DNA of 64,000 bases from an uncultured Verrucomicrobiae bacterium (GTDB lineage: Bacteria; Verrucomicrobiota; Verrucomicrobiia; Chthoniobacterales; Chthoniobacteraceae). Positions within the stretch are counted from its first letter, which is position 1, and the number at the start of each line of letters is the position of its first letter. The DNA lies in NCBI GenBank assembly GCA_963836755.1, contig CAWIKF010000001.1:608001-672000 (forward strand), in the 5' to 3' direction. The translations under genes and the position numbers were made by a program. This document shows positions 1 to 64,000 of the stretch, piece by piece. Under the pieces are notes generated by a model. That model saw nothing but the letters and a program-made list of their open reading frames with translations. It searched no databases and was not told where the DNA came from.

Positions 1-250
1 AATCGAGCCCGAGCGCAGTGGCCATGCGGCTTCGGGAGCCCATTGTGTTGACTGCCACCGGAAACTTTGACGAGCGTCCGTCGATCGTTGGCTGTTCAAA
101 GAGCAGAGCCTTGCCGCCGCCGGGCGACTTCATTTCCCGATCTGCAAACTCCGTGATTTCGAGTTCAGTCGCGACGGGAAATGAGATGCGGCGGAGCTCG
201 CCGGCCTTTTCCAGAACGGCGAGGAATTGCGAAAATGAGCCGTAAGCCAT
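1..250 (-). CDS. ubiD: UbiD-family (menaquinone/ubiquinone pathway) decarboxylase, 5' part only; runs off the window edge
   Basis: Manual translation from ATG at 250 gives MAYGSFSQFLAVLEKAGELRRISFPVATELEITEFADREMKSPGGGKALLFEQP...FPVAVNTMGS..RMATALG, a typical UbiD N-terminus. Not in the ORF track because it is truncated. Confidence 0.85.
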   Translation of the reverse strand, partial: MAYGSFSQFLAVLEKAGELRRISFPVATELEITEFADREMKSPGGGKALLFEQPTIDGRSSKFPVAVNTMGSRSRMATALGLD

Positions 251-298
251 CGGGTGCTGGAGATTATCGGGGGCTGTGGCGCGCTGCAAATCGCATCA

Positions 299-1222
299 TC
301 AAAATCGGCCGCGCACCAGCCAGACAACGAATGGAACGAAGAGCATTCCCTCCGCAAACCATTCGTAAAAAATCTCCGAGCGCGGGCGGCGCAACGCGAT
401 GAGTAGCGCGGCGAGATAAGCGCCGGCAGCGAGCACGAGCACCGGCCAGAAGCCCGCGAAGGCAGGCGCCATCAGGGCTGCGACGAAAATCCACAATACG
501 ATCCGCGTGCGGCGCGGTCCGAGCGCAACCGGCAAGCTGCGCGTGCCAAAGCGGCGGTCGCCGTCGTGATCGCGCAGGTCGCACAACATCATGTTAAACA
601 TCAGAAAAAGCCACGTCCACGCCATGGCTGGAGCTTCATTCATTTTCAATTCGTGGTCGCAAAATGGCGGCACGAAATACGCGAGCGTCACGATTGTCGG
701 CGCGAAAAAAGTTTTCACCAGCGGCACGTCTTTGCAGCGAAAACCGAAAAGCGGAAACGAGTAGCTGAGCGAAATCACACCCGCGCCGATCGCGAGCGCG
801 AGCAGGCGCCAGTCGCGTGCAAACAGCGGAAGAAGGATGAGAATTGCTGCGGAACAAAGTGCGAGCGCGACGCTGGTTTTGCGAAGTCGCGAATGGCGCG
901 CGAGCCGCCGCGGCGTGTTCAACGCGTCCGCCGGGTCGTGCTTGAGCCTGTCAAAATTATAAACCAAAACCGCGCCGACGAACCAGAGCGGAGCGTAGCG
1001 CGTGGCGTCAAAATCGAGGACCCGGCCGAGCGCGCAGCCGAAGGCGGCAATGCCGGCCGCGCCGTAAAGATGGAGCGTGTGCAACGCGGCGACGATCTGG
1101 CGCAGCGGGGTCGAAGGCGACGACTCGTGCGATGAACTTCGCCGGTGCGCCGATGTTTCCCTTGACCTTGCCGCGAACCTTTCCCTAGAAACTATGGTTT
1201 TCGATGAAGCTGGCGGCATCAT
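299..1222 (-). CDS. UbiA-family prenyltransferase (start uncertain, probably downstream of 1222)
   Basis: Multi-TM protein with YNFDR..DPAD.LN and DLRDHDGD Asp-rich motifs; lies next to ubiD. Confidence 0.7.
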   Translation of the reverse strand: MMPPASSKTIVSRERFAARSRETSAHRRSSSHESSPSTPLRQIVAALHTLHLYGAAGIAAFGCALGRVLDFDATRYAPLWFVGAVLVYNFDRLKHDPADALNTPRRLARHSRLRKTSVALALCSAAILILLPLFARDWRLLALAIGAGVISLSYSFPLFGFRCKDVPLVKTFFAPTIVTLAYFVPPFCDHELKMNEAPAMAWTWLFLMFNMMLCDLRDHDGDRRFGTRSLPVALGPRRTRIVLWIFVAALMAPAFAGFWPVLVLAAGAYLAALLIALRRPRSEIFYEWFAEGMLFVPFVVWLVRGRF

Positions 1223-1335
1223 TTATTTGAAGGGCGCAGTTTGCGCAGGCACAGCCCGACGCGATATCTTTTTCGATAATCCACCAATAACTCATCCACT
1301 TCACTTTTTACCATTTAACGACGAGGTTTTTCTGA

Positions 1336-2373
1336 ATGCTTAACGGACTTTTCGGCTTGTTTTCCAACGATATCGGGATCGATTTGGGAACTGCCAACAC
1401 GCTGGTTTATGTCAAGGATCACGGCATTGTTTTGCGCGAGCCGTCGGTCGTGGCGGTGCAGGCCGGCACAAACAAAGTGTTGTCAGTTGGCGACGAAGCG
1501 AAACGGATGCTCGGCCGCACGCCGGGCAACATTGTCGCGATTCGGCCGCTGAAAGATGGCGTCATCGCGGACTTTGAAATCACGGAAGCGATGCTGCGGC
1601 ATTTCATCGCGAAGGTGCACAATCGGCGCAAAATGGTGCGTCCGCGCGTGGTCATCGCGGTGCCGAGCGGCATTACCGAAGTCGAAAAACGCGCGGTGAA
1701 AGACAGCGCGACGCGGGCTGGTGCGCGCGAGGTTTATTTGATCGAAGAACCAATGGCAGCGGCCATCGGCGTCGGATTGCCGGTGCAGGACGCAGCGGGA
1801 AATATGATCATCGACATTGGCGGCGGGACGACGGAAGTCGCGCTGATTTCGCTCTCGGGAATTGTCTTTTCGCGCAGCATCCGCGTGGCTGGCGATGAGC
1901 TCGACGAGGCGATCATGAATTACATGAAGCGCGCTTACAATTTGATGATCGGCGAGCGGACGGCGGAAGATATCAAAATCAAAATCGGCTCGGCGTATCC
2001 GATCGAAAAAGAGACGACGATGGAAGTGAAAGGCCGCGATCTAGTCGCGGGCCTGCCGAAAACTTTGACCATCACTTCGCAGGAAGTGCGCGAGGCTTTG
2101 CTCGAGCCGATCAGCCAAATTACGGAATCTGTGCGCGTGACGCTCGAGCGTTGCCCGCCGGAATTGAGCGCGGATCTGGTCGATCGCGGGCTGGTGCTCG
2201 CGGGCGGCGGTGCGCTGCTGCGCGGGCTCGACCGACTTTTGACGGAAGAGACGGGGCTGCCGGTGCACGTGGCCGAGGACCCGCTGAGTGCGGTCGCCGA
2301 AGGGACGGGTCGCGCGCTGAATGAACTGAAATTTCTGCGTCAGGTGGCAACGGCCGACCGGCAGTGGCACTAA
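1336..2373 (+). CDS. mreB: Rod shape-determining protein MreB
   Basis: [22 protein letters not shown] and [10 protein letters not shown] actin-like motifs. Confidence 0.97.
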
Positions 2374-2458
2374 CTTTTTTCCGCAATGTCGAACCTTGAT
2401 CGAAAGCAGGTGTCTGACTCTCCTGAATCGATTTTGAGCGCAGACATTCTGCACCCCA

Positions 2459-3262
2459 GTGCGACACGTTAATCTCCTTGCTTTCGTCCTGTTGCTCCTC
2501 GCGGTCGCGGGATTGTTCGCGCTGAATCCGCGCAATACGCAACGCGTGCAAGCGGCGTTTCTCGGCACGATCGCGCCATTTTTAAAGACCGGATCGAGCT
2601 TGCAGACAAAGATCACTGCGATTCGGGAAGGGCTGAAAACATTGCCGCAACTCGAGCAGGAAAACGATCAGCTCAAGGTCGAGAACAAAAATTTGCAGGC
2701 AACGAATCAGATGCTGCGCGGCTACGAGGTCGAGAATAACAAGCTGCGGCACGCGCTGGAATATCGCGAGCACTCGGCGTTCAAGCTCGTGCCGGCGCGC
2801 ATCATCGCGCGCGACGCTACGACCTGGTGGAACACGGTGAAGGTCGACAAGGGTTCGGCGGACGGCGTGCAACCGGACATGCCGGTGCTGACCGAAGATG
2901 GGCTCGTCGGCAAAACCACCGTTATCTCCGAGCATGCCGCGTCGATTCTATTGATCGCGGATGAAAATTGCAAAGTGGCCGCGGCCGTGGAGGGTTCGCG
3001 CGAGCAGGGGATCGTGAAAGGCGAGCGCACGTCGACGAACTCGCTGCCGGAGATCAGCCTGAACTTTCTTTCCAAGACCGCAAACCTGAAGCCGGGGCAA
3101 AAAGTTTACAGCTCTGGCGTCGGCGGTGTTTATCCATCGGGGGTGCTCGTCGGCGTGATCAAACAATTCGAGGTGCGCGCGCTCGATGGCCACGCGACGC
3201 TCGTGCCGGCCGTGGATCTCACCACGCTCGAGGACGTGTTCATCGTGACCGGACGGAAATGA
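2459..3262 (+). CDS. mreC: Rod shape-determining protein MreC
   Basis: N-terminal TM, coiled coil, VDKGSADGV..DMPV...GLVG and SSG.GGVYP.G motifs; follows mreB. Confidence 0.93.
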   Translation: MRHVNLLAFVLLLLAVAGLFALNPRNTQRVQAAFLGTIAPFLKTGSSLQTKITAIREGLKTLPQLEQENDQLKVENKNLQATNQMLRGYEVENNKLRHALEYREHSAFKLVPARIIARDATTWWNTVKVDKGSADGVQPDMPVLTEDGLVGKTTVISEHAASILLIADENCKVAAAVEGSREQGIVKGERTSTNSLPEISLNFLSKTANLKPGQKVYSSGVGGVYPSGVLVGVIKQFEVRALDGHATLVPAVDLTTLEDVFIVTGRK

Positions 3263-3804
3263 TCTTCTTTTTTTTCCTGCTGGTGGCGTTGTTTTTTTCG
3301 CTCATCACGCAGCAATTCATCCCGCCGCTGCCGTGGCTGCACGAGGCGCGCGTGCTGCTGATGCCGGTCGTTTTTTTCTACGGCGCGCTGGCGACGCCGG
3401 CGTGGGCGACGATGGCGCTGGCCTTCGTGAGCGGCTTCATGTGGGACGCGCTCAATGCGCAAGTGCTCGAGACGAGCGTTGAAATTTCGCTTGGCTGGTC
3501 GATAATCCTCTACGCAGCACTCGGCGCGATCATGAGCGGTTTTCGCCCTTTATATCAACGCGGTCACGGCTGGGAAATCCATTGCCTGATGTGCGGCCCG
3601 CTGGTCGCGCTGATGGTGCTCGCTGAATATCTGATGATTACTTTTCGACGCGGCGATTTTGTTTTTACGAAAATCGTCTGGTGGCGCGTTGGCGGCGCGG
3701 GCCTCATCGCGATGATGATCGCGCCGCTGGTTTTTGGGATGCTGCAATCGTTCGCGCTGACGTTTGGCTGGATCGCGCCGCCGCGCAGAAAGGTGGTGCA
3801 GTAA
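3259..3804 (+). CDS. mreD: Rod shape-determining protein MreD-like membrane protein
   Basis: ATG at 3259 overlaps the mreC stop (ATGA); hydrophobic 181 aa; sits between mreC and PBP2. Confidence 0.75.
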   Translation: MIFFFFLLVALFFSLITQQFIPPLPWLHEARVLLMPVVFFYGALATPAWATMALAFVSGFMWDALNAQVLETSVEISLGWSIILYAALGAIMSGFRPLYQRGHGWEIHCLMCGPLVALMVLAEYLMITFRRGDFVFTKIVWWRVGGAGLIAMMIAPLVFGMLQSFALTFGWIAPPRRKVVQ

Positions 3805-6135
3805 ATGCCGCCGCGCCGACGTCAGCGGGCGCCGCGCATTGAATTGCGCGTGACCATTCTCGGATTCCTGATTTTGTGCGCGCTCGGCGTCATCATCACG
3901 CGGCTTTGGTGGGTGCAGGTTGCGCGCGGCGCTATTTATACCGCGCGGATCGCGGGGCGGTCGCAGGTCACGGTGCGCATCCCTTCGGTGCGCGGCGAGA
4001 TTCGCGATCGCAACGGCATCCCGCTTGTGACGAATCGCGCGAGCTATGAAGTTGATTTTTATTTGCCGGACATGGTGCGTGGCTTCAGGCAGCGCGCGCG
4101 TGAGCAGGGCCAGCCTATCCCGCAGATTCGTTACCAGGCGCCGGTGAAAGGAATGCTCACGAACAAAACTGAGCCGGACATTGTGAAAATCGTGAACACC
4201 GCCGTGGTGCCGCGCCTCGAGGATCTCGACCTCGCGAAGGATTACAATGCGAAGAAGCTGAAGACGCATTACCGCAACGACACCGAGGTGCCGTTCACCT
4301 ATCTCGAGGACATCGACTTCTCGACCATCGCGAAATTTTCCGAGCATGATGTCGGCCTGCCCGGCGTCGATATTTCCATTCGACCGGTGCGCCAATATCT
4401 CTACGGCGCACTCGCATCGCACTTGCTCGGCTACGTCGGTCTGCCAAACCAGATCGACGAGGAGCCGGACGTGCACGATTACAATTTCTACCAGCCCGAC
4501 TTCGAGGGGAAATCGCAGATCGAGCTGAGCATGGACAAATATCTGCGCGGCAAGCCGGGCGTCCGCGTCATGCAGCGCAACGTCAAGGGCGTGATCGAGG
4601 GCGAGGTGCGCACGCAGCCCGCGCAACCTGGCGACAATGTTTACCTCACGCTCGACGCGCGCATCCAGACGATCGCCGAGCAGGCGCTCCGCCAGCCGTT
4701 GCTCGGCCGCGCAGCAGCGGTCGTCGTTGATCCAAACAACGGCGACATCCTCGCCATGGCATCGATCCCGGACTTTGACCCGAATGTTTTCATCCCGAGT
4801 GTCTCACCAAAAGCGTGGGCCGCGCTTAACGACGATCCCGCCGTGCCGCTCGTCAACCGCGCCGTCAGCGGATTCCCGCCGGGCTCGACTTTTAAAATCG
4901 TCACCGCGCTCGCGGGGCTGACGAAGCACCTCGGCAACACGCATTTCAATTGCTCCGGCGGCGTGCAATACGGCGACCATTTCTTCCACTGCTGGATCGC
5001 GGAAAAAGGCGGCGCGCACGGGACGCTCGGCGTCGCGGATGCCCTCAAAGTTTCGTGCGACGCATTCTTTTACCAATACGGAAACGCGGCCGGCATCGAG
5101 GCCATCGACCACATCGGCCAGATCCTCGGGATGGGACAAAAATACGACATCGGATTGTCCGATGAAAAAGAGGGCTGCATGCCCGGCCCCGAATGGATGA
5201 AGGTCAAGTATCCGCGCGAGAAATGGTCCAACGCCTATACCGCGAACGTCTCCATCGGCCAGGGCTACGTCCTCGCGAGCCCGCTTCAAATGGCGATGGC
5301 CTACGCGACCGTCGCGAATGGCGGCGTCGCATACACGCCGCGGCTTGTTAAAACAGTGCTAACACCCGATGGAAAGCCCGCGCTCGATGATGACGGCCAC
5401 GTCGCCGTTCCCGACCAGGCGAAAATCCGCGAAGACCTGCGCACCGAACTTTCTGCAGCCGACATCGAACTCGTTCGTCACGGCCTCTGGGAAGTGGTCA
5501 ATGAAAAGGGCGGCCCCGGCGGCGGCGGCACCGGCGCGAAAGGCCAGCTCAAAGGCGTGGTCGTCGCGGCGAAGACCGGCACCGCGCAGGCGACCGAGCA
5601 TGGAAAAAAAGAGCACATCGCATGGTTTTGCTGCTTTGCACCGTATGACCATCCGAAATACGTTGTTGTCGCCATGGTGCAAGGCGGCGAACATGGCGGC
5701 AGCGTCGCTGGCCCGATCGCCGCGCATATTCTCGATCAATGTCTCGCCATGGATAAAGGCACTTACAACGTTCCGCTCGCGGTCCTCACGCCGCAGCACA
5801 ACGATCATCCCTTCCAGATGATCTCGTTGATTCCCGACTACAAAGAGAACCCGTCGCTCCAGGGAGGCACCGACGAGGAATCGGCGGATACGCAGACGCC
5901 GGCGGAAGCGCCGCAGATGGGCCGCAGCAAAGCATCGCCCGACATTCGCGAGGAAGCCGACGCGCAGGGGAAAGTGATCCCGCGCGCGCAACGCGTGAAA
6001 AAAGCGACTGCCGCCGATGCGCCCACTCCCGCGCCGGATCGGCGCAACGTTTTCGAAAAATTTTTCCATCCAAACAGAACTGCCCCGGCGCAGCAGCCTT
6101 CACCGGCCCAGCATCGCCCCCACTGGCCGTTCTAG
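3805..6135 (+). CDS. mrdA: Penicillin-binding protein 2
   Basis: RGEIRDRNG dimerisation motif; PPGSTFK (SxxK), SCD (SxN-like) and KTGT catalytic motifs. Confidence 0.93.
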   Translation: MPPRRRQRAPRIELRVTILGFLILCALGVIITRLWWVQVARGAIYTARIAGRSQVTVRIPSVRGEIRDRNGIPLVTNRASYEVDFYLPDMVRGFRQRAREQGQPIPQIRYQAPVKGMLTNKTEPDIVKIVNTAVVPRLEDLDLAKDYNAKKLKTHYRNDTEVPFTYLEDIDFSTIAKFSEHDVGLPGVDISIRPVRQYLYGALASHLLGYVGLPNQIDEEPDVHDYNFYQPDFEGKSQIELSMDKYLRGKPGVRVMQRNVKGVIEGEVRTQPAQPGDNVYLTLDARIQTIAEQALRQPLLGRAAAVVVDPNNGDILAMASIPDFDPNVFIPSVSPKAWAALNDDPAVPLVNRAVSGFPPGSTFKIVTALAGLTKHLGNTHFNCSGGVQYGDHFFHCWIAEKGGAHGTLGVADALKVSCDAFFYQYGNAAGIEAIDHIGQILGMGQKYDIGLSDEKEGCMPGPEWMKVKYPREKWSNAYTANVSIGQGYVLASPLQMAMAYATVANGGVAYTPRLVKTVLTPDGKPALDDDGHVAVPDQAKIREDLRTELSAADIELVRHGLWEVVNEKGGPGGGGTGAKGQLKGVVVAAKTGTAQATEHGKKEHIAWFCCFAPYDHPKYVVVAMVQGGEHGGSVAGPIAAHILDQCLAMDKGTYNVPLAVLTPQHNDHPFQMISLIPDYKENPSLQGGTDEESADTQTPAEAPQMGRSKASPDIREEADAQGKVIPRAQRVKKATAADAPTPAPDRRNVFEKFFHPNRTAPAQQPSPAQHRPHWPF

Positions 6136-6171
6136 GTGGAAACCAACCAATAACCATGAGGACTCAATTTC

Positions 6172-7743
6172 ATGATCGAACAAGTCAAACGGATTCTCGG
6201 ACTGACCAAGCAGACCGGCATTAAGCTCGTCATCAACAGTGAAAAACTCGAACGCCGTGTCGCCCTTCTCGAAAACGGACAGCTAGAGGAATACAACGTC
6301 GAGCGCGAAAGCGATCGCAACATCGTCGGCAGCATTTTCAAGGGCCGCGTCAAAAACATCGAGCACGGCCTCAAGGCAATGTTCGTCGACATCGGCTTCG
6401 AGAAAAACGCCTTTCTGCATTTCTGGGACGCGCTTCCGGCCGCGCTCGATAGCGGCATCGAGCAGGTCGATCGCCCCGGCGGCAAAAAGAAAAGCACACG
6501 CATCTCCTCCGCCGACATCCCGAAGATTTACCCCGTCGGTTCCGAGGTGCTCGTGCAGGTGACCAAAGGCCCCATCAGCACCAAAGGCCCGCGCATCACC
6601 ACGAACATTTCCCTGCCCGGGCGTTACCTCGTCCTCATGCCTTTCAGCGACCAGAGCGGCATCTCGCGAAAGATCGAATCGCCAAAAGAACGCGAGCGCC
6701 TTCGCAAAATCCTGCAGGAACTCAAAGTCCCCGAGGGCATGGGCGTCATCGTCCGCACCGTCGGCGAGGGCCAGCGCGCCCGCTACTTTGTCCGCGATAT
6801 CGGCCTTCTGCTCGAGCAATGGCACGCCATCGAGGAGCAGATGAAAACCCAGCCCGCCCCCGCGTGCGTCTTCCGCGAGCCCGACCTCATCGAGCGCACC
6901 GTCCGCGACTTTTTGACCGACGAAATCGACGCCGTCTTCTGCGATGACGAAGCAGCCGTCAAGCGCATGCAGGACCTCGTCGGCCAAATCTCCCGCCGCT
7001 CCCGCAGCCGCATCCAATTCTACGCCGAGCACCAGCCGATCTTTGAAAAGTTCAACGTCCAGAAACAAATCGACGACGCCTTTCATCGCCAGGTCTGGCT
7101 GAAATGCGGCGGCTACATCGTCATCGATGAAACCGAGGCCCTCATCGCCATCGACGTCAACACCGGCCGCAACAAAGGCGGCAAAGAAGTCGAGAAAACC
7201 ATCTTCCAGACCAACATGGAAGCCGCCGAGGAAATCGCCCGCCAGCTCCGCCTGCGGAACATCGGCGGCCTCATCATCGGCGACTTCATCGACATGAAAA
7301 ACCGGCGCGACCAGCAGGCCGTCTTCCAGCGCATGAAAGAGCGCCTCCGCCGCGACAAAGCCAAGACCCACGTCCTCCCCATCTCGCCCCTCGGCCTCAT
7401 GGAAATGACCCGCCAGCGCGCCCACGAAAGCCTCAGCGGCACCGTCTACGAGCCATGCCCCAATTGCCACGGGCGCGGCCGCGTCAAAACCGCCATGACA
7501 ATGAGCGTCGAGCTCCAGCGCGCGCTCCACTCCATCATGCGCAAACATCAGGACACCATCCACGACATCCGCGTCATCGTGAACCCGGCCGTCCTCCAGC
7601 GCCTCCGCGAGCAGGACGAGGAACTGCTGATCAATATCGAGCGCAAATACGAGGGCCGGCTGACATTCCGAGCCGACCCCACGTATCATCTCGAGCAATT
7701 CATGGTCACCGACGCCAACAGCGGCCTCGAGTTGAAATCCTGA
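6172..7743 (+). CDS. rng: Ribonuclease E/G family (Rne/Rng)
   Basis: S1 domain, IDETEALIAIDVNTG, RQLRLRNIGGLIIGDFIDM and CPNCHGRG zinc-link motifs. Confidence 0.93.
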   Translation: MIEQVKRILGLTKQTGIKLVINSEKLERRVALLENGQLEEYNVERESDRNIVGSIFKGRVKNIEHGLKAMFVDIGFEKNAFLHFWDALPAALDSGIEQVDRPGGKKKSTRISSADIPKIYPVGSEVLVQVTKGPISTKGPRITTNISLPGRYLVLMPFSDQSGISRKIESPKERERLRKILQELKVPEGMGVIVRTVGEGQRARYFVRDIGLLLEQWHAIEEQMKTQPAPACVFREPDLIERTVRDFLTDEIDAVFCDDEAAVKRMQDLVGQISRRSRSRIQFYAEHQPIFEKFNVQKQIDDAFHRQVWLKCGGYIVIDETEALIAIDVNTGRNKGGKEVEKTIFQTNMEAAEEIARQLRLRNIGGLIIGDFIDMKNRRDQQAVFQRMKERLRRDKAKTHVLPISPLGLMEMTRQRAHESLSGTVYEPCPNCHGRGRVKTAMTMSVELQRALHSIMRKHQDTIHDIRVIVNPAVLQRLREQDEELLINIERKYEGRLTFRADPTYHLEQFMVTDANSGLELKS

Positions 7744-7767
7744 CCCATCTGCGGCCGGGCAAAGTCG

Positions 7768-7862
7768 GCCACGGATGCACACGGGTGAAACACAGATACG
7801 GATTCCCATGCGGCCGTCCGTGGTTTCTCCACATCCGTGTTTCATCCGTTCACATCCGTGGC
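7768..7862. repeat. 30-bp imperfect inverted repeat built from CACGGATG-like subrepeats
   Basis: Left arm 7768-7797 GCCACGGATGCACACGGGTGAAACACAGAT; right arm 7833-7862 is its reverse complement at 25/30. A further right-arm copy lies at about 8310-8333. Confidence 0.8.
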
Positions 7863-7863
7863 T

Positions 7864-8135
7864 GAAAACTCGGCGTCCCAACGAGAAAACCCGACGTCCG
7901 GTGGAGAAAACTCCACGTCCGATGGAGAAAAGCTGAGGTCCCGCGGGGAATTTCTCACGTCCCGTTGAGAAACTTCACGTCCCGGGGAGAATTTCCCACG
8001 TCCGATGCAGAAGTTTTCACGTCCCGGGGAGAATTTCCCACGTCCGGTGGTGAAGTTTTCACATCCCGAGGAGAAGTTCTGACGTCCCGTGTAGAAGTTT
8101 TCACATCCCGAAGCCATTTCCTCACGTCCCGCCGT
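7864..8135. repeat. Tandem array A: 13 units, 21-bp period, GAA-N6-AC(G/A)TCC-N6
   Basis: Units read directly at 7864, 7885, 7906, 7927, 7948, 7969 (20 bp), 7989, 8010, 8031, 8052, 8073, 8094 and 8115. Confidence 0.92.
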
Positions 8136-8176
8136 CGAAAACGGATGATTTGAGACAAATCTCTCGCGAAATCACC

Positions 8177-8280
8177 GGGAGCGCACGCTTCCAACGTGCA
8201 GTCGCTGGCATCCTGCCGGCGACATCCGCGAAGGATTCGGCAAGGATGCCGAACCCGGCACGCTGGAAGCGCGCGCTCCC
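8177..8280. repeat. REP/REPIN-like long palindrome
   Basis: GGGAGCGCACGCTTCCAACGTGC ... GCACGCTGGAAGCGCGCGCTCCC arms are 21/23 complementary, with inner GGCATCCTGCCG / CGGCAAGGATGCC arms. Confidence 0.8.
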
Positions 8281-8392
8281 GATAAGAGCCGTCCGTCTCA
8301 TCCCAAAAAATCCGTGTCCCATCCGTGGCTGAACCAAATGGAACCCGCACGAATCTCCTTCCCAATGCACCCGGAAACGTCACTCTCCCCAA

Positions 8393-9184
8393 ATGCCTGA
8401 AAACACACCCGCCACCCCAGCCGCTCCCGCCCCGAAAAAACACAAAACCCCCGGCCCCATCGACAGCGGCCTCGTCGCGCAGCTGCGCCTCGACCAGGGG
8501 ATCATCGACTCTGCGCACGACGAGATGAGCACCGACCCCACATTCGTCACCGCCCTCAGCACCCATTTTCTCGACCGCGAAAACACCATCGCCATCACCC
8601 CCGCCAGCCTCGCCACACTTTCCACACAGGCCGGCTCCGCCCTCGCCGCATCCGGCGCGATCACCGCCGCGCAAGCCGCTCTCGACAACGTCACCGACGA
8701 CGAAGGCAACGACGCGAAAACCGCCATCGCCGCCATCCGCGCCGTGCAAGGCGCAGCGAAGGAAAAATACGAAGAAAGCGCCCCCGCGCGGCTCGGCGCC
8801 TACTTCATCGGCCACCGCCTCCACTCCCGCGACGATATCAGCACGGCCGGCACCGCCGCCTACCAGCAATTGCGCACCACCGATGCGAGCGGCAACCCCG
8901 TCACCCCGCAGGACACGCTGCCCGGTTTCACACAACCGCGCATCGATCAGCTCAAGATCGACCTCGGCAGCTACCTCACCATCGAGACCGAGCAAAGCGG
9001 CGCGCAAAAAGATACGACCGATGCGCGCAACGCCTTCGCGAATGACTGCGCGCAAGTCAGCCGCCGCCGCCGCAAACTGCAACTCGCCGTAGATGTCGAG
9101 CGTCCCTACAGCAACCCCGCGAACACCATGTTGCCCGCCTTAACTCATGGTTTTGTCCAAAGGCATCTGGAGGCGGCGGCGTAG
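8393..9184 (+). CDS. Hypothetical, predicted alpha-helical cytoplasmic protein; 3' end possibly replaced
   Basis: 263-aa ORF with strong C-ending codon bias up to about 9127; no signal peptide; no recognised family. Confidence 0.8.
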   Translation: MPENTPATPAAPAPKKHKTPGPIDSGLVAQLRLDQGIIDSAHDEMSTDPTFVTALSTHFLDRENTIAITPASLATLSTQAGSALAASGAITAAQAALDNVTDDEGNDAKTAIAAIRAVQGAAKEKYEESAPARLGAYFIGHRLHSRDDISTAGTAAYQQLRTTDASGNPVTPQDTLPGFTQPRIDQLKIDLGSYLTIETEQSGAQKDTTDARNAFANDCAQVSRRRRKLQLAVDVERPYSNPANTMLPALTHGFVQRHLEAAA

Positions 9185-9592
9185 CGTTATATGCATTTGA
9201 GGACCAATTGTCCTTAAGGCCTATTCCCACGCTTTACAATGTTTAACTTCACACGAGCAGGCCTTAGCTTAGAGAAGGCTGCAAAGATGGCGGCAGCCGG
9301 GGACGAACGCATGACAGCACACCTCGGGAAGGCGGAGCGCATATCTTGAAGTCACGTTTCACGTTTCAGGAGACACTAGCGACGATCTCCTTGTATGAGC
9401 GCGTGCTAGCGGCCGCGCAGAATCTGACTGGCACGATTCCGATTAGGCAGAATTGCGAAGAGATGAAGATGCGTCTGCAAGAATACAGCTCGCAATGGAC
9501 ACAATAAACCTAGCTATCTGGCTGCTCTCCATTGTTATGATCGCCCGTTGGCTACTATCTTTGCCATTGTCGACAAATCCTAGCTCAAGATT

Positions 9593-9883
9593 ATGACTCC
9601 ACGAAACAATCCGGAATTTAAGGTAATCGTCGCTCACTGCGAGGTCTTCCAATTCGCCTGCAACCAAAATTGGGATTTGATGAGACCCATCACAGAAAGA
9701 ATTCGTGTGTGCGAGGAGTGCTCTGAGCGAGTTTATTTTTGCCGCAATGAGACAGAGTTTCGGAAGCACGCTTCCCAGGGCGAGTGTGTTGCTATTGAGA
9801 TCGTTTCTGATGGGCCATCTGTGTCCGAAACAGCGAAGCGCAGAATTCTTGCCGGAATTCCCATCCTACCGAAGTTCGATTGA
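9593..9883 (+). CDS. Small Cys-rich hypothetical protein
   Basis: FQFAC..W..M......R.CEEC...VYFC......HA..GECVAI pattern suggests metal binding; lower-GC island. Confidence 0.65.
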   Translation: MTPRNNPEFKVIVAHCEVFQFACNQNWDLMRPITERIRVCEECSERVYFCRNETEFRKHASQGECVAIEIVSDGPSVSETAKRRILAGIPILPKFD

Positions 9884-9890
9884 TACAATC

Positions 9891-10109
9891 ATGCCTCCCA
9901 AACGCCGATTAACCCGCAAGAACCTTCCTTACATTGCCGATGCTTTTTCGCAGGCGCTCTCGGCCATTAAGGAGCTTGACCATGCCATGTATTTCTATGC
10001 TTCAGAGGATCACCCCATGCGTTTACGAGTTGGGGATCTCTACCGCCGCATTGAGACCCTGCATGCCGAATTCGCAGAAGCTGTCAAACGTAAGGAACAA
10101 CACTTATGA
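9891..10109 (+). CDS. Hypothetical 72-aa protein
   Basis: ATG 7 nt after the previous stop; ends just before an attC-like site. Confidence 0.55.
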   Translation: MPPKRRLTRKNLPYIADAFSQALSAIKELDHAMYFYASEDHPMRLRVGDLYRRIETLHAEFAEAVKRKEQHL

Positions 10110-10122
10110 ATCACAACAACGG

Positions 10123-10182
10123 GCCTAGCCCTGCGATGCAGCTAACAGGCTCTGCTTGTAGCTAATCTTGTTCTCGTTAGGC
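10123..10182 (+). mobile_element. Degenerate integron attC site
   Basis: R'' GCCTAGC, 5 bp, L'' GATGCAGC ... L' GCTAATC, 8 bp, R' GTTAGGC; located between a stop codon and the next ATG. Confidence 0.7.
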
Positions 10183-10196
10183 GCTTTCCACGCACC

Positions 10197-10607
10197 ATGA
10201 GATTCGTTGTGTTAGCCGCGACTTTCTCGCTCCTTCCGGTGATTGCGTTCGCTCAATTCGGAGTCGAGGATACTCGCAATCTCGGCTTTGGATTCCGGTA
10301 TGAGACGCATGCAGAACCAACCAACTCTTCGTTCGAGAGCATCACACATCAGGCTTATCTATACTATGGTGATCGCAAGCTTTGCAATGTCGGCGAGTAT
10401 TCCATCGCTCCTAGCGGTAGATTCGCAATCTATCAAGATGGCCCTTCGGGAACGCTCTTTCTATTTCGTCGCGCTGACGGCAAGATATTCCAGCTTACTC
10501 CTAAGTCCATCGGATTTCCCGAGACGTTTGTATGGCACGAGCGAGTCCACACCGTTGAGGTTCATCTCGAACACATCAAGACCCCGGCGATATTCCAATT
10601 ACCATGA
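10197..10607 (+). CDS. Secreted hypothetical protein (cassette-like)
   Basis: Signal peptide MRFVVLAATFSLLPVIAFA; flanked by attC-like sites. Confidence 0.75.
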   Translation: MRFVVLAATFSLLPVIAFAQFGVEDTRNLGFGFRYETHAEPTNSSFESITHQAYLYYGDRKLCNVGEYSIAPSGRFAIYQDGPSGTLFLFRRADGKIFQLTPKSIGFPETFVWHERVHTVEVHLEHIKTPAIFQLP

Positions 10608-10715
10608 CAAGATGCGCTGCAGCGAACCGGTCCGCACGTCACCTGCTTCGGCCGCCGCCTTTCCACCATTCATTGGCAGGAGCTCCCTCGTAGCTGACCT
10701 TAATTTACATTAGAC
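10604..10715 (+). mobile_element. Eroded attC-like site
   Basis: L''-like GCTGCAGCGAAC (10616), L'-like GTAGCTGACC and R'-like ATTAGAC (10709-10715) 2 nt before the next start; R'' is decayed. Confidence 0.55.
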
Positions 10716-10717
10716 CC

Positions 10718-11191
10718 GTGAAGAAGCTGCTCCTACAGATCGCTGTTTACTTGAGCTTCTTTAGCTTTACTGCTTCTGGGCAAGATTATCTCAAGCGATA
10801 CGATAAGCCGCTAACCTATAAGCAGGCTATCAAAGAGAAGGACATCGATTTTCCTCTCCCTGCATCGAGCCATGATATCTACTATGCGATGTATGGCGAT
10901 TGGCAGGCTTACACGCGGCTGGTGCGTTTTGAGGCGCCGGTGGCGGATTGCGTGAAGCAGGTCGATGCGGTAATTGCGTGGGACGATAAGCTCTACAAAC
11001 GGACTTCCGCATATCATCGCTTCAAAGTCACCCACGTTGATGCGCCTGGCGCTGGATATCTGGATCCGACACCTTGGATTACTCCGGGGACAATCAAACG
11101 TGGATTGTATGCCGGCAAGGAGTCGAGCCACACTCCTGAGATCTGGATCGATCTCGACAGAGGTATCTTTTACTTCAAGGAGTGTGATTAA
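10718..11191 (+). CDS. Secreted hypothetical protein (cassette-like)
   Basis: GTG start; signal peptide MKKLLLQIAVYLSFFSFTASG; atypical codon usage. Confidence 0.75.
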   Translation: MKKLLLQIAVYLSFFSFTASGQDYLKRYDKPLTYKQAIKEKDIDFPLPASSHDIYYAMYGDWQAYTRLVRFEAPVADCVKQVDAVIAWDDKLYKRTSAYHRFKVTHVDAPGAGYLDPTPWITPGTIKRGLYAGKESSHTPEIWIDLDRGIFYFKECD

Positions 11192-11215
11192 ACTTCTGTC
11201 CGCTCCTTTGCAGAG

Positions 11216-12724
11216 CTAGCGCGGTTGTAAGACGACGAAGGAGCGGGTTTTGCCGCGGCAGATGAAGAGGATTTGCTTCGTGCCGGGCGCGAGCGATTGC
11301 ACGATGCGGTTGTAATCTGCCACGGACGTCACCGGCTGGCGCGCGATTTCCTCGATGACGTCGCCTTGCTGCAGCGATTCGGCGGCGGGGGAATTGGGGT
11401 CAATTTCCATGACCATCACCCCGTGCGCATTTGACGGCAGGTCGTTCTCGTGGTCAGGCGGGATTTCGCCCACGTGCAAGCCGGCGAAAACACTTTGCGC
11501 ATCGGCATTCGGCGGCGATGGCGGCGGCGGAGCGGGGAGTGTCGAGGAGGGCGGAGTCGCGGGCGACGAAAGCTGCGGCTGCTGGCGGACTTGCAGGTTT
11601 TGCGGTTGCTCGGCGATCGTGGCGCTGACGGTCTGCTCCGCGCCCGCGCGCAAGAAAGTCACATCAGCTTTGCTGCCGATCGGCACCGCGGCGACGCGCG
11701 CCCGCAGCTCCTGCACGTCGGCGACGGGATGGCCGTTGAGTTTCGTGATGACGTCGCCGCTGGTGATGCCGGCTTTTTCCGCGGGCGAATCGGCGGTGAC
11801 TTGCGCGACGAGCGCGCCCTGGTCGGACGCGAGGCCGAGCTGCTGCGCGAGGTCGGGCGTGAGCGGCTGGATCACGACACCGAGGTAGCCGTGGATGACG
11901 CGGCCGTTTTTCAAGATGCTCTCGAGCGTGCGCTTCGCCACGTTCGCCGGAATCGCGAAGCCGACGCCCTGCCAGCCGCCGGAGCCGGAATAAATGGAGG
12001 AATTGATGCCGATGATTTCGCCGCGCAGGTTCACGAGCGGGCCGCCGGAGTTGCCGGGATTGATCGCCGCGTCGGTCTGGAAAAATTCATTCGCGCTGCC
12101 TTGCATGGTGCGCCGGCCTTTCGCGCTGATGATTCCCTGCGTGACAGTTTCCTCGAGCCCGAACGGATTGCCGACGGCGATCACGCGCGAGCCGACGCGC
12201 ACTTTGTCGGAATCGCCGATCGGCAGCGGCGTGAAGCCGGCGCCCTCGACTTTCAAGACGGCGATGTCGGTATCGGGATCGGCGCCGATGATCTGCGCGG
12301 GCAATTCCTTCCCGTCGCTGAATTGCACGGTCACGGCGTCCACGTCGGCGACGACGTGGTGATTCGTCAAAATGTGGCCTTCCTTTGAAACGATGACTCC
12401 GGAGCCGAGCGACCGCTGCTCGCGCTGCTGCGGAATGCCGCGGAGGCGCCGGTTGAAGAACATGTCGAACGGGTCGATCACGTAGCCCGACGTGACGTGC
12501 TTCGACGCCGTGATGCTGACGACCGACGGGACAACCGCATCGACGAGCTTCGTGTATTCCTCCTCCATCGCCGCGAGAACTTTGACGTCATTGAGATCAA
12601 TTTTGTCGGCGGCGGCCGGCGTGAATTTTTCCGGCTGATGCACGAGCGCGTGCTTTTGATTCCACTGGAAAAGCGCGAGCACGCAGAGCGCGACGAGGAT
12701 GACAAAGATGAGGAAGCGTTTCAT
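11216..12724 (-). CDS. htrA: HtrA/DegP/DegQ-family serine protease with two PDZ domains
   Basis: GSGVIV..GHILTNHHV, DIAVLK and QTDAAINPGNSGGPL catalytic triad motifs; N-terminal anchor. Confidence 0.95.
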   Translation of the reverse strand: MKRFLIFVILVALCVLALFQWNQKHALVHQPEKFTPAAADKIDLNDVKVLAAMEEEYTKLVDAVVPSVVSITASKHVTSGYVIDPFDMFFNRRLRGIPQQREQRSLGSGVIVSKEGHILTNHHVVADVDAVTVQFSDGKELPAQIIGADPDTDIAVLKVEGAGFTPLPIGDSDKVRVGSRVIAVGNPFGLEETVTQGIISAKGRRTMQGSANEFFQTDAAINPGNSGGPLVNLRGEIIGINSSIYSGSGGWQGVGFAIPANVAKRTLESILKNGRVIHGYLGVVIQPLTPDLAQQLGLASDQGALVAQVTADSPAEKAGITSGDVITKLNGHPVADVQELRARVAAVPIGSKADVTFLRAGAEQTVSATIAEQPQNLQVRQQPQLSSPATPPSSTLPAPPPPSPPNADAQSVFAGLHVGEIPPDHENDLPSNAHGVMVMEIDPNSPAAESLQQGDVIEEIARQPVTSVADYNRIVQSLAPGTKQILFICRGKTRSFVVLQPR

Positions 12725-14801
12725 TCAGCTGATTTGCGCGAGCATAAGTTTTTTCTGTTCCGACAATTAAATCGCGGAAGCGTTGGTTTTCGGCGCGATT
12801 TAAATTTGGATCGTCGGCGTAGATCCGCAGCGCCGCCTGCCGCGCGAGCTGCATCAAATCTTGATCGGCGGTGAGGCTGCCGAGCTTGAGCGGCGGCAAT
12901 CCGCTCTGCGCCGTGCCGAGGATGTCGCCCGGCCCGCGCAGCCGCAAATCGGCTTCCGCGATTTTGAAACCATCCGCCGTCTCCTCCAGCGTCCGCAATT
13001 TTTCCACGGCCTCCGCGTTCGCCGCGTCGCTGAGCAAAATGCAATACGACTTGTGCGCGCCGCGCCCGATCCGCCCGCGCAACTGGTGCAACTGCGCGAG
13101 CCCGAAGCGCTCCGCGTTTTCCACGAGCATCAGGTTCGCGTTCGGCACATCGATGCCAACTTCGATCACCGTGGTCGCGATGAGCGCCTTCGTCTCGCCG
13201 CGCCGGAAGCGTTCCATGATCGCCTCTTTTTCCGCCGGCTCGATGCGCCCGTGCAAAAGCTCGCACGGCATCGGCGCGAGCAGCGTGCGCCATTTTTCAA
13301 ACTCGACTGCCGCCGCCTTCGCATCGAGCTTCGCCGACTCGTCGATCAATGGGTAAACGATGTAACACTGCCGTCCCGCGTCGAGCTGCTGCCGGAGAAA
13401 TTTCAACGCATCCGGCAGCTTCGCCGTGTCGCGCACCGCGGTGATGATTTTGCCGCGGCCCGCCGGCATTTCGTCGAGCGTCGAGACATCGAGGTCGCCG
13501 TAAAAAGTCATCGTCAGCGTGCGCGGAATCGGCGTCGCCGTCATCACGAGCACGTCCGGCGCGGCGGCCTGCTCGAGCAAACGCGCGCGCTGCATCACAC
13601 CGAATTTGTGCTGCTCGTCGATCACCGCGAGGCCGAGTCGCGAAAATTTGACGCCCTCGTAAAGCAGCGCATGCGTGCCGATCATGATCTGTGGCTCTCC
13701 GCCGGCCGGCGCGCCATCGAAAAGCGGCAGCGCCGTTTCCTCCTGTCGCGCGCCGGTGCGAAGGGCGACGTTCACGCCGAGCGGCCGCAGCCAGCGGCAA
13801 AAGTTTAAATAATGTTGCTCCGCCAAAATTTGCGTCGGCGCCATCAACGCCGCTTGGAATCCCGCTTCCACCGCGCAAAGCATCGCGGCCAGCGCGACCA
13901 CCGTTTTGCCCGAGCCGACGTCGCCGTGCAGCAAACGGTTCATCGGATGCGGCGCCAAAAGATCGGCGCGAATTTCCCCGATGACGCGCTCCTGCGCGGA
14001 AGTGAGCGCAAACGGCAGCAGCTTCAGAAACTTTGACGCCAGTTCGCCACTGCCCGCATGCGACTCGCCGCGACGCGCGCGATTTTCCGCGCGCTTCGAG
14101 CCGACAAAAAGTTGCATCGCAAAAAATTCCGCGAGCACGAGATGAAGTCGCGCGCGTGCGCGCAGCTCCTCGCTTTCCGGAAAATGAATTTGCTGCAACG
14201 CCTCGCGAAGCGGCATGGAATCAAGCTCCGCAGGCAGCCTCTCCAAAAAGTTTGCGCCACGCGTTGCATCGAGCACGCGAAAAATCGTTTCGCGCAAAGC
14301 CCGCTGAGTCAGCCCTTCCGTCGCGCGATAAATCGGCGTGATCCGCTTGAGGTGAATCGAAACGTCCTCGTCATTTTCCACGATTTCAAACTCCGGATGA
14401 TCGATGCACATTTTTTTCCCGCGCAATTTCGGCCGGCCGAAAACGACAAGCCGCTGCCCGGTCGCGATCATTTTTTGCACGAAGTGCGCATTGAACCAGC
14501 GGCACACCAGCGGCTCGCTGAGCGCGTGCGCTGCCTCTTCCTCGAGCGTGATCTCAAAAAGTTTCTTCCAGCCCGGAAGCCGCTTCACTGCTGTCTTCGC
14601 GACGATTCCGCAGACGCAGACCGGCGTCTCACTTTCCTGCTGCGGAAAGTGATCGAACCGCGTGCGATCCTCGTATCGGCGCGGGAAATGCGTGAGCAAA
14701 TCTTCAACGGTCGCGAGGCCGAAACGCTCGAGCTGCCGCGCGCGCTGCGGCGGAATCCATTCGATTTCCCTGAGCGGAGTTTCGAGCTGCGGCGCAGTCA
14801 T
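12725..14801 (-). CDS. recG: ATP-dependent DNA helicase RecG (apparent +1 frameshift near 12760; uncorrected ORF runs to 12597)
   Basis: MNRLLHGDVGSGKT, DEQHKFG, MTATPIPRTL and QLHQLRGRIGRG motifs; ATG 14801 overlaps the recJ stop. Confidence 0.95.
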
Positions 14802-16489
14802 CCCGCCGCCGCGGCGCGCACCGCCTTGATTTCGAGCTGCGTCGAGACGCGGCCTTCCCACTCGTTTCGAGCCACTTGGAACGCGACATCCCACGGCGGC
14901 GGCGGCAGCTCCATTTCCGCTGCGTTGAAAAAAATCGCCGGATGCGTGCGGCCGTTTTGACGAAGCACGAGACGAAGATGCTTTTCCTTCAGGATGCGCG
15001 AATCGGCAAATTTCACATCGCGCGCGAAGAACACCGGCTGCGCATTGCCGATGCCGAAAGGCTGAAGCGAATCATGGCCGTCGAGAAAGGCGAGATCGAG
15101 TTCGCCGAGCGAGATTTCGCCATCGACGCGGAGGCGCGGCTGCAATTGTTCATCGGTCAAAAACTCGCGCGCGCAGCGCAAAAAGGCGCGTTGAAAATCC
15201 GCGAACCGTTCCTCGCGAATCGTGAGGCCGGCGGCCATTTCGTGCCCGCCAAACTTTTCGAGAAACTCCGCGCATTCACTGAGCGCCTTGACCAGCGAAA
15301 GCCCATCAATGCTGCGTCCGCTGCCTTTTCCAAGTCCGCTTTCATCAAAGCCAATCACGAGCGCCGGCCGATGATTGGCGCGGGCGAGACGCGACGCGAC
15401 GATGCCGAGAACGCCTGGATGCCAGCCGCTCTCGCCGACGATGATTGCGGCGTCGCGCGAGGCGGAAAACTGCGCGACAACTTTTTCTTCCGCTTGTTTA
15501 ACGATCTTTTTTTCGACCTCCTGCCGTTCGCGATTCTGCGCATCGAGACTCGCGGCAATTTCGCGCGCGCGCGCCGCGTCATCCGTGAGTAAAAGTTCGA
15601 GCGCCTGCTCCGCACTCGCGAGCCGGCCGGCGGCGTTGATGCGTGGGCCGAGCTTGAATCCAACATCGCCCGCGCTCACCGGCGCGCGAACGCCGGCAAC
15701 CTCGACGAGCGCTCGGATGCCGGGCCAACGAGTGCGGGTGATTTGTCGCAGGCCACGCTGCACGAGGATTCGATTTTCGCCGATGAGCGGCACGATGTCC
15801 GCGACCGTGCCGAGCGCGACAAGATCGAGATAATCGCGCAGATCAAAATCCGCGAGCGGTCGCGTTTTCAGCAGCGCGTGGCACGCCTTGAAGACGATGC
15901 CGACGCTGCAGAGATGGTGAAAATCTTCGCCCAGCTTTGGGTTCACGAGCGCCACGCACTCCGGCAGGCTGCCCTTGCATTCATGGTGATCGAAAACGAT
16001 CGCGTCCACGCCCTGCTCGCGCAGCTGCGCGATCTCCGCCGCCGAGCAGGTGCCGCAGTCGAGTGCGAGGAGCAGCTGGGGTCTGCAACTTTTTAAACAA
16101 CGGCTGATTCCTTCCGCGCTCAAGCCGTAGCCTTCATCCATGCGCATCGGCAAAAAAGTTTGCGGCTGCGCGCCGAACGCCCGCAGCACGCGCGCGAAAA
16201 GCGCGAGCGACGTGACGCCGTCCACATCGTAGTCGCCGTAAAGGACGATCCGTTCGCCGCGGTCGATCGCGATGAGGATGCGATCGATCGCCTCGCGCAT
16301 GTGCGGCAGCAAAAACGGATCGCGCAAAGTTTTCAGCCGCGGAAACAAAAATTCGCGCGCTTCCGCGGCACTCGTGAAGCCGCGCCGGCAAAGGTGCGCC
16401 GCGAGAAATGGCGCGAGCGAAAGTTCCTCGCAAAGCGCGCGCGACAGCGCCGCATCGGCCGGCTCGGGAAAAATCCAGCGCACGCTCAC
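14798..16489 (-). CDS. recJ: ssDNA exonuclease RecJ
   Basis: YGDYDVDG, DHH, LVALGTVAD and GGHEMAAG motifs; GTG 16489 overlaps the upstream stop. Confidence 0.95.
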   Translation of the reverse strand: MSVRWIFPEPADAALSRALCEELSLAPFLAAHLCRRGFTSAAEAREFLFPRLKTLRDPFLLPHMREAIDRILIAIDRGERIVLYGDYDVDGVTSLALFARVLRAFGAQPQTFLPMRMDEGYGLSAEGISRCLKSCRPQLLLALDCGTCSAAEIAQLREQGVDAIVFDHHECKGSLPECVALVNPKLGEDFHHLCSVGIVFKACHALLKTRPLADFDLRDYLDLVALGTVADIVPLIGENRILVQRGLRQITRTRWPGIRALVEVAGVRAPVSAGDVGFKLGPRINAAGRLASAEQALELLLTDDAARAREIAASLDAQNRERQEVEKKIVKQAEEKVVAQFSASRDAAIIVGESGWHPGVLGIVASRLARANHRPALVIGFDESGLGKGSGRSIDGLSLVKALSECAEFLEKFGGHEMAAGLTIREERFADFQRAFLRCAREFLTDEQLQPRLRVDGEISLGELDLAFLDGHDSLQPFGIGNAQPVFFARDVKFADSRILKEKHLRLVLRQNGRTHPAIFFNAAEMELPPPPWDVAFQVARNEWEGRVSTQLEIKAVRAAAAG

Positions 16490-19158
16490 TCCTGCGATTG
16501 GCCGACGATGCCGAAGCTGCGCGTCACGAGCGCGGTCCAGCCGGTTTGATGACTCGCGCCGAGGCCGCGTCCCGTCTCGCCGTGAAAATATTCGTGGAAA
16601 AGCACGAGGTCGCGCCAATGCGGATCATCGGCAAAACGGGTATCATCGCCGTTGCACGGACGGCGTCCATTTTCATCCGGCATGAAAATTCCGGAGAGCC
16701 GCCGGGCCAGTTCCTGAGCCACTTCGCAAAGGTTTAACATTTTTCCGGAACCGGTCGGGCACTCGACTTTCAGCTCGTCGCCATAAAAATGGTGATAACG
16801 CTCGAGCGCCTCGATCAGCAGATAATTGAGCGGAAACCAGACCGGCCCGCGCCAGTTGGAATTGCCGCCGAAAAGTCCGCTGCGCGATTCCGCCGGTTCG
16901 TAATCGATGCAATATTCCGTGCCGTCGATCTGCAAAGCGTAAGGGTTTTGATAAACACGTGAAAGCGAGCGGACGCCGTGCGGCGAGAGAAATTCGTTTT
17001 CATCCAGCACGTAGCGCAGCACGCGCAGAAGGCGCTCGCGCGATGGGATCGCGAGCAACCGCCGCGTGAGCGGCTCGCCGTCGAGCGATTTTTTATCCAT
17101 GTAGGAAATGTAGTTCGCGAGATCGGGGCGATTGTGGATGAACCAGCGCAGGCGCTTGCGAAAGCCGGGCAGTTTTTCGATCACGGACTGCTCGAGAATT
17201 TCCACCGCGAAAAGCGGGACGACGCCGACGAGCGATCGCACGCGAAGCGGGATGGCACGGCCCTCGACGAGCAATTGATCGTAATAAAATCCGTCCTCCT
17301 CATTCCAAAGTCCGTTGCCGCCGAGCGAGTTCATCGCATCGACGATATCCACGAAATGCTCGAAAAACTTTGAGGCGATATCTTCGTAAGCTGGCTTCGT
17401 TTGCGCGAGCTCGAGCGCCATCGAAAGCATCGTGCCGCAATAAAAAGCCATCCACGCCGTGCCATCGGCCTGCTGCAGCGCCTGGCCATTCGGAAGCGGT
17501 TTTGAGCGATCGAAAAGTCCGATGTTGTCGAGACCGAGAAAGCCGCCGGAGAAAATGTGCTTGCCGTTGACGTCCTTGCGATTGACCCACCACGTAAAGT
17601 TTAACAAAAGTTTTTGGAACGTGCGCTCGAGAAAAAGTGTGTCGCGCTCGCCGGCGGGAGCGCTGATTTTATAGGCGCGCCAGCAGGCCCACGCGTGCAC
17701 GGGCGGATTCACGTCGCTGAAATTCCACTCGTAAGCGGGGATCGCGCCGCTCGGGTGCAGATACCATTCCCGCAAAAAAAGCAGGAGCTGCGACTTCGCG
17801 AAATCCGGATCGAGACGCGAAAATGGGATCATGTGAAAAGCGAGATCCCACGCGGCATACCACGGATATTCCCATTTCTCCGGCATCGAAATCACGTCGC
17901 TGTTAAACAAGTTTAGCCAGTCGAAATTCCGCGTGTGCGCGTGGCCCGGCGGCGGGGGCGGCATTGCGGGGTCGCCGGCGAGCCAATCCTTGATGATGTA
18001 ATTGTAAAACTGCTTTGTCCAAAGCAGCCCGGCATAGGCCTGGCGGACGATGGCGCGCTGCGGGTCGGTCAGCGTCGACGCAACTTTTTCCGCGTAGAAC
18101 GCATCGGCCTCCGCGATGCGTTTCGCGAAAATTTCTTCAAAGTCTGTGAACGCATCGTTGTCGTTTGTTGCCGAACCGTTTGTCTTCGGGCGCAAGCGCA
18201 TCCGCAGCGTCGCGCTTTCTCCGCTCGCGAGGTTCAAGACGTAATGCGGCGCGGCCTTTGTGCCGACGGCGCTGGGATTCACGGCGTCGGTTTTTCCATT
18301 CACGACAAATTCGTGAAACGCATCTTTAACAAATGGAGAAGCATTCGCAGAGTTGAACAAGCGTTGCTCGTTCGTTTCATTCTCGGTGAAAAGAAACGGC
18401 GCTTCTGTCTCGATGAAAAATTCAAACTGCCCGAGCCCCGGGTGCGTCGCGATCAGCGCGGAAGCGCTCTGTTGCTCGATTCGCGGCTTGAGCGTGCAGC
18501 CTTCGTGCGAACAGCCCCAGCTCCAGGTGTTGCGAAAAAAGAGCGTCGGCAAAACGTGAATCTCCGCAGCGTCAGGCCCTCGATTGGCGATGGTCAGCCG
18601 GATGAGAATGTCGTCGGGCGCGGCTTTCGCGTATTCCGCCGTCACGTCGAAGTAGCGCGATTCGTCGAAAATGCCGGTGTCGAGCAATTCGAATTCGCGC
18701 TCGTCCTTCCCACGGCGCGCGTTTTCCTCGATCAGCCGCGCATACGGAAATTCCGCGTGCGGGTATTTGTAGAGCCCTTTCGCGTAGGAATGCGTCGGCG
18801 TCGCGTCGAGGTAGAAATAACATTCCTTCACATCCTCGCCGTGATTTCCCTGCGGATTCGAGAGGCCGAAAAGGCGCTCTTTTAAAATGGGATCGCGGCC
18901 ATTCCAAAGCGCGAGCGCAAAGCAGAGACGGCATTCGCGGTCGCACCAGCCGAGCAGGCCGTCCTCGCCCCAGCGGTAGGCGCGGCTGCGCGCGTGATCG
19001 TGCGGGAGATAATTCCACGCGTCGCCGTCGGCCGAATAATCCTCGCGCACGGTGCCCCATTGGCGCTCGGAAAGGTAGGTGCCCCAGCGCTTCCAATTCT
19101 GCGCGCGCGCCGCGTCTTCATCGAGGCGCTGTTGCTCTGCGATCGGCGCGTCAGGCAT
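16486..19158 (-). CDS. MGH1-like / GH63-type glycoside hydrolase (glucosidase)
   Basis: WGTYLSERQWGTVREDYS, SMPEKWEYPWYAAWDLAFH and GLGASHQTGWT motifs. Confidence 0.9.
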   Translation of the reverse strand: MPDAPIAEQQRLDEDAARAQNWKRWGTYLSERQWGTVREDYSADGDAWNYLPHDHARSRAYRWGEDGLLGWCDRECRLCFALALWNGRDPILKERLFGLSNPQGNHGEDVKECYFYLDATPTHSYAKGLYKYPHAEFPYARLIEENARRGKDEREFELLDTGIFDESRYFDVTAEYAKAAPDDILIRLTIANRGPDAAEIHVLPTLFFRNTWSWGCSHEGCTLKPRIEQQSASALIATHPGLGQFEFFIETEAPFLFTENETNEQRLFNSANASPFVKDAFHEFVVNGKTDAVNPSAVGTKAAPHYVLNLASGESATLRMRLRPKTNGSATNDNDAFTDFEEIFAKRIAEADAFYAEKVASTLTDPQRAIVRQAYAGLLWTKQFYNYIIKDWLAGDPAMPPPPPGHAHTRNFDWLNLFNSDVISMPEKWEYPWYAAWDLAFHMIPFSRLDPDFAKSQLLLFLREWYLHPSGAIPAYEWNFSDVNPPVHAWACWRAYKISAPAGERDTLFLERTFQKLLLNFTWWVNRKDVNGKHIFSGGFLGLDNIGLFDRSKPLPNGQALQQADGTAWMAFYCGTMLSMALELAQTKPAYEDIASKFFEHFVDIVDAMNSLGGNGLWNEEDGFYYDQLLVEGRAIPLRVRSLVGVVPLFAVEILEQSVIEKLPGFRKRLRWFIHNRPDLANYISYMDKKSLDGEPLTRRLLAIPSRERLLRVLRYVLDENEFLSPHGVRSLSRVYQNPYALQIDGTEYCIDYEPAESRSGLFGGNSNWRGPVWFPLNYLLIEALERYHHFYGDELKVECPTGSGKMLNLCEVAQELARRLSGIFMPDENGRRPCNGDDTRFADDPHWRDLVLFHEYFHGETGRGLGASHQTGWTALVTRSFGIVGQSQE

Positions 19159-20264
19159 TTACCTGGATCACGTTTTTAATTCCGGTCGCCGGACCGAGCA
19201 CAAGATTCTCCAGATCGCTCATCGGGAAATGTCCGGTGATGAGCGATTCGGTCGCTCCCGGCCAGCGTGCGGAAAATTTCCCGAGGTCCTCGATCGCCGC
19301 GATGTATGCGCCGCGGCCGGCGTTGACGGAGCCGAAGACGACCTGATTTTTCAAGACGAGATTGCGCATGATGAGATCGGTATCGAGCTCGACGGGTGCT
19401 TTGCGGCCCGGCACTCCGGTGAAAATGAAAATGCCGTTTGTGCCGAGGACGCGGAGAGTGTCGAACGCGAATTTCGATGCGCCGGTCGCTTCGTAAACGA
19501 GATCGATGTTGCCAATTTCCTGCGCGAGCTGGTCGATGGTGTGGTCGCTCGATGAGATGTAAGTGCCGCCGATTTTTTGCACGAGCTCTGAGCTCGGATT
19601 CGGCGCGGCGTCGCGCGAGTAAACAAATGTTTTAAAACCTGCGATGACCAGCGCCATCGCGCCGAGCAGGCCGACGGGGCCCGCGCCGAGCACGAGCGCT
19701 TTGTGCACGTAGCTGTCCGTCGCGTCCGACGGCTCGCCCCACGGCAGCCGCTTTTGCATTTGCAAAGCCTCCGAGATCGCCTTCTCCGCGATCGTCAGCG
19801 GCTCGGTCAGCACGCCGACGTCGTTGCAATTCCGGCGGCACGCGAAACATGTATTTCTCCTCGTCCACGACGAGCTCCGTCATGAAGCCGTGCAGCTCAT
19901 CGATGCCGCGTTCCTTGAAGTCGCCGGTGTAACAAAAATCCTGCCGCCCCGCGCGGCACGCGTAGCACTCGGGATGATCGCACGGCCTGCGAACCATGGT
20001 CACCACTAGATCGCCGGGTTTTAAACTTTGCACGCCAGAGCCGATCTCGATGACTTCGCCGAGCGATTCGTGACCGAGCACGAGGTAGTCGGAGCCGGCT
20101 GGCGGGCGGCCGTAATCGAAATGGCAAATCTCCTTGTCGGTGCCGCAGACGCCGACTTCGCGCATGCGAAGTTTTACTTCCGTGGGCGACGAAATTTGCG
20201 GCTCGGGATGATCGTCGATGACTTTGATCTCGTGAGTTTTTGGAAAAACGGCGACGGCTCTCAT
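19151..20264 (-). CDS. Zn-dependent glucose 1-dehydrogenase (MDR family), split by a +1 frameshift near 19826
   Basis: GVCGTD and LGHESLG in one frame; (NDVG)VLTEP, VLGAGPVGLL and VFGSVNA in the next frame. Confidence 0.85.
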
Positions 20265-20300
20265 TGGAATCACGATGCCAGAGGTCGAGCGAAACCACAG

Positions 20301-20461
20301 TTGAATTTTTCAATTCACCCGCTAAGCTTCCGCGTCATGATCGTTTGTTTAAACAGCCGACTTAAGCCGCTCCGGGCCCAGCTCGGAGCGATTCTGTTTT
20401 TCTAACCCGGCTGCGCTGCTCATGGTGGAGGCGGCGGAGGCCGCGCGTCTTTTCCACCGTG
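20301..20461 (+). promoter_or_regulatory. Putative leuA promoter and attenuator-like leader (leader peptide 20337-20405)
   Basis: TTGAAT-16-TAAGCT; ORF MIVCLNSRLKPLRAQLGAILFF (5 Leu); hairpins at 20368-20390 (followed by a T-rich tract) and 20421-20461. Confidence 0.55.
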
Positions 20462-20465
20462 AATT

Positions 20466-22127
20466 ATGATTTCAAATCCAGGCAGCAAATATCGTCCTTT
20501 CCCGCCCGTCGCCTTGCCGAACAGGCAATGGCCCGACCGCGTCCTCACCGCCGCGCCCACATGGTGCAGCGTCGATCTGCGCGATGGCAACCAGGCACTC
20601 GCCGTGCCGATGAACGTCGCGCAAAAACTTGCGCTCTTTGACGCGCTGGTCCGTTGCGGCTTCAAGGAAATCGAAGTCGGTTTCCCATCGGCCTCCAATA
20701 CCGAATACGAATTCATGCGCCGCCTCATCGAGGACGGCCGCATCCCCGACGACGTCACCATTCAAGTCCTCGTGCAGGCTCGCGAAGATTTGATCGAGCG
20801 CACCGTCGAGTCGCTGGCCGGCGCGAAACGCGCGATCATCCACATGTATAACAGCACGTCGCCCGCGCAGCGCCGGTGGGTCTTCGGCTTGGAAAAAGAA
20901 GACATCGTCAAAATCGCCACGCGCGGCGCGCGCTGGATCAAGGAACGCCTCCCGCGCCTCGGCCAGACCGACGTCCACTTTCAATATTCCCCCGAAAGTT
21001 TCTCCGCCACCGAAGTGGATTTCGCGCTCGAGATTTGCGAGGCGGTCATGGAAACGTGGCAGCCGACGCCCGAGCGGAAAATCATCCTGAATCTCCCCGA
21101 CACCGTCGAGGTCGCCATGCCGAACGTCTATGCCGACCAGATCGAATGGTTCTGCACGCATTTAAAAAATCGCGACCGCGCCATCATCAGCCTCCACACG
21201 CACAACGACCGCGGCACAGGCGTCGCCGCCACCGAGCTCGGCCTCCTCGCCGGAGCCGAGCGCGTCGAGGGCACACTTTTCGGCAACGGCGAGCGCACCG
21301 GCAATCTCGACATCGTCATCGTCGCCCTCAATCTCTACATGCACGGCATCCACCCCGGCCTCGACTTCTCGCACCTCAACGAACTGCGCGAAATCTACGA
21401 ACGCTGCACCGGCATGACCGTCCCGCCCCGCCAGCCCTACGCCGGCGAGCTCGTCTTCACCGCATTCTCCGGCTCCCATCAGGACGCCATTAAAAAAGGA
21501 CTCGCAGGCCGCGGTGGCGCCGGCGCGATCTGGGACGTGCCGTATCTGACCATCGACCCCGACGACATCGGCCGCCATTACCGCGAAGTCATTCGCGTCA
21601 ATTCCCAGTCCGGCAAAGGCGGCGTCGCCTACCTGCTCGAGAGCGAATGCGGCATCATCCTGCCAAAAGACATGCAGCGCGAGTTCGGCCCCATCGCCAA
21701 CGACGAAATCGACCGCCTCGGCCGCGAAGTCAGCGCCGACGAGCTCCGCCAGCTCTTCGCCCGCGAATACCTCGACCGCGCGAGCCCGCTCGCGTTGCAG
21801 CACTTTCACGCCGACGGCACAGGCGGCAAGACCCGCTGCCGCTCCACCGTCGTCCGCGACGGCGCGCAGCTCGATTTGACCGGCGAAGGCAACGGCCCCA
21901 TCGCCGCCTTCGTCGAGGCTTTGAAAAACGCCGGCCTCCCGCGCTTCGAGATCGCCACCTATTATGAACACGCCATCGGCGGCGGCGCGGCGGCCTCCGC
22001 CATCGCCTACATCCAGATCAAACTTGCCGACGGACGCGCCCGCTGGGGCGCCGCCATCGACACGAACATCGAGCTCGCCCCGATCAAAGCTCTTCTCAGC
22101 GCGTTAAACCGCTCGCTTAAGGGATAA
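20466..22127 (+). CDS. leuA: 2-isopropylmalate synthase
   Basis: WCSVDLRDGNQAL, SLHTHNDRG, GNGERTGN and AFSGSHQDAIKKG motifs. Confidence 0.96.
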   Translation: MISNPGSKYRPFPPVALPNRQWPDRVLTAAPTWCSVDLRDGNQALAVPMNVAQKLALFDALVRCGFKEIEVGFPSASNTEYEFMRRLIEDGRIPDDVTIQVLVQAREDLIERTVESLAGAKRAIIHMYNSTSPAQRRWVFGLEKEDIVKIATRGARWIKERLPRLGQTDVHFQYSPESFSATEVDFALEICEAVMETWQPTPERKIILNLPDTVEVAMPNVYADQIEWFCTHLKNRDRAIISLHTHNDRGTGVAATELGLLAGAERVEGTLFGNGERTGNLDIVIVALNLYMHGIHPGLDFSHLNELREIYERCTGMTVPPRQPYAGELVFTAFSGSHQDAIKKGLAGRGGAGAIWDVPYLTIDPDDIGRHYREVIRVNSQSGKGGVAYLLESECGIILPKDMQREFGPIANDEIDRLGREVSADELRQLFAREYLDRASPLALQHFHADGTGGKTRCRSTVVRDGAQLDLTGEGNGPIAAFVEALKNAGLPRFEIATYYEHAIGGGAAASAIAYIQIKLADGRARWGAAIDTNIELAPIKALLSALNRSLKG

Positions 22128-22133
22128 CCGGTC

Positions 22134-22442
22134 GCGGTGGCAACCGGTCGGCAATTGGTGCCGACGGGACTGAGATTAGCGCCCACCGGAACGGAAATGG
22201 TGACCACCTTTTGGGAATGGTGCCCACCTTTTGGAAATGGTGACCACCTCTTTGAAAATGGTGACCACCTTTTGGAAATGGTGACCACCTTTTTGGAAAT
22301 GGTGACCACCTTTTTGGAAATGGTGACCACCTTTTTGGAAATGGTGACCACCTTTTGGAAAATGGTGCCCACCTTTTTGAAATGGTGACCACCTTTTTGA
22401 AATGGTGACCACCTTTTTGAAATGGTGGCGACTTTTCGCAAC
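22134..22442. repeat. Tandem array B: about 15 units, 20/21-bp period, ATGGTGACCACCTTTT(T)GGAA
   Basis: Three degenerate 21-bp units (22134, 22155, 22176), then near-identical units at 22197-22421 and a final degenerate unit at 22422. Confidence 0.95.
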
Positions 22443-22539
22443 CAGTTTCGGCCGTTTACTCTGTAGACCCGCTGGAAAAAAGGCACAGTCGCCTGAAATC
22501 GCATCGACAGTTCAGAGCTTCCAGAGCAAAAATCCCCCC

Positions 22540-24663
22540 ATGCACCCTCCATTCAACACTCGCTTCGCACGCGCCTTCCTGGTCGTCGCGGTTTTAACTT
22601 TAGCGCCAATTGCCAGCGGTTGGGCGGCGGCGCGAGTGGATCAAGAGCTGCCGGACGGCTGGAAGTTCATCAAGGACGATGCGGGTGCGACAGCCGCGAC
22701 CACGAACTGGGAAAAGGTTACCATCCCGCACACTTGGAACACCGTCGACGCCGACAAGGGCGACCACGGGAAGGACCCGCATTATAAAAATGGCTATTAT
22801 CGCGGCGCTTGCTGGTATTCCCGCACTATCGACGCGCCTGCAGCGTGGAAGGGAAAACGCGTTTTCGTCCGGTTCGAGGCCGCGTCGCTCGTCGCGAAAG
22901 TTTACCTCAACGGACAGGAACTCGGCGAGCATCGCGGCGCATTCACCGCGTTTTGCTTCGAGTTGACCCCGCTGCTGCATCCCGGCGCGAACGAACTCCG
23001 GGTCCAGGTTGACAACTCGGGCCAAAAAGATGTCCCGCCCCTCGGCGGCGATTTCAACGTCGATGGCGGCATTTACCGCCCCGTCCATCTCATCGTCACC
23101 GACCCGGTCTGCATCACGCCGCTGGATTTCGCGTCGCCCGGCGTGTTCGCGAGCACGAAGTCAGTCAACGCCGCCGCCGCGCAAATCTCAGTCGCGGCGC
23201 TCATTTCCAATGGCAAATCCGCAGCCGCGCAGGTGCGGGTGAAAACTGACATCACCGACGCGAGCGGAGCCGTGGTGGCCACGCAAACCCGTCCCGCGAC
23301 CATCGCTGCGGGCAAGACCGAGCCGGCAAACTTTACCCTGAACGTCGCGTCGCCGCACCGCTGGAACGGACGGAAGGACCCATATCTTTATACCGTGAGG
23401 GTTTCCGTCGAGGGCGGCGAGGCTTCGGACGCGGTCAGCCAGCCGCTCGGCATTCGCACAGTCGAGATCACCGAGGCGCAAGGCTTTCTTCTCAATGGCC
23501 AATCCTACCCGATCCACGGCGTGAACCGGCATCAGGATTGGGGCGGGCAGGGATGGGCCGCGACGCCTGCGAACTTTGACGAGGATGCGCAGATCATGCT
23601 GGACATGGGCGTGACCGCCGTCCGGCTGGCGCATTATCCGCAGAGCGATTACTGGCACAACCTCTGCGACCGCAACGGCATTCTCCTTTGGAACGAAATC
23701 TCGCTGGTGAATCTCATTTCCGACTCGCCGGAGTTTGCCGCCAATGCCGAGCAGCAGCTCCGCGAGATGATCCTCCAGCGTTACAACCACCCGAGCGTCG
23801 CCTTTTGGGGACTCTTCAACGAGCTGGGATTGAGCACCACGAAGCCGCCGGATGCGTTGTTGCAACATCTCAAGGAGGTGACGAACCAACTCGACCCGTC
23901 GCGCCTGATCGTCTGCGCCATTTACAGCAAACACCGAAGCTACAACCAGATCGCCGACCATCCGTGCTTCAACATTTACCCCGGCTGGTATGCCGGAATC
24001 GATAATTTCGAAAAGCTGATCGCCGAGTGCCATGACGAGGTCGGCAAGCGAATCGCCATCAGCGAATACGGCGCGGGCGCAACCCCGGCCGCCGACCAGC
24101 AACAGGAAGGGCCTTTGACGCAAAAACGCGGCGGCAAGCTCCACTCGGAGCAATGGCAGGTCCACGTGCACGAGGTGCTCTGGGCGAATTTCAAGGACAA
24201 CCCGATGCTCTGGGGCACCTTCGTCTGGTGCATGTTCGACTTTCAATCCGCGCGCCGTCACGAGGGCGGCTATGTCGGCGTGAACGACAAGGGCTTGGTC
24301 ACCGAGGATCGCAAGATCAAGAAGGACGCCTATTATTTCTACCAGGCGAACTGGACGCAAAAGCCGATGATCCACATCGCCTCCAGTCGGCTCGACCAGC
24401 GAAAGATCGCGACGACGTCGATCGAAGTTTTTTCAAATTGCAGCAAAGTCGAGCTGACCGTGAATGGGAAGGCGCTGCCAGCGGTCGCGCCCGATGGCGT
24501 CAAAGTTTTCCGTTGGGAGAATGTGGAGCTGAAAGTTGGAATCAACGAGATCGTGGCGAGGGCAACGTCCCCGCAAGGCCCCATCACCGACTCGTGCAAA
24601 TGGTCTCTCGTCGGCGATACGAATAGCTCCGTCGCTGCCCCATCAGGAACGCCGGCGCCTTAG
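22540..24663 (+). CDS. Secreted GH2 glycoside hydrolase (beta-galactosidase/glucuronidase-like)
   Basis: GVNRHQD, VRLAHYPQ, YNHPSVAFWGLFNE, ISEYGAG and VNDKGLVTEDR motifs; signal peptide after ATG 22540. Confidence 0.9.
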   Translation: MHPPFNTRFARAFLVVAVLTLAPIASGWAAARVDQELPDGWKFIKDDAGATAATTNWEKVTIPHTWNTVDADKGDHGKDPHYKNGYYRGACWYSRTIDAPAAWKGKRVFVRFEAASLVAKVYLNGQELGEHRGAFTAFCFELTPLLHPGANELRVQVDNSGQKDVPPLGGDFNVDGGIYRPVHLIVTDPVCITPLDFASPGVFASTKSVNAAAAQISVAALISNGKSAAAQVRVKTDITDASGAVVATQTRPATIAAGKTEPANFTLNVASPHRWNGRKDPYLYTVRVSVEGGEASDAVSQPLGIRTVEITEAQGFLLNGQSYPIHGVNRHQDWGGQGWAATPANFDEDAQIMLDMGVTAVRLAHYPQSDYWHNLCDRNGILLWNEISLVNLISDSPEFAANAEQQLREMILQRYNHPSVAFWGLFNELGLSTTKPPDALLQHLKEVTNQLDPSRLIVCAIYSKHRSYNQIADHPCFNIYPGWYAGIDNFEKLIAECHDEVGKRIAISEYGAGATPAADQQQEGPLTQKRGGKLHSEQWQVHVHEVLWANFKDNPMLWGTFVWCMFDFQSARRHEGGYVGVNDKGLVTEDRKIKKDAYYFYQANWTQKPMIHIASSRLDQRKIATTSIEVFSNCSKVELTVNGKALPAVAPDGVKVFRWENVELKVGINEIVARATSPQGPITDSCKWSLVGDTNSSVAAPSGTPAP

Positions 24664-25388
24664 TGCGCCGCCAGGGCGGCCTTGATCGAAGCGGCCACGT
24701 GCTGCGCGAGGAGTTGATAACCCTCCTTGCTGAAGTGCACGTTGTTCTTCGCTTGCAGTTGCGCTTCCTTCGGCAGGATCGCGTGGTAGAGATCGTCCGT
24801 CGGGATTTTGTTGTCGGCCATCACGTGCGCGGCGATTTCGTTATATTTCAACACGTCGGCTGCGATGCGGGGAGGACTCAGTCTCGTTGAGTCGGGCACC
24901 GGCGTTGTCGAGGCCCAAATCAGTTTCGCGCCGGTCGCCTGCAGGCGTTTGACCAGTTCGCGCAGATTTTTCTCATACTGATCGGGCGGCACTTGCAGGA
25001 TGGGATCGGTGAGGCCGCCTTTCATGATCTTGATGTCGTGCAGGCCAAAGTTGAAATGGATGACATCCCACTTTGCCGGCGTCTGGCCGGCGGGCGTATC
25101 GACGGCGAGCCAGGTGTCGAGGCCCGCAAGACCGGCGGTCGTCGGGCCGGAATTTGCGGCGGGGCGATGGACGTTGGCGACGCCTTTGAGCAGCTCGCGC
25201 ACGAGCGGCGTGTAACCCAGTGAAATCGAATCCCCGATCAACAACACGCGCGGCAATCCCGGTTGATCGGTCACGCCCGCCATCGCCGGGTCGTTCTTTT
25301 TTTCACCGCCCGGCTCGGGCGTGTAAGCGGCGTGGGCCAGCGTGCAGGCGCACAGGGAAAGCAACGGGAGGAGTTTGGTGAGTTTCAT
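24660..25388 (-). CDS. Secreted SGNH/GDSL hydrolase
   Basis: LLIGDSIS, IHFNFGLHD and NVHF motifs; signal peptide from ATG 25388. Confidence 0.85.
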   Translation of the reverse strand: MKLTKLLPLLSLCACTLAHAAYTPEPGGEKKNDPAMAGVTDQPGLPRVLLIGDSISLGYTPLVRELLKGVANVHRPAANSGPTTAGLAGLDTWLAVDTPAGQTPAKWDVIHFNFGLHDIKIMKGGLTDPILQVPPDQYEKNLRELVKRLQATGAKLIWASTTPVPDSTRLSPPRIAADVLKYNEIAAHVMADNKIPTDDLYHAILPKEAQLQAKNNVHFSKEGYQLLAQHVAASIKAALAAH

Positions 25389-25390
25389 GT

Positions 25391-26380
25391 TTAGGAGCAC
25401 AGCCAGCGTAATATTTCGCGGGCGGCGTAGGTGACGATCAAATCCGCGCCTGCGCGCTTGAAGCCGGTCATCGTTTCCATCATCGCCGCGCGCTCGTCGA
25501 GCCAGCCATTTTGCGCGGCGGCCTTGACCATGGAGTATTCGCCGCTGGTGTGGTAAATCGCGGTCGGGACTTGAAAGCGTTCCTTCACGCGCCAAAGCAC
25601 GTCGAGATACGGCAGACCGGGCTTGAGGAGGATCATGTCGGCGCCTTCCTCCAGGTCCGTGGCGACTTCGCGCAAAGCCTCGGCGCAGTTCGCGGCGTCC
25701 ATCTGGTAGGTGCGGCGGTCGCCAAACTGCGGCGCGCTTTCGGCGGCGTCGCGGAATGGGCCGTAAAAGGCGGATGCGAACTTCGCCGCATAGCTCATGA
25801 GAATGGTGCCCGCGCATCCGGCGTCGTCGAGCGCGTCGCGGATCGCGCCGATGCGGCCATCCATCATGTCACTCGGCGCGACGATGTCCGCGCCTGCTTT
25901 CGCGTGTGATACAGCCGTTTTGGCGAGCAGCTCGAGCGATTCGTCGTTCAGGATTTGCTCGCCGTCGACGATGCCGCAATGACCGTGGCTCATGTATTCG
26001 CAAAGGCAGACATCGGTGATGACGACGAGCTGCGGCGCGGATTTTTTAATCGCGCGGACGGCGCGCTGGACGATGCCATTTTCCGCATACGCCTGCGACG
26101 CGCGCTCATCTTTTTCGCGCGGAATCCCGAAGAGCAGAACCGTGCGGATGCCCTCTGCATAAGCTTCCGCGGCCTGCGCGACCGCTTCTTCGAGCGAAAA
26201 CTGCGAGACGCCCGGCATGGTGGCGATTGGCTGCGCGGCGGAAACTTTTTCGCTGATGAAAAGCGGCCAGATGAGGTCCTTCGCGAGGAGGGAATTTTCA
26301 CGGACGAGCTCGCGCACGGCGGCGCGGGCGCGCAGGCGGCGCGGACGCCGGGCCAAGTTGGCGGTTGAATTTTCCGGCAT
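25391..26380 (-). CDS. hemB: Porphobilinogen synthase
   Basis: DVCLCEYMSHGHCG, APSDMMDGR and SAFYGPFRDA motifs. Confidence 0.96.
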   Translation of the reverse strand: MPENSTANLARRPRRLRARAAVRELVRENSLLAKDLIWPLFISEKVSAAQPIATMPGVSQFSLEEAVAQAAEAYAEGIRTVLLFGIPREKDERASQAYAENGIVQRAVRAIKKSAPQLVVITDVCLCEYMSHGHCGIVDGEQILNDESLELLAKTAVSHAKAGADIVAPSDMMDGRIGAIRDALDDAGCAGTILMSYAAKFASAFYGPFRDAAESAPQFGDRRTYQMDAANCAEALREVATDLEEGADMILLKPGLPYLDVLWRVKERFQVPTAIYHTSGEYSMVKAAAQNGWLDERAAMMETMTGFKRAGADLIVTYAAREILRWLCS

Positions 26381-26405
26381 GCGCAGACCACGCTACACGG
26401 CGCGC

Positions 26406-27131
26406 GTGAACTCTCAACCCTTCCTGCTCATCGACATCAGCAATTCGTTCACGAAATTCGCGCTGAGCAGCCGCGAGCAGCTCGGGACGGTGCGGCGCAC
26501 GCCGACCGCGGGGCTGACGGCATCAATGTTTGCGAGGCATCGCGGGAGCCGCGTGGTGCTCGCATCGGTGGTGCCGGAAAAGACGCGGCTTGTGTGCAAC
26601 GCGTTCACCGAAGTTTTACAAGTGAGTGCAAAAGTAAACCTCGGTGTCGGCATTGATTACCCGCGTCCGGCGACGATCGGCGCCGACCGGCTGGCAAACG
26701 CGGCGAGCGCGGCGGAGCTTTACGGCGTGCCGGTCGTGGTGGTCGATTTCGGAACGGCGGTGACTTTCGATATCATCTCGCCCGCGCGAAAATACGTGGG
26801 CGGCGTGATTGCGCCGGGGCTTGGGGCGATGACCGATTATCTTTACCAGCGGACGGCGCTGCTGCCGAAAATCTCGCCAGTGGAGCCGGCGCGGGCGATC
26901 GGAAAATCGACGCGCGCGGCGATGATGTCCGGCGCGGTTTTTGGCTATCGCGGACTGGTGAAACAGATTTTGACGGAGATCAAACAAGAGCTGAGCGTGC
27001 GGAAAATTCGCGTGGTCGCGACCGGCGGCTACGCGGAGCTGATCGCCAAAAAGTTGCCGGAGATCGATGCAGTGCATCCGCACCTGACGCTGGAAGGTTT
27101 GCGGATCATCGGCGCGCTGAACGCGGTCTGA
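26406..27131 (+). CDS. coaX: Type III pantothenate kinase
   Basis: LLIDISNS, GADRLAN, VDFGTAVTFD, GGVIAPG and ATGG motifs; GTG 26406 chosen as start. Confidence 0.92.
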   Translation: MNSQPFLLIDISNSFTKFALSSREQLGTVRRTPTAGLTASMFARHRGSRVVLASVVPEKTRLVCNAFTEVLQVSAKVNLGVGIDYPRPATIGADRLANAASAAELYGVPVVVVDFGTAVTFDIISPARKYVGGVIAPGLGAMTDYLYQRTALLPKISPVEPARAIGKSTRAAMMSGAVFGYRGLVKQILTEIKQELSVRKIRVVATGGYAELIAKKLPEIDAVHPHLTLEGLRIIGALNAV

Positions 27132-27145
27132 TTTGCGCGAGCGCG

Positions 27146-28150
27146 CTACGTTTCCACCACGTCGCCAAGCTCCATGCCGAGATGCCGCGCGAGGCGGATC
27201 ATGTCGTTCGGCAGCGACTTTTTCATGCTGCAGACTTTTTCGAGGTCGACCAAAGTCAGCCGCCCTTTGTTGAGCGCGACCATGGAGCCGCGCTCGCCGC
27301 TGAGGAGCGAAATGACGGCGAGTTCGCCCATGCGGCTCGCGAGCAACCGGTCGAAATGTGAGGGCCGTCCGCCCCGCTGGACGTGGCCGAGCACGGTCTT
27401 GCGCACCTCCTGCTTCAGCGGCGTGTCGCCCTGCGCCTGCTGCATATGTTTTACAAAGGTTTCCGCATCGCAAACACCTTCGGCGAGGATGATGATCGAG
27501 TCGTCGAGCCGGTTGCGGTAGCGGTTCGAGAGCATGTCGAGGATGCGCGGCATGTTGTAGCGATATTCGGGAATCACGGCGACCTCCGCACCGGTGCTGA
27601 TTGCGGTGGAGAGCGCGAGATAGCCGGAGTTGCGCCCCATTACCTCGATCAAAAAACAGCGCCGATGCGAGCGCGCTGTGTCTTTGATTTTGTCGATCAA
27701 TTCCACAATCGTGTTCGATGCCGTGTCGACGCCGACTCCGATGTCCGTGCCGTAAATGTCGTTATCGATCGTGCCGGGAATGCCGATGACCGGCAGCCCG
27801 AGCTTGTTTAATTCCAATGCGCCGCACAGCGAGCCGTCGCCACCGATGACGATGAGCCCGCTGATTTGCTGATCGCCGAGCCGGCGAACTGCCTCGGAGC
27901 GCCCTTCGCTGGTGTAAAACATTTTGCAACGGCTCGTTTGCAGCACCGTGCCGCCGCGATCGAGCACGCCGCTGAGCGAGCGCGTGGTCAGCTCCACGAG
28001 GTCGTCCTCGTAAATGCCCTGGTAGCCGTTGGAAATTCCGAATACCCGCACCCCCTGCCGAATCGCGGTTTTCGCCACGGCGCGAATGGCGGGATTCATC
28101 CCCGGCGAGTCGCCGCCGGACGTGAGGACAGCGATGGTTTTAGCGGCCAT
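27146..28150 (-). CDS. pfkA: 6-phosphofructokinase
   Basis: TSGGDSPGMN, GGDGS, PGTIDND, EVMGR and LGHVQRGG motifs. Confidence 0.95.
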   Translation of the reverse strand: MAAKTIAVLTSGGDSPGMNPAIRAVAKTAIRQGVRVFGISNGYQGIYEDDLVELTTRSLSGVLDRGGTVLQTSRCKMFYTSEGRSEAVRRLGDQQISGLIVIGGDGSLCGALELNKLGLPVIGIPGTIDNDIYGTDIGVGVDTASNTIVELIDKIKDTARSHRRCFLIEVMGRNSGYLALSTAISTGAEVAVIPEYRYNMPRILDMLSNRYRNRLDDSIIILAEGVCDAETFVKHMQQAQGDTPLKQEVRKTVLGHVQRGGRPSHFDRLLASRMGELAVISLLSGERGSMVALNKGRLTLVDLEKVCSMKKSLPNDMIRLARHLGMELGDVVET

Positions 28151-28352
28151 TAAAATTTTTTGAAAAAAGCTGACGGATTTGAACGGCGGCCGCGCGACTG
28201 TGTCAAAGCTAATGTTAGGGGAATTGGTTGGGGTGGCGCGTGTTTAGGTTTTCAAACTCCTTGGTTGGCGCGCGCCACCCTTTTTTCTTGGGAAAGAGCC
28301 GCACGATTTCGTTGCCGAAAGTTTTCCGTTGCCTGATGCTTCCGCACGGAAA

Positions 28353-29696
28353 ATGTCCGCACGCGATTCTTTCTTCGGCATCCGCGCCCAACTCATCGAC
28401 ACGCCCGAGCACGGCCAGCTCCGCTCGTGGAGCGACGGTGCGCTCATCATCGAAGACGGCTTGATCGCGGAGATCGGCGACTACGATGAGTTAAACAAAA
28501 AGCCGCGCGCTGAGCCGGTTCGCTGGCTGCATTCGAGCCGCGCCGTCGCCGTCCCGGGACTCATCGACCTGCACACGCACCTGCCGCAATATCCTGCCGT
28601 CGCCCGAGGCGAAAGCGCGCTGCTGCCGTGGCTGACGCAGCATATTTTTCCGCGCGAGCGCGAGTTCATTGGCGCAAAAGCGCGCAGGGAATGCGCCGAC
28701 TTTTTTGCCGAACTCGCACGGCACGGCACGACGACGGCGATGATTTACACAGCGATTTTTGAGGAAAGTTGCGACGCCGCATTCGAGGCGGCGCAAGCGG
28801 CGGGCGTGCGCGCGATCATCGGCAAAATGATGATGGATGTCGGAAGTTACGGCGACCTTCCGGTTGAAAAAGTCCTCGAGACATCGCTCACGCAAAGCGA
28901 ACGCCTTTGCAAAAAATGGCACGGAGCGAATGACGGAATGCTCGGCTACGCATTTAGCCCGCGCTTCGCGATCAGTTGCAGCCGCGAGCTGATGACGGCG
29001 GCCGCGGAGCTCGCGAACCGGCATGGCGCCTACATTCAGACGCATCTCTCGGAAAATCTCGATGAGCTCGAGCGCGTGAAGGAACTTTTTCCATGGGCGC
29101 GCGATTACACCGATGTCTACGAGCAATGCGGATTGCTCGGCCCGCGCACGGTGCTCGGACATTGCATTCATTTAACGGAGCGCGAGCGGAATGTTTTGGC
29201 GGAAACCGGCACGATCGCGGCGCATTGCCCGACGGCAAATTTTTTCCTCGGCAGCGGCATCATGCCTCTCGACCAAATGCTCGACGCCCACATTCCCGTC
29301 GCGCTCGGGACCGATGTCGCGGCCGGCCCGGAATTGAATTTGTGGCAGGTGATGCGGTCTGCAATCGAGGCGCAGAAGGCGCGCTCATTTTATGAAAAAA
29401 ATGTGCGCGTGCCGTCGTGCGCCGACGCACTTTTTCTCACGACGCAAGGCGCGGCGAATGCGATGGGCAAAGGCGCGCAGCTCGGTTCGTTTGAAATCGG
29501 CAAGGAGGCCGACGTGACGTTGCTCGACATTGACGCGCTGCTTCCCGCGGGTCAAAAAACGAAGGCGCAGCGACACGATCTCAGCGTGGAGGATTTGCTC
29601 GCGCTCTGCATTTATCGCGGCGGTCCGCACGCGACAGTCGAGACTTTCGTGCGCGGCAGATCGGTGTATCGCGCGCCAAACCCGGAACTTTTTTGA
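28353..29696 (+). CDS. guaD: Guanine deaminase
   Basis: PGLIDLHTHLPQY, SPRFA.SC, QTHLSEN, AHCPTAN and LGTDVAAG motifs. Confidence 0.88.
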   Translation: MSARDSFFGIRAQLIDTPEHGQLRSWSDGALIIEDGLIAEIGDYDELNKKPRAEPVRWLHSSRAVAVPGLIDLHTHLPQYPAVARGESALLPWLTQHIFPREREFIGAKARRECADFFAELARHGTTTAMIYTAIFEESCDAAFEAAQAAGVRAIIGKMMMDVGSYGDLPVEKVLETSLTQSERLCKKWHGANDGMLGYAFSPRFAISCSRELMTAAAELANRHGAYIQTHLSENLDELERVKELFPWARDYTDVYEQCGLLGPRTVLGHCIHLTERERNVLAETGTIAAHCPTANFFLGSGIMPLDQMLDAHIPVALGTDVAAGPELNLWQVMRSAIEAQKARSFYEKNVRVPSCADALFLTTQGAANAMGKGAQLGSFEIGKEADVTLLDIDALLPAGQKTKAQRHDLSVEDLLALCIYRGGPHATVETFVRGRSVYRAPNPELF

Positions 29697-30523
29697 TGCC
29701 GCACGATCCGATCAAAATCGCGCTGGAGGAAGACATCGGCGGCGGCGATGTGACCTGTGAATTTTTCGTCGCACCCGAGCAGCGCGGTCGCGCGCGGATC
29801 ATCGCGAAAGAGGATGGCGTCGTCGCGGGAATCGAAGTGGCGGCGGAAGTTTTTCAACGAGTCGATGCAAAAACCGTCGTGCGAATTTTGAAAAAATCCG
29901 GCAGCGAAGTGCGCGTGGCCGAGGCGGTGATGGAAATCGAAGGAACGGTGCGCGCGATTTTGACGGCGGAGCGTGTGGCGCTGAACTTTTTGCAGCGACT
30001 GAGCGGCATTGCGACGCTCACGAAAAAGTTCGTCGACGCAGTCGCGGGCACACGCGTCAAAGTTCTCGACACGCGCAAGACGACGCCCGGACTGCGCGCG
30101 TTGGAAAAGGCTGCGGTGAAAGCCGGCGGCGGAACGAATCATCGGTTCGGGCTTTTCGACATGGTGATGGTGAAGGACAATCATCTCGCCGCAAAAAACG
30201 ACGCCAACTTTTTGCGCGCCTCGATCGAATCAGTGCGCCACGCGCATCCGCAAATTCGCGTCGAAATCGAGGCGGACACGCTCGCGCAGGTGCGGATGTT
30301 TTTGGAAATTGAGGGCGTCGATGTAATTTTGCTCGACAACATGTCGTTAAACGAGATGAGGCAGGCCGTTGCGATGGGAAATGGCCGCACGCAATTTGAA
30401 GCGAGCGGTGGCGTGACTCTCGCGAGCGTGCGCGCGATCGCGGAGACGGGCGTCGATTTTATTTCGATAGGCGCGCTGACGCATTCGGCGCGTGCGCTCG
30501 ATTTTTCGCTGGAGCTTTTGTGA
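29696..30523 (+). CDS. nadC: Nicotinate-nucleotide pyrophosphorylase (QPRTase)
   Basis: DTRKTTPGLR, NHRFGL.D..MVKDNH, LLDNM and EASGG motifs. Confidence 0.96.
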   Translation: MPHDPIKIALEEDIGGGDVTCEFFVAPEQRGRARIIAKEDGVVAGIEVAAEVFQRVDAKTVVRILKKSGSEVRVAEAVMEIEGTVRAILTAERVALNFLQRLSGIATLTKKFVDAVAGTRVKVLDTRKTTPGLRALEKAAVKAGGGTNHRFGLFDMVMVKDNHLAAKNDANFLRASIESVRHAHPQIRVEIEADTLAQVRMFLEIEGVDVILLDNMSLNEMRQAVAMGNGRTQFEASGGVTLASVRAIAETGVDFISIGALTHSARALDFSLELL

Positions 30524-31299
30524 AGCGCCTCGATGGCGCGGAGCTGCGCGCGATGCTGTCGCGTTGCGCTTTGGCGCGTGAAATCATTTTGCTCGCGGAG
30601 ACCGGCTCGACGAACGACGAAGCGATGCGGATGGGCCGCGATGGCGCGGCGGACGGGACGGTGATTTTCGCGGAAAATCAGACGTCGGGTCGCGGAAGAT
30701 TCGGACGAAAATGGGACGCGGAGCCAGGTGCGGCACTGACTTTTTCCGTGTTGCTGCGGCCGCAAATGCCGATGCGCGATTGGCCGCGGCTGACGACCTG
30801 CGCGGCAGTGGCGGTGGCGGAGGCGATCGAGGAAATGATCGATGGTCGCGCGGCGATCAAGTGGCCGAACGATGTTTACCTCGCGGAAAAAAAAGTGGCG
30901 GGAATTTTAATCGAGAGCCACGCTGACAAATTCGCGGTGGTAGGGATCGGCGTGAATGTGAATCAAAAAACGTTCGCGGAGCCGCTGTCGGAATCTGCAA
31001 TTTCGATGCGCCAAATGGTGCGCCGTGAGCTGGATCGGGCGGAAGTGGCGGCCGCAATTTTACGCAGGCTCGACGCGCTTTTGGCGACGTTGCGCGATGA
31101 CTTTCCAAAAATCGTGGCGGCCGCGGAGGCGCGCAGTTACTTGCGTGGGCGCTGGATCGAAGCGGAGATCGCTGGTCGCAGGGAGTGCGGAATCGCCGAG
31201 ACGCTCGATGAAGATGGCGCGCTGATTTTGCGCAAAAGTGACGGCACGGCGCTCGTGCTCTCGAGCGGCGAGGTGAGCCGCGCGCGGGCCGCGTTTTAG
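30520..31299 (+). CDS. birA: Biotin-[acetyl-CoA-carboxylase] ligase
   Basis: STND, QTSGRGRFGRKW, KWPNDVY and KVAGIL motifs; no HTH domain. Confidence 0.93.
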   Translation: MKRLDGAELRAMLSRCALAREIILLAETGSTNDEAMRMGRDGAADGTVIFAENQTSGRGRFGRKWDAEPGAALTFSVLLRPQMPMRDWPRLTTCAAVAVAEAIEEMIDGRAAIKWPNDVYLAEKKVAGILIESHADKFAVVGIGVNVNQKTFAEPLSESAISMRQMVRRELDRAEVAAAILRRLDALLATLRDDFPKIVAAAEARSYLRGRWIEAEIAGRRECGIAETLDEDGALILRKSDGTALVLSSGEVSRARAAF

Positions 31300-31349
31300 A
31301 TTCGAACTTTTTCAGCGGGACGGCGCAGCGGGCAAGCATCCTGCTATGC

Positions 31350-32075
31350 ATGCAGGACGGAGCGATGCATATAGAACAATCGGACTTTCACGAACAACTG
31401 GTGCGCGGATTGGCGCATAAGATGAACAATATCCTGAGCCTTTTTCAGGGTTATCTCGGCTTGATGCTGGAGGACAAAAACCTCGATCGCAACACGCTCG
31501 AGGGCCTTGCGCGGATTCGCAAAGGAGCGCAGGCGGCGTCCGATTTGATGGATCGCACGCGCGTCTTTGCGAAGCCGTCGTCCGCGGTCTGGCGCGAGAT
31601 GGACGTCGCGGAATTTTTCGAGATGTCAAAGCCGTCGCTCGAGACGTTGTGTGAGCGCGGCGTGAAGCTGGAAATTTCGCTCGAAGAAAATTTGCCGCGG
31701 CTCTGGGTGGACGTTTCGCGGCTGCGCATGGCGCTGATGGAAATCGTCCGAAATGCCGTCCAGGCGAGTCCAGTGGCGGCCACAGTCGTCATTCATGCGC
31801 GCACCGAAACGCGGCGGCTGAAAGTGAAAGACGAGAACGGCGCGCCGCAGCCGATCACGTGGATTGCATTGACGGTGACGGACGAGGGCGAGGGAATCGC
31901 GCCGGAGATTGCGTCAAAAATTTTCCAGCCGTTTTTTTCCACGCGCCGCAAGCAGGATGCGATGGGGCTCGGGCTGAGCGTCGCGCTCGGGCTCGTGCAA
32001 CAGCTCGGCGGCGTCATTCGTTTTTCAAAAACGGGGAGCACATCGTTTCGGATTTTGCTCCCGTCGCGAACTTAG
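31350..32075 (+). CDS. Histidine kinase core (HisKA + HATPase) without a sensor domain
   Basis: LAHKMNNIL H-box, NAVQA N-box, DEGEGI G1, IFQPFFST F-box and GLGLS G2. Confidence 0.82.
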   Translation: MQDGAMHIEQSDFHEQLVRGLAHKMNNILSLFQGYLGLMLEDKNLDRNTLEGLARIRKGAQAASDLMDRTRVFAKPSSAVWREMDVAEFFEMSKPSLETLCERGVKLEISLEENLPRLWVDVSRLRMALMEIVRNAVQASPVAATVVIHARTETRRLKVKDENGAPQPITWIALTVTDEGEGIAPEIASKIFQPFFSTRRKQDAMGLGLSVALGLVQQLGGVIRFSKTGSTSFRILLPSRT

Positions 32076-32127
32076 CGAGTTTGGCAGCGATTGCGTTTTC
32101 GCGTGACGCGCGCTATTCGAGAGAGGC

Positions 32128-33024
32128 GTGGCGACCGCAAAAAAAGATCGACTGGCCGAAGCGTTTTTCGATGCGCTGGAGTTTGAGCGCAACTGCTCGC
32201 GACGAACCCTGATCAACTACCGCCACGCGCTAGCGACCTTTCGCGCGCAGCCGAATTTGCCGGCGTGGAAAGATTGCGCGGCGGATCATTTCCGGCAGTT
32301 TTTGTTTGAGCTGATGAAGAAAAAAAGCTCGCGCGCCACGGTGCGACTGCACTTCGCGGCGCTGCGGACTTTTTACAAATTTCTCACCGAGCGCCATGGC
32401 CTGCGCGACAATCCGCTCAAGGAAGTGCAATTGCCAAAGGCGGAAAAAAAGCTGCCGCTCGTGCTGACTGGAAAGCAAGTCGACGAGCTGCTCGCCGCGC
32501 CTTTCAAAGCGCCGCGCCAGAGACAGGCACCGGCGTGGGCGGCCGCACGGGACGCCGCGATCATGGAACTTTTTTACAGCAGCGGACTTCGTCTGTCGGA
32601 GCTCGTCGCGCTCGACGTCGCGCACATTGATCCGTATTCGGAAACCGTCCGCGTTTTTGGCAAAGGCCGCAAAGAGCGCATCTGCCCGGTCGGCGCGCCC
32701 GCGCTCGCGGCAATCCAGCGTTACCGGCACGAAGCGCGCGTCGAGGCGGGGCCGCTCTTCATCAATAAACGGCGCGGCCGGCTCTCGGCGACGAACGTTT
32801 GGGCGCTGCTCAAAAAATATGTGCGGCACACGAGCATTCCGATTTCTCTCAGTCCGCACAAGCTGCGGCATTCCTTCGCGACGCACCTGCTCGATGCCGG
32901 TGCGGACCTGCGCAGCGTGCAATCGCTGCTCGGCCACGCGAGCCTCTCGACCACGCAGATTTACACGCACGTGACGGTCGAGCGGTTGAAGAAAGTTTAC
33001 AACGAGGCGCACCCGCGGGCTTGA
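32128..33024 (+). CDS. xerC: Tyrosine recombinase XerC/XerD family
   Basis: LFYSSGLRLSEL, GKGRKER, PHKLRHSFATHLL..GADLR and LLGHASLSTTQIYTH motifs. Confidence 0.88.
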   Translation: MATAKKDRLAEAFFDALEFERNCSRRTLINYRHALATFRAQPNLPAWKDCAADHFRQFLFELMKKKSSRATVRLHFAALRTFYKFLTERHGLRDNPLKEVQLPKAEKKLPLVLTGKQVDELLAAPFKAPRQRQAPAWAAARDAAIMELFYSSGLRLSELVALDVAHIDPYSETVRVFGKGRKERICPVGAPALAAIQRYRHEARVEAGPLFINKRRGRLSATNVWALLKKYVRHTSIPISLSPHKLRHSFATHLLDAGADLRSVQSLLGHASLSTTQIYTHVTVERLKKVYNEAHPRA

Positions 33025-33140
33025 GGCGCGGCGGGGCAGGGAACTGCCGAAGTTTAGACAGTAAGACTTTTCGGCTTGTTTGTTTTTAGCCAACAGCAAC
33101 GGCGCTGTTCAGTTTTGCGAATGCCCGCGAACCCGCTTCA

Positions 33141-33197
33141 CTGCTTGCTTTTGAGCAGATTTTAATCATCGGCCATTCCATTGGCACAGCGCCTGCT
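33141..33197 (+). promoter_or_regulatory. sigma54 (-24/-12) promoter and candidate activator site upstream of amtB
   Basis: TGGCAC-AGCGC-CTGC at 33182-33196 (GG-N10-GC); palindrome CTGCT-N8-AGCAG at 33141-33158. Confidence 0.7.
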
Positions 33198-33451
33198 GAG
33201 GGCGGCACCGTGATTTTCTCAGGAGAAATTTGCTCGTGTGCCGGCGTCGCCCATTTGCGGCAGCGTCTCGCGCATGGAGCGGTGACGAAAAATTTCTCCA
33301 GTCCAGTTTCATCGGCCAGGCTGCGGGTTCAACAAACCCGGAGCCAAGTGGTTTTGATGAATAACCGCGGGCGCATCCATCTGCGCGTCCTCAAACCTTC
33401 CGCCGGGCCCACTGCGCGGCGGAGCAAACCTAAACCTAAAAGAAAGTTATA

Positions 33452-35329
33452 ATGCCTAAACTATTAAAGAAATGGTCGCTGCTCGCAATCGCGGGCGCGA
33501 TGGCCTGGACCGCCGGTGGCGGAACCATCCGGGCACAGGATGCGACGCCAACCGTCGCAGCCACACCTGAAGCAGCTTCGCCTGCTCCAGCAGCTGCGGC
33601 AGCTAGTCCCGCAGCCGCGGATGCAACCGCCGCTGCTCCCGCAGCAGCATCGCCAACTCCGCAGCAACCTGACTCGCTCGCCTATCCGCCCGGCGCAAAC
33701 GCGGGAACGGTTACGGATTTGACGTGGCCAATCCCGGCTGATGCCAGCAGCGTCAATCCGGCTGGCAAAAACAAAGTCACGCCTGACGAAGTCGTCGCGA
33801 ACGTGGCGCACAACAAGATCTCGATCAACGTGGTCTGGACGCTCGTCACGGGCTTCCTGGTCATGTTCATGCAGGCGGGATTTGCGCTCGTCGAAACCGG
33901 CCTTTGCCGCGCGAAAAATGCGGCGCACGTTATGGCGACAAACTTCATGATCTACGGCCTGGGCATGCTCGGGTTCTGGATTTGCGGTTTCGCGTTCATG
34001 TTCGGCAACTACTGGAACGGTCCGGTTCCGATTGGCTGGCAACCGTCGCTCGGTCAAGGGCTCGCGCTTTTGAACAGCGGCTGGACGGTAACGATCGCCG
34101 GGCATCCGTTCGGATTGATCGGGTTAAAAGGCTTTTTCCTGAGCCCGTCGGTATTCGACAGCGCCGTCCTGACGTTGTTCCTGTTTGAAATGGTGTTCAT
34201 GGACACCACGGCAACCATCCCGACCGGCACGATGGCGGAACGCTGGAACTTCAAACACTTCATCGTTTACGGTTTCTGGGTCGGCATGTTCCCGTATGCC
34301 ATTTACGGCAACTGGGTCTGGGGCGGCGGCTGGCTCGCGCAGCTCGGCCAGAACTTCGCACTCGGCCACGGTGCCGTGGACTTCGCCGGCTCCGGCGTGG
34401 TGCACATGTGCGGTGGCGTGATTGCCCTCGCTGGTGGTCTCGCCATTGGACCTCGTCTGGGCAAATACGGCCCGGATGGCAAGCCACGCCCGATCCCGGG
34501 ACACGACGTTCCGATGGTCATGCTCGGCACTTTCATTCTGGCGCTCGGCTGGTTCGGGTTCAACCCGGGATCGACTCTCGCGGGCACGGACAACCGCATC
34601 GCCATTGTGGCGGTAAACACGATGCTCGCGGGTGCGGCAGCCTCGATCGGAACCCTGATCACGATGTATCTCGTAACGGGCAAACCGGATCCGACGATGC
34701 TTTGCAACGGCCTGCTCGCAGGTCTCGTCGCCATCACGGCTCCTTGCGCCTTTGTGAACACGATGGGCGCGGTGATCATCGGCTTCATCGCCGGCATCAT
34801 TGTAGTATTCTCCGTGTTCTTCTGGGAACGTGTGGCGAAAGTTGACGACTGCGTTGGCGCTCTCTCCGTTCACGGAGTTTGCGGCTGCTTCGGCGTGCTC
34901 AGTGTCGGCATCTTTGCCAACGGCTCCTACGGTGCCGGCTGGGGTGGCGTTCACAAACTGTTCAAAGACGGCGCGTGGACGATCATCAACAACGACGCCC
35001 TTCCGGCGACGTTAACGAAATACGCGACCATGACCGGCACTGGAGCTGGCGGCGGCTGGACAGATGTCGGCGTCACCGGCATCCTCGGCCCGCTTTTCGG
35101 CGCGCCTGCGGCCGACATGTCACAGTTCATGGCGCAAGCCGTGGACGCACTCGTCTGCGCAGTATTCGTGTTCGTGTTCAGCTACATCTTCTTTAAGGTG
35201 TCGAACATGTTCGTGAAGATCCGCTCCGTGCGTGAAGAAGAAATCCAGGGTCTGGATGTTCCGGAAATGGGCGTCGAAGCCTATCCGGACTTCTCGCAAA
35301 CCGATAAAACCTCGCCGCAAATCGGCTAA
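33452..35329 (+). CDS. amtB: Ammonium transporter
   Basis: FMQAGFALVETG, DFAGSGVVH, GWFGFNPGS, NGLLAGLVAITA and DD..GA..VHG motifs. Confidence 0.95.
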   Translation: MPKLLKKWSLLAIAGAMAWTAGGGTIRAQDATPTVAATPEAASPAPAAAAASPAAADATAAAPAAASPTPQQPDSLAYPPGANAGTVTDLTWPIPADASSVNPAGKNKVTPDEVVANVAHNKISINVVWTLVTGFLVMFMQAGFALVETGLCRAKNAAHVMATNFMIYGLGMLGFWICGFAFMFGNYWNGPVPIGWQPSLGQGLALLNSGWTVTIAGHPFGLIGLKGFFLSPSVFDSAVLTLFLFEMVFMDTTATIPTGTMAERWNFKHFIVYGFWVGMFPYAIYGNWVWGGGWLAQLGQNFALGHGAVDFAGSGVVHMCGGVIALAGGLAIGPRLGKYGPDGKPRPIPGHDVPMVMLGTFILALGWFGFNPGSTLAGTDNRIAIVAVNTMLAGAAASIGTLITMYLVTGKPDPTMLCNGLLAGLVAITAPCAFVNTMGAVIIGFIAGIIVVFSVFFWERVAKVDDCVGALSVHGVCGCFGVLSVGIFANGSYGAGWGGVHKLFKDGAWTIINNDALPATLTKYATMTGTGAGGGWTDVGVTGILGPLFGAPAADMSQFMAQAVDALVCAVFVFVFSYIFFKVSNMFVKIRSVREEEIQGLDVPEMGVEAYPDFSQTDKTSPQIG

Positions 35330-35385
35330 ACCTCAACGCTGGGCCCCGTCTGGCTTCGGCCAGGCGGGGCACGGCAAAGGAGTAA

Positions 35386-35727
<342 letters not shown>

Positions 35728-35748
35728 CCCGCAATCACAGCAACGTTT

Positions 35749-35786
35749 AAAAAAAGCGGCGAAGGCCTCGACCTTCGCCGCTTTTT
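35749..35786 (+). terminator. Intrinsic terminator, probably bidirectional
   Basis: AAAAAGCGGCGAAGG-CCTCGA-CCTTCGCCGCTTTTT just downstream of glnK. Confidence 0.9.
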
Positions 35787-35802
35787 CGTCACAAGCTCCC
35801 GC

Positions 35803-36141
35803 ATGCCCACCGTCTCCATCGTTCTTTCCATCGTTTCACTGCTGACCCTCGTCCTGGGAATCCTCGCGTGGCGGCTCACGACCAGCCGGCCGCTGCTCAT
35901 CAACGTTCTTCTCTCCACCGCCTTCACCTTGATCGGCGCCTACGCGGCGACGAACCGCCAGCGGCCCGAGTTTGCCTACATTCTTCCATTTTTCTCGGCC
36001 ATGCTCTGCGGCGGCAAGGCCCTGGGCTACTTGTGGCGCAGCCGCAAGGAAAGCGAACTTCTCACACCCGGCTCGCTCCTCGCCTTCGTCGGCCTCGCAT
36101 GCGCAGGGGGTGCTTTTTTTGCATTCCGCGTCCTTTATTAG
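35803..36141 (+). CDS. Small integral membrane protein
   Basis: 112 aa with about four hydrophobic segments; genome-like codon bias. Confidence 0.7.
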   Translation: MPTVSIVLSIVSLLTLVLGILAWRLTTSRPLLINVLLSTAFTLIGAYAATNRQRPEFAYILPFFSAMLCGGKALGYLWRSRKESELLTPGSLLAFVGLACAGGAFFAFRVLY

Positions 36142-36283
36142 TTTCATTGGCCGTGGACGAAGAGAACCATCCCGCTGGTCCTATTTTTGCAAAATTCTTC
36201 CGCGGCGCGCCTGCGATCTTGCCTTCACAGAGAGCGGGAGGACCGGGCATGAAAACGGCTAGCCTTGCCGATTTTTCCAAACG

Positions 36284-37585
36284 ATGCCTTTTCTAGCCGA
36301 GAGTTTTCCCAACCCGAGTCCGTTCATGGTGCTGCCGTTTGTCGCGATGCTCGCGGCGATCGCCATCGCGCCGATCCTCATCAAGCACCACTGGGAGCGG
36401 CATTACCACAAAGTCAGCGTCAGCCTTGGGCTGATCGCACTTTTTTACTACGCGTTCGTCTTGAAAAACTGGGGGCGCATCGGCCACACGGCGTATGAAT
36501 ACGTCAGCTTCATCGCGCTGATCGGCTCACTTTTCATCGTCGCGGGCGGGATTCACATCGTCGTCAAAGGCGAGGCGAAGCCGTGGATGAACTGCGTCTT
36601 CCTTCTCCTCGGCGCCATCATCGCCAACGTCATCGGCACCACCGGCGCATCGATGCTGCTCGTCCGCCCCTGGATTCGGATGAACCGCTACCGCTTCACG
36701 GGCTTCCACACCGTCTTTTTCATCTTCATCGTCAGCAACGTCGGCGGCTGCCTGACCCCGATCGGCGATCCGCCGCTCTTTCTCGGATTTTTGAAAGGCG
36801 TCCCGTTCTGGTGGGTCTTCGAGCATTGCTGGGAGGCGTGGCTGGTGGCCGTCTTTGGAATGCTCGGGATCTTTTATTTGCGCGACCGGACGAACTTCCT
36901 CAAAGCGCCGCGCGCCGTCCGCGAAGCCGAGACCGGCGGCGGCGAGACATGGAAATTCGGCGGCCTCTGGAATCTCGCATTCCTCGCCGTCATCCTCGGC
37001 TCCGTCTTCATCAAAGGCATGCCCGGCCTGCGCGAGGCGATCATGATCGGCGCCGCGGTCGCGTCCTATGTGACCACCGACAAGCGGACGCACAAGGCAA
37101 ACGACTTCAGCTTCGCCCCCATCAAGGAAGTCGCGTGGCTCTTTGTCGGCATCTTCGCCACCATGATGCCCGCGCTCGATTACCTCGAACTGCACGCGGC
37201 CTCGCTCGGGCTCCACAGCGAGATGCAATTCTACTGGCTCACCGGCGCCCTCTCCGGCGTGCTCGATAACGCGCCGACATACCTCACCTTCCTCGCGAGC
37301 GCCTTTGGCGTCGTCGGGCTAAAAATCGACCAGCCCGAGCACATGCAGGAATTCATCATGCACCATGACCATTACCTCGTCGCCATCTCCATCGGCGCGG
37401 TCTTCTTCGGCGCCATGACCTACATTGGCAACGGCCCGAACCTGATGGTAAAATCGATCGCCGAGGCTGCCGGCGCGAAGACACCGAGCTTTTTCGGCTA
37501 TGTCTTCAAATATTCGCTACCGGTGCTCATTCCCTTCTTCTTCATCGTCGGGATTCTCTTCTTTTCGAGCCATCGCATCTTTTAA
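36284..37585 (+). CDS. Putative sodium:proton antiporter / ion transporter superfamily permease
   Basis: IGTTGASMLL, SNVGGCLTPIGDPPL, LDNAPTY and GAMTYIGNGPN motifs. Confidence 0.85.
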   Translation: MPFLAESFPNPSPFMVLPFVAMLAAIAIAPILIKHHWERHYHKVSVSLGLIALFYYAFVLKNWGRIGHTAYEYVSFIALIGSLFIVAGGIHIVVKGEAKPWMNCVFLLLGAIIANVIGTTGASMLLVRPWIRMNRYRFTGFHTVFFIFIVSNVGGCLTPIGDPPLFLGFLKGVPFWWVFEHCWEAWLVAVFGMLGIFYLRDRTNFLKAPRAVREAETGGGETWKFGGLWNLAFLAVILGSVFIKGMPGLREAIMIGAAVASYVTTDKRTHKANDFSFAPIKEVAWLFVGIFATMMPALDYLELHAASLGLHSEMQFYWLTGALSGVLDNAPTYLTFLASAFGVVGLKIDQPEHMQEFIMHHDHYLVAISIGAVFFGAMTYIGNGPNLMVKSIAEAAGAKTPSFFGYVFKYSLPVLIPFFFIVGILFFSSHRIF

Positions 37586-37607
37586 AGTCGCAGCTGGCTG
37601 CAGGCAG

Positions 37608-37952
37608 GTCATCAGAAAGCGCTCTCGCATCGTCGGAAACCGGTCTCACGTCATCGGAAACCGACCTCGCGTCATCGGAAACCGGTCTCGCGTCGTCGGA
37701 AACCGGTCTCGCATCGTCGGAAACCAGTCTCGCATCATCGGAAACCAGTCTCGCATCATCGGAAGCCGGTCTCGCATCGTCGGAAACCGGTCTCGCATCA
37801 TCGGAAACCAGTCTCGCATCGTCGGAAACCGGTCTCGCATCATCAGAAACCGGTCCCGCGTCATCGGAAACCCCTCTGATGCCATCGGAAATCACTTTCA
37901 GGCTATCGCAAACCGCTTTAAGCTCATCGGAGACCAAATCCGCCATCGGAAA
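37608..37952. repeat. Tandem array C: 16 units in exact 21-bp register, (A/G)TC(A/G)TCGGAAACC(G/A)GTCTCGC, plus one off-register unit
   Basis: Units every 21 bp from 37608 to 37923; the last four are degenerate; a final GCCATCGGAAAC lies just before ATG 37955. Confidence 0.95.
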
Positions 37953-37954
37953 CA

Positions 37955-38311
37955 ATGACTCACGTAACTACATCAGAGGGAAAGCTGGTTGTGGAAGTTC
38001 AGGGCTGGGACAAGCTTTGGGCGTTCAAAGGCCGCCTGGAGATCCCGCTCGAGCATGTCAGCGGGATCCGCGCCGCCGAAAACGAGCGCGTGCGAGGGAT
38101 CAAGGCTCCTGGCACTTACATTCCTGGCGTCATCACTGCGGGCACGTTTCACCGGGTCGGCAGCAAAGTTTTTTGGGACGTGCACGATCATGCCCGCGCT
38201 ATCGCGATTGACTTGCGCGACGATCGGTATGCCGCGTTGATCGTCGAAGTCGCGGATCCAGAAGCGACGATCCGCGAGATCGAGAGAGCGATCGCGCCGG
38301 TCAGTGCCTGA
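37955..38311 (+). CDS. Hypothetical protein (possible PH-like fold)
   Basis: 118 aa with LEIPLEHV, RGIKAPGTYIPG..AGTF, FWDV and LIVEVADP, which looks like a conserved small family. Confidence 0.75.
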   Translation: MTHVTTSEGKLVVEVQGWDKLWAFKGRLEIPLEHVSGIRAAENERVRGIKAPGTYIPGVITAGTFHRVGSKVFWDVHDHARAIAIDLRDDRYAALIVEVADPEATIREIERAIAPVSA

Positions 38312-38330
38312 AAAAGCGGTCAGGCAGCGA

Positions 38331-38693
38331 ATGAAAACTCCCGCGACGCGCGAATCGCAGCATGCGCGACCGATCGGCTCGCTCATCAGCAAATCCGAAA
38401 AGGCGCAGCAGAAACTGACGCCGGGAACGTGGCAGCATTCGATGCTGCGGGACAATCTCAAAGCGTTGCGCATCGCCTCGGCGTTGATGAACAATGACGC
38501 CACCGAGCATTTCACGCGGGAAGAATTTCGCGACGCTCTACAAGCCTTTGCCGCGATGATCAGCAGGAGTGAGGCGGCTCAGTCAAAGTTCGCGCCGGGC
38601 ACTTCCCAGCATACTTTGCTGCGAAACAGGCTCGCGGCGTTGCGCGCAGCGGAAGTTCTCGCAAAGGCGGCGGCGGACAAGTTCAGCTCTTGA
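38331..38693 (+). CDS. Hypothetical protein with an internal duplication
   Basis: SEKAQQKLTPGTWQHSMLRDNLKALRIA and SEAAQSKFAPGTSQHTLLRNRLAALRAA. Confidence 0.75.
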   Translation: MKTPATRESQHARPIGSLISKSEKAQQKLTPGTWQHSMLRDNLKALRIASALMNNDATEHFTREEFRDALQAFAAMISRSEAAQSKFAPGTSQHTLLRNRLAALRAAEVLAKAAADKFSS

Positions 38694-38795
38694 CCGAGGG
38701 GGCGGATTTTGACGCGCAACGCGCGACTTTTTCCGCATGGTTCTGATTCACCCGCAACTACATCCAAAACCGGCCTGAGAATAGTTTTAATGGCA

Positions 38796-39110
38796 ATGAA
38801 TATTCGCAAATCCTCTTTTGCAGTCACCCTCGCAGTTTCCATCGCTCTCGCGCTGAGCGCGTGCGGCGGCGGCTCGCCCCTGACTTTGACGCAAGCCAAT
38901 CTCGACAAAATCCACGACGGCATGTCGGCGAGCGAGGTGAAGAGCATCCTCGGCGACCCGACAGACTCGAAGACCGAGCCGATCCCGATCGTCGGCGGCA
39001 CGAAGACGACTTACGTTTACACGAATAAGGACGGGAACGACCGTGTCACGATCGTGTTGAAAAATGACACGGTGCAGTCGAAGGAAGGCCACTTCAGCAG
39101 CAACCAGTAG
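38796..39110 (+). CDS. Small lipoprotein, SmpA/OmlA (BamE)-like
   Basis: Lipobox LSAC; I..GMS..EV..ILGDP motif. Confidence 0.75.
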   Translation: MNIRKSSFAVTLAVSIALALSACGGGSPLTLTQANLDKIHDGMSASEVKSILGDPTDSKTEPIPIVGGTKTTYVYTNKDGNDRVTIVLKNDTVQSKEGHFSSNQ

Positions 39111-39113
39111 CAA

Positions 39114-39920
39114 GTGCGCATCTCGCTTTTCACGGCGGTTATTTTTTGCGCTACCATGGCTTCCGCCAAAGTCGTCGTGAAACCGGTGACCTATGACGAG
39201 GGTGGAAAAAAGCTCGAGAGCCAGCTGGTTTACGATGACAGCGCGACGAATGGCGTGAAGCGGCCGGGCGTGCTGGTTTTTCCGGAATGGTGGGGGCTGA
39301 ACGATTTTGCGAAAAGCCGCGCGCAGGAGCTGGCGCAGATGGGTTACGTCGCGCTCGCGGTCGATATGTATGGCAACGGTCAGGCGACTACCGATGCGAA
39401 GCAGGCAAAAGATTGGGCCGGGCCATTGATGAGCGATAAACCGGCGATGGCGCGGCGCGCGCAGGCGGCGCTCACGCAATTGCTAAACACGAAGCTGGTC
39501 AACCCGCGACAGGTGGCGGCGATCGGTTTTTGCTTCGGCGGCACTTGCAGTCAGGAGCTGGCTTACAGCGGCGCACCGATCGCGGCGGTGGTCAGTTTTC
39601 ACGGCGGGCTCGTGACGCCGAGCGCGGATCAAGTGAAGCAGACTCACGCGAAATTCCTGATGCTCAACGGCGCGGTGGACCCGACCGTGAAGCAGGACGC
39701 GGTCAAGGATTTCATGCAGGCGCTCGACGCGGGAAAGATCGATTACGAGTTCATCAACTACGCCGGCGCGCGCCACGCCTTCACAAATCCCGATGCGGAC
39801 AAACTCGGCGCGGCCAACGGAATGTCGGCAGTGGTCGGCTACAACGAAATCGCCGCGCGCCGCTCGTGGGCGCAGATGAAAATGTTCTTCGACGAGATTT
39901 TCGGCAGGCGCAGCAGCTAA
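39114..39920 (+). CDS. Dienelactone hydrolase family protein (secreted)
   Basis: PEWWGLN, GFCFGG, SFHGGL and HAFTNP motifs. Confidence 0.9.
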   Translation: MRISLFTAVIFCATMASAKVVVKPVTYDEGGKKLESQLVYDDSATNGVKRPGVLVFPEWWGLNDFAKSRAQELAQMGYVALAVDMYGNGQATTDAKQAKDWAGPLMSDKPAMARRAQAALTQLLNTKLVNPRQVAAIGFCFGGTCSQELAYSGAPIAAVVSFHGGLVTPSADQVKQTHAKFLMLNGAVDPTVKQDAVKDFMQALDAGKIDYEFINYAGARHAFTNPDADKLGAANGMSAVVGYNEIAARRSWAQMKMFFDEIFGRRSS

Positions 39921-41080
39921 ACTTTTACCCAGCTTTTCGTCCGCGCGCTTTGGCTGATCGCCGCGAGGACCTGCTCGTTTTTCAGGCCGTCCTCAAGCGT
40001 CGGCTGCACGCTTTTGCCAGCAACGACGGCTTTGACGAAATCGGCAAACGCATTCACAAACGTGTGCTCGTAGCCGATGATGTGGCCCGGTGGCCACCAC
40101 GCGCCGGCGTAGGGCTGCGACCTTTCGGTGACGAGGATGGAGCGAAAGCCGCGCCGGTCATCGGGGTCGGCGTTGTCGTAAAAGTCGAGCCGGTTCATGT
40201 CTTCAAAGTTAAACGCGAGCGAGCCTTTGCTGCCGTTGATCTCGAGCGCGATGTGATTTTTGCGGCCGAGCGCGAATCGCGTCGCCTCGAGATTCGCGAG
40301 CGCGCCATTTTTAAAACGGCCGATCCACGAAACGGCGTCATCGACGGTGACTTTGCCCATTTTTTTCCCGGCCTTTGCCGCCCGATGCCCGACGCCGGCT
40401 TCTTCCTGGAGCGGCCGCTCCTTGATGAAAGTTTCCATCATGCCGCAAACTTCCTGGAACTCGCCGACGAGGTAGCGGCCGAGATCGATGATGTGCGCGT
40501 CGATGTCGCCATGCGCGCCGCTGCCGGCGATTTTGCCCTGTAGGCGCCAGACGAGCGGGAAATTCGGATCCGTAATCCAATCCTGCGCGTAGCGTGCGCG
40601 GTAATGAAAAATCCGGTCGCCGAGATCGCCCGCGTCGATCATTTTTTTCGCGAGCGCGATCGCCGGGATGCGGCGGTAGTTGTGGCAGATCATGTTCACG
40701 ACGCGCGCTTTTTTCGCGGCGGCGACGATCGCTTCGCCTTGCTCGACATTGAGCGCGAGCGGCTTTTCGCAAAGGATCGCCTTTCCCGCCTGCGCCGCAG
40801 CGATGGCGATCTCGGCGTGCGTGTCGTTTGGGGTGCAAATATCGACGATGTCGATTTCCGGATCGTTCACAACTTTGCGCCAATCCGTCGTCGCCGTTTT
40901 CCAGCCGAGGTTTGCGCGGGCGGCCTCGACGCCTTTCGCCGACCGCCCGCAAATGGTCCGCAGCTCCACATCGGCGGGCAACTCAAAAAACTTTGGCGCC
41001 TGCCGCCACGCGTTCGAGTGCGCCTTTCCCATAAAGTTGTAGCCGATCATCCCGACTCGCAGCGTGCGTTGTTTGTTCAT
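39917..41080 (-). CDS. Gfo/Idh/MocA family oxidoreductase
   Basis: [22 protein letters not shown] and CEKPLA motifs. Confidence 0.92.
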
Positions 41081-41168
41081 AGAGGAGTGACGTTTTCTAT
41101 CGCGCGAGGCCGTGCGCCGCCAGCGATTTTCTCGCCGCGGCTCTGCAGCGATCGGACGAAAAAAATCA

Positions 41169-41196
41169 TTGCAAGCCGCGCAGTCATCGCTACAGT
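41169..41196 (+). promoter_or_regulatory. sigma70-like promoter of rpsN
   Basis: TTGCAA-16-TACAGT, 13 nt before the ATG. Confidence 0.55.
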
Positions 41197-41209
41197 TCCC
41201 GCCTTCGCT

Positions 41210-41479
41210 ATGGCAAAAACGAGTTGGATCGAACGAGAAAAACGCAAACGCGCGACGGTGACAAAGTTCGCCGCGCTCCGTGCTGAACTGAAGGCAAAGA
41301 AGGATTACATCGGTCTCTCGCAGCTGCCGCGCAATGCCAGCCCGACGCGTGTGACCAATCGCTGCCAGACGAGCGGCCGTCGCCGTGGCTTCATGCGCCG
41401 CTTCAAGCTTTCCCGCATCGCGTTCCGTGAGCTGGCTTCCAACGGGATGATCCCGGGGGTGACAAAGTCGAGCTGGTAG
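41210..41479 (+). CDS. rpsN: 30S ribosomal protein S14 (89-aa, non-zinc type)
   Basis: [10 protein letters not shown]...[38 protein letters not shown]. Confidence 0.95.
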
Positions 41480-41540
41480 CCGTCCCGGCGCCGCTCTTCA
41501 GCTCCGCCGCGATTCGCTGCGGACGCTTTGTCTTTTGCCA

Positions 41541-42929
41541 ATGAGCCCGTTCTTTCTTGCCGTGTTGGCGCAGGGCGTCGCGACGCATTGGGATGCGCCG
41601 GAGGTGATTTTTTTCAAGCTCCTCGTCGTCGTCCTCATCGTATTGGTGAACGGCTTCTTCGTCGTCTCGGAATTTTCGATCGTCAAAATTCGCGGCAGCC
41701 AGCTCGACGCGCTTTTGGAAAAAGGCGACAGGCGCGCAGTCATCGCGAAGCACGTCACCGAGCATCTCGACGCCTATCTTTCGACGACGCAGCTCGGCAT
41801 CACGATGACGAGCCTCGCGCTCGGCTGGATCGGCGAGCCGTATGTCGCGAAAATGCTCGAGCCGGTTTTCTCGGTCGCCGGCATCACGTCCGCCACGTTG
41901 ATCAACACGCTTGCAGTCACGATCGGCTTTGTCGTGATTACTTTTTTGCACATCATCTTCGGCGAGCTCGGTCCGAAATACATTGCGATCCGCGATCCGG
42001 TGCCGGTTGCGCTGAGCATTGTCCGGCCGCTCGGATTGTTCTTCGCCGTTTTCAAACCGGTGATCTGGACGCTCAACAAATCGTCGAATTTTCTGCTGAA
42101 AACCTTTCTCCGAATCGATCCCGTCGGCGGCACCGAGCTCGCGCACAGCGAGGAGGAATTGCGCGTGATCCTCGCTGAAAGCGAAGAAGCCGAGGAAGTC
42201 TCGTCGCTCGGAAAAGAGCTCGTCATCAATGCGCTCGACCTGCGCCGGCGTGTCGTCCGCGACATCATGACGCCGCGCGGCGAAGTCATTTTTTTGAGCA
42301 CCGAAGATTCCTTTGAGGAAAATTTAAAAGTCGCGCAGGAGTCGCGGCACACGCGTTTCCCGCTTTGCGACGGACATCTCGATCACACGATCGGCCTCGT
42401 GCACATCAAGGATCTGCTCTCGCTGATCCGCCGCCCAGACCCAGACTTGCTCTCCATCAAGCGCGAACTTTTACCGGTGCCGGAAATGATGGCGCTGGAA
42501 AAACTGCTCCATTTTTTCCTCAGCAAACATGCGCACCTCGCGCTCGTCGTCGATGAATACGGCGGCACGGTCGGCATCGTCTCGCTCGATAATGTGCTCG
42601 AGGAATTGGTCGGCGACATTCAGGACGAATTTGACGCCGAGCAGCAGGAATATCGAAAAATCAACGACGAGGAATTTGTCGTCGACGGCGCGCTCGGCCT
42701 TTACGAACTCAACGATCTCGCCGGCATCGAGCTCGAAAGCGCCGATGTCAGCACGATCGGCGGCTACGTGACGCATCTGCTCGGGCATTTGCCGAAGCAA
42801 GGCGAACACGTGCGCATCGACGATTACGTCGTGACGATCACGCAGACCGACGGACGCCGCATCGGCCAGCTTCAATTTAAAAAGACTGCCGTCGAAGTTT
42901 CCAAAGCACCTGTCAGCGAAAAACCGTAG
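41541..42929 (+). CDS. HlyC/CorC (CNNM + CBS) family transporter
   Basis: [29 protein letters not shown] and VVDEYGGT.G motifs. Confidence 0.92.
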
Positions 42930-42962
42930 CGCCACGCGAAGGCTGCGGATAGCATCGCCGGC

Positions 42963-44792
42963 TTGAACGCGGAAGCTTTCATCACGTGGGCGCTCGATTC
43001 ATCCCGCTCCACCGAGGAGCGCTACACGACGCTGCTGCTCGTCGAGCGCGGTGTCGATTTTTGGAACAGCCATCATAACACCGGCGTTTATCGAAACTGG
43101 TGCCAGCAAAGCGAGGAACAGCGCCAGCGTCGACTGAATCCCGCCTTTGATCCACGCTACTCGGAGGAGGACCTTGTGCGCGCGTGCGAGATGCTTCCAA
43201 AAATCAATACGTGGTATCACCACGGATACAGTCAGCGGCCGCTCCGCGACTTGACGGCCTTCGGATTCCTCACGGAAATGGAAAGCATGGGCATCAACAA
43301 CAGCGAAGTCACTGATCTCACGCCGCTGGCGAGGATCACTGCGCTTCACACGTTGGATTTTAGTAGCGCGTTTTGCGATGACTTCAGCCCGCTTGCGCGC
43401 TGCCTGGGCTTGCGCAATCTCAATCTTTCCATCGGTGTGCGATGGCCGGATGTCACCGGCCTCGAAGCACTGGAGGAGATCGAAACGCTCTCGCTCGTCG
43501 GCAATCTGCTCGCCTTCGCGCCCGGCGTGGCATGGCCCAACGTCCGGCGCGGCACGCTCGTGTGCAGTCCGCTTTGCGCGCGCAATGTCGATGCGCTCCC
43601 TTTTTTTCCACGGTGCGAATTCCTAACGCTCGCGGGCGTGGATCGTCTCGACGGCATCGAACGCTACGCACCGCGCCTGCGCAACCTCACGCTCACTGGC
43701 CCCGTTCGCAGCCTTGCGCCGCTCGCATCCTTGTCAAAACTGACCTGGCTTTCCTATGGGGGCGACCGTCCGCGCGACGTCTCACCGCTGGCGCGTCTGC
43801 CGCAGCTTCACGCCGTGATTTTCAGCGCCTCACCTGATTTCCAGCATCCCGCGAAGCCGCGCGATTACTGCCCGCTGGCAGCCGCGCCCGCCTTGCGGGA
43901 ACTCACCGTCCTCGGTTGTCCGCCCGTGGAAATGGAAGTCGCCGCCCTCAAGGCCGGCCTTCCGCCCTGCGATGATCTCTGGCTCGCGGAGTCGCCACGC
44001 TCCATCCCACCGCTGCGGTTCATTGTCGCTCCCACGAACAAAGCACCTCGGCGCGCCTCGCACCATCGCGCACCAGGCGAGCCGGATTTGGCCGATACCG
44101 GCGTCCGCACTTGCGAAGGCCTCTGGGTGAAGGACTACGCCGCCCGCATCGTTCGCGAACGTCTCGGCCATGACGAATGGGGCACCGTCACCGCCAATGG
44201 CGAGTTTCGCACCGTCATGGCCACCGTTGAGTCTTTCGACATCGTGGAAAAATTCCGCGAAATCGTCGAGGCCATCCGCTTCGTGCTCGCCAGCCTCCGG
44301 CACGACTATCATGCAAGCGTCATGATCGCCCTCCGCGTCCCGCCGCCCAAGGCGACTCCCGCGCAGCAACAACTCGAGGAACAATTTCGAAACGCCCAGG
44401 ACCGTGCCGACTTTGAGCAGCGCCAGCGCGACGATGCCGAGTATCTGGAAAAACTTCACCTCCACGAGCTCGCGCAGCAGGAGGGCGATCCCGTCAAACC
44501 CGAGGAATATGCCCCCGCCGACCCCGAGCCACCGCTCGTGCCTCCATGGGAACAAGAAGACGACGAGGAGGAAGATGACAGTCACAGCGGAGACATCGGC
44601 ATCGCCATTAAAAAGAAACCTGACCCTCCGCCATCCTGGTCCGACGACGAACATCCGCTCGCCGATAACTACCGCCTTCTGGCCACCCTCACTTTGGGCG
44701 AGCTATGGTGCCTCCCGCACCAACGCGACATCGCCCTCTATCTCATGCACCGCGCCCCCGACGAGGAAATCCCCGAGGAGCCAAAGCCTTAG
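42963..44792 (+). CDS. Leucine-rich-repeat protein with acidic C-terminal region
   Basis: Repeated L.PLA.L..L..L.L units (internalin-like LRR); TTG start. Confidence 0.75.
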   Translation: MNAEAFITWALDSSRSTEERYTTLLLVERGVDFWNSHHNTGVYRNWCQQSEEQRQRRLNPAFDPRYSEEDLVRACEMLPKINTWYHHGYSQRPLRDLTAFGFLTEMESMGINNSEVTDLTPLARITALHTLDFSSAFCDDFSPLARCLGLRNLNLSIGVRWPDVTGLEALEEIETLSLVGNLLAFAPGVAWPNVRRGTLVCSPLCARNVDALPFFPRCEFLTLAGVDRLDGIERYAPRLRNLTLTGPVRSLAPLASLSKLTWLSYGGDRPRDVSPLARLPQLHAVIFSASPDFQHPAKPRDYCPLAAAPALRELTVLGCPPVEMEVAALKAGLPPCDDLWLAESPRSIPPLRFIVAPTNKAPRRASHHRAPGEPDLADTGVRTCEGLWVKDYAARIVRERLGHDEWGTVTANGEFRTVMATVESFDIVEKFREIVEAIRFVLASLRHDYHASVMIALRVPPPKATPAQQQLEEQFRNAQDRADFEQRQRDDAEYLEKLHLHELAQQEGDPVKPEEYAPADPEPPLVPPWEQEDDEEEDDSHSGDIGIAIKKKPDPPPSWSDDEHPLADNYRLLATLTLGELWCLPHQRDIALYLMHRAPDEEIPEEPKP

Positions 44793-44986
44793 CGCAACGT
44801 TGGCGTAAGCTCCAGGACAAGCACTATCGCGGCAAGCGCGAGTAGAAGGGGATCGCCGCGACGGATAATTGTCTCACCGATACTCATAACGCATTGAGCA
44901 TGCGACAACGCAACGCCTGAACGCTGCCAGTCATATTCCAGCTTTGGCAGGAGAAAGCGAAGCCTAACGAAGCTAGGTCGTCGGAT

Positions 44987-45418
44987 TCATCGCAAATCTT
45001 GAGCTGAAACAGCAATTTCTCCTAAGTAGTTGCCGGCGGTATCACGGTAAACGTAATGCATCTCAACACCGTGGTCACGAAAACTGGCAAGTTGCGGACT
45101 AGTCTTATAACTGTTCACTACTGTCGGGCGTAATGCCTTGATGAGACCTTCTACATTGACTCCTTTGAATAAGACACCAGAAACCGTGTAGAGATACGTG
45201 AATCGCTTTCCTGGACCTGGCGATGTCGAATCGAGCCGCGTATATTTGTCGACTTGCATTGGTAGCTTCGCGTTGAGTTGCGATGATGTCTCCACGAGCG
45301 CACGATCAAAGGCTGTCTCGCGCTGGTGATCGAAATACGACTGCACTGCTACCTTGCCAATGACTATCCCAACTATGCCCGCGACTAATTTCACGCAACC
45401 AGATAGCCGAGCTTTCAT
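44987..45418 (-). CDS. Hypothetical membrane-anchored protein (cassette-like)
   Basis: N-terminal TM; LP.QVD..TRLDS motif; atypical codon usage. Confidence 0.7.
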   Translation of the reverse strand: MKARLSGCVKLVAGIVGIVIGKVAVQSYFDHQRETAFDRALVETSSQLNAKLPMQVDKYTRLDSTSPGPGKRFTYLYTVSGVLFKGVNVEGLIKALRPTVVNSYKTSPQLASFRDHGVEMHYVYRDTAGNYLGEIAVSAQDLR

Positions 45419-45438
45419 GTTAGCTGCATCGCATGGTT
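45419..45438 (-). mobile_element. Left-half attC remnant
   Basis: Minus strand AACCATGCGATGCAGCTAAC shares TGCGATGCAGCTAAC with the attC-like site at 10123-10182. Confidence 0.55.
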
Positions 45439-45496
45439 GCGCGCGTCATGCCTGGACTGCAGCCGCTCCCGCGGACTTTTAGTGACCATCCGTGCT

Positions 45497-46540
45497 TTAC
45501 CACGAAGAAGTCATGAACGTTGCCGGTGCAGGCCACCTGGCCTTGTTCTCCTCGGAAGCTGCAAAGATCGCTTGCTTGGCCGTGAGTGCTTTGACCAAGG
45601 CCTCAAACTCCGCCCCACTTCCGGACATCTCCACCTTCCACTCGTCATCCTTTTCATCGGGAGCGGCTGGCATCTTTCGGGCATGGAGCTTCACGGCCCC
45701 GGACTCTGTCGAGATCAGTTGGAACTCAGTCGTTGCCCCTTCGACGTCCGGCAATTTCTTGGGCATTGCAAACGAGACAAGGGTGTGACGGAGAACGTCC
45801 TCATAAGTCTGCGTGCGCCACTCCTTCGAAAGAAGAGCCATGCCGCGTCTTCCCGACATTTCTACAATATCGAATGAAAGATTCCGATCGCCCTCGTAGA
45901 ACGTGGATGTGAGTAGCGAGCGTTCCCAACTGGTAAAACGCCTTTGCTGGAGAGAATAGGTCACTCGGAGATTTCCCATGTCAAAGATAAGCCTCGCAGG
46001 CGAGCCAGCCAGGCTGAGATCAAAATCCACACAGTGACCCTCGTGAATACGGATCAGATCGTTGGACTGCAATCCCGCCACATGGCCGGCCTTGATTTCG
46101 TTCGCTGCGAATTCATTGTCTGCCAGATTCCGATAATTACCATTTTTGCCCCGTTCGAACGCTTCTCCATATCCTCCGGAGCTGATGTGGTATTCGAGCA
46201 CGATATAGCGCGCATCATCGCTGATCGCCGCGTTCGTGATATAAGTCGCCGGCATCGCGAGAAAGGTTCTCTTTCCGGTTTTTCGATTGAGGATCCATGC
46301 CTCAGCCGGCTCGTGCACAACATCCGTATCTCCACGAAGCTCCACGATGATGTCTCCATTCTTGGACGCAACCTTGCTGAAAAGTTTTAGAGTCAGAGTA
46401 GGATCCGGCTCCGATTGCCCCGCTCCGGCAGGCATGGCCGCCACGAGGAATGCTACAACAAAAAGCACCACCGTGCCGGCAAAGCCGCGTGGCATACTCC
46501 ACGGGCCCGTGCCGACTTCCATCGCATTGCTAGGTCTCAT
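45497..46540 (-). CDS. Secreted hypothetical protein
   Basis: 347-aa ORF with a signal-like hydrophobic stretch near the N-terminus; start may be downstream. Confidence 0.65.
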   Translation of the reverse strand: MRPSNAMEVGTGPWSMPRGFAGTVVLFVVAFLVAAMPAGAGQSEPDPTLTLKLFSKVASKNGDIIVELRGDTDVVHEPAEAWILNRKTGKRTFLAMPATYITNAAISDDARYIVLEYHISSGGYGEAFERGKNGNYRNLADNEFAANEIKAGHVAGLQSNDLIRIHEGHCVDFDLSLAGSPARLIFDMGNLRVTYSLQQRRFTSWERSLLTSTFYEGDRNLSFDIVEMSGRRGMALLSKEWRTQTYEDVLRHTLVSFAMPKKLPDVEGATTEFQLISTESGAVKLHARKMPAAPDEKDDEWKVEMSGSGAEFEALVKALTAKQAIFAASEENKARWPAPATFMTSSW

Positions 46541-46915
46541 GTTTGGAGATGAGTTTCCAGACGGAAGTCCGTGCGACCCTTCTTAATGAATGGGAAAAGG
46601 TTCGTTCCATAAACATCCGTCAAGGAAACGCCGAAGTTGGTTTCGAGCAGACTGATAAGATTCCGGTTGGTAGGTAAGCTTCTCGTGTAGCCGTAGGTGA
46701 CGCAATCCATGTCGAGGGGACCACGCAGCGAAAGATCAGAACTCCAGTCCTGAAGCATTACCATTATTCAGCATTAACATTCCCAGCAGTCTTTGTGTAG
46801 GGTGAGACATAGGGACATTCATAAGCACCATCATGGTAATCTCCGATGCCCTTGTAACCGGGCCACTTGGTTCGCTGCCGCTTCCTAGTTTTTTTAATTG
46901 TAGTCGTTTATCCAT
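46537..46915 (-). pseudogene. Frameshifted, truncated remnant of a uracil-DNA-glycosylase-like gene
   Basis: Three frames join as MDKRLQLKKL / KRQRTKWPGYKGIGDYHDGAYECPYVSPYTKTAGNVNAE / IMVMLQDWSS...PTNRNL..LL..FG...VYGTNLFPFIK. Confidence 0.55.
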
Positions 46916-46953
46916 AAGTGCGTGAGGCACAGGCCTAGCAAGAAAAGCCCTCT

Positions 46954-47643
46954 CTACCCGCCGACCGTGATGCTCACCGGCTTACTCCAGACGCCGACCT
47001 GCGCGTCGCCGACGATGTAGATGCCGCGATAGGTCCACTTCGTGGGCGTGGCGGGCAGGGGGGTGGTGTCGGTGTAGCCGGCGGTGGTGTCGTTGGCTAG
47101 GAAGATGAAACCTTTGCCGTCGCGATCGACTTCGAGGCGGATCATATCGAGGAATTTGCTGTTCCCACCCCAGCCCCAGTCGAGGAAAACGGTGTTGCCT
47201 TTGAGGATGGCTTTAAAGTCTGGCTGGATGGTGGACAGATCGGGGCCGGTTTGCTCGGCGCCTTCCAGGCCAAGGATGATGCCAATGGCGGGAGTGTAGT
47301 TTTTGTGAGTCTTGATGGCATTTGCCAGCGCGAGGAAGCGGGTGAGGATGCCGGCGGGCACCGAGGGAGGGAAGGCAGCGTGCTTCACGGGGATGGCCGG
47401 TTCCGTGCCGCTTTGGCCCGAGAGAGCGAGGCCTTTCCAAGCTGTCCACTGCGGCCCGGCGGAGCCCATGGTTTTGGCAAAGGTGAGAAGTTCGCGGTAA
47501 TAGGTTGCATCGGCGGCCTGCTGGGTGACGTCGGCTGCCGCGAGATTGAAAAGGGCGACGTAGCCACCGATGTTGTCGCGGAATTGCTCGAATTCGGTCG
47601 CTTTGCCGTCTTCGGTGTCGGAGAGGAAGTAATGTTTGGGCAT
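46954..47643 (-). CDS. Hypothetical cytoplasmic protein: helical N-domain plus C-terminal Ig/FN3-like domain
   Basis: 229 aa, no signal peptide; the C-terminal LDW...YTD...WTYRGIY..GD..VG.WS.PVSITV pattern resembles an FN3 beta-sandwich. Confidence 0.8.
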   Translation of the reverse strand: MPKHYFLSDTEDGKATEFEQFRDNIGGYVALFNLAAADVTQQAADATYYRELLTFAKTMGSAGPQWTAWKGLALSGQSGTEPAIPVKHAAFPPSVPAGILTRFLALANAIKTHKNYTPAIGIILGLEGAEQTGPDLSTIQPDFKAILKGNTVFLDWGWGGNSKFLDMIRLEVDRDGKGFIFLANDTTAGYTDTTPLPATPTKWTYRGIYIVGDAQVGVWSKPVSITVGG

Positions 47644-47771
47644 AATTTAGGGTGTTCTGTTTTGTTCACTGCGGGTTTCTACCCGGGAAAAGCGGCCCCG
47701 CTGAGCGTATGCCAGCGAACAAAAGACGGTTTTCCAGAGTAAAGTGGTGTTTTTCCCCGTTCAAAGCCCGC

Positions 47772-48002
47772 TCCTTGGAGGTTCCAAGGATGACTGGTGA
47801 CGTTCCACGCACGTCCGTGGAGGTTCCAAGGAGATGCGTGCAGGTTCCATGGACATCCTTGGGACCTCCAGGAACATCCATGGGAACCGCCAGGAAGTCC
47901 GTGCAGGTCCCCCGCACGTCCGCGGACGTTGGAAAACTGCCCGTGGAAGTTCGAAGAATGCCTTGGCAAGCTCCAAGGACGTCCTTGGAGAATGGAAGGA
48001 GC
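47772..48002. repeat. Tandem array D: 11 units, 21-bp period, palindromic consensus TCC(T/G)TGGA-GGT-TCCA(A/C)GGA-NN
   Basis: Units at 47772, 47793, 47814, 47835, 47856, 47877, 47898, 47919, 47940, 47961 and 47982. Confidence 0.88.
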
Positions 48003-48303
48003 GCCCGATTTGCGCACAAAACGCCAGAAAACCGCGGCTTTGGAGAAAGCGTAGAAAGCGCACAAAAAGCCGCCAGTGGAGCCGCCAAACCGTGGGGAAC
48101 CTCGCATCGCGAAGACGTGCCTAACAAAAGCGCTTTCACGATGGCAAGCGAATTTTTAACTCTTGTTTAAATTCTTTTTTTTCGCCGATGCGGCGGACAA
48201 ATCTCCGATCCTCGCCTTTATATAATGCGAAAAAGTTGTGTGAAAGTTCGCCGGCACATCCCTCTCCACAAAGTCGCGGGAGAGCTATACGATGCGCGGC
48301 TCC

Positions 48304-49239
48304 ATGAAAAATCCGCTGGGAAAAATTGCCGTCGTCGGCGCGGGGGCGGTCGGCTGTTACTATGGCGCGAAGCTGGCGCGCGCGGGCGCTGAGGTGCATT
48401 TTTTGATGCGGAGCGATCTGGCGGCGGTGCGCGAAAATGGGTTGCAGATCCGGTCGCCGGACGGGGATTTTCTTTTGGAAAAAGTGCGCGCGCACGGCTC
48501 GACGGAGGAGATCGGGGCGAGCGATATCGTGCTGATCGCGCTGAAGGCGACGGCGAATGAGGCGCTCGAAAAACTGCTCCCGCCGCTGCTGCATGAGCGG
48601 ACGGTTTTGGTGACGTTGCAGAACGGGCTCGGCAACGAGGAGTTCCTCGCGGCGCGTTTCGGCGCGGAGCGGGTGCTCGGCGGCTTGTGCTTTGTTTGTT
48701 TAAATCGTGTTGACCACGGTGTGATCGCGCATTTCGGCCACGGGACGCTGTCGATCGGCGAATATGGCCGCGCGCCGCAGCCGCGCACGCGCGAGCTCGT
48801 CGCGGCATTTTGCGAGGCGGGCGTGGACGCGAAGGTTGTGGAAAACCTGATCACGGAGCGCTGGCGGAAGCTGGTCTGGAATATTCCTTTCAACGGCCTC
48901 GGCATTGCCGCGCGCGCCGATGTCGCGCAGGTGCTGGCCGATGACGGCTTGCAAAAGCTCGCGCGCGATTTGATGGCGGAAGTGATCGCGGCCGCGAATG
49001 CGCTCGGGCACACGATTCCGGCCGATTTCGCGGATTTTCAAATCGAGCGCAGCTGGCCGATGGGCGCGTATCATTCGTCGAGCCAGATCGATTTTGAAAA
49101 CGGCCGCGCGGTCGAGGTGGAAGCGATCTGGGGCGAGCCGCTGCGCCAGGCGCGCCGCGGCGGGACGGACGCGCCGCGTCTTGAAACGCTTTACGTTTTG
49201 CTGAAAAAGTTGACGCAGTCGCATGAACGCAACGCCTGA
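48304..49239 (+). CDS. panE: 2-dehydropantoate 2-reductase
   Basis: VVGAGAVGCYYG, LQNGLG, WRKLVWNIPFN and SSQID motifs; alternative ATG at 48292. Confidence 0.9.
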   Translation: MKNPLGKIAVVGAGAVGCYYGAKLARAGAEVHFLMRSDLAAVRENGLQIRSPDGDFLLEKVRAHGSTEEIGASDIVLIALKATANEALEKLLPPLLHERTVLVTLQNGLGNEEFLAARFGAERVLGGLCFVCLNRVDHGVIAHFGHGTLSIGEYGRAPQPRTRELVAAFCEAGVDAKVVENLITERWRKLVWNIPFNGLGIAARADVAQVLADDGLQKLARDLMAEVIAAANALGHTIPADFADFQIERSWPMGAYHSSSQIDFENGRAVEVEAIWGEPLRQARRGGTDAPRLETLYVLLKKLTQSHERNA

Positions 49240-50020
49240 GTTTTCGCTCGAATCGCTGCCGGGGCCGGTGCGTGAATTTTCGCCGGAGTGGGGGATCGTG
49301 CTCGGTTCGGGGCTCGGCACGGTTGTTGAACAACTGCAGGTGCAGCAAACACTTTTATTCCAAAACGTTAACGGCTTGCCGCAGCCCGCGGTGTCGGGTC
49401 ACGGCGCGCGCTTTGTCTTTGCGGAGCTCGCCGGAAAGCGCGTGATGATCGCGCAAGGTCGCGTCCATCTTTACGAGGGGCATCCCGCGCGCGCGGTCGC
49501 GGCGGGTGTGCGCTTCATGCACGCGCTCGGCGTGTCGAAGCTGATCCTGACGAACGCGGCGGGCGCGGTGTCGCCGGCTTTCGGCGCGGGGCAATGGATG
49601 ATGCTGGCCGACCATCTCAATCTCACCGGCACGACGCCGTTGCTCGGCGGCGCGAACTTTTTCGACATGAGCGAGATTTATTCGCGCAGGCTGCGCACAG
49701 CCTTTGCGCAAGCGGCTCGCGAGGAAGCGATCGAATTGCACGAAGGGGTTTATGTCGGGATGCTCGGGCCGCAATACGAGACGCCGGCGGAGGTGCGCAT
49801 GCTGCGGAATTTCGGCGCGGATGCCGTCGGCATGTCCACCGTCATCGAGGCGATCCAGGCGCGCGCTTTGGCGATGGAAGTGGCCGGTTTCTCTTGTTTA
49901 ACAAATTGCGCAGCCGGTCTCGGCGATGGCGCGCTGCACCACGGCGAGGTGCTCGAGAATGCGTTGGCTGGCGCGGAAAAGTTTACGCGATTGCTGCGGC
50001 GCGGACTCGCGAAACTTTAA
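49223..50020 (+). CDS. punA: Purine-nucleoside phosphorylase
   Basis: VLGSGLG, QGRVHLYEG, TNAAG, GPQYETPAE and VGMSTV motifs. Confidence 0.92.
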   Translation: MNATPEFSLESLPGPVREFSPEWGIVLGSGLGTVVEQLQVQQTLLFQNVNGLPQPAVSGHGARFVFAELAGKRVMIAQGRVHLYEGHPARAVAAGVRFMHALGVSKLILTNAAGAVSPAFGAGQWMMLADHLNLTGTTPLLGGANFFDMSEIYSRRLRTAFAQAAREEAIELHEGVYVGMLGPQYETPAEVRMLRNFGADAVGMSTVIEAIQARALAMEVAGFSCLTNCAAGLGDGALHHGEVLENALAGAEKFTRLLRRGLAKL

Positions 50021-50584
50021 TCCCAGCGCCGCGCGCGCGGCTCGCGATCCTTGACGGTCGCGTCGCTCGGCACTGTCACGAACGGCCCGCCTTCCAGCGG
50101 CGCGGCTTTTGTGAAAGCAACCTCGGGCACATCGCTTTCCTTGCCGGCGAGCGGGAAATCTTTGCGCAGCGGGTAAAACGGGATAACCGTCCCACATGAT
50201 GATGCGGCGCAGGTCGGGATGGCCGGCGAACGTGATGCCCATCATGTCGAAAACTTCGCGCTCGTGCCAGTTGGCGGTCGCCCAGATGTCGGACACGGTC
50301 GGCACCTCGAGCTCGTCTTCGGAGACGCTGATTTTCAGGCGCAGATGCAGGCCGGAAGCGAACGAATACAGTTCGTAAACAACCTGAAAACGCGGCTCTT
50401 CGCCGAAATTATCGACGCTGGAAATGTCCAGCAGGTAGTCAAAGCCGAGATCGATTTTGCAAAAACTGCAGACGTCGTGAATCAGCGCGCGGTCAACGAT
50501 GAGCGTCGTCTCGCCGCGAAATTCGACTTTGCCTTTGACCGGAAATTTGTCCGCGACAGAAGTCGCCACATCGGAAAGCGTCAT
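50017..50584 (-). CDS. nuoC: NADH-quinone oxidoreductase subunit C (+1 frameshift at about 50181)
   Basis: [33 protein letters not shown] continues in the shifted frame to TAA at 50017. Confidence 0.9.
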
Positions 50585-51108
50585 GCGTTTAACTCCTCGA
50601 AAAGCGCGCGCTTTTGATCGCCGAGCGAAGTCTCGCCCTCGATCTTGCGCTGCAATCTCATCAGTCCGTCGAGCAGCGCCTCGGGCCGCGGCGGACATCC
50701 GGAAATGTAAACATCCACGGGCAAAAGCCGGTCGATTCCCTGCAGCACCGCGTAGCTGCGATACATGCCGCCGCTCGACGCGCACGCGCCCATCGCGATG
50801 CACCATTTCGGCTCCGGCATTTGATCCCAGATGCGTTTGACGGCGAGCGCCATTTTATAAGTGACCGTGCCGGCGACGATCATGACGTCGGATTGGCGCG
50901 GCGAAAAGCGCATCACTTCCGCGCCGAAACGAGCGATGTCGAAACGCGACGCGCCAGCAGCCATCAGCTCGATGGCGCAGCAGGCGAGGCCCATCGGCAT
51001 CGGCCAGAGCGAATTTTTGCGCATCCAATTGATCGCCGAGTCGACGCGCGTAAAAATCACGTTGCCCTCGATTTTCGAATCGTATGCCGCCGGTTGAATT
51101 TCCCGCAT
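50581..51108 (-). CDS. nuoB: NADH-quinone oxidoreductase subunit B
   Basis: [23 protein letters not shown] and GCPPRPE motifs. Confidence 0.95.
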
Positions 51109-51161
51109 GGGCAAAATCTAAAGCCGCTCCGAAACGCGGCAAGCCGATTTTGTGAAACTTT

Positions 51162-52022
51162 TCACGAGCGCGCTTCGGCGTGCGGAAAAAGTTCGCGCAA
51201 CTTTTCCGGCGATGCGCCATCTGCCCGCAGCGCGCGGAGGCTGAGAGCATCGTTTCTTTTTGCGAGCCGCTGTCCATCAACATCGCGGACGAGTGGACAA
51301 TGAAAAAATTTCGGCGGCGCAAAACCGAGCGCGTCGTAAAGCAGCAGCTGCCGAAAAGTCGAAGTCAGCAAATCTTCGCCGCGCACGACCTCGCTGATTT
51401 TCATCGCCGCATCGTCGGCGACGACCGCGAGTTGATAGGCGGGAATATCGTCTTTTCGCCAGACGATGAAGTCGCCGAAATCGCGCCCGGCAATTGCACG
51501 CTGCTCGCCGAGACGCTCGTCGAAAAAGTTCACCGTCTTTCCATCGGGCACGCGAAAACGCCAATTCACGCCGGCGGGAGAAAGCACTTTCGGTGTCACA
51601 TTTTTCGGCGGCCGGCACGTGCCGGGATACAGCGGCTCATCGTCAAATCCGGCGTGCTCATGCGGCGCGCCCAGCGCGTCCCGCACATCGCGCCGCGAGC
51701 AGGCGCACGGATAAATTAAGCCGCTGTCGCGCAACTTTTTCCACGTGTCCAAATAACTTCGTTCGCTCTGCAAATAAGGCGCATGCGGGCCGCCGATGTC
51801 TGGACCTTCATCCCATTCAAAACCGAACCAGCGCAAATCTTCCAAGATCGCAGCGCGAAAATCGGCGCGACATCGTGCGCGATCCAGATCCTCGATGCGC
51901 AGCAAAAGTTGGCCGCCGCGGGTGCGCGCACGTTCCTGCGCAATCCAAAAAGTTTGTGCGTGGCCGAGATGCAGAAATCCCGTCGGCGAAGGCGCAAGGC
52001 GGCCGCGATAAATCACGTGCAA
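51162..52022 (-). CDS. gluQ: Glutamyl-Q tRNA(Asp) synthetase
   Basis: GRLAPSPTG.LHLG, YQLAVVADD, VRGEDL and RLAKR motifs; catalytic domain only, no anticodon-binding domain. Confidence 0.88.
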   Translation of the reverse strand: MHVIYRGRLAPSPTGFLHLGHAQTFWIAQERARTRGGQLLLRIEDLDRARCRADFRAAILEDLRWFGFEWDEGPDIGGPHAPYLQSERSYLDTWKKLRDSGLIYPCACSRRDVRDALGAPHEHAGFDDEPLYPGTCRPPKNVTPKVLSPAGVNWRFRVPDGKTVNFFDERLGEQRAIAGRDFGDFIVWRKDDIPAYQLAVVADDAAMKISEVVRGEDLLTSTFRQLLLYDALGFAPPKFFHCPLVRDVDGQRLAKRNDALSLRALRADGASPEKLRELFPHAEARS

Positions 52023-52062
52023 TTATCTCGGCGACAGCGGCGAGTTCAACCATGCTCTGCGC

Positions 52063-52239
52063 GTGTTTTCGCTGACGCGGCAGGAGCAAACTTTGATGGG
52101 CTGTGTGCTGCTTTCGCTCCTCATCGGCTCGGTCGTGCTGCATTTCCGTCACGCGCAAACCAAGCTGCCATCAGCTTCCGACGCGATTGCGACGGCAACT
52201 CCCGCGCCACAAATTCGCGATGTGCCCGATGAGCGCTGA
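52063..52239 (+). CDS. Small single-TM protein (58 aa), below the ORF-track cutoff
   Basis: GTG...TGA gives MFSLTRQEQTLMGCVLLSLLIGSVVLHFRHAQTKLPSASDAIATATPAPQIRDVPDER; fills the gluQ-acpS gap. Confidence 0.65.
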   Translation: MFSLTRQEQTLMGCVLLSLLIGSVVLHFRHAQTKLPSASDAIATATPAPQIRDVPDER

Positions 52240-52244
52240 AAAGT

Positions 52245-52640
52245 TCAGCTTTGATTTTTTACTCCGACGACTACCGCGTTCGCGACCGCGTAATGGTCGG
52301 AATGGCTCAGGCTGACGAGCGCTTCCATCACGCCAATTTTTTCCGCGAGCTCTCGCGCGACGTGATGTAAAACGATGAATGGCGCGCCATTTTCTTTTCG
52401 TAGAATCTCGATGTCGCGCCAGCCGATGCCGCCGCTGATGCCGGTGCCGAAAGCCTTTGAAACCGCTTCCTTCGCGGCGAAGCGCGCCGCGTAATGCCGC
52501 GCGGCGTGCGGCATCGCGGAGCAATACGCAATTTCATCGGCAGTAAAAACTCGTTTTAGAAAACGCTCGCCAAAACGTTGCAGCGACGTCTCGATCCGAA
52601 CGGTCTCGACCACGTCCACGCCGATGCCGAGAATTTCCAT
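52245..52640 (-). CDS. acpS: Holo-ACP synthase
   Basis: GIGVDVVE, AARFAAKEAVSKAFGTG and VSLSH motifs. Confidence 0.95.
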   Translation of the reverse strand: MEILGIGVDVVETVRIETSLQRFGERFLKRVFTADEIAYCSAMPHAARHYAARFAAKEAVSKAFGTGISGGIGWRDIEILRKENGAPFIVLHHVARELAEKIGVMEALVSLSHSDHYAVANAVVVGVKNQS

Positions 52641-53386
52641 CACGCGGAATAACCCGCCATCGCGGCAGCCATTTCGCGCACCGCTGTTTCGAGCCCGACC
52701 GAAAGCGCGCGCGCGATGATCGAGTGTCCAATGTTTAATTCGGTGAGATGCGGCAGGCGCAGAATGTCGGCGATGTTTGTGTAATTAATGCCGTGGCCGG
52801 CGTTGACCTGCAGATGCAATTCGGTGGCGAAGACTGCCGCTTCCGCGAGGTATTTCAGCTCCTGCTCGCGCGCCTTTCCGGCCGCATTTGCGAACGCGCC
52901 GGTGTGCAGTTCGACCGCTTCTGCGCCCAGTCGCTGCGCGGCTTCGACCTGGCCCGATGACGGATCGATGAACAAACTCACGCGCACTCCGGCGGATTGC
53001 AGACGGCGCACGGTCGGCTCGAGTTGCTTGAAATTTCGCACGACATCGAGGCCGCCTTCCGTCGTGATTTCCTGACGATTTTCGGGCACGAGACAAACAT
53101 CCTCGGGAAGAATTTTCAGCGCAAACGCGAGAATCTCCGGCGTGTTTCCCATCTCGAGATTCAGCTTTGTCATTACGCTTTCGCGCAACTGCCGCACGTC
53201 GCGATCCTGGATGTGACGCCGATCCGCGCGCAAATGAACGGTGATTCCATTCGCGCCCGCGCGCTCACAGGCGCTCGCCGCGGCGAGCAAGTCGGGTTCG
53301 ACGTTCGCCGCATCCGGCGTGTGTGCGTAACGCGTTTGCCGCAGGGTCGCGACGTGGTCGATATTGACGCCGAGGTTCAGTGGCAT
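52640..53386 (-). CDS. pdxJ: Pyridoxine 5'-phosphate synthase
   Basis: LGVNIDHVATLRQ, TTEGGLD, NAGHG and ELNIGHSII motifs. Confidence 0.96.
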   Translation of the reverse strand: MPLNLGVNIDHVATLRQTRYAHTPDAANVEPDLLAAASACERAGANGITVHLRADRRHIQDRDVRQLRESVMTKLNLEMGNTPEILAFALKILPEDVCLVPENRQEITTEGGLDVVRNFKQLEPTVRRLQSAGVRVSLFIDPSSGQVEAAQRLGAEAVELHTGAFANAAGKAREQELKYLAEAAVFATELHLQVNAGHGINYTNIADILRLPHLTELNIGHSIIARALSVGLETAVREMAAAMAGYSA

Positions 53387-53427
53387 GCAGGAATTTCGAA
53401 CGATGATCTGAAAACGCGCGGCGCGAT

Positions 53428-54963
53428 TTAATGGCGAAAGTGCCGCACGCCCGTGAATACCATCGCGAGTTTCCGCTCGTCCGCGGCGGCGATGACTTCC
53501 TTGTCACGCACCGAGCCGCCCGGCTGAATGGCGCACGTCGTGCCGGCTTCAGCCGCAGCGATGAGGCCGTCGGGAAACGGAAAAAAAGCGTCGCTGGCCA
53601 CGGCGCTTCCAACGAGCGAAAGCCCGGCATCGGCTGCTTTTAAAATCGCGATGCGCGATGCGTCCACGCGCGACATCTGTCCCGCACCGATGCCGAGTGT
53701 GCGGTCCTTCGACGCATAAACGATCGCATTCGATTTCACGTGTTTTACTACGCGCCAGCCAAAGATCATCGCCTGCATTTCGGCATGTGTGGGTGGACGC
53801 GCGGAAACGACGTTGCTTTCAAATTTCTCGATTTCCTGCGGATTTCTCACGTCCTGATCCTGGACGAGGATGCCGCCGATCACGGAGCGAATATCGAATT
53901 CGTCCTTCGTTTTTTCCGGTGCGAGCTTGCGCATGAGGCGCAGATTTTTCTTTTTCTGCAAAAGCGCGCGAGCTTCGGCGTCAAAGTCCGGCGCGATGAT
54001 GACCTCGCTGAAAATTTCGCTGATCGCGCGCGCGAGCGCCTCGGTCAGCGGGCGATTGCAGATGATGATTCCACCGAATGGCGCCTGCTTATCGGTCGCG
54101 AAAGCCTTATCCCATGCGGCTTTCAGGTCGGGATCGCTGCCGACGCCGCATGGGTTCGTGTGTTTTAAAATCGCGACAGTCGGCTCGGAAAATTCTTCGA
54201 TGAGCAGCGATGCGGCGCTGATGTCGAGGATGTTGTTAAACGAAAGTTCCTTGCCATGGAGTTTTTGAAAATGATCGTCGAAGCAGCCGTAAAGCGATGC
54301 CTGCTGATGCGGATTTTCGCCGTAGCGCAGCCGCGCGCCGAGCGGCAGGCAAAGGGAAAACGCGCACGTCGTTTCCTGTTCCTGATTGAAATAATTCGCG
54401 ATTGCGGAGTCGTAGCGCGACGTGGTCACGAAGACTTTGATGGCGAGCCGCTCGCGCAGTTTCAAAGTCGTCGCGCCATCATTCGCTCGCATATTTTCCA
54501 GCACATCCGCGTAATCGGCGGGATCGACCACGACGGTGACGGAGCGATAATTTTTCGCGGCGCTTCGGAGCATCGACGGGCCGCCGATGTCGATATTTTC
54601 AATCGCCTCCTCGAGCGTGACCGCCGGCTTCGCGATCGTCTGCTCGAATGGGTAAAGGTTCACGATCACGAGGTCGATCGGCTCGATGCTGTTTTCCTTT
54701 GCCTGCGCCTCGTGCGCGGGATTGTCGCGGAGATAAAGCAGACCGCCGTGAACTTTCGGGTGCAGCGTTTTCAAGCGGCCGTCGAGGATCTCCGGCGAGC
54801 CGGTGAACTTTGAAATTTCGGTCGAGTCGACCTCTTCTTTTTTCAACAGCGCCGCCGTGCCGCCCGTGGAAATAATCTCGACGCCCATCGCCACCAATTC
54901 GCGGGCAAAATCGATCAGGCCAGTCTTGTCGGAAACCGAAATCAGCGCGCGCTTTATTTGCAT
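53428..54963 (-). CDS. purH: Bifunctional AICAR formyltransferase / IMP cyclohydrolase
   Basis: [31 protein letters not shown] and FTGVRHFRH motifs. Confidence 0.97.
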
Positions 54964-55096
54964 AAAAACGCCAGAGGCTAGTGCGTTCGTGCGGATGGGT
55001 CAATGCAGGTGCGAACGGGCTCGGAGCGAGCGCGCGGAAAGTTTTCGCACCCGCGGCTAGAGCCGCCGCTGCATTTGTGCTGTAGTGCGCGCTCTG

Positions 55097-55864
55097 ATGA
55101 ATTGGTTCGATGAAAAAGCCGGCAAATTAATCGAGGGAATCCGCGTCAACGCATTCTCCCGAGAGGTGCGCGGCGGCGTGCCATTCATCGTCAAACGCCG
55201 TCGTCGCGCCGCCTGGCCCCTGCTGCGCACCGCGAACATTTTTTTCCAGCTCGCAAAAAATCCGGCCTACGTTTGCGAGCGGCCGGCGGACTGGCAGCGC
55301 TGGGAAAGTGGCTGCTTCAAAATGCTGCACGGCGATCGGTTCGCCGTCGTGACCGAGGGTTCAAACACGGTGCGCGCCGAGGTGCTGCCCGGTCGGTCGC
55401 TTGTGTCGCATCTCGATTCGGGAACGTTCACCGAAGCGATGGTGATCGCGGCCGCGGTCGAGCTGAGACGCGGGCACACGATGCATTCGCCGGAATTCCG
55501 CGAGAGCTGGTCGCATGGCGACCCGAACCTCGCGAATTTCCTTTTCGACACGGCCGAGCAACGGGCGCGGATGATCGATTTTGAAATCCTCCACTTCCGC
55601 TCGCTGCCAGCGGCGGAACGGCATTCGGCGGACCTGCTCGTTTTTTTGCAAGACCTGCTCGGATGCGTCACGGAGCAGGATTGGCTGCCGCTGGCGCGTG
55701 TCTTTTTAGCGGCCTATGATTGCGACGCGCTCCTCCCGTTTTTGCGACGACAGCTCATCGTGCCGCGCGGCATCCCACGCGTCTGGTGGTGGATTCGCAC
55801 AAACTACGTTCCGGGCCGCGTGCTGCGCGCGCGCATCGCGGCGCTCAACGAAGCGCTGGAGTGA
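55097..55864 (+). CDS. Kinase-like (APH/Kdo-type phosphotransferase fold) hypothetical protein
   Basis: HGDPNLANFL and MIDFE motifs. Confidence 0.65.
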   Translation: MNWFDEKAGKLIEGIRVNAFSREVRGGVPFIVKRRRRAAWPLLRTANIFFQLAKNPAYVCERPADWQRWESGCFKMLHGDRFAVVTEGSNTVRAEVLPGRSLVSHLDSGTFTEAMVIAAAVELRRGHTMHSPEFRESWSHGDPNLANFLFDTAEQRARMIDFEILHFRSLPAAERHSADLLVFLQDLLGCVTEQDWLPLARVFLAAYDCDALLPFLRRQLIVPRGIPRVWWWIRTNYVPGRVLRARIAALNEALE

Positions 55865-56471
55865 TCTGGCGAAACGCTGGATGCTCACCGATCCGCTTCA
55901 TTGCTTGCTCTAGGAGCGTTTTTCCCGGCTCGATGCGATGCCACGGCGAAGCGCCGGAAGGATGCGGCAGCGGGATCAGTGCGAACTTTTTTCCGTGAAG
56001 TTCCAGATCGAACTTTTTACCAATCACCTCATCGAGCTTTGTAAAATTGAGGAAAAGTCGAATAGCGAGTTTCCCCACTGGGATTACGAGCGACGGCTGT
56101 AGAATTTCGAATTCGGCGTCCATCCACTTGGAGCAGTTTTGAATTTCCCGATCGTTCGGCACCCGATCGCCGCCGGCAGAATTTTTTCCGGGAAAGCAAC
56201 GACAAACAGCGGCCATGTAAATTCGCGCGCGAAACTCCGCTTCGCTCAAGCCGCAAAATTTTTCGAACCAACCGAACATCGTCCGGCCCGCAGTCCACGC
56301 GAAAGGCCGTCCCAGCAAGGGCTCGCGGGTGCCGGGCGCCTGGCCGATGAGTAAAATTTTGCTGACGACTGCTCCGCCCGAAACTGGCGGCCGATGCATG
56401 AGCGGACAGCGCGCGCAGGCGCGCAACCGCGCGACGTGCGCGTCGAGCAGGCGCTGCGTCTGCGTGCTCAT
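55845..56471 (-). CDS. Uracil-DNA glycosylase family protein
   Basis: CARC, IGQAPG, RCFPG and PLPHPSGAS motifs; ATG overlaps the fmt stop. Confidence 0.87.
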   Translation of the reverse strand: MSTQTQRLLDAHVARLRACARCPLMHRPPVSGGAVVSKILLIGQAPGTREPLLGRPFAWTAGRTMFGWFEKFCGLSEAEFRARIYMAAVCRCFPGKNSAGGDRVPNDREIQNCSKWMDAEFEILQPSLVIPVGKLAIRLFLNFTKLDEVIGKKFDLELHGKKFALIPLPHPSGASPWHRIEPGKTLLEQAMKRIGEHPAFRQITPALR

Positions 56472-57418
56472 GCGGAACGAAGCTGCGCACCTGGCGCGAT
56501 GGGATGACCGCGCAAAAGTTCGCCCGCCTGCATTCGCTTTTTTCCCTCGAGCTGAATTTCGCGAAGCAAAACTGCCTCGTTTCCGGCAGCGACGAGCAAG
56601 CCGTTCGCATCCGCGCGAAGCACGGTTCCTGGATTCCCCGATGCGCGCCGCACTCGGATCGCGGAAAATATTTTGCACTTTTTCTCTTCGCCGTCGCGAA
56701 CCGGAAGCCAGGTGAAAGTCGCGGGCCACGGATTGAATGCGCGAATTTTTCGCTCCAGATTTTCGGCCGTGTCGCTCCAGAAAAGTTCGCCATCCCCGCG
56801 CTCGAGCTTTGCGGCGTAGGTCGCGTGGCGATTATCCTGCGGAATGCGTGGCGCGCTGCCTTGTTGCAAAAGTGCTAGCGCTTCGTTGAGGGCGGCCGGC
56901 GCCAGAGCCGCGAGCCGATCATGCAACGAGCCGCCGGTCTCGCGGCGGCGGATGCGCAATTCCTTCTTTAAAAGGATGTCGCCGGTGTCGAGACCTTCGT
57001 CGACATACATCACTGTTATACCCGTCGTGCGGTTACCGGCGAGGATCGCAGCCTGAATCGGCGCCGCGCCGCGATGGAGTGGCAGCAGTGATGCATGCAA
57101 ATTCAAGCAGGCGATGCGCGGCAATTCCAAAAGCTGTCGCGGAAGAATTTGTCCGTAAGCCATGACCACGATCACGTCGGGATCCCATTCGCGAACTGGC
57201 TCAATCGCATCCGCTGCGCGAATTTTGACGGGTTGATAAATCGGCGCGCCGTGGCGTTGAGCGAGGAGTCTGATCGGCGAGGGGAGCAGTTCTTGTTTAC
57301 GGCCCGCCGGTTTGTCGGGCTGCGTGACGACTCCAACAACGATGTGCTCTGGAGTGTTAAACAAGCTGCCAAGCGTCGGAAGGCCGATGCTGCCCGTGCC
57401 GATAAAGACCAGCCGCAC
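56468..57418 (-). CDS. fmt: Methionyl-tRNA formyltransferase
   Basis: VTQPDKPAGR, NLHASLLP..RGAAPIQ and GLDTGD motifs; GTG start. Confidence 0.95.
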   Translation of the reverse strand: MRLVFIGTGSIGLPTLGSLFNTPEHIVVGVVTQPDKPAGRKQELLPSPIRLLAQRHGAPIYQPVKIRAADAIEPVREWDPDVIVVMAYGQILPRQLLELPRIACLNLHASLLPLHRGAAPIQAAILAGNRTTGITVMYVDEGLDTGDILLKKELRIRRRETGGSLHDRLAALAPAALNEALALLQQGSAPRIPQDNRHATYAAKLERGDGELFWSDTAENLERKIRAFNPWPATFTWLPVRDGEEKKCKIFSAIRVRRASGNPGTVLRADANGLLVAAGNEAVLLREIQLEGKKRMQAGELLRGHPIAPGAQLRSA

Positions 57419-57422
57419 GTGT

Positions 57423-57659
57423 TTACGGCAGGAGGAGCGAGGGGCGTGCCGCTTTTCCGCGTCCGCCTCTTGCCGCCACTTTTTCACCGGCAGTCACTTC
57501 GCGCTGGCCGACGGAACTGGCGCACCCGGTGCAAAGATAATCGTAAATTTCCTTGTCGGGCAGCACGAGCAGCAGCCGCTCGCGCACCGGCATCGCGGCC
57601 TGACACTTTTGGCAATAGAGCGACGAGGCGCGCAGGCTCTCGAATTGCGGAGTGTTCAT
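57423..57659 (-). CDS. Small zinc-ribbon protein
   Basis: CQKC...CTGC; ATG overlaps the adk stop. Confidence 0.75.
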   Translation of the reverse strand: MNTPQFESLRASSLYCQKCQAAMPVRERLLLVLPDKEIYDYLCTGCASSVGQREVTAGEKVAARGGRGKAARPSLLLP

Positions 57660-58237
57660 AAAGTGAGGATCGTGTTGATGATTTCCTGCGTCACTTTTAG
57701 CGGCATCTGCGTGGCATCAATGTTTTTCGTGAGGGCATCGCCGTAAAAATCGAGCACCGGTTTCGACTCGGCGTCGTAGGTTTCAAGCCGATTGCGGATG
57801 ATTCCCTCATTGGCATCGTCGAGCCGATTGTCCTTGAGCGCGCGCTTTTTCAAACGCGAAATCAATGCGGAGCGATCGGGGCATGAGAGATGGAAGACTT
57901 GTTTTACGTCAATCAAATCGCCCATGATCCTCGCCTGATCGACGTTGCGGGGGATGCCGTCGAGCACGAGCGAATCGATGTCGGGCTTGAAAACATGCGC
58001 GCCGACGGCGTCCTGAATGCGCGCCGACCAAAGCTTCACGGTAATGTCGGCGGGAACGAGCTCGCCTCTGCTCGAGTAGTCGAGAAACGCCTGGCCGATC
58101 GGCGTGCGCGTATCGATCGACCGAAAAACGTCGCCGCACGCGCAGTGAAAAAAGCGCGGGATGCTGCCGAGAATTTTGCCCTGCGTTCCTTTGCCGGAGC
58201 CGGGCGCGCCGAAGATGAGGAATGTTTGATATTTCAC
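57656..58237 (-). CDS. adk: Adenylate kinase family nucleoside monophosphate kinase
   Basis: GAPGSGKGTQ, GELVP, LDGIPR and R.DD motifs; short LID. Confidence 0.85.
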   Translation of the reverse strand: MKYQTFLIFGAPGSGKGTQGKILGSIPRFFHCACGDVFRSIDTRTPIGQAFLDYSSRGELVPADITVKLWSARIQDAVGAHVFKPDIDSLVLDGIPRNVDQARIMGDLIDVKQVFHLSCPDRSALISRLKKRALKDNRLDDANEGIIRNRLETYDAESKPVLDFYGDALTKNIDATQMPLKVTQEIINTILTL

Positions 58238-58261
58238 ACGAGGAGTGGCGAAGGCAAAATT

Positions 58262-59248
58262 TTAAGGCAGCGCGCGGCATTCGTCGAGGCAGTTGTCAGC
58301 ATCCGACAAAGCTTGAGCGAGAGCGCGCTCGATCGGGGTTTTCACGACCGGCACTTCGAGATTTTTCAAAGCTCCGCCGGGTGAGGGAACGATGCGCACG
58401 TTTGGATTTGCGGGCGCCCATACATCGGGATCGGTCGGTCCAAACAGCAGCACGCAAGGCGTGTCGAGCGCTGCGGCGAGATGGGAAATTCCACTGTCGT
58501 GGCCGAGGAATAATTTCGCCCGCTCGAGAATCGCCGCGAGTCGCGTGAGCGGTAAATGTTGCGCGAGAAGCATCCGACGATCTTTCCAGGCGTGGCCGAG
58601 GGTTTGCAAAGCCGCGCGATCCGCTTCGCCGCCGATCAGCAGCAAAGTCGCATCCGGCGCTCTTTCAAAAATCCAGTCGCCGATTTCGCGCCAGCGATCG
58701 AGCGGCCAATTTTTCTTTTCGCTGCCACTGCCGGGATGCAGCGCGATAAATGGAGAATTTTTTCCCCGCAAAAATTCTGCGGCGAATTCGCGATCCGCGT
58801 CGCTCGGATGAAGCGTCGCCGCGCGATTTTCGAGATAAAGGGCGAGCTGCTCGAGCGGACGCGCGAGTTGTTGCGCGGCGTGTGCGGAATCGTCGAGACG
58901 CGGCGGTGCGTGGAGGAGATGTTTGACGCCACACCGGCGCAGGTTGTTTTCAAAAATCTGATCGGGATCGTAAAGGTAACTGACGACTTGCTGGAAGCTG
59001 GCGAAATAGTCGATGAGCTCCGGCGCGAGCTCCGCCTGCGGAATGAAAAAACGCGCGAGTGCCGAGTATTCGATCGACCGCGTCGCATCGGCATAAAATC
59101 GACCTTCAGCGAGCGCGATGATGTGTTTGTAGCCGAGGATCTCGAGATGCGCCTGCGGAAAATTTTCGCGCAAAAGTTTGATCGCAGGCAGCGTCAAAAT
59201 GAAATCGCCGAGCGCTCCTCCGCGAATGACGAGAATGCGCGGACGCAT
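58262..59248 (-). CDS. GT9 glycosyltransferase (heptosyltransferase-like)
   Basis: RGGALGDFILT, HPGSG..KNWP, GHDSGISHLAAA and LFGPT motifs. Confidence 0.9.
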   Translation of the reverse strand: MRPRILVIRGGALGDFILTLPAIKLLRENFPQAHLEILGYKHIIALAEGRFYADATRSIEYSALARFFIPQAELAPELIDYFASFQQVVSYLYDPDQIFENNLRRCGVKHLLHAPPRLDDSAHAAQQLARPLEQLALYLENRAATLHPSDADREFAAEFLRGKNSPFIALHPGSGSEKKNWPLDRWREIGDWIFERAPDATLLLIGGEADRAALQTLGHAWKDRRMLLAQHLPLTRLAAILERAKLFLGHDSGISHLAAALDTPCVLLFGPTDPDVWAPANPNVRIVPSPGGALKNLEVPVVKTPIERALAQALSDADNCLDECRALP

Positions 59249-59284
59249 GGAAAAAACTAGCGCGCCGAACGTGCGGCGCAACCG

Positions 59285-59470
59285 CTATTGCGTGGTCGGA
59301 GCCATGCCGCCGAGCGCGCCGGTGCCTTCCCATTTCTCCGGCTTGTTCCAAGGAATCGCGCTCACGTGATCCTGATTTTGCGGCGGCGGATTATCCGATG
59401 CGCAACCGGCGATCGAGATGCAAAAAAGACTCAATAAAAGTGCTGATGCAACCTTCGTCGGGATTTTCAA
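59285..59470 (-). CDS. Small lipoprotein
   Basis: Lipobox IAGC; IPWNKPEKWEG motif; TTG start. Confidence 0.65.
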   Translation of the reverse strand: MKIPTKVASALLLSLFCISIAGCASDNPPPQNQDHVSAIPWNKPEKWEGTGALGGMAPTTQ

Positions 59471-59476
59471 GACGAG

Positions 59477-60250
59477 CTATTGGGAAAAAATTACGCGGTC
59501 GCCGGGTTGCACATGCGCACCGCGCGCGAGCGTGCCGGGGACGACGTCGGCGACGGAAGTGGAAGGCTCGACTGAGGTGATATGCACCTTCGCGATCCGC
59601 GTGTCGCCGCGCACCACGAGCATGTCGGCGTTCATCACGGCGCCCTGCCGATCGCCGAGGCTGAGCACCACGAAATTCCAGCCGGCGTTGACCGCGAGAA
59701 CCTGACCTTCGAGGCCCGGCCGCATCAATCCCGCCTGGCGTTTTGCTTCCTTGTCTTTGAGCTCCTTCGTCGTCGCTTCCGCGTCACGCACTTTATTTTC
59801 CAGCGTCGTCTTCACGGTCTGCAGCTCAGCGAGTTTCGTCTGCGAATCTTTCAGGTCGTTCTGCAATTTCGCCACTTCCGGATTTTCGCCGGGCGTAGCG
59901 GTGCCGCTCATCGCCGCGACTTTTTTGTTCAAGTCTTCCACTTGCGCATTCGCCGTATCGAGCTTCGTCTGCGTCTCCTTTGCGAGGTCCGCATTTTTTT
60001 GCGCCTCGGCATGCGCGGCGGCGGCGTCGGCCGTGGCAGTGTCCGCGCGCTGCTTCTCGGCGGCGGTTTCGTCGCGAGAAGTTTTCAAGTCCGCCTGCGT
60101 TTTCGCGAGCGTCGCTTTCGTGCTTTGGAGGTTCTCCTGCGTCGTTTTCAAAACTTCGCGCAAGCCAGTGATGGTGCCTTTGGTTTGGAAGCCCAGGAAA
60201 GCGGTGGCGAGCATCAAAACGATTGCAACACCCAGAACGATTTTAGCCAT
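59477..60250 (-). CDS. Membrane-anchored coiled-coil protein with C-terminal beta domain
   Basis: N-terminal TM, long heptad region, then G.VLAVN..WNFVVL..G...G and PGDRV. Confidence 0.8.
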   Translation of the reverse strand: MAKIVLGVAIVLMLATAFLGFQTKGTITGLREVLKTTQENLQSTKATLAKTQADLKTSRDETAAEKQRADTATADAAAAHAEAQKNADLAKETQTKLDTANAQVEDLNKKVAAMSGTATPGENPEVAKLQNDLKDSQTKLAELQTVKTTLENKVRDAEATTKELKDKEAKRQAGLMRPGLEGQVLAVNAGWNFVVLSLGDRQGAVMNADMLVVRGDTRIAKVHITSVEPSTSVADVVPGTLARGAHVQPGDRVIFSQ

Positions 60251-60409
60251 AATTATTGGGAATGTATTTTGGTTGGGGCCGGGGAGAACGTGCGCAAAGG
60301 CGAACATCCTTTTCGGAACGGGGCCACTTCTATGCCGTGCGGCGCGATTAATGCAAGAGCTTTGATGACAAAAAATTTGTTTTCCCCAAAAATTACCACA
60401 ATAGTCTCG

Positions 60410-60508
60410 GCCCCGTCAGGGACTATGGATCGAAGGCAGACAAACCCCGCCAGGGCCGGAAGGCAGCAACGGTAGTCAGACTTTCCCTGCCGTAGCTCCC
60501 TGGCGGCT
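60410..60508 (+). ncRNA. ffs: Signal recognition particle RNA (small bacterial 4.5S type)
   Basis: Conserved domain IV core CCAGGGCCGGAAGGCAGCAAC; terminal stem CCGTCAGGGA / TCCCTGGCGG. Confidence 0.88.
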
Positions 60509-60582
60509 TCTTCGCAAAACGGCTGCGCGGCGTCATTTTTATTTCAGCAAGCCCATTATATAACCTACAGTTCTCAGACTCT

Positions 60583-63345
60583 ATGGCAGTCCCCATGCGC
60601 TCCACTTTTGCTCCGGCTTCAAACGTCGCACTCATCGAAGAAAATTATGCGCGCTGGAAAAGCGACCCCGCGTCCGTCGATCCGGGGTGGGCGGCGTTTT
60701 TCGACGGCTTCGAACTCGGTCTCGTCCATAAATCCAACGGCGCCGCGGCCGCAAAGGACGAAACTTTCAGCGCCGAGACTCCTTTGCAAACGCGCGTCGA
60801 CGGCCTCGTCTACGCGTATCGGACGCTCGGCCACACCATCGCGCGGCTCGATCCGCTGACGGAGGATCGGCCCGAGCAGCCGCTTCTTTCGCTGCGCGAA
60901 TTGGGTTTTAGAGAAAGTGATCTCGACCTTGTCGTGGCGTCAAAGTTTTGGCTCGGCGGGCAGCGCGTCAAACTTCGCGAGATGATTGCGTGGCTCCAAA
61001 AAGTCTACGCCGGCACCGTGGGCGTCGAGTTCATGCACATCCAAAACATCCGCGTGCGGAATTGGGTGCGCGAGCGTGTGGAAGCGCGTCCGGCGGATGC
61101 GGACGTGCCGCGCAAGACGCAGATTTCCTATCTGCGCGAGCTGCTCGAGGCAGAAAGTTTCGAGAACTTTTTGCACACGAAATACGTCGGGCAGAAACGG
61201 TTTTCGCTCGAGGGCGCGGAGTCGCTCATGGTCTCACTGCAAGCCGTCTACGACAAATGTATAACAAACGGTGTGCGCGAGATCGTGATGGGCATGGCGC
61301 ACCGCGGCCGGCTCAACGTGCTTGCAAACTTTCTCTGCAAATCGCTTACCACGCTCTTCGCGGAGTTCTCGGAAAACTTTGTTCCCAATCTCGTCGCGGG
61401 CGATGGCGACGTGAAATATCACCTCGGTTATGTGACCGAACGCACAGCGCCCGACGGGACAAAACTCGGCATCCGCCTCGCGTCAAACCCGAGCCATCTC
61501 GAAGCTGTGAATTCCGTCGTCGAAGGCATGGCGCGCGCGCGGCAGCGCATTTTGAAAGATACCGAGGAACGCAAAACCGTGCTGCCATTGCTTATTCATG
61601 GCGACGCCGCTTTCGCCGGCCAGGGCACTGTCGCCGAAGTGTTAAACATGTCGCAACTGCCCGGCTACAAGACCGGCGGCACCGTCCACGTCATCGTCAA
61701 CAACCAGATCGGATTCACCACGTTGCCCGCCGACGCGCGCTCATCGAGCTATGCGACCGACGTCGCGAAAATGATCGAGGCGCCGATCCTTCACGTGAAC
61801 GGCGACGACCCGCTGGCCGTCGCATGGGTCACGCAAATCGCGTTTGATTTTCGGCAGCAATTCCATCGCGACATCGTTGTCGACATGTATTGCTACCGCC
61901 GCCACGGGCACAACGAAGGCGACGAGCCGCTTTTTACGCAACCGTCGCTTTACGCCGAAATTGAGACGCATCCGTCGGTGGCAACGTTGTTTAAAAAACG
62001 ATTGATCGAGACCGGCGTGCTCGACGACGAAGGTGCGGAACAACTGGAACAGGAATTCGAGACCCGCCTCGACGCTGCGTTGAAAGAAGTGAAACAAGCG
62101 GAGCAGCAAAAGCCGGAGGAAAAAAACTCCAGCTATCACGAATCGAGCGCAATCTTCCAGCCGCCGTATTCGCATGCGCCGGTTGAAACCGCGGTCACCA
62201 AAGAATGCATCGAGCAGATCGTAAAAGCGCTCACCAGCGTGCCCGAGAATTTCAACGTGTTGCCGAAAGTCAAACGGATGTTGCTGGACCGGCGCGCGCA
62301 GATTTTGAAAAACGGCGGCCCATTCGACTGGGCTTATGCGGAGGCGCTGGCATTCGGGTCGTTGCTCACAGAAGGTGTGCCGGTGCGGCTCAGCGGGCAG
62401 GACAGCCGCCGCGGAACTTTCAGCCAGCGGCATTCCGTGCTCTACGATGCGGAAACGCGCGAGCGGCACATTCCGCTGCTGCACATTGCTCCCGATCAGG
62501 CGCGTTTTTGCGTGTATAACAGTTTGTTATCGGAAGCCGCGGTGCTCGGTTTTGACTACGGCTACTCGCTAGATTTTCCAGAGATGCTCTGTCTCTGGGA
62601 AGCGCAGTTTGGCGACTTTGCGAATGGCGCGCAGGTCATTATCGACCAGTTCATCATCAGCGCGGAATCGAAATGGCAGCGGCCCAGCGGCATCGTCATG
62701 CTGCTCCCTCACGGTTACGAAGGCCAAGGGCCCGAGCATTCCAGCGCGCGGCTCGAACGCTTTCTCCAGCTTTGCGCCGAGGACAACATTCAGGTCTGCA
62801 ACGTCACCACGCCCGCGCAATATTTTCACGTGTTGCGCCGGCAGATGAAACGCAATTTCCGCAAGCCGCTCGTCATCATGACGCCGAAAAGTTTGCTACG
62901 GCTCGACAAGTGCGTTTCGACGCTCGACGATTTTACCAGCGGTCATTTCGTGGAGGTTCTTCCCGCGCCGCTGCTGGCGGCCGCCGAGGAAATCGATCGC
63001 GTGATTTTTTGCAGCGGAAAAGTGTATTACGATTTGTTAAACTATCGCGAGGCGAACCAGCGCACGCGCACCGCGATCCTGCGGCTCGAGCAGCTTTATC
63101 CACTGGACGAGACCGCGCTGCGCGAAATGCTCGCCGCGTTTCCGAACGCGGAAAAATATGTCTGGTGCCAGGAGGAATCGCAGAACATGGGCGCGTGGAG
63201 TTACATCAACTTCATCCTTCGCAAAATGTTCGACCGGCCCATCTGGTATGCCGGCCGCAACGCTAGCTCCAGCCCCGCCGTCGGCTCGCTCGCGATCCAC
63301 AAGCGCGAGCAAAAGTTAATAGTTGAAGACGCTTTCAACCTCTAG
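60583..63345 (+). CDS. sucA: 2-oxoglutarate dehydrogenase E1
   Basis: KRFSLEG, GMAHRGRLN, HGDAAFAGQG, WEAQFGDF and GPEHSSAR motifs. Confidence 0.97.
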   Translation: MAVPMRSTFAPASNVALIEENYARWKSDPASVDPGWAAFFDGFELGLVHKSNGAAAAKDETFSAETPLQTRVDGLVYAYRTLGHTIARLDPLTEDRPEQPLLSLRELGFRESDLDLVVASKFWLGGQRVKLREMIAWLQKVYAGTVGVEFMHIQNIRVRNWVRERVEARPADADVPRKTQISYLRELLEAESFENFLHTKYVGQKRFSLEGAESLMVSLQAVYDKCITNGVREIVMGMAHRGRLNVLANFLCKSLTTLFAEFSENFVPNLVAGDGDVKYHLGYVTERTAPDGTKLGIRLASNPSHLEAVNSVVEGMARARQRILKDTEERKTVLPLLIHGDAAFAGQGTVAEVLNMSQLPGYKTGGTVHVIVNNQIGFTTLPADARSSSYATDVAKMIEAPILHVNGDDPLAVAWVTQIAFDFRQQFHRDIVVDMYCYRRHGHNEGDEPLFTQPSLYAEIETHPSVATLFKKRLIETGVLDDEGAEQLEQEFETRLDAALKEVKQAEQQKPEEKNSSYHESSAIFQPPYSHAPVETAVTKECIEQIVKALTSVPENFNVLPKVKRMLLDRRAQILKNGGPFDWAYAEALAFGSLLTEGVPVRLSGQDSRRGTFSQRHSVLYDAETRERHIPLLHIAPDQARFCVYNSLLSEAAVLGFDYGYSLDFPEMLCLWEAQFGDFANGAQVIIDQFIISAESKWQRPSGIVMLLPHGYEGQGPEHSSARLERFLQLCAEDNIQVCNVTTPAQYFHVLRRQMKRNFRKPLVIMTPKSLLRLDKCVSTLDDFTSGHFVEVLPAPLLAAAEEIDRVIFCSGKVYYDLLNYREANQRTRTAILRLEQLYPLDETALREMLAAFPNAEKYVWCQEESQNMGAWSYINFILRKMFDRPIWYAGRNASSSPAVGSLAIHKREQKLIVEDAFNL

Positions 63346-63357
63346 CAGAACAGGCTC

Positions 63358-64000
63358 ATGAGCGACGTAAAAATCCCCGCGGTCGGCGAGTCCATCACCA
63401 GCGGACTCATCTCGACGTGGCATAAAAAAGATGGCGACCATGTCGATGCGGGTGACGTTTTGCTCACGCTGGAGACCGACAAAGTTTCCACCGAAATCAC
63501 TGCGGAAACCGCCGGCACGTTGAAGATAAAAGTGCCCGAGGGGCAGGAGGTAAAAATCGGCGAAGTCGTCGCCAGCATCGAGGCCGGCGCCGCTGCTCCG
63601 ACGAAAAAGAAGGAGAAAAAACAGCCTGAAGTTTTGCCCCCAAAACCGACCGGTCGTGTAGAAACGCCGACGCATTCCGAAGCGCCTGTCGTCGAAAAAG
63701 AAGCCGCGCCGGCCGCCAAGCCCGTCGCCGCGGCGCCCGTGGAAAAAGTCTCAGCCGTTGCCGAAAAAGAAGCCGCGCCCGCGGCAGCAGACGGCCGCTT
63801 CATGCGTAAAAAACTTTCGCCTTTGCGCCGCAAGATTGCCGCGCAGCTGGTGATGGCGCAGCAGAACGCGGCAATTTTAACTACATTTAACGAATGTGAT
63901 ATGTCTGGCGTGATGAGCCTGCGCGCGCGGATGCAGGAAAGTTTTCAGAAAGAGCATGGCATCAAGCTGGGATTCATGTCGTTTTTCATCAAGGCGGTCG
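63358..64000 (+). CDS. sucB: Dihydrolipoyllysine succinyltransferase E2, partial (runs off the window)
   Basis: Manual translation gives MSDVKIPAVGESI...LETDKVSTEI (lipoyl domain) and LRRKIA..L..AQ...AILTTFNECDM...KLGFMSFF. Confidence 0.93.
   Translation, partial: MSDVKIPAVGESITSGLISTWHKKDGDHVDAGDVLLTLETDKVSTEITAETAGTLKIKVPEGQEVKIGEVVASIEAGAAAPTKKKEKKQPEVLPPKPTGRVETPTHSEAPVVEKEAAPAAKPVAAAPVEKVSAVAEKEAAPAAADGRFMRKKLSPLRRKIAAQLVMAQQNAAILTTFNECDMSGVMSLRARMQESFQKEHGIKLGFMSFFIKAV

Follow-up and report, generated by a model that had tools for sequence, protein, structure and literature searches.

Direct repeats spaced by about two turns of the helix, next to an IHF site, are well known from plasmid iterons such as those of the R6K gamma ori, pSC101 and P1, and in the type III toxin-antitoxin loci ToxIN, CptIN and TenpIN a tandem array immediately precedes one small gene. 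REP/BIME/RIP and the Rickettsia palindromic elements are palindromic, multicopy and able to enter genes in frame, RIP holding an IHF site, and the cyanobacterial STRR/SDR are heptamer-type repeats. According to the parts of PMC4679880 available to us, the TAACTGA heptamer repeats of Beggiatoaceae, Cyanobacteria and Bacteroidetes occur as tandem sets, many of them in intergenic DNA close to start codons and some within ORFs; a regulatory role is proposed there and their spread is left unexplained. In slipped-strand phase variation, as treated in the accessible portion of PMC3711429, a repeat unit that is not a multiple of three turns a frame on and off, and an upstream stop close to a downstream start is taken as a mark of translational coupling.

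The window analysed here, a stretch of 64,000 nucleotides from a Chthoniobacterales-like genome of 3.2 Mb, contains four arrays, which belong to one genome-wide class of ~21-bp tandem repeats:

7864..8135, + strand: array A, 13 x 21 bp (one unit of 20), palindromic GAGAA/TTCTC and ACGT cores
22134..22442, + strand: array B (solo), units of either 20 or 21 bp, palindromic core GGTGACCACC, leuA on one side and a GH2 gene on the other
22455..22466, + strand: cap motif TTTACTCTGTAG at the end of array B (motif search), likely an IHF-type site
37609..37952 (start previously given as 37608), + strand: array C (solo), 16 x 21 bp, core GAAACCGGTCTC
47734..47743, - strand: cap motif TTTACTCTGG between array D and the 46954 gene (motif search)
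47772..48002, - strand: array D, 11 degenerate 21-bp units, with the 46954 gene 135 bp downstream of it

TRF confirmed the four arrays, recovering A at 7864-8131 (period 21/42), B at 22193-22427 (20/41), C at 37609-37936 (21) and D at 47802-47896 (21, weak), and register alignment rendered 13 units with one 1-bp loss in A, 16 in C and 11 in D. The preliminary description had ascribed period 21 to all of them, which holds for A, C and D but not for B, whose mean is 20.5 bp because 6 of its 11 counted units are of 20 bp and 5 of 21 bp. That their consensus sequences differ is correct: the six pairwise similarities (0.36-0.46) match the column-permuted null (0.37-0.44), so that A, B, C and D are unrelated in sequence. 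Each is made of head-to-tail variants of one consensus, not of the constant repeat and unique spacers of CRISPR/TIGR loci, and among the joints listed for the contigs of three DNA runs none skips array C or D. Array A has a second copy at C1:273.7 kb (89% identity over 636 bp, flanks included). The solo arrays B and C each resemble a gene-linked array at another site, with hardly any or no flanking sequence in common: B the one at C1:228.7 kb (71% identity) and C one on C4 (89%, no flank in common).

An autocorrelation scan of the whole genome (match fraction >=0.6, 126-bp windows) confirmed an excess of period 21, with 52 regions at lag 21 and 47 at lag 42, 8 at lag 41 and 3 at lag 20, and, over lags 4 to 89, at most 2 at any lag that is not in the 20/21, 40-43, 61-64 or 82-85 group; at the loosest cut (0.5), 74 regions were found at lag 21 versus up to 17 at other lags. 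No sub-period of 7, 10, 11 or 14 bp was detected, autocorrelation being 0.24-0.25 at lags 7 and 14 versus 0.60-0.62 at lag 21. Nine arrays of this genome have 41-bp units and spacings of 20, 41 and 43 also occur, a tolerance (41-43 bp) which fits that of the helix. Seven of the 76 detector regions were recognised as ordinary repeats within coding sequence and removed (two CheR coiled coils, Gly-, His- and Gln-rich tracts, ahcY and the pnp tail), leaving about 69 arrays; with gene calls from a crude in-house caller, 25 are gene-linked and 44 solo, array a58 being counted as gene-linked in the strand-skew/codon, open-frame and palindrome/RNA-stability counts and as solo in later ones. They represent many unrelated sequence families, of 10-17 head-to-tail units, with no tetranucleotide common to every unit. 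A palindromic excess (z>0) was found in 55 of 66 arrays of this genome and in 54 of 57 related arrays, and polar growth of the CRISPR style was not seen (13/20, 28/50).

The 25 gene-linked arrays are located directly 5' of small unannotated genes encoding helical-rod proteins with or without an FN3 domain, including those next to A and D:

8393..9184, + strand: 263-aa helical-rod protein, C-terminus altered with respect to its paralogue and likely truncated
46954..47643, - strand: 229-aa protein with a helical N-terminal part (11-124) and a C-terminal FN3 fold (AlphaFold pLDDT 93.5)

Co-occurrence with homologues of these two proteins is found for the 25 arrays as a set, A and D included, but not for B, C and the other solo copies, which have no adjacent gene of the family. 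At 80 GTDB loci of 46954 homologues, which are kin (L068 and L071 look identical), the best upstream repeat period was 21, 42, 43 or 63 in 50 of the 69 with enough flank, and such a period was found downstream in 0 of 76. Seven of 10 family matches not used as queries, most of them fragments, had no nearby array. A metagenome scan for the 8393 family rendered at least 9 loci; 2 of the 7 examined have arrays, including both full-length matches. The 8393 protein has 39 homologue clusters and the 46954 protein 359.

No Pfam or PADLOC family matches the 8393 protein. Its family is modelled as a long three-helix bundle (pLDDT 89.7) with invariant basic residues R220, R221 and R223, and a fold search with the rod gave no match that was specific, the best one (Z 9.4, rmsd 4.7, 118 aligned) having values common for helical bundles. 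The C-terminal domain of the 46954 protein matches FN3 (Z 11.3, rmsd 2.2, 90 aligned); this protein has no evident signal peptide, and a single query of viral contigs found no relative. The linked proteins are mostly acidic (pI <7 in 19 of 22), and fold searches matched no nucleic-acid-binding fold. They are similar to DUF6261 (PF19775) proteins in size and helical character but differ in that none of the 17 family proteins scanned matches PF19775; an Atlas cluster with 32% DUF6261 members scores 0.88 for an 8393 homologue, which is a lead only. Close paralogues carry unrelated arrays, the similarities of protein and array being weakly correlated (rho 0.18). Copying of an array from its own gene was ruled out (local score 22.8 versus 21.3).

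The cap motif adjoins 19 of the 69 arrays, 0.23 being expected, and beyond this genus it adjoins an array at 1 of 57 loci. It partially matches the IHF consensus, and a role as an IHF site is likely; two HU/IHF-family genes are present in this genome. The plain IHF consensus was not enriched near arrays (0/24), no convincing relation was found between the phase of the motif and that of the units, and several copies lie, by eye, beside tRNA/tmRNA-like ends. The motif was discarded as the end of a mobile element, and it is not element-specific.

Two of the arrays lie in inserts with respect to related genomes:

7744..11215, unstranded: insert between rng and degP with array A, the 8393 gene and small cassette-like ORFs, empty in the same-genus genome G002
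8177..8280 (end approximate), unstranded: REP-like inverted-repeat element between array A and the 8393 gene
10122..10182, + strand: integron attC-like site (attC scan), a degenerate second one starting at ~10601
42930..48291, unstranded: insert between corC and panE with an LRR gene, two cassette-like genes, the 46954 gene and array D, empty in G001 and G002

Compared with G002, all four synteny breaks at 1-51 kb of the window carry an array and the conserved junctions there carry none: in G002 rng adjoins degP and corC adjoins panE (the latter pair also in G001), and different genes follow leuA and the CitMHS gene. The proposal that the arrays mark core/accessory junctions is thus borne out in the window; genome-wide the rule is looser, since five arrays lie in frame inside core genes (ispG, alaS, nrdJ, acrB and leuS). 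The ispG insert is absent in 29 relatives. A 16-mer of the REP-like element at 8177 has 5 copies in the genome, 3 of them within alaS. An attC half-site lies near 45414, within the corC-panE insert, and the position scored as attC at 39383 seems not to be a true site. The suggestion that the arrays are a scar of gene acquisition was half right: the arrays themselves move, but the small neighbouring genes appear, from the attC sites, to be integron cassettes. A common cause for the arrays is supported by the period excess, by the linkage to 8393 and 46954 homologues and by the location in inserts.

Frames open across the arrays on the strand of the gene are frequent, and in the window they are the following:

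37500..37958, + strand: open frame across array C, its stop overlapping, as ATGA, the start codon of the following gene at 37955
47666..48139, - strand: leader frame across array D with a GTG start, its stop ~25 nt before the gene
48107-47679, - strand: second frame across array D with an ATG start (frame scan)

Such a frame is present in 58 of 59 related arrays (44.7±2.8 in permuted arrays; opposite strand 42 versus 38.9) and in 22 of 26 arrays of this genome (16.4±1.9; opposite strand 16 versus 15.7), the depletion of stops being modest compared with dinucleotide shuffles (143 versus 166±10; 76 versus 102±7). At arrays A and B no frame stays open toward the next gene (across A there is none on the + strand), and 2 of 18 arrays before intact genes likewise lack one. 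Promoter-like sequences were noticed by eye between array and gene at several loci, where the array would be absent from the mRNA; a promoter scan found none at D. In the relatives, a microsatellite precedes the array at 14 of 69 loci, versus 0 of 76 downstream and 0 of 59 further upstream; the 14 tracts have 8- or 14-bp units, and at 5 of these loci the array is under the score cut. An ATG lies 12-53 nt before the tract at 12 of the 14, the remaining two being at contig ends, and at 11 of 12 loci one length class of the tract reads across to the region of the gene start. The nearest off-frame stop lies 1-10 nt past the tract (10 loci tested further), versus a shuffled median of 20-30. The length of the microsatellite appears to set, in the relatives, whether the gene-strand frame crosses the array. 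This layout, a perfect short repeat within a frame and with a unit not divisible by 3, was found in relatives only, no array of this genome being adjoined by such a switch. Compared with the systems in the accessible portion of PMC3711429, the tracts differ in that they sit in a disposable leader frame with no evident task other than crossing the phased array.

The arrays share with plasmid iterons the direct repeats of about 21-22 bp in helical phase next to a gene and a likely IHF site at one end, but their units are palindromic and unrelated between loci, they exist in dozens of chromosomal copies, solo copies enter coding loops, and the gene belongs to no Rep or winged-helix family: searches of Pfam and NCBIfam found no Rep family among the linked proteins, whose models are helical plus FN3 or three-helix rods. 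As in type III toxin-antitoxin loci, the array lies directly 5' of one small gene; the unit is shorter, array and protein are weakly coupled, many arrays are gene-less, and no toxin RNase family or fold was matched, Pfam and PADLOC yielding no ToxN/CptN/TenpN-type endoribonuclease and the 46954 C-terminal domain being FN3. With REP/BIME/RIP and the Rickettsia palindromic elements they have in common palindromy, high copy number, in-frame occurrence in genes and a RAYT gene in the genome, but they form dozens of unrelated families, the linked gene is not a transposase, and no one conserved REP sequence both flanks RAYT and is common to the copies. In contrast to the TAACTGA heptamers, one fixed 7-bp sequence in the parts of PMC4679880 available to us, the arrays keep a period and not a sequence, have no 7-bp sub-period and are linked to one gene family. 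A search of openly accessible papers found no published description of the arrays, of their mobility or of the microsatellite switch. The arrays are likely to be an undescribed on/off control element, and are compatible with putative phased DNA sites, as had been proposed.

The reading that we favour, to which we give somewhat less than an even chance, is that the arrays serve as control leaders, phased and translated, which in addition spread on their own. A candidate protein would bind the palindromes, which recur in phase at every second turn of the DNA, and the downstream gene would be switched on when a ribosome reads through the array. The 21 bp may be retained because no shorter unit comprises a whole number of codons and also of helical turns; phase and frame would then survive the gain, loss or rewriting of units. 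At the array end, the cap motif could be the site at which a host IHF-like protein bends the DNA. The downstream rod protein, with helices of 55-57 residues, about one unit long, is the putative binder and would read spacing more than sequence; by binding its own array, it would repress itself. An untranslated leader might silence the gene via polarity or loss of coupling, and solo arrays could arise when recombination copies an array without its gene, and could persist at sites where they do no harm. It is also possible, though unlikely, that this is a geometry-defined module, in which the rod protein would polymerise at two-turn steps on a self-rewriting palindrome array, ribosome passage would toggle it (microsatellite-set in some lineages), and the same complex would place copies of the array alone at further sites, among them loops of essential proteins.

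Alternatively, array and rod gene could together form a minimal mobile element that a host enzyme moves, the array providing the signal for recognition or replication, solo arrays being non-autonomous copies and regulation incidental. This is doubtful, yet the leading one among the alternatives. In its favour, 44 copies are solo, families B and C have gene-linked partners, five core genes have taken in-frame inserts, the same leuS loop holds an unrelated 42-bp array in G002, the modules lie within inserts, and the genome encodes a RAYT-type Y1 transposase (2 PF01797 matches, the nearest array 2.7 kb from the intact gene). However, the family copies compared showed neither common termini nor target duplications, the cap motif is not element-specific, close paralogues carry unrelated arrays with a weak correlation between protein and array, and the microsatellite switch is left unexplained. 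Nor was a reverse transcriptase found in the 96%-complete genome (no PF00078 match), the enzyme on which a telomerase-like or DRT-type synthesis of the repeats would depend. Neutral minisatellites, produced by a replication or repair quirk favouring 21-bp duplication of hairpin-prone DNA and piling up in dispensable places, would account for the 7-bp and 23-bp repeats in the leuS loop of relatives and for the co-occurrence with REP-like repeats and attC sites (an attC-like site within 3 kb of 9 of the 25 gene-linked arrays, versus 15% of large intergenic gaps); the strict one-sided linkage to a gene family (50/69 versus 0/76) largely contradicts them, the strand-specific open frames and the microsatellite layout also speak against them, and they are very improbable.

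An RNA element, in which the transcribed array would fold into long inter-unit duplexes or tandem hairpins and act by attenuation, through small RNAs or as a type III-like antitoxin binding the protein, agrees with the array-before-gene layout, with the RNA of the gene strand, which in 55 of 57 related arrays exceeds column-permuted controls in stability, and with C>G on that strand in 51 of 59; moreover, ribosome transit would unfold the array RNA. It is quite unlikely: the opposite strand is the more stable in 47 of 57, the gene-linked arrays of this genome have no strand skew (14/26), Rfam has no match on any of arrays A, B, C and D, and array and protein are weakly coupled. The structured RNA suggested previously is not a general property: D folds strongly (z -5.5) and C (z 0.1) no better than shuffles. 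As for the heptad micro-ORFs also suggested, arrays that are small genes whose peptides pair with a helical protein would explain the open frames, the equality of 21 bp with 7 codons and the regular heptads of some frames. In the microsatellite-defined frame, however, the three codon positions carry mismatches equally (211/220/215), with no elevated share of synonymous ones (0.29 versus 0.22 and 0.36), no codon phase signal is present in 78 arrays, and 41- and 43-bp arrays exist; the lack of a codon pattern together with the tolerance of 41-43 bp indicates that no peptide is conserved, and this explanation is the least probable of all, even though translation through the array seems to matter.

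If the favoured reading is true, the arrays would be a cis element with a conserved period and a sequence turnover faster than that of the linked protein, in about 70 copies in a 3.2-Mb genome, and able to insert heptad loops into IspG, AlaRS, NrdJ, an RND pump and LeuRS. The arrays also mark gathering places of integron cassettes, and the microsatellite layout offers a cheap direct test of frame, phase and binder for a large unannotated protein family.

The four tandem repeats of the window, arrays A (7864-8135), B (22134-22442), C (37609-37952) and D (47772-48002), were each detected by TRF where the preliminary description had placed them. The common period of 21 bp proposed for them was found in A, C and D, with 13 (one 1-bp loss), 16 and 11 units in register, respectively, but not in B, in which units of 20 and 21 bp are mixed; their consensus sequences do differ, profile likeness being no greater than between permuted columns. 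The predicted excess of period 21 was observed throughout the source genome (3.18 Mb in 4 contigs, the window being C1:608001-672000; closest named homologues from Chthoniobacterales), where autocorrelation (lags 4-89, cut 0.6) gave 52 regions at lag 21, against at most 2 at unrelated lags, and 47, 8 and 3 regions at lags 42, 41 and 20 of the 21 series. Merging of lags gave 76 regions and, with seven removed as ordinary coding repeats, 69 arrays of 72-389 bp, which split into many unrelated sequence families and in which no sub-period of 7, 10, 11 or 14 was found.

Twenty-five arrays precede small genes without annotation, or remnants of such genes, by 66-453 bp (18 of the 25 genes intact), and 44 are solo arrays. 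Pfam recognised fn3 in two of the linked genes and nothing else, and NCBIfam and PADLOC searches named no family. The model of 46954, the minus-strand gene linked to array D, comprises helices and an FN3 domain (pLDDT 93.5; FN3 match with Z 11.3, rmsd 2.2, 90 aligned), and the family of 8393, the plus-strand gene linked to array A, is predicted to form a long three-helix rod, for which a fold search gave no specific match. Several subfamilies lack detectable sequence similarity to each other; we infer a single superfamily because they occur in the same context and are linked stepwise by weak similarities. Because most genes here were chosen for adjoining arrays, the independent test of the pairing lies in other genomes. 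There, the suggested co-occurrence with 46954 homologues was found: among 80 GTDB loci, the best repeat had a period of 21, 42, 43 or 63 in 50 of 69 upstream and 0 of 76 downstream regions with enough flank, and in a search confined to those lags, 59 of the 72 loci having 300 bp of flank or more passed. Of ten further family matches in the source genome, three have an array beside them and seven, mostly fragments, do not. Array and protein similarity are loosely coupled (rho 0.18), and unrelated arrays occur beside close paralogues. In many 46954 homologues (P0018, P0028, P0035, P0040, P0052, P0071) the N-terminus is extended by ~55-60 residues, ahead of the usual start, and this extension contains paired W/F-D motifs. 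Upstream of each of three large paralogues, which begin with MKYKQSF and by eye resemble autotransporters, a different array is found, and two of the three have a divergent family gene and a common AAATC.TAACACTAAA site; their loci are:
C1:228.5-229.5 kb (L006), MKYKQSF gene
C2:1903.6-1904.3 kb, MKYKQSF gene
C2:708.6-709.2 kb, MKYKQSF gene

Units were more palindromic than column-permuted controls in 55 of 66 own and 54 of 57 related arrays, the average unit having a single core that turns from A-rich to T-rich. The spacing may also be 20, 41 or 43, a tolerance in keeping with helical phase and not with codons. The short motif TTACTCTG, with 31 copies in the genome, lies beside 19 of the 69 unrelated arrays (0.23 expected), usually oriented away from its array; we take it to be a likely host IHF-type site. 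Its 12-base form is present in 17 of the 24 genomes from the same family (few matches with a reversed control). Within the genus, 11 of 12 loci have the motif next to an array, upstream in 9 and downstream in 2; this holds for 1 of 57 other loci, in which it is often near tRNA- or tmRNA-like ends. No enrichment of the plain IHF consensus was seen near arrays; one HU-like and one IHF-like protein are encoded in the genome. In genome G008 (L161-L180) a short AAACAAAGCC-type repeat, spaced at 10/11 bp and centred on the TTTACTCTGTWG of this motif, is present in many copies.

An open frame on the gene strand crosses 58 of 59 related (44.7 expected) and 22 of 26 own arrays (16.4 expected), an effect that is smaller against dinucleotide shuffles; the opposite strand shows no excess. 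Leader frames end 25-38 nt before the gene of array D, and that of array C has a stop codon overlapping the ATG of the next gene; none was found for A and B. Upstream, 14 of 69 relatives' loci have perfect 8- or 14-bp tracts; none of 76 downstream regions and none of 59 more distant upstream regions has one, and no such tract adjoins an array in the source genome. These loci are related, two look identical and five have weak arrays. An ATG just precedes the tract in 12 of the 14, in 11 of which one length class stays open through the array region as far as the start of the gene; an alternative frame ends within 10 nt (10 loci tested). Two loci are currently 'on', and several have an upstream TTGAC promoter-like word (by eye). 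These loci have the arrangement that slipped-strand phase variation through translational coupling would be expected to show (PMC3711429).

Heptad micro-ORFs, among the functions first suggested, would also give open frames, but unit variation has no codon phase and therefore points to no conserved peptide; a heptad peptide is the most improbable reading. Little more credit is due to a neutral minisatellite. An RNA element, also suggested before, is rather unlikely: array D folds well (z -5.5), but array C does not (z 0.1), the antisense strand of related arrays is usually more stable than the gene strand, and an Rfam search over the arrays gave no match. A selfish cassette is somewhat less unlikely. 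A small SRP RNA gene lies at window 60414-60508.

The arrays were said to mark core/accessory junctions, and those of the window do: rng directly abuts degP in G002 and corC abuts panE in G001 and G002 (relatives, G002 of the same genus), which places A in an insert of 3.5 kb and D in one of 5.4 kb, and the genes after leuA and CitMHS differ in G002. ATCCGTG-type short repeats flank array A (7787-7863, 8310-8332) and recur at its paralogous locus. With attC-like sites in both inserts and an integrase in the genome, the neighbouring small genes look like integron cassettes:
C2:765056-766015 of the source genome (G000), integron integrase, single copy
A 41-bp array and a family gene directly follow the integrase. 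The scan gave 92 attC-like half or whole sites (9 in a reversed control), which are scattered over the genome in about 25 clusters. One lies within 3 kb of 9 of 25 gene-linked and 6 of 44 solo arrays, the background being 7% for the genome as a whole and 15% for large intergenic gaps. Arrays move: C matches a gene-linked array on C4 at 89% identity, flanks not being shared, and B matches one at C1:228.7 kb at 71%. Five genes, identified by their sequence, contain an array in frame: ispG, alaS, nrdJ, leuS and one of acrB type. The array in ispG belongs to the family of a gene-linked array, and 29 relatives, two of them with a short IspG, lack it at the corresponding loop. The leuS loop before GGVDLY has ~5-20 residues in most of 30 loci (L239-L268, source genome included), but in G002 it holds an unrelated array of 42-bp period, and in others repeats of 7 and 23 bp; across the family this loop accepts many unrelated inserts of 5 to 163 residues (7-, 21-, 23-, 42-bp repeats). 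Besides its 21-bp array, alaS (L002, C1:58953-62516) contains, likewise in frame, several inserts of REP-like sequence and a segment resembling a RAYT/Y1 transposase. No shared ends or target duplications were seen among array copies, nor a reverse transcriptase in the 96%-complete source genome, which has two RAYT-type matches; spread may have been by recombinational copying.

By membership tests the arrays belong to none of iterons, type III toxin-antitoxin, CRISPR/TIGR, STRR or REP. A literature search found no description of such arrays, the nearest case being a fixed heptamer repeat (PMC4679880).

The reading that we tentatively prefer, at somewhat below even probability, is that each array is a phased operator with an IHF-type bend as its cap and doubles as a translated leader. 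Parts of it are at odds with the mostly acidic character of the linked proteins and with sequences resembling promoters that lie between array and gene at some loci. No unit shorter than 21 bp comprises whole numbers of both codons (seven) and B-DNA turns (two). The arrays would work like iteron arrays that have an IHF site and are coupled to a phase-variable leader: operator sites in helical phase would be bound, the rod protein being the likeliest binder, and the bend would cap the array end. The array would also be translated, so that ribosome passage would set expression of the gene, and a leader left untranslated would presumably shut the gene off.
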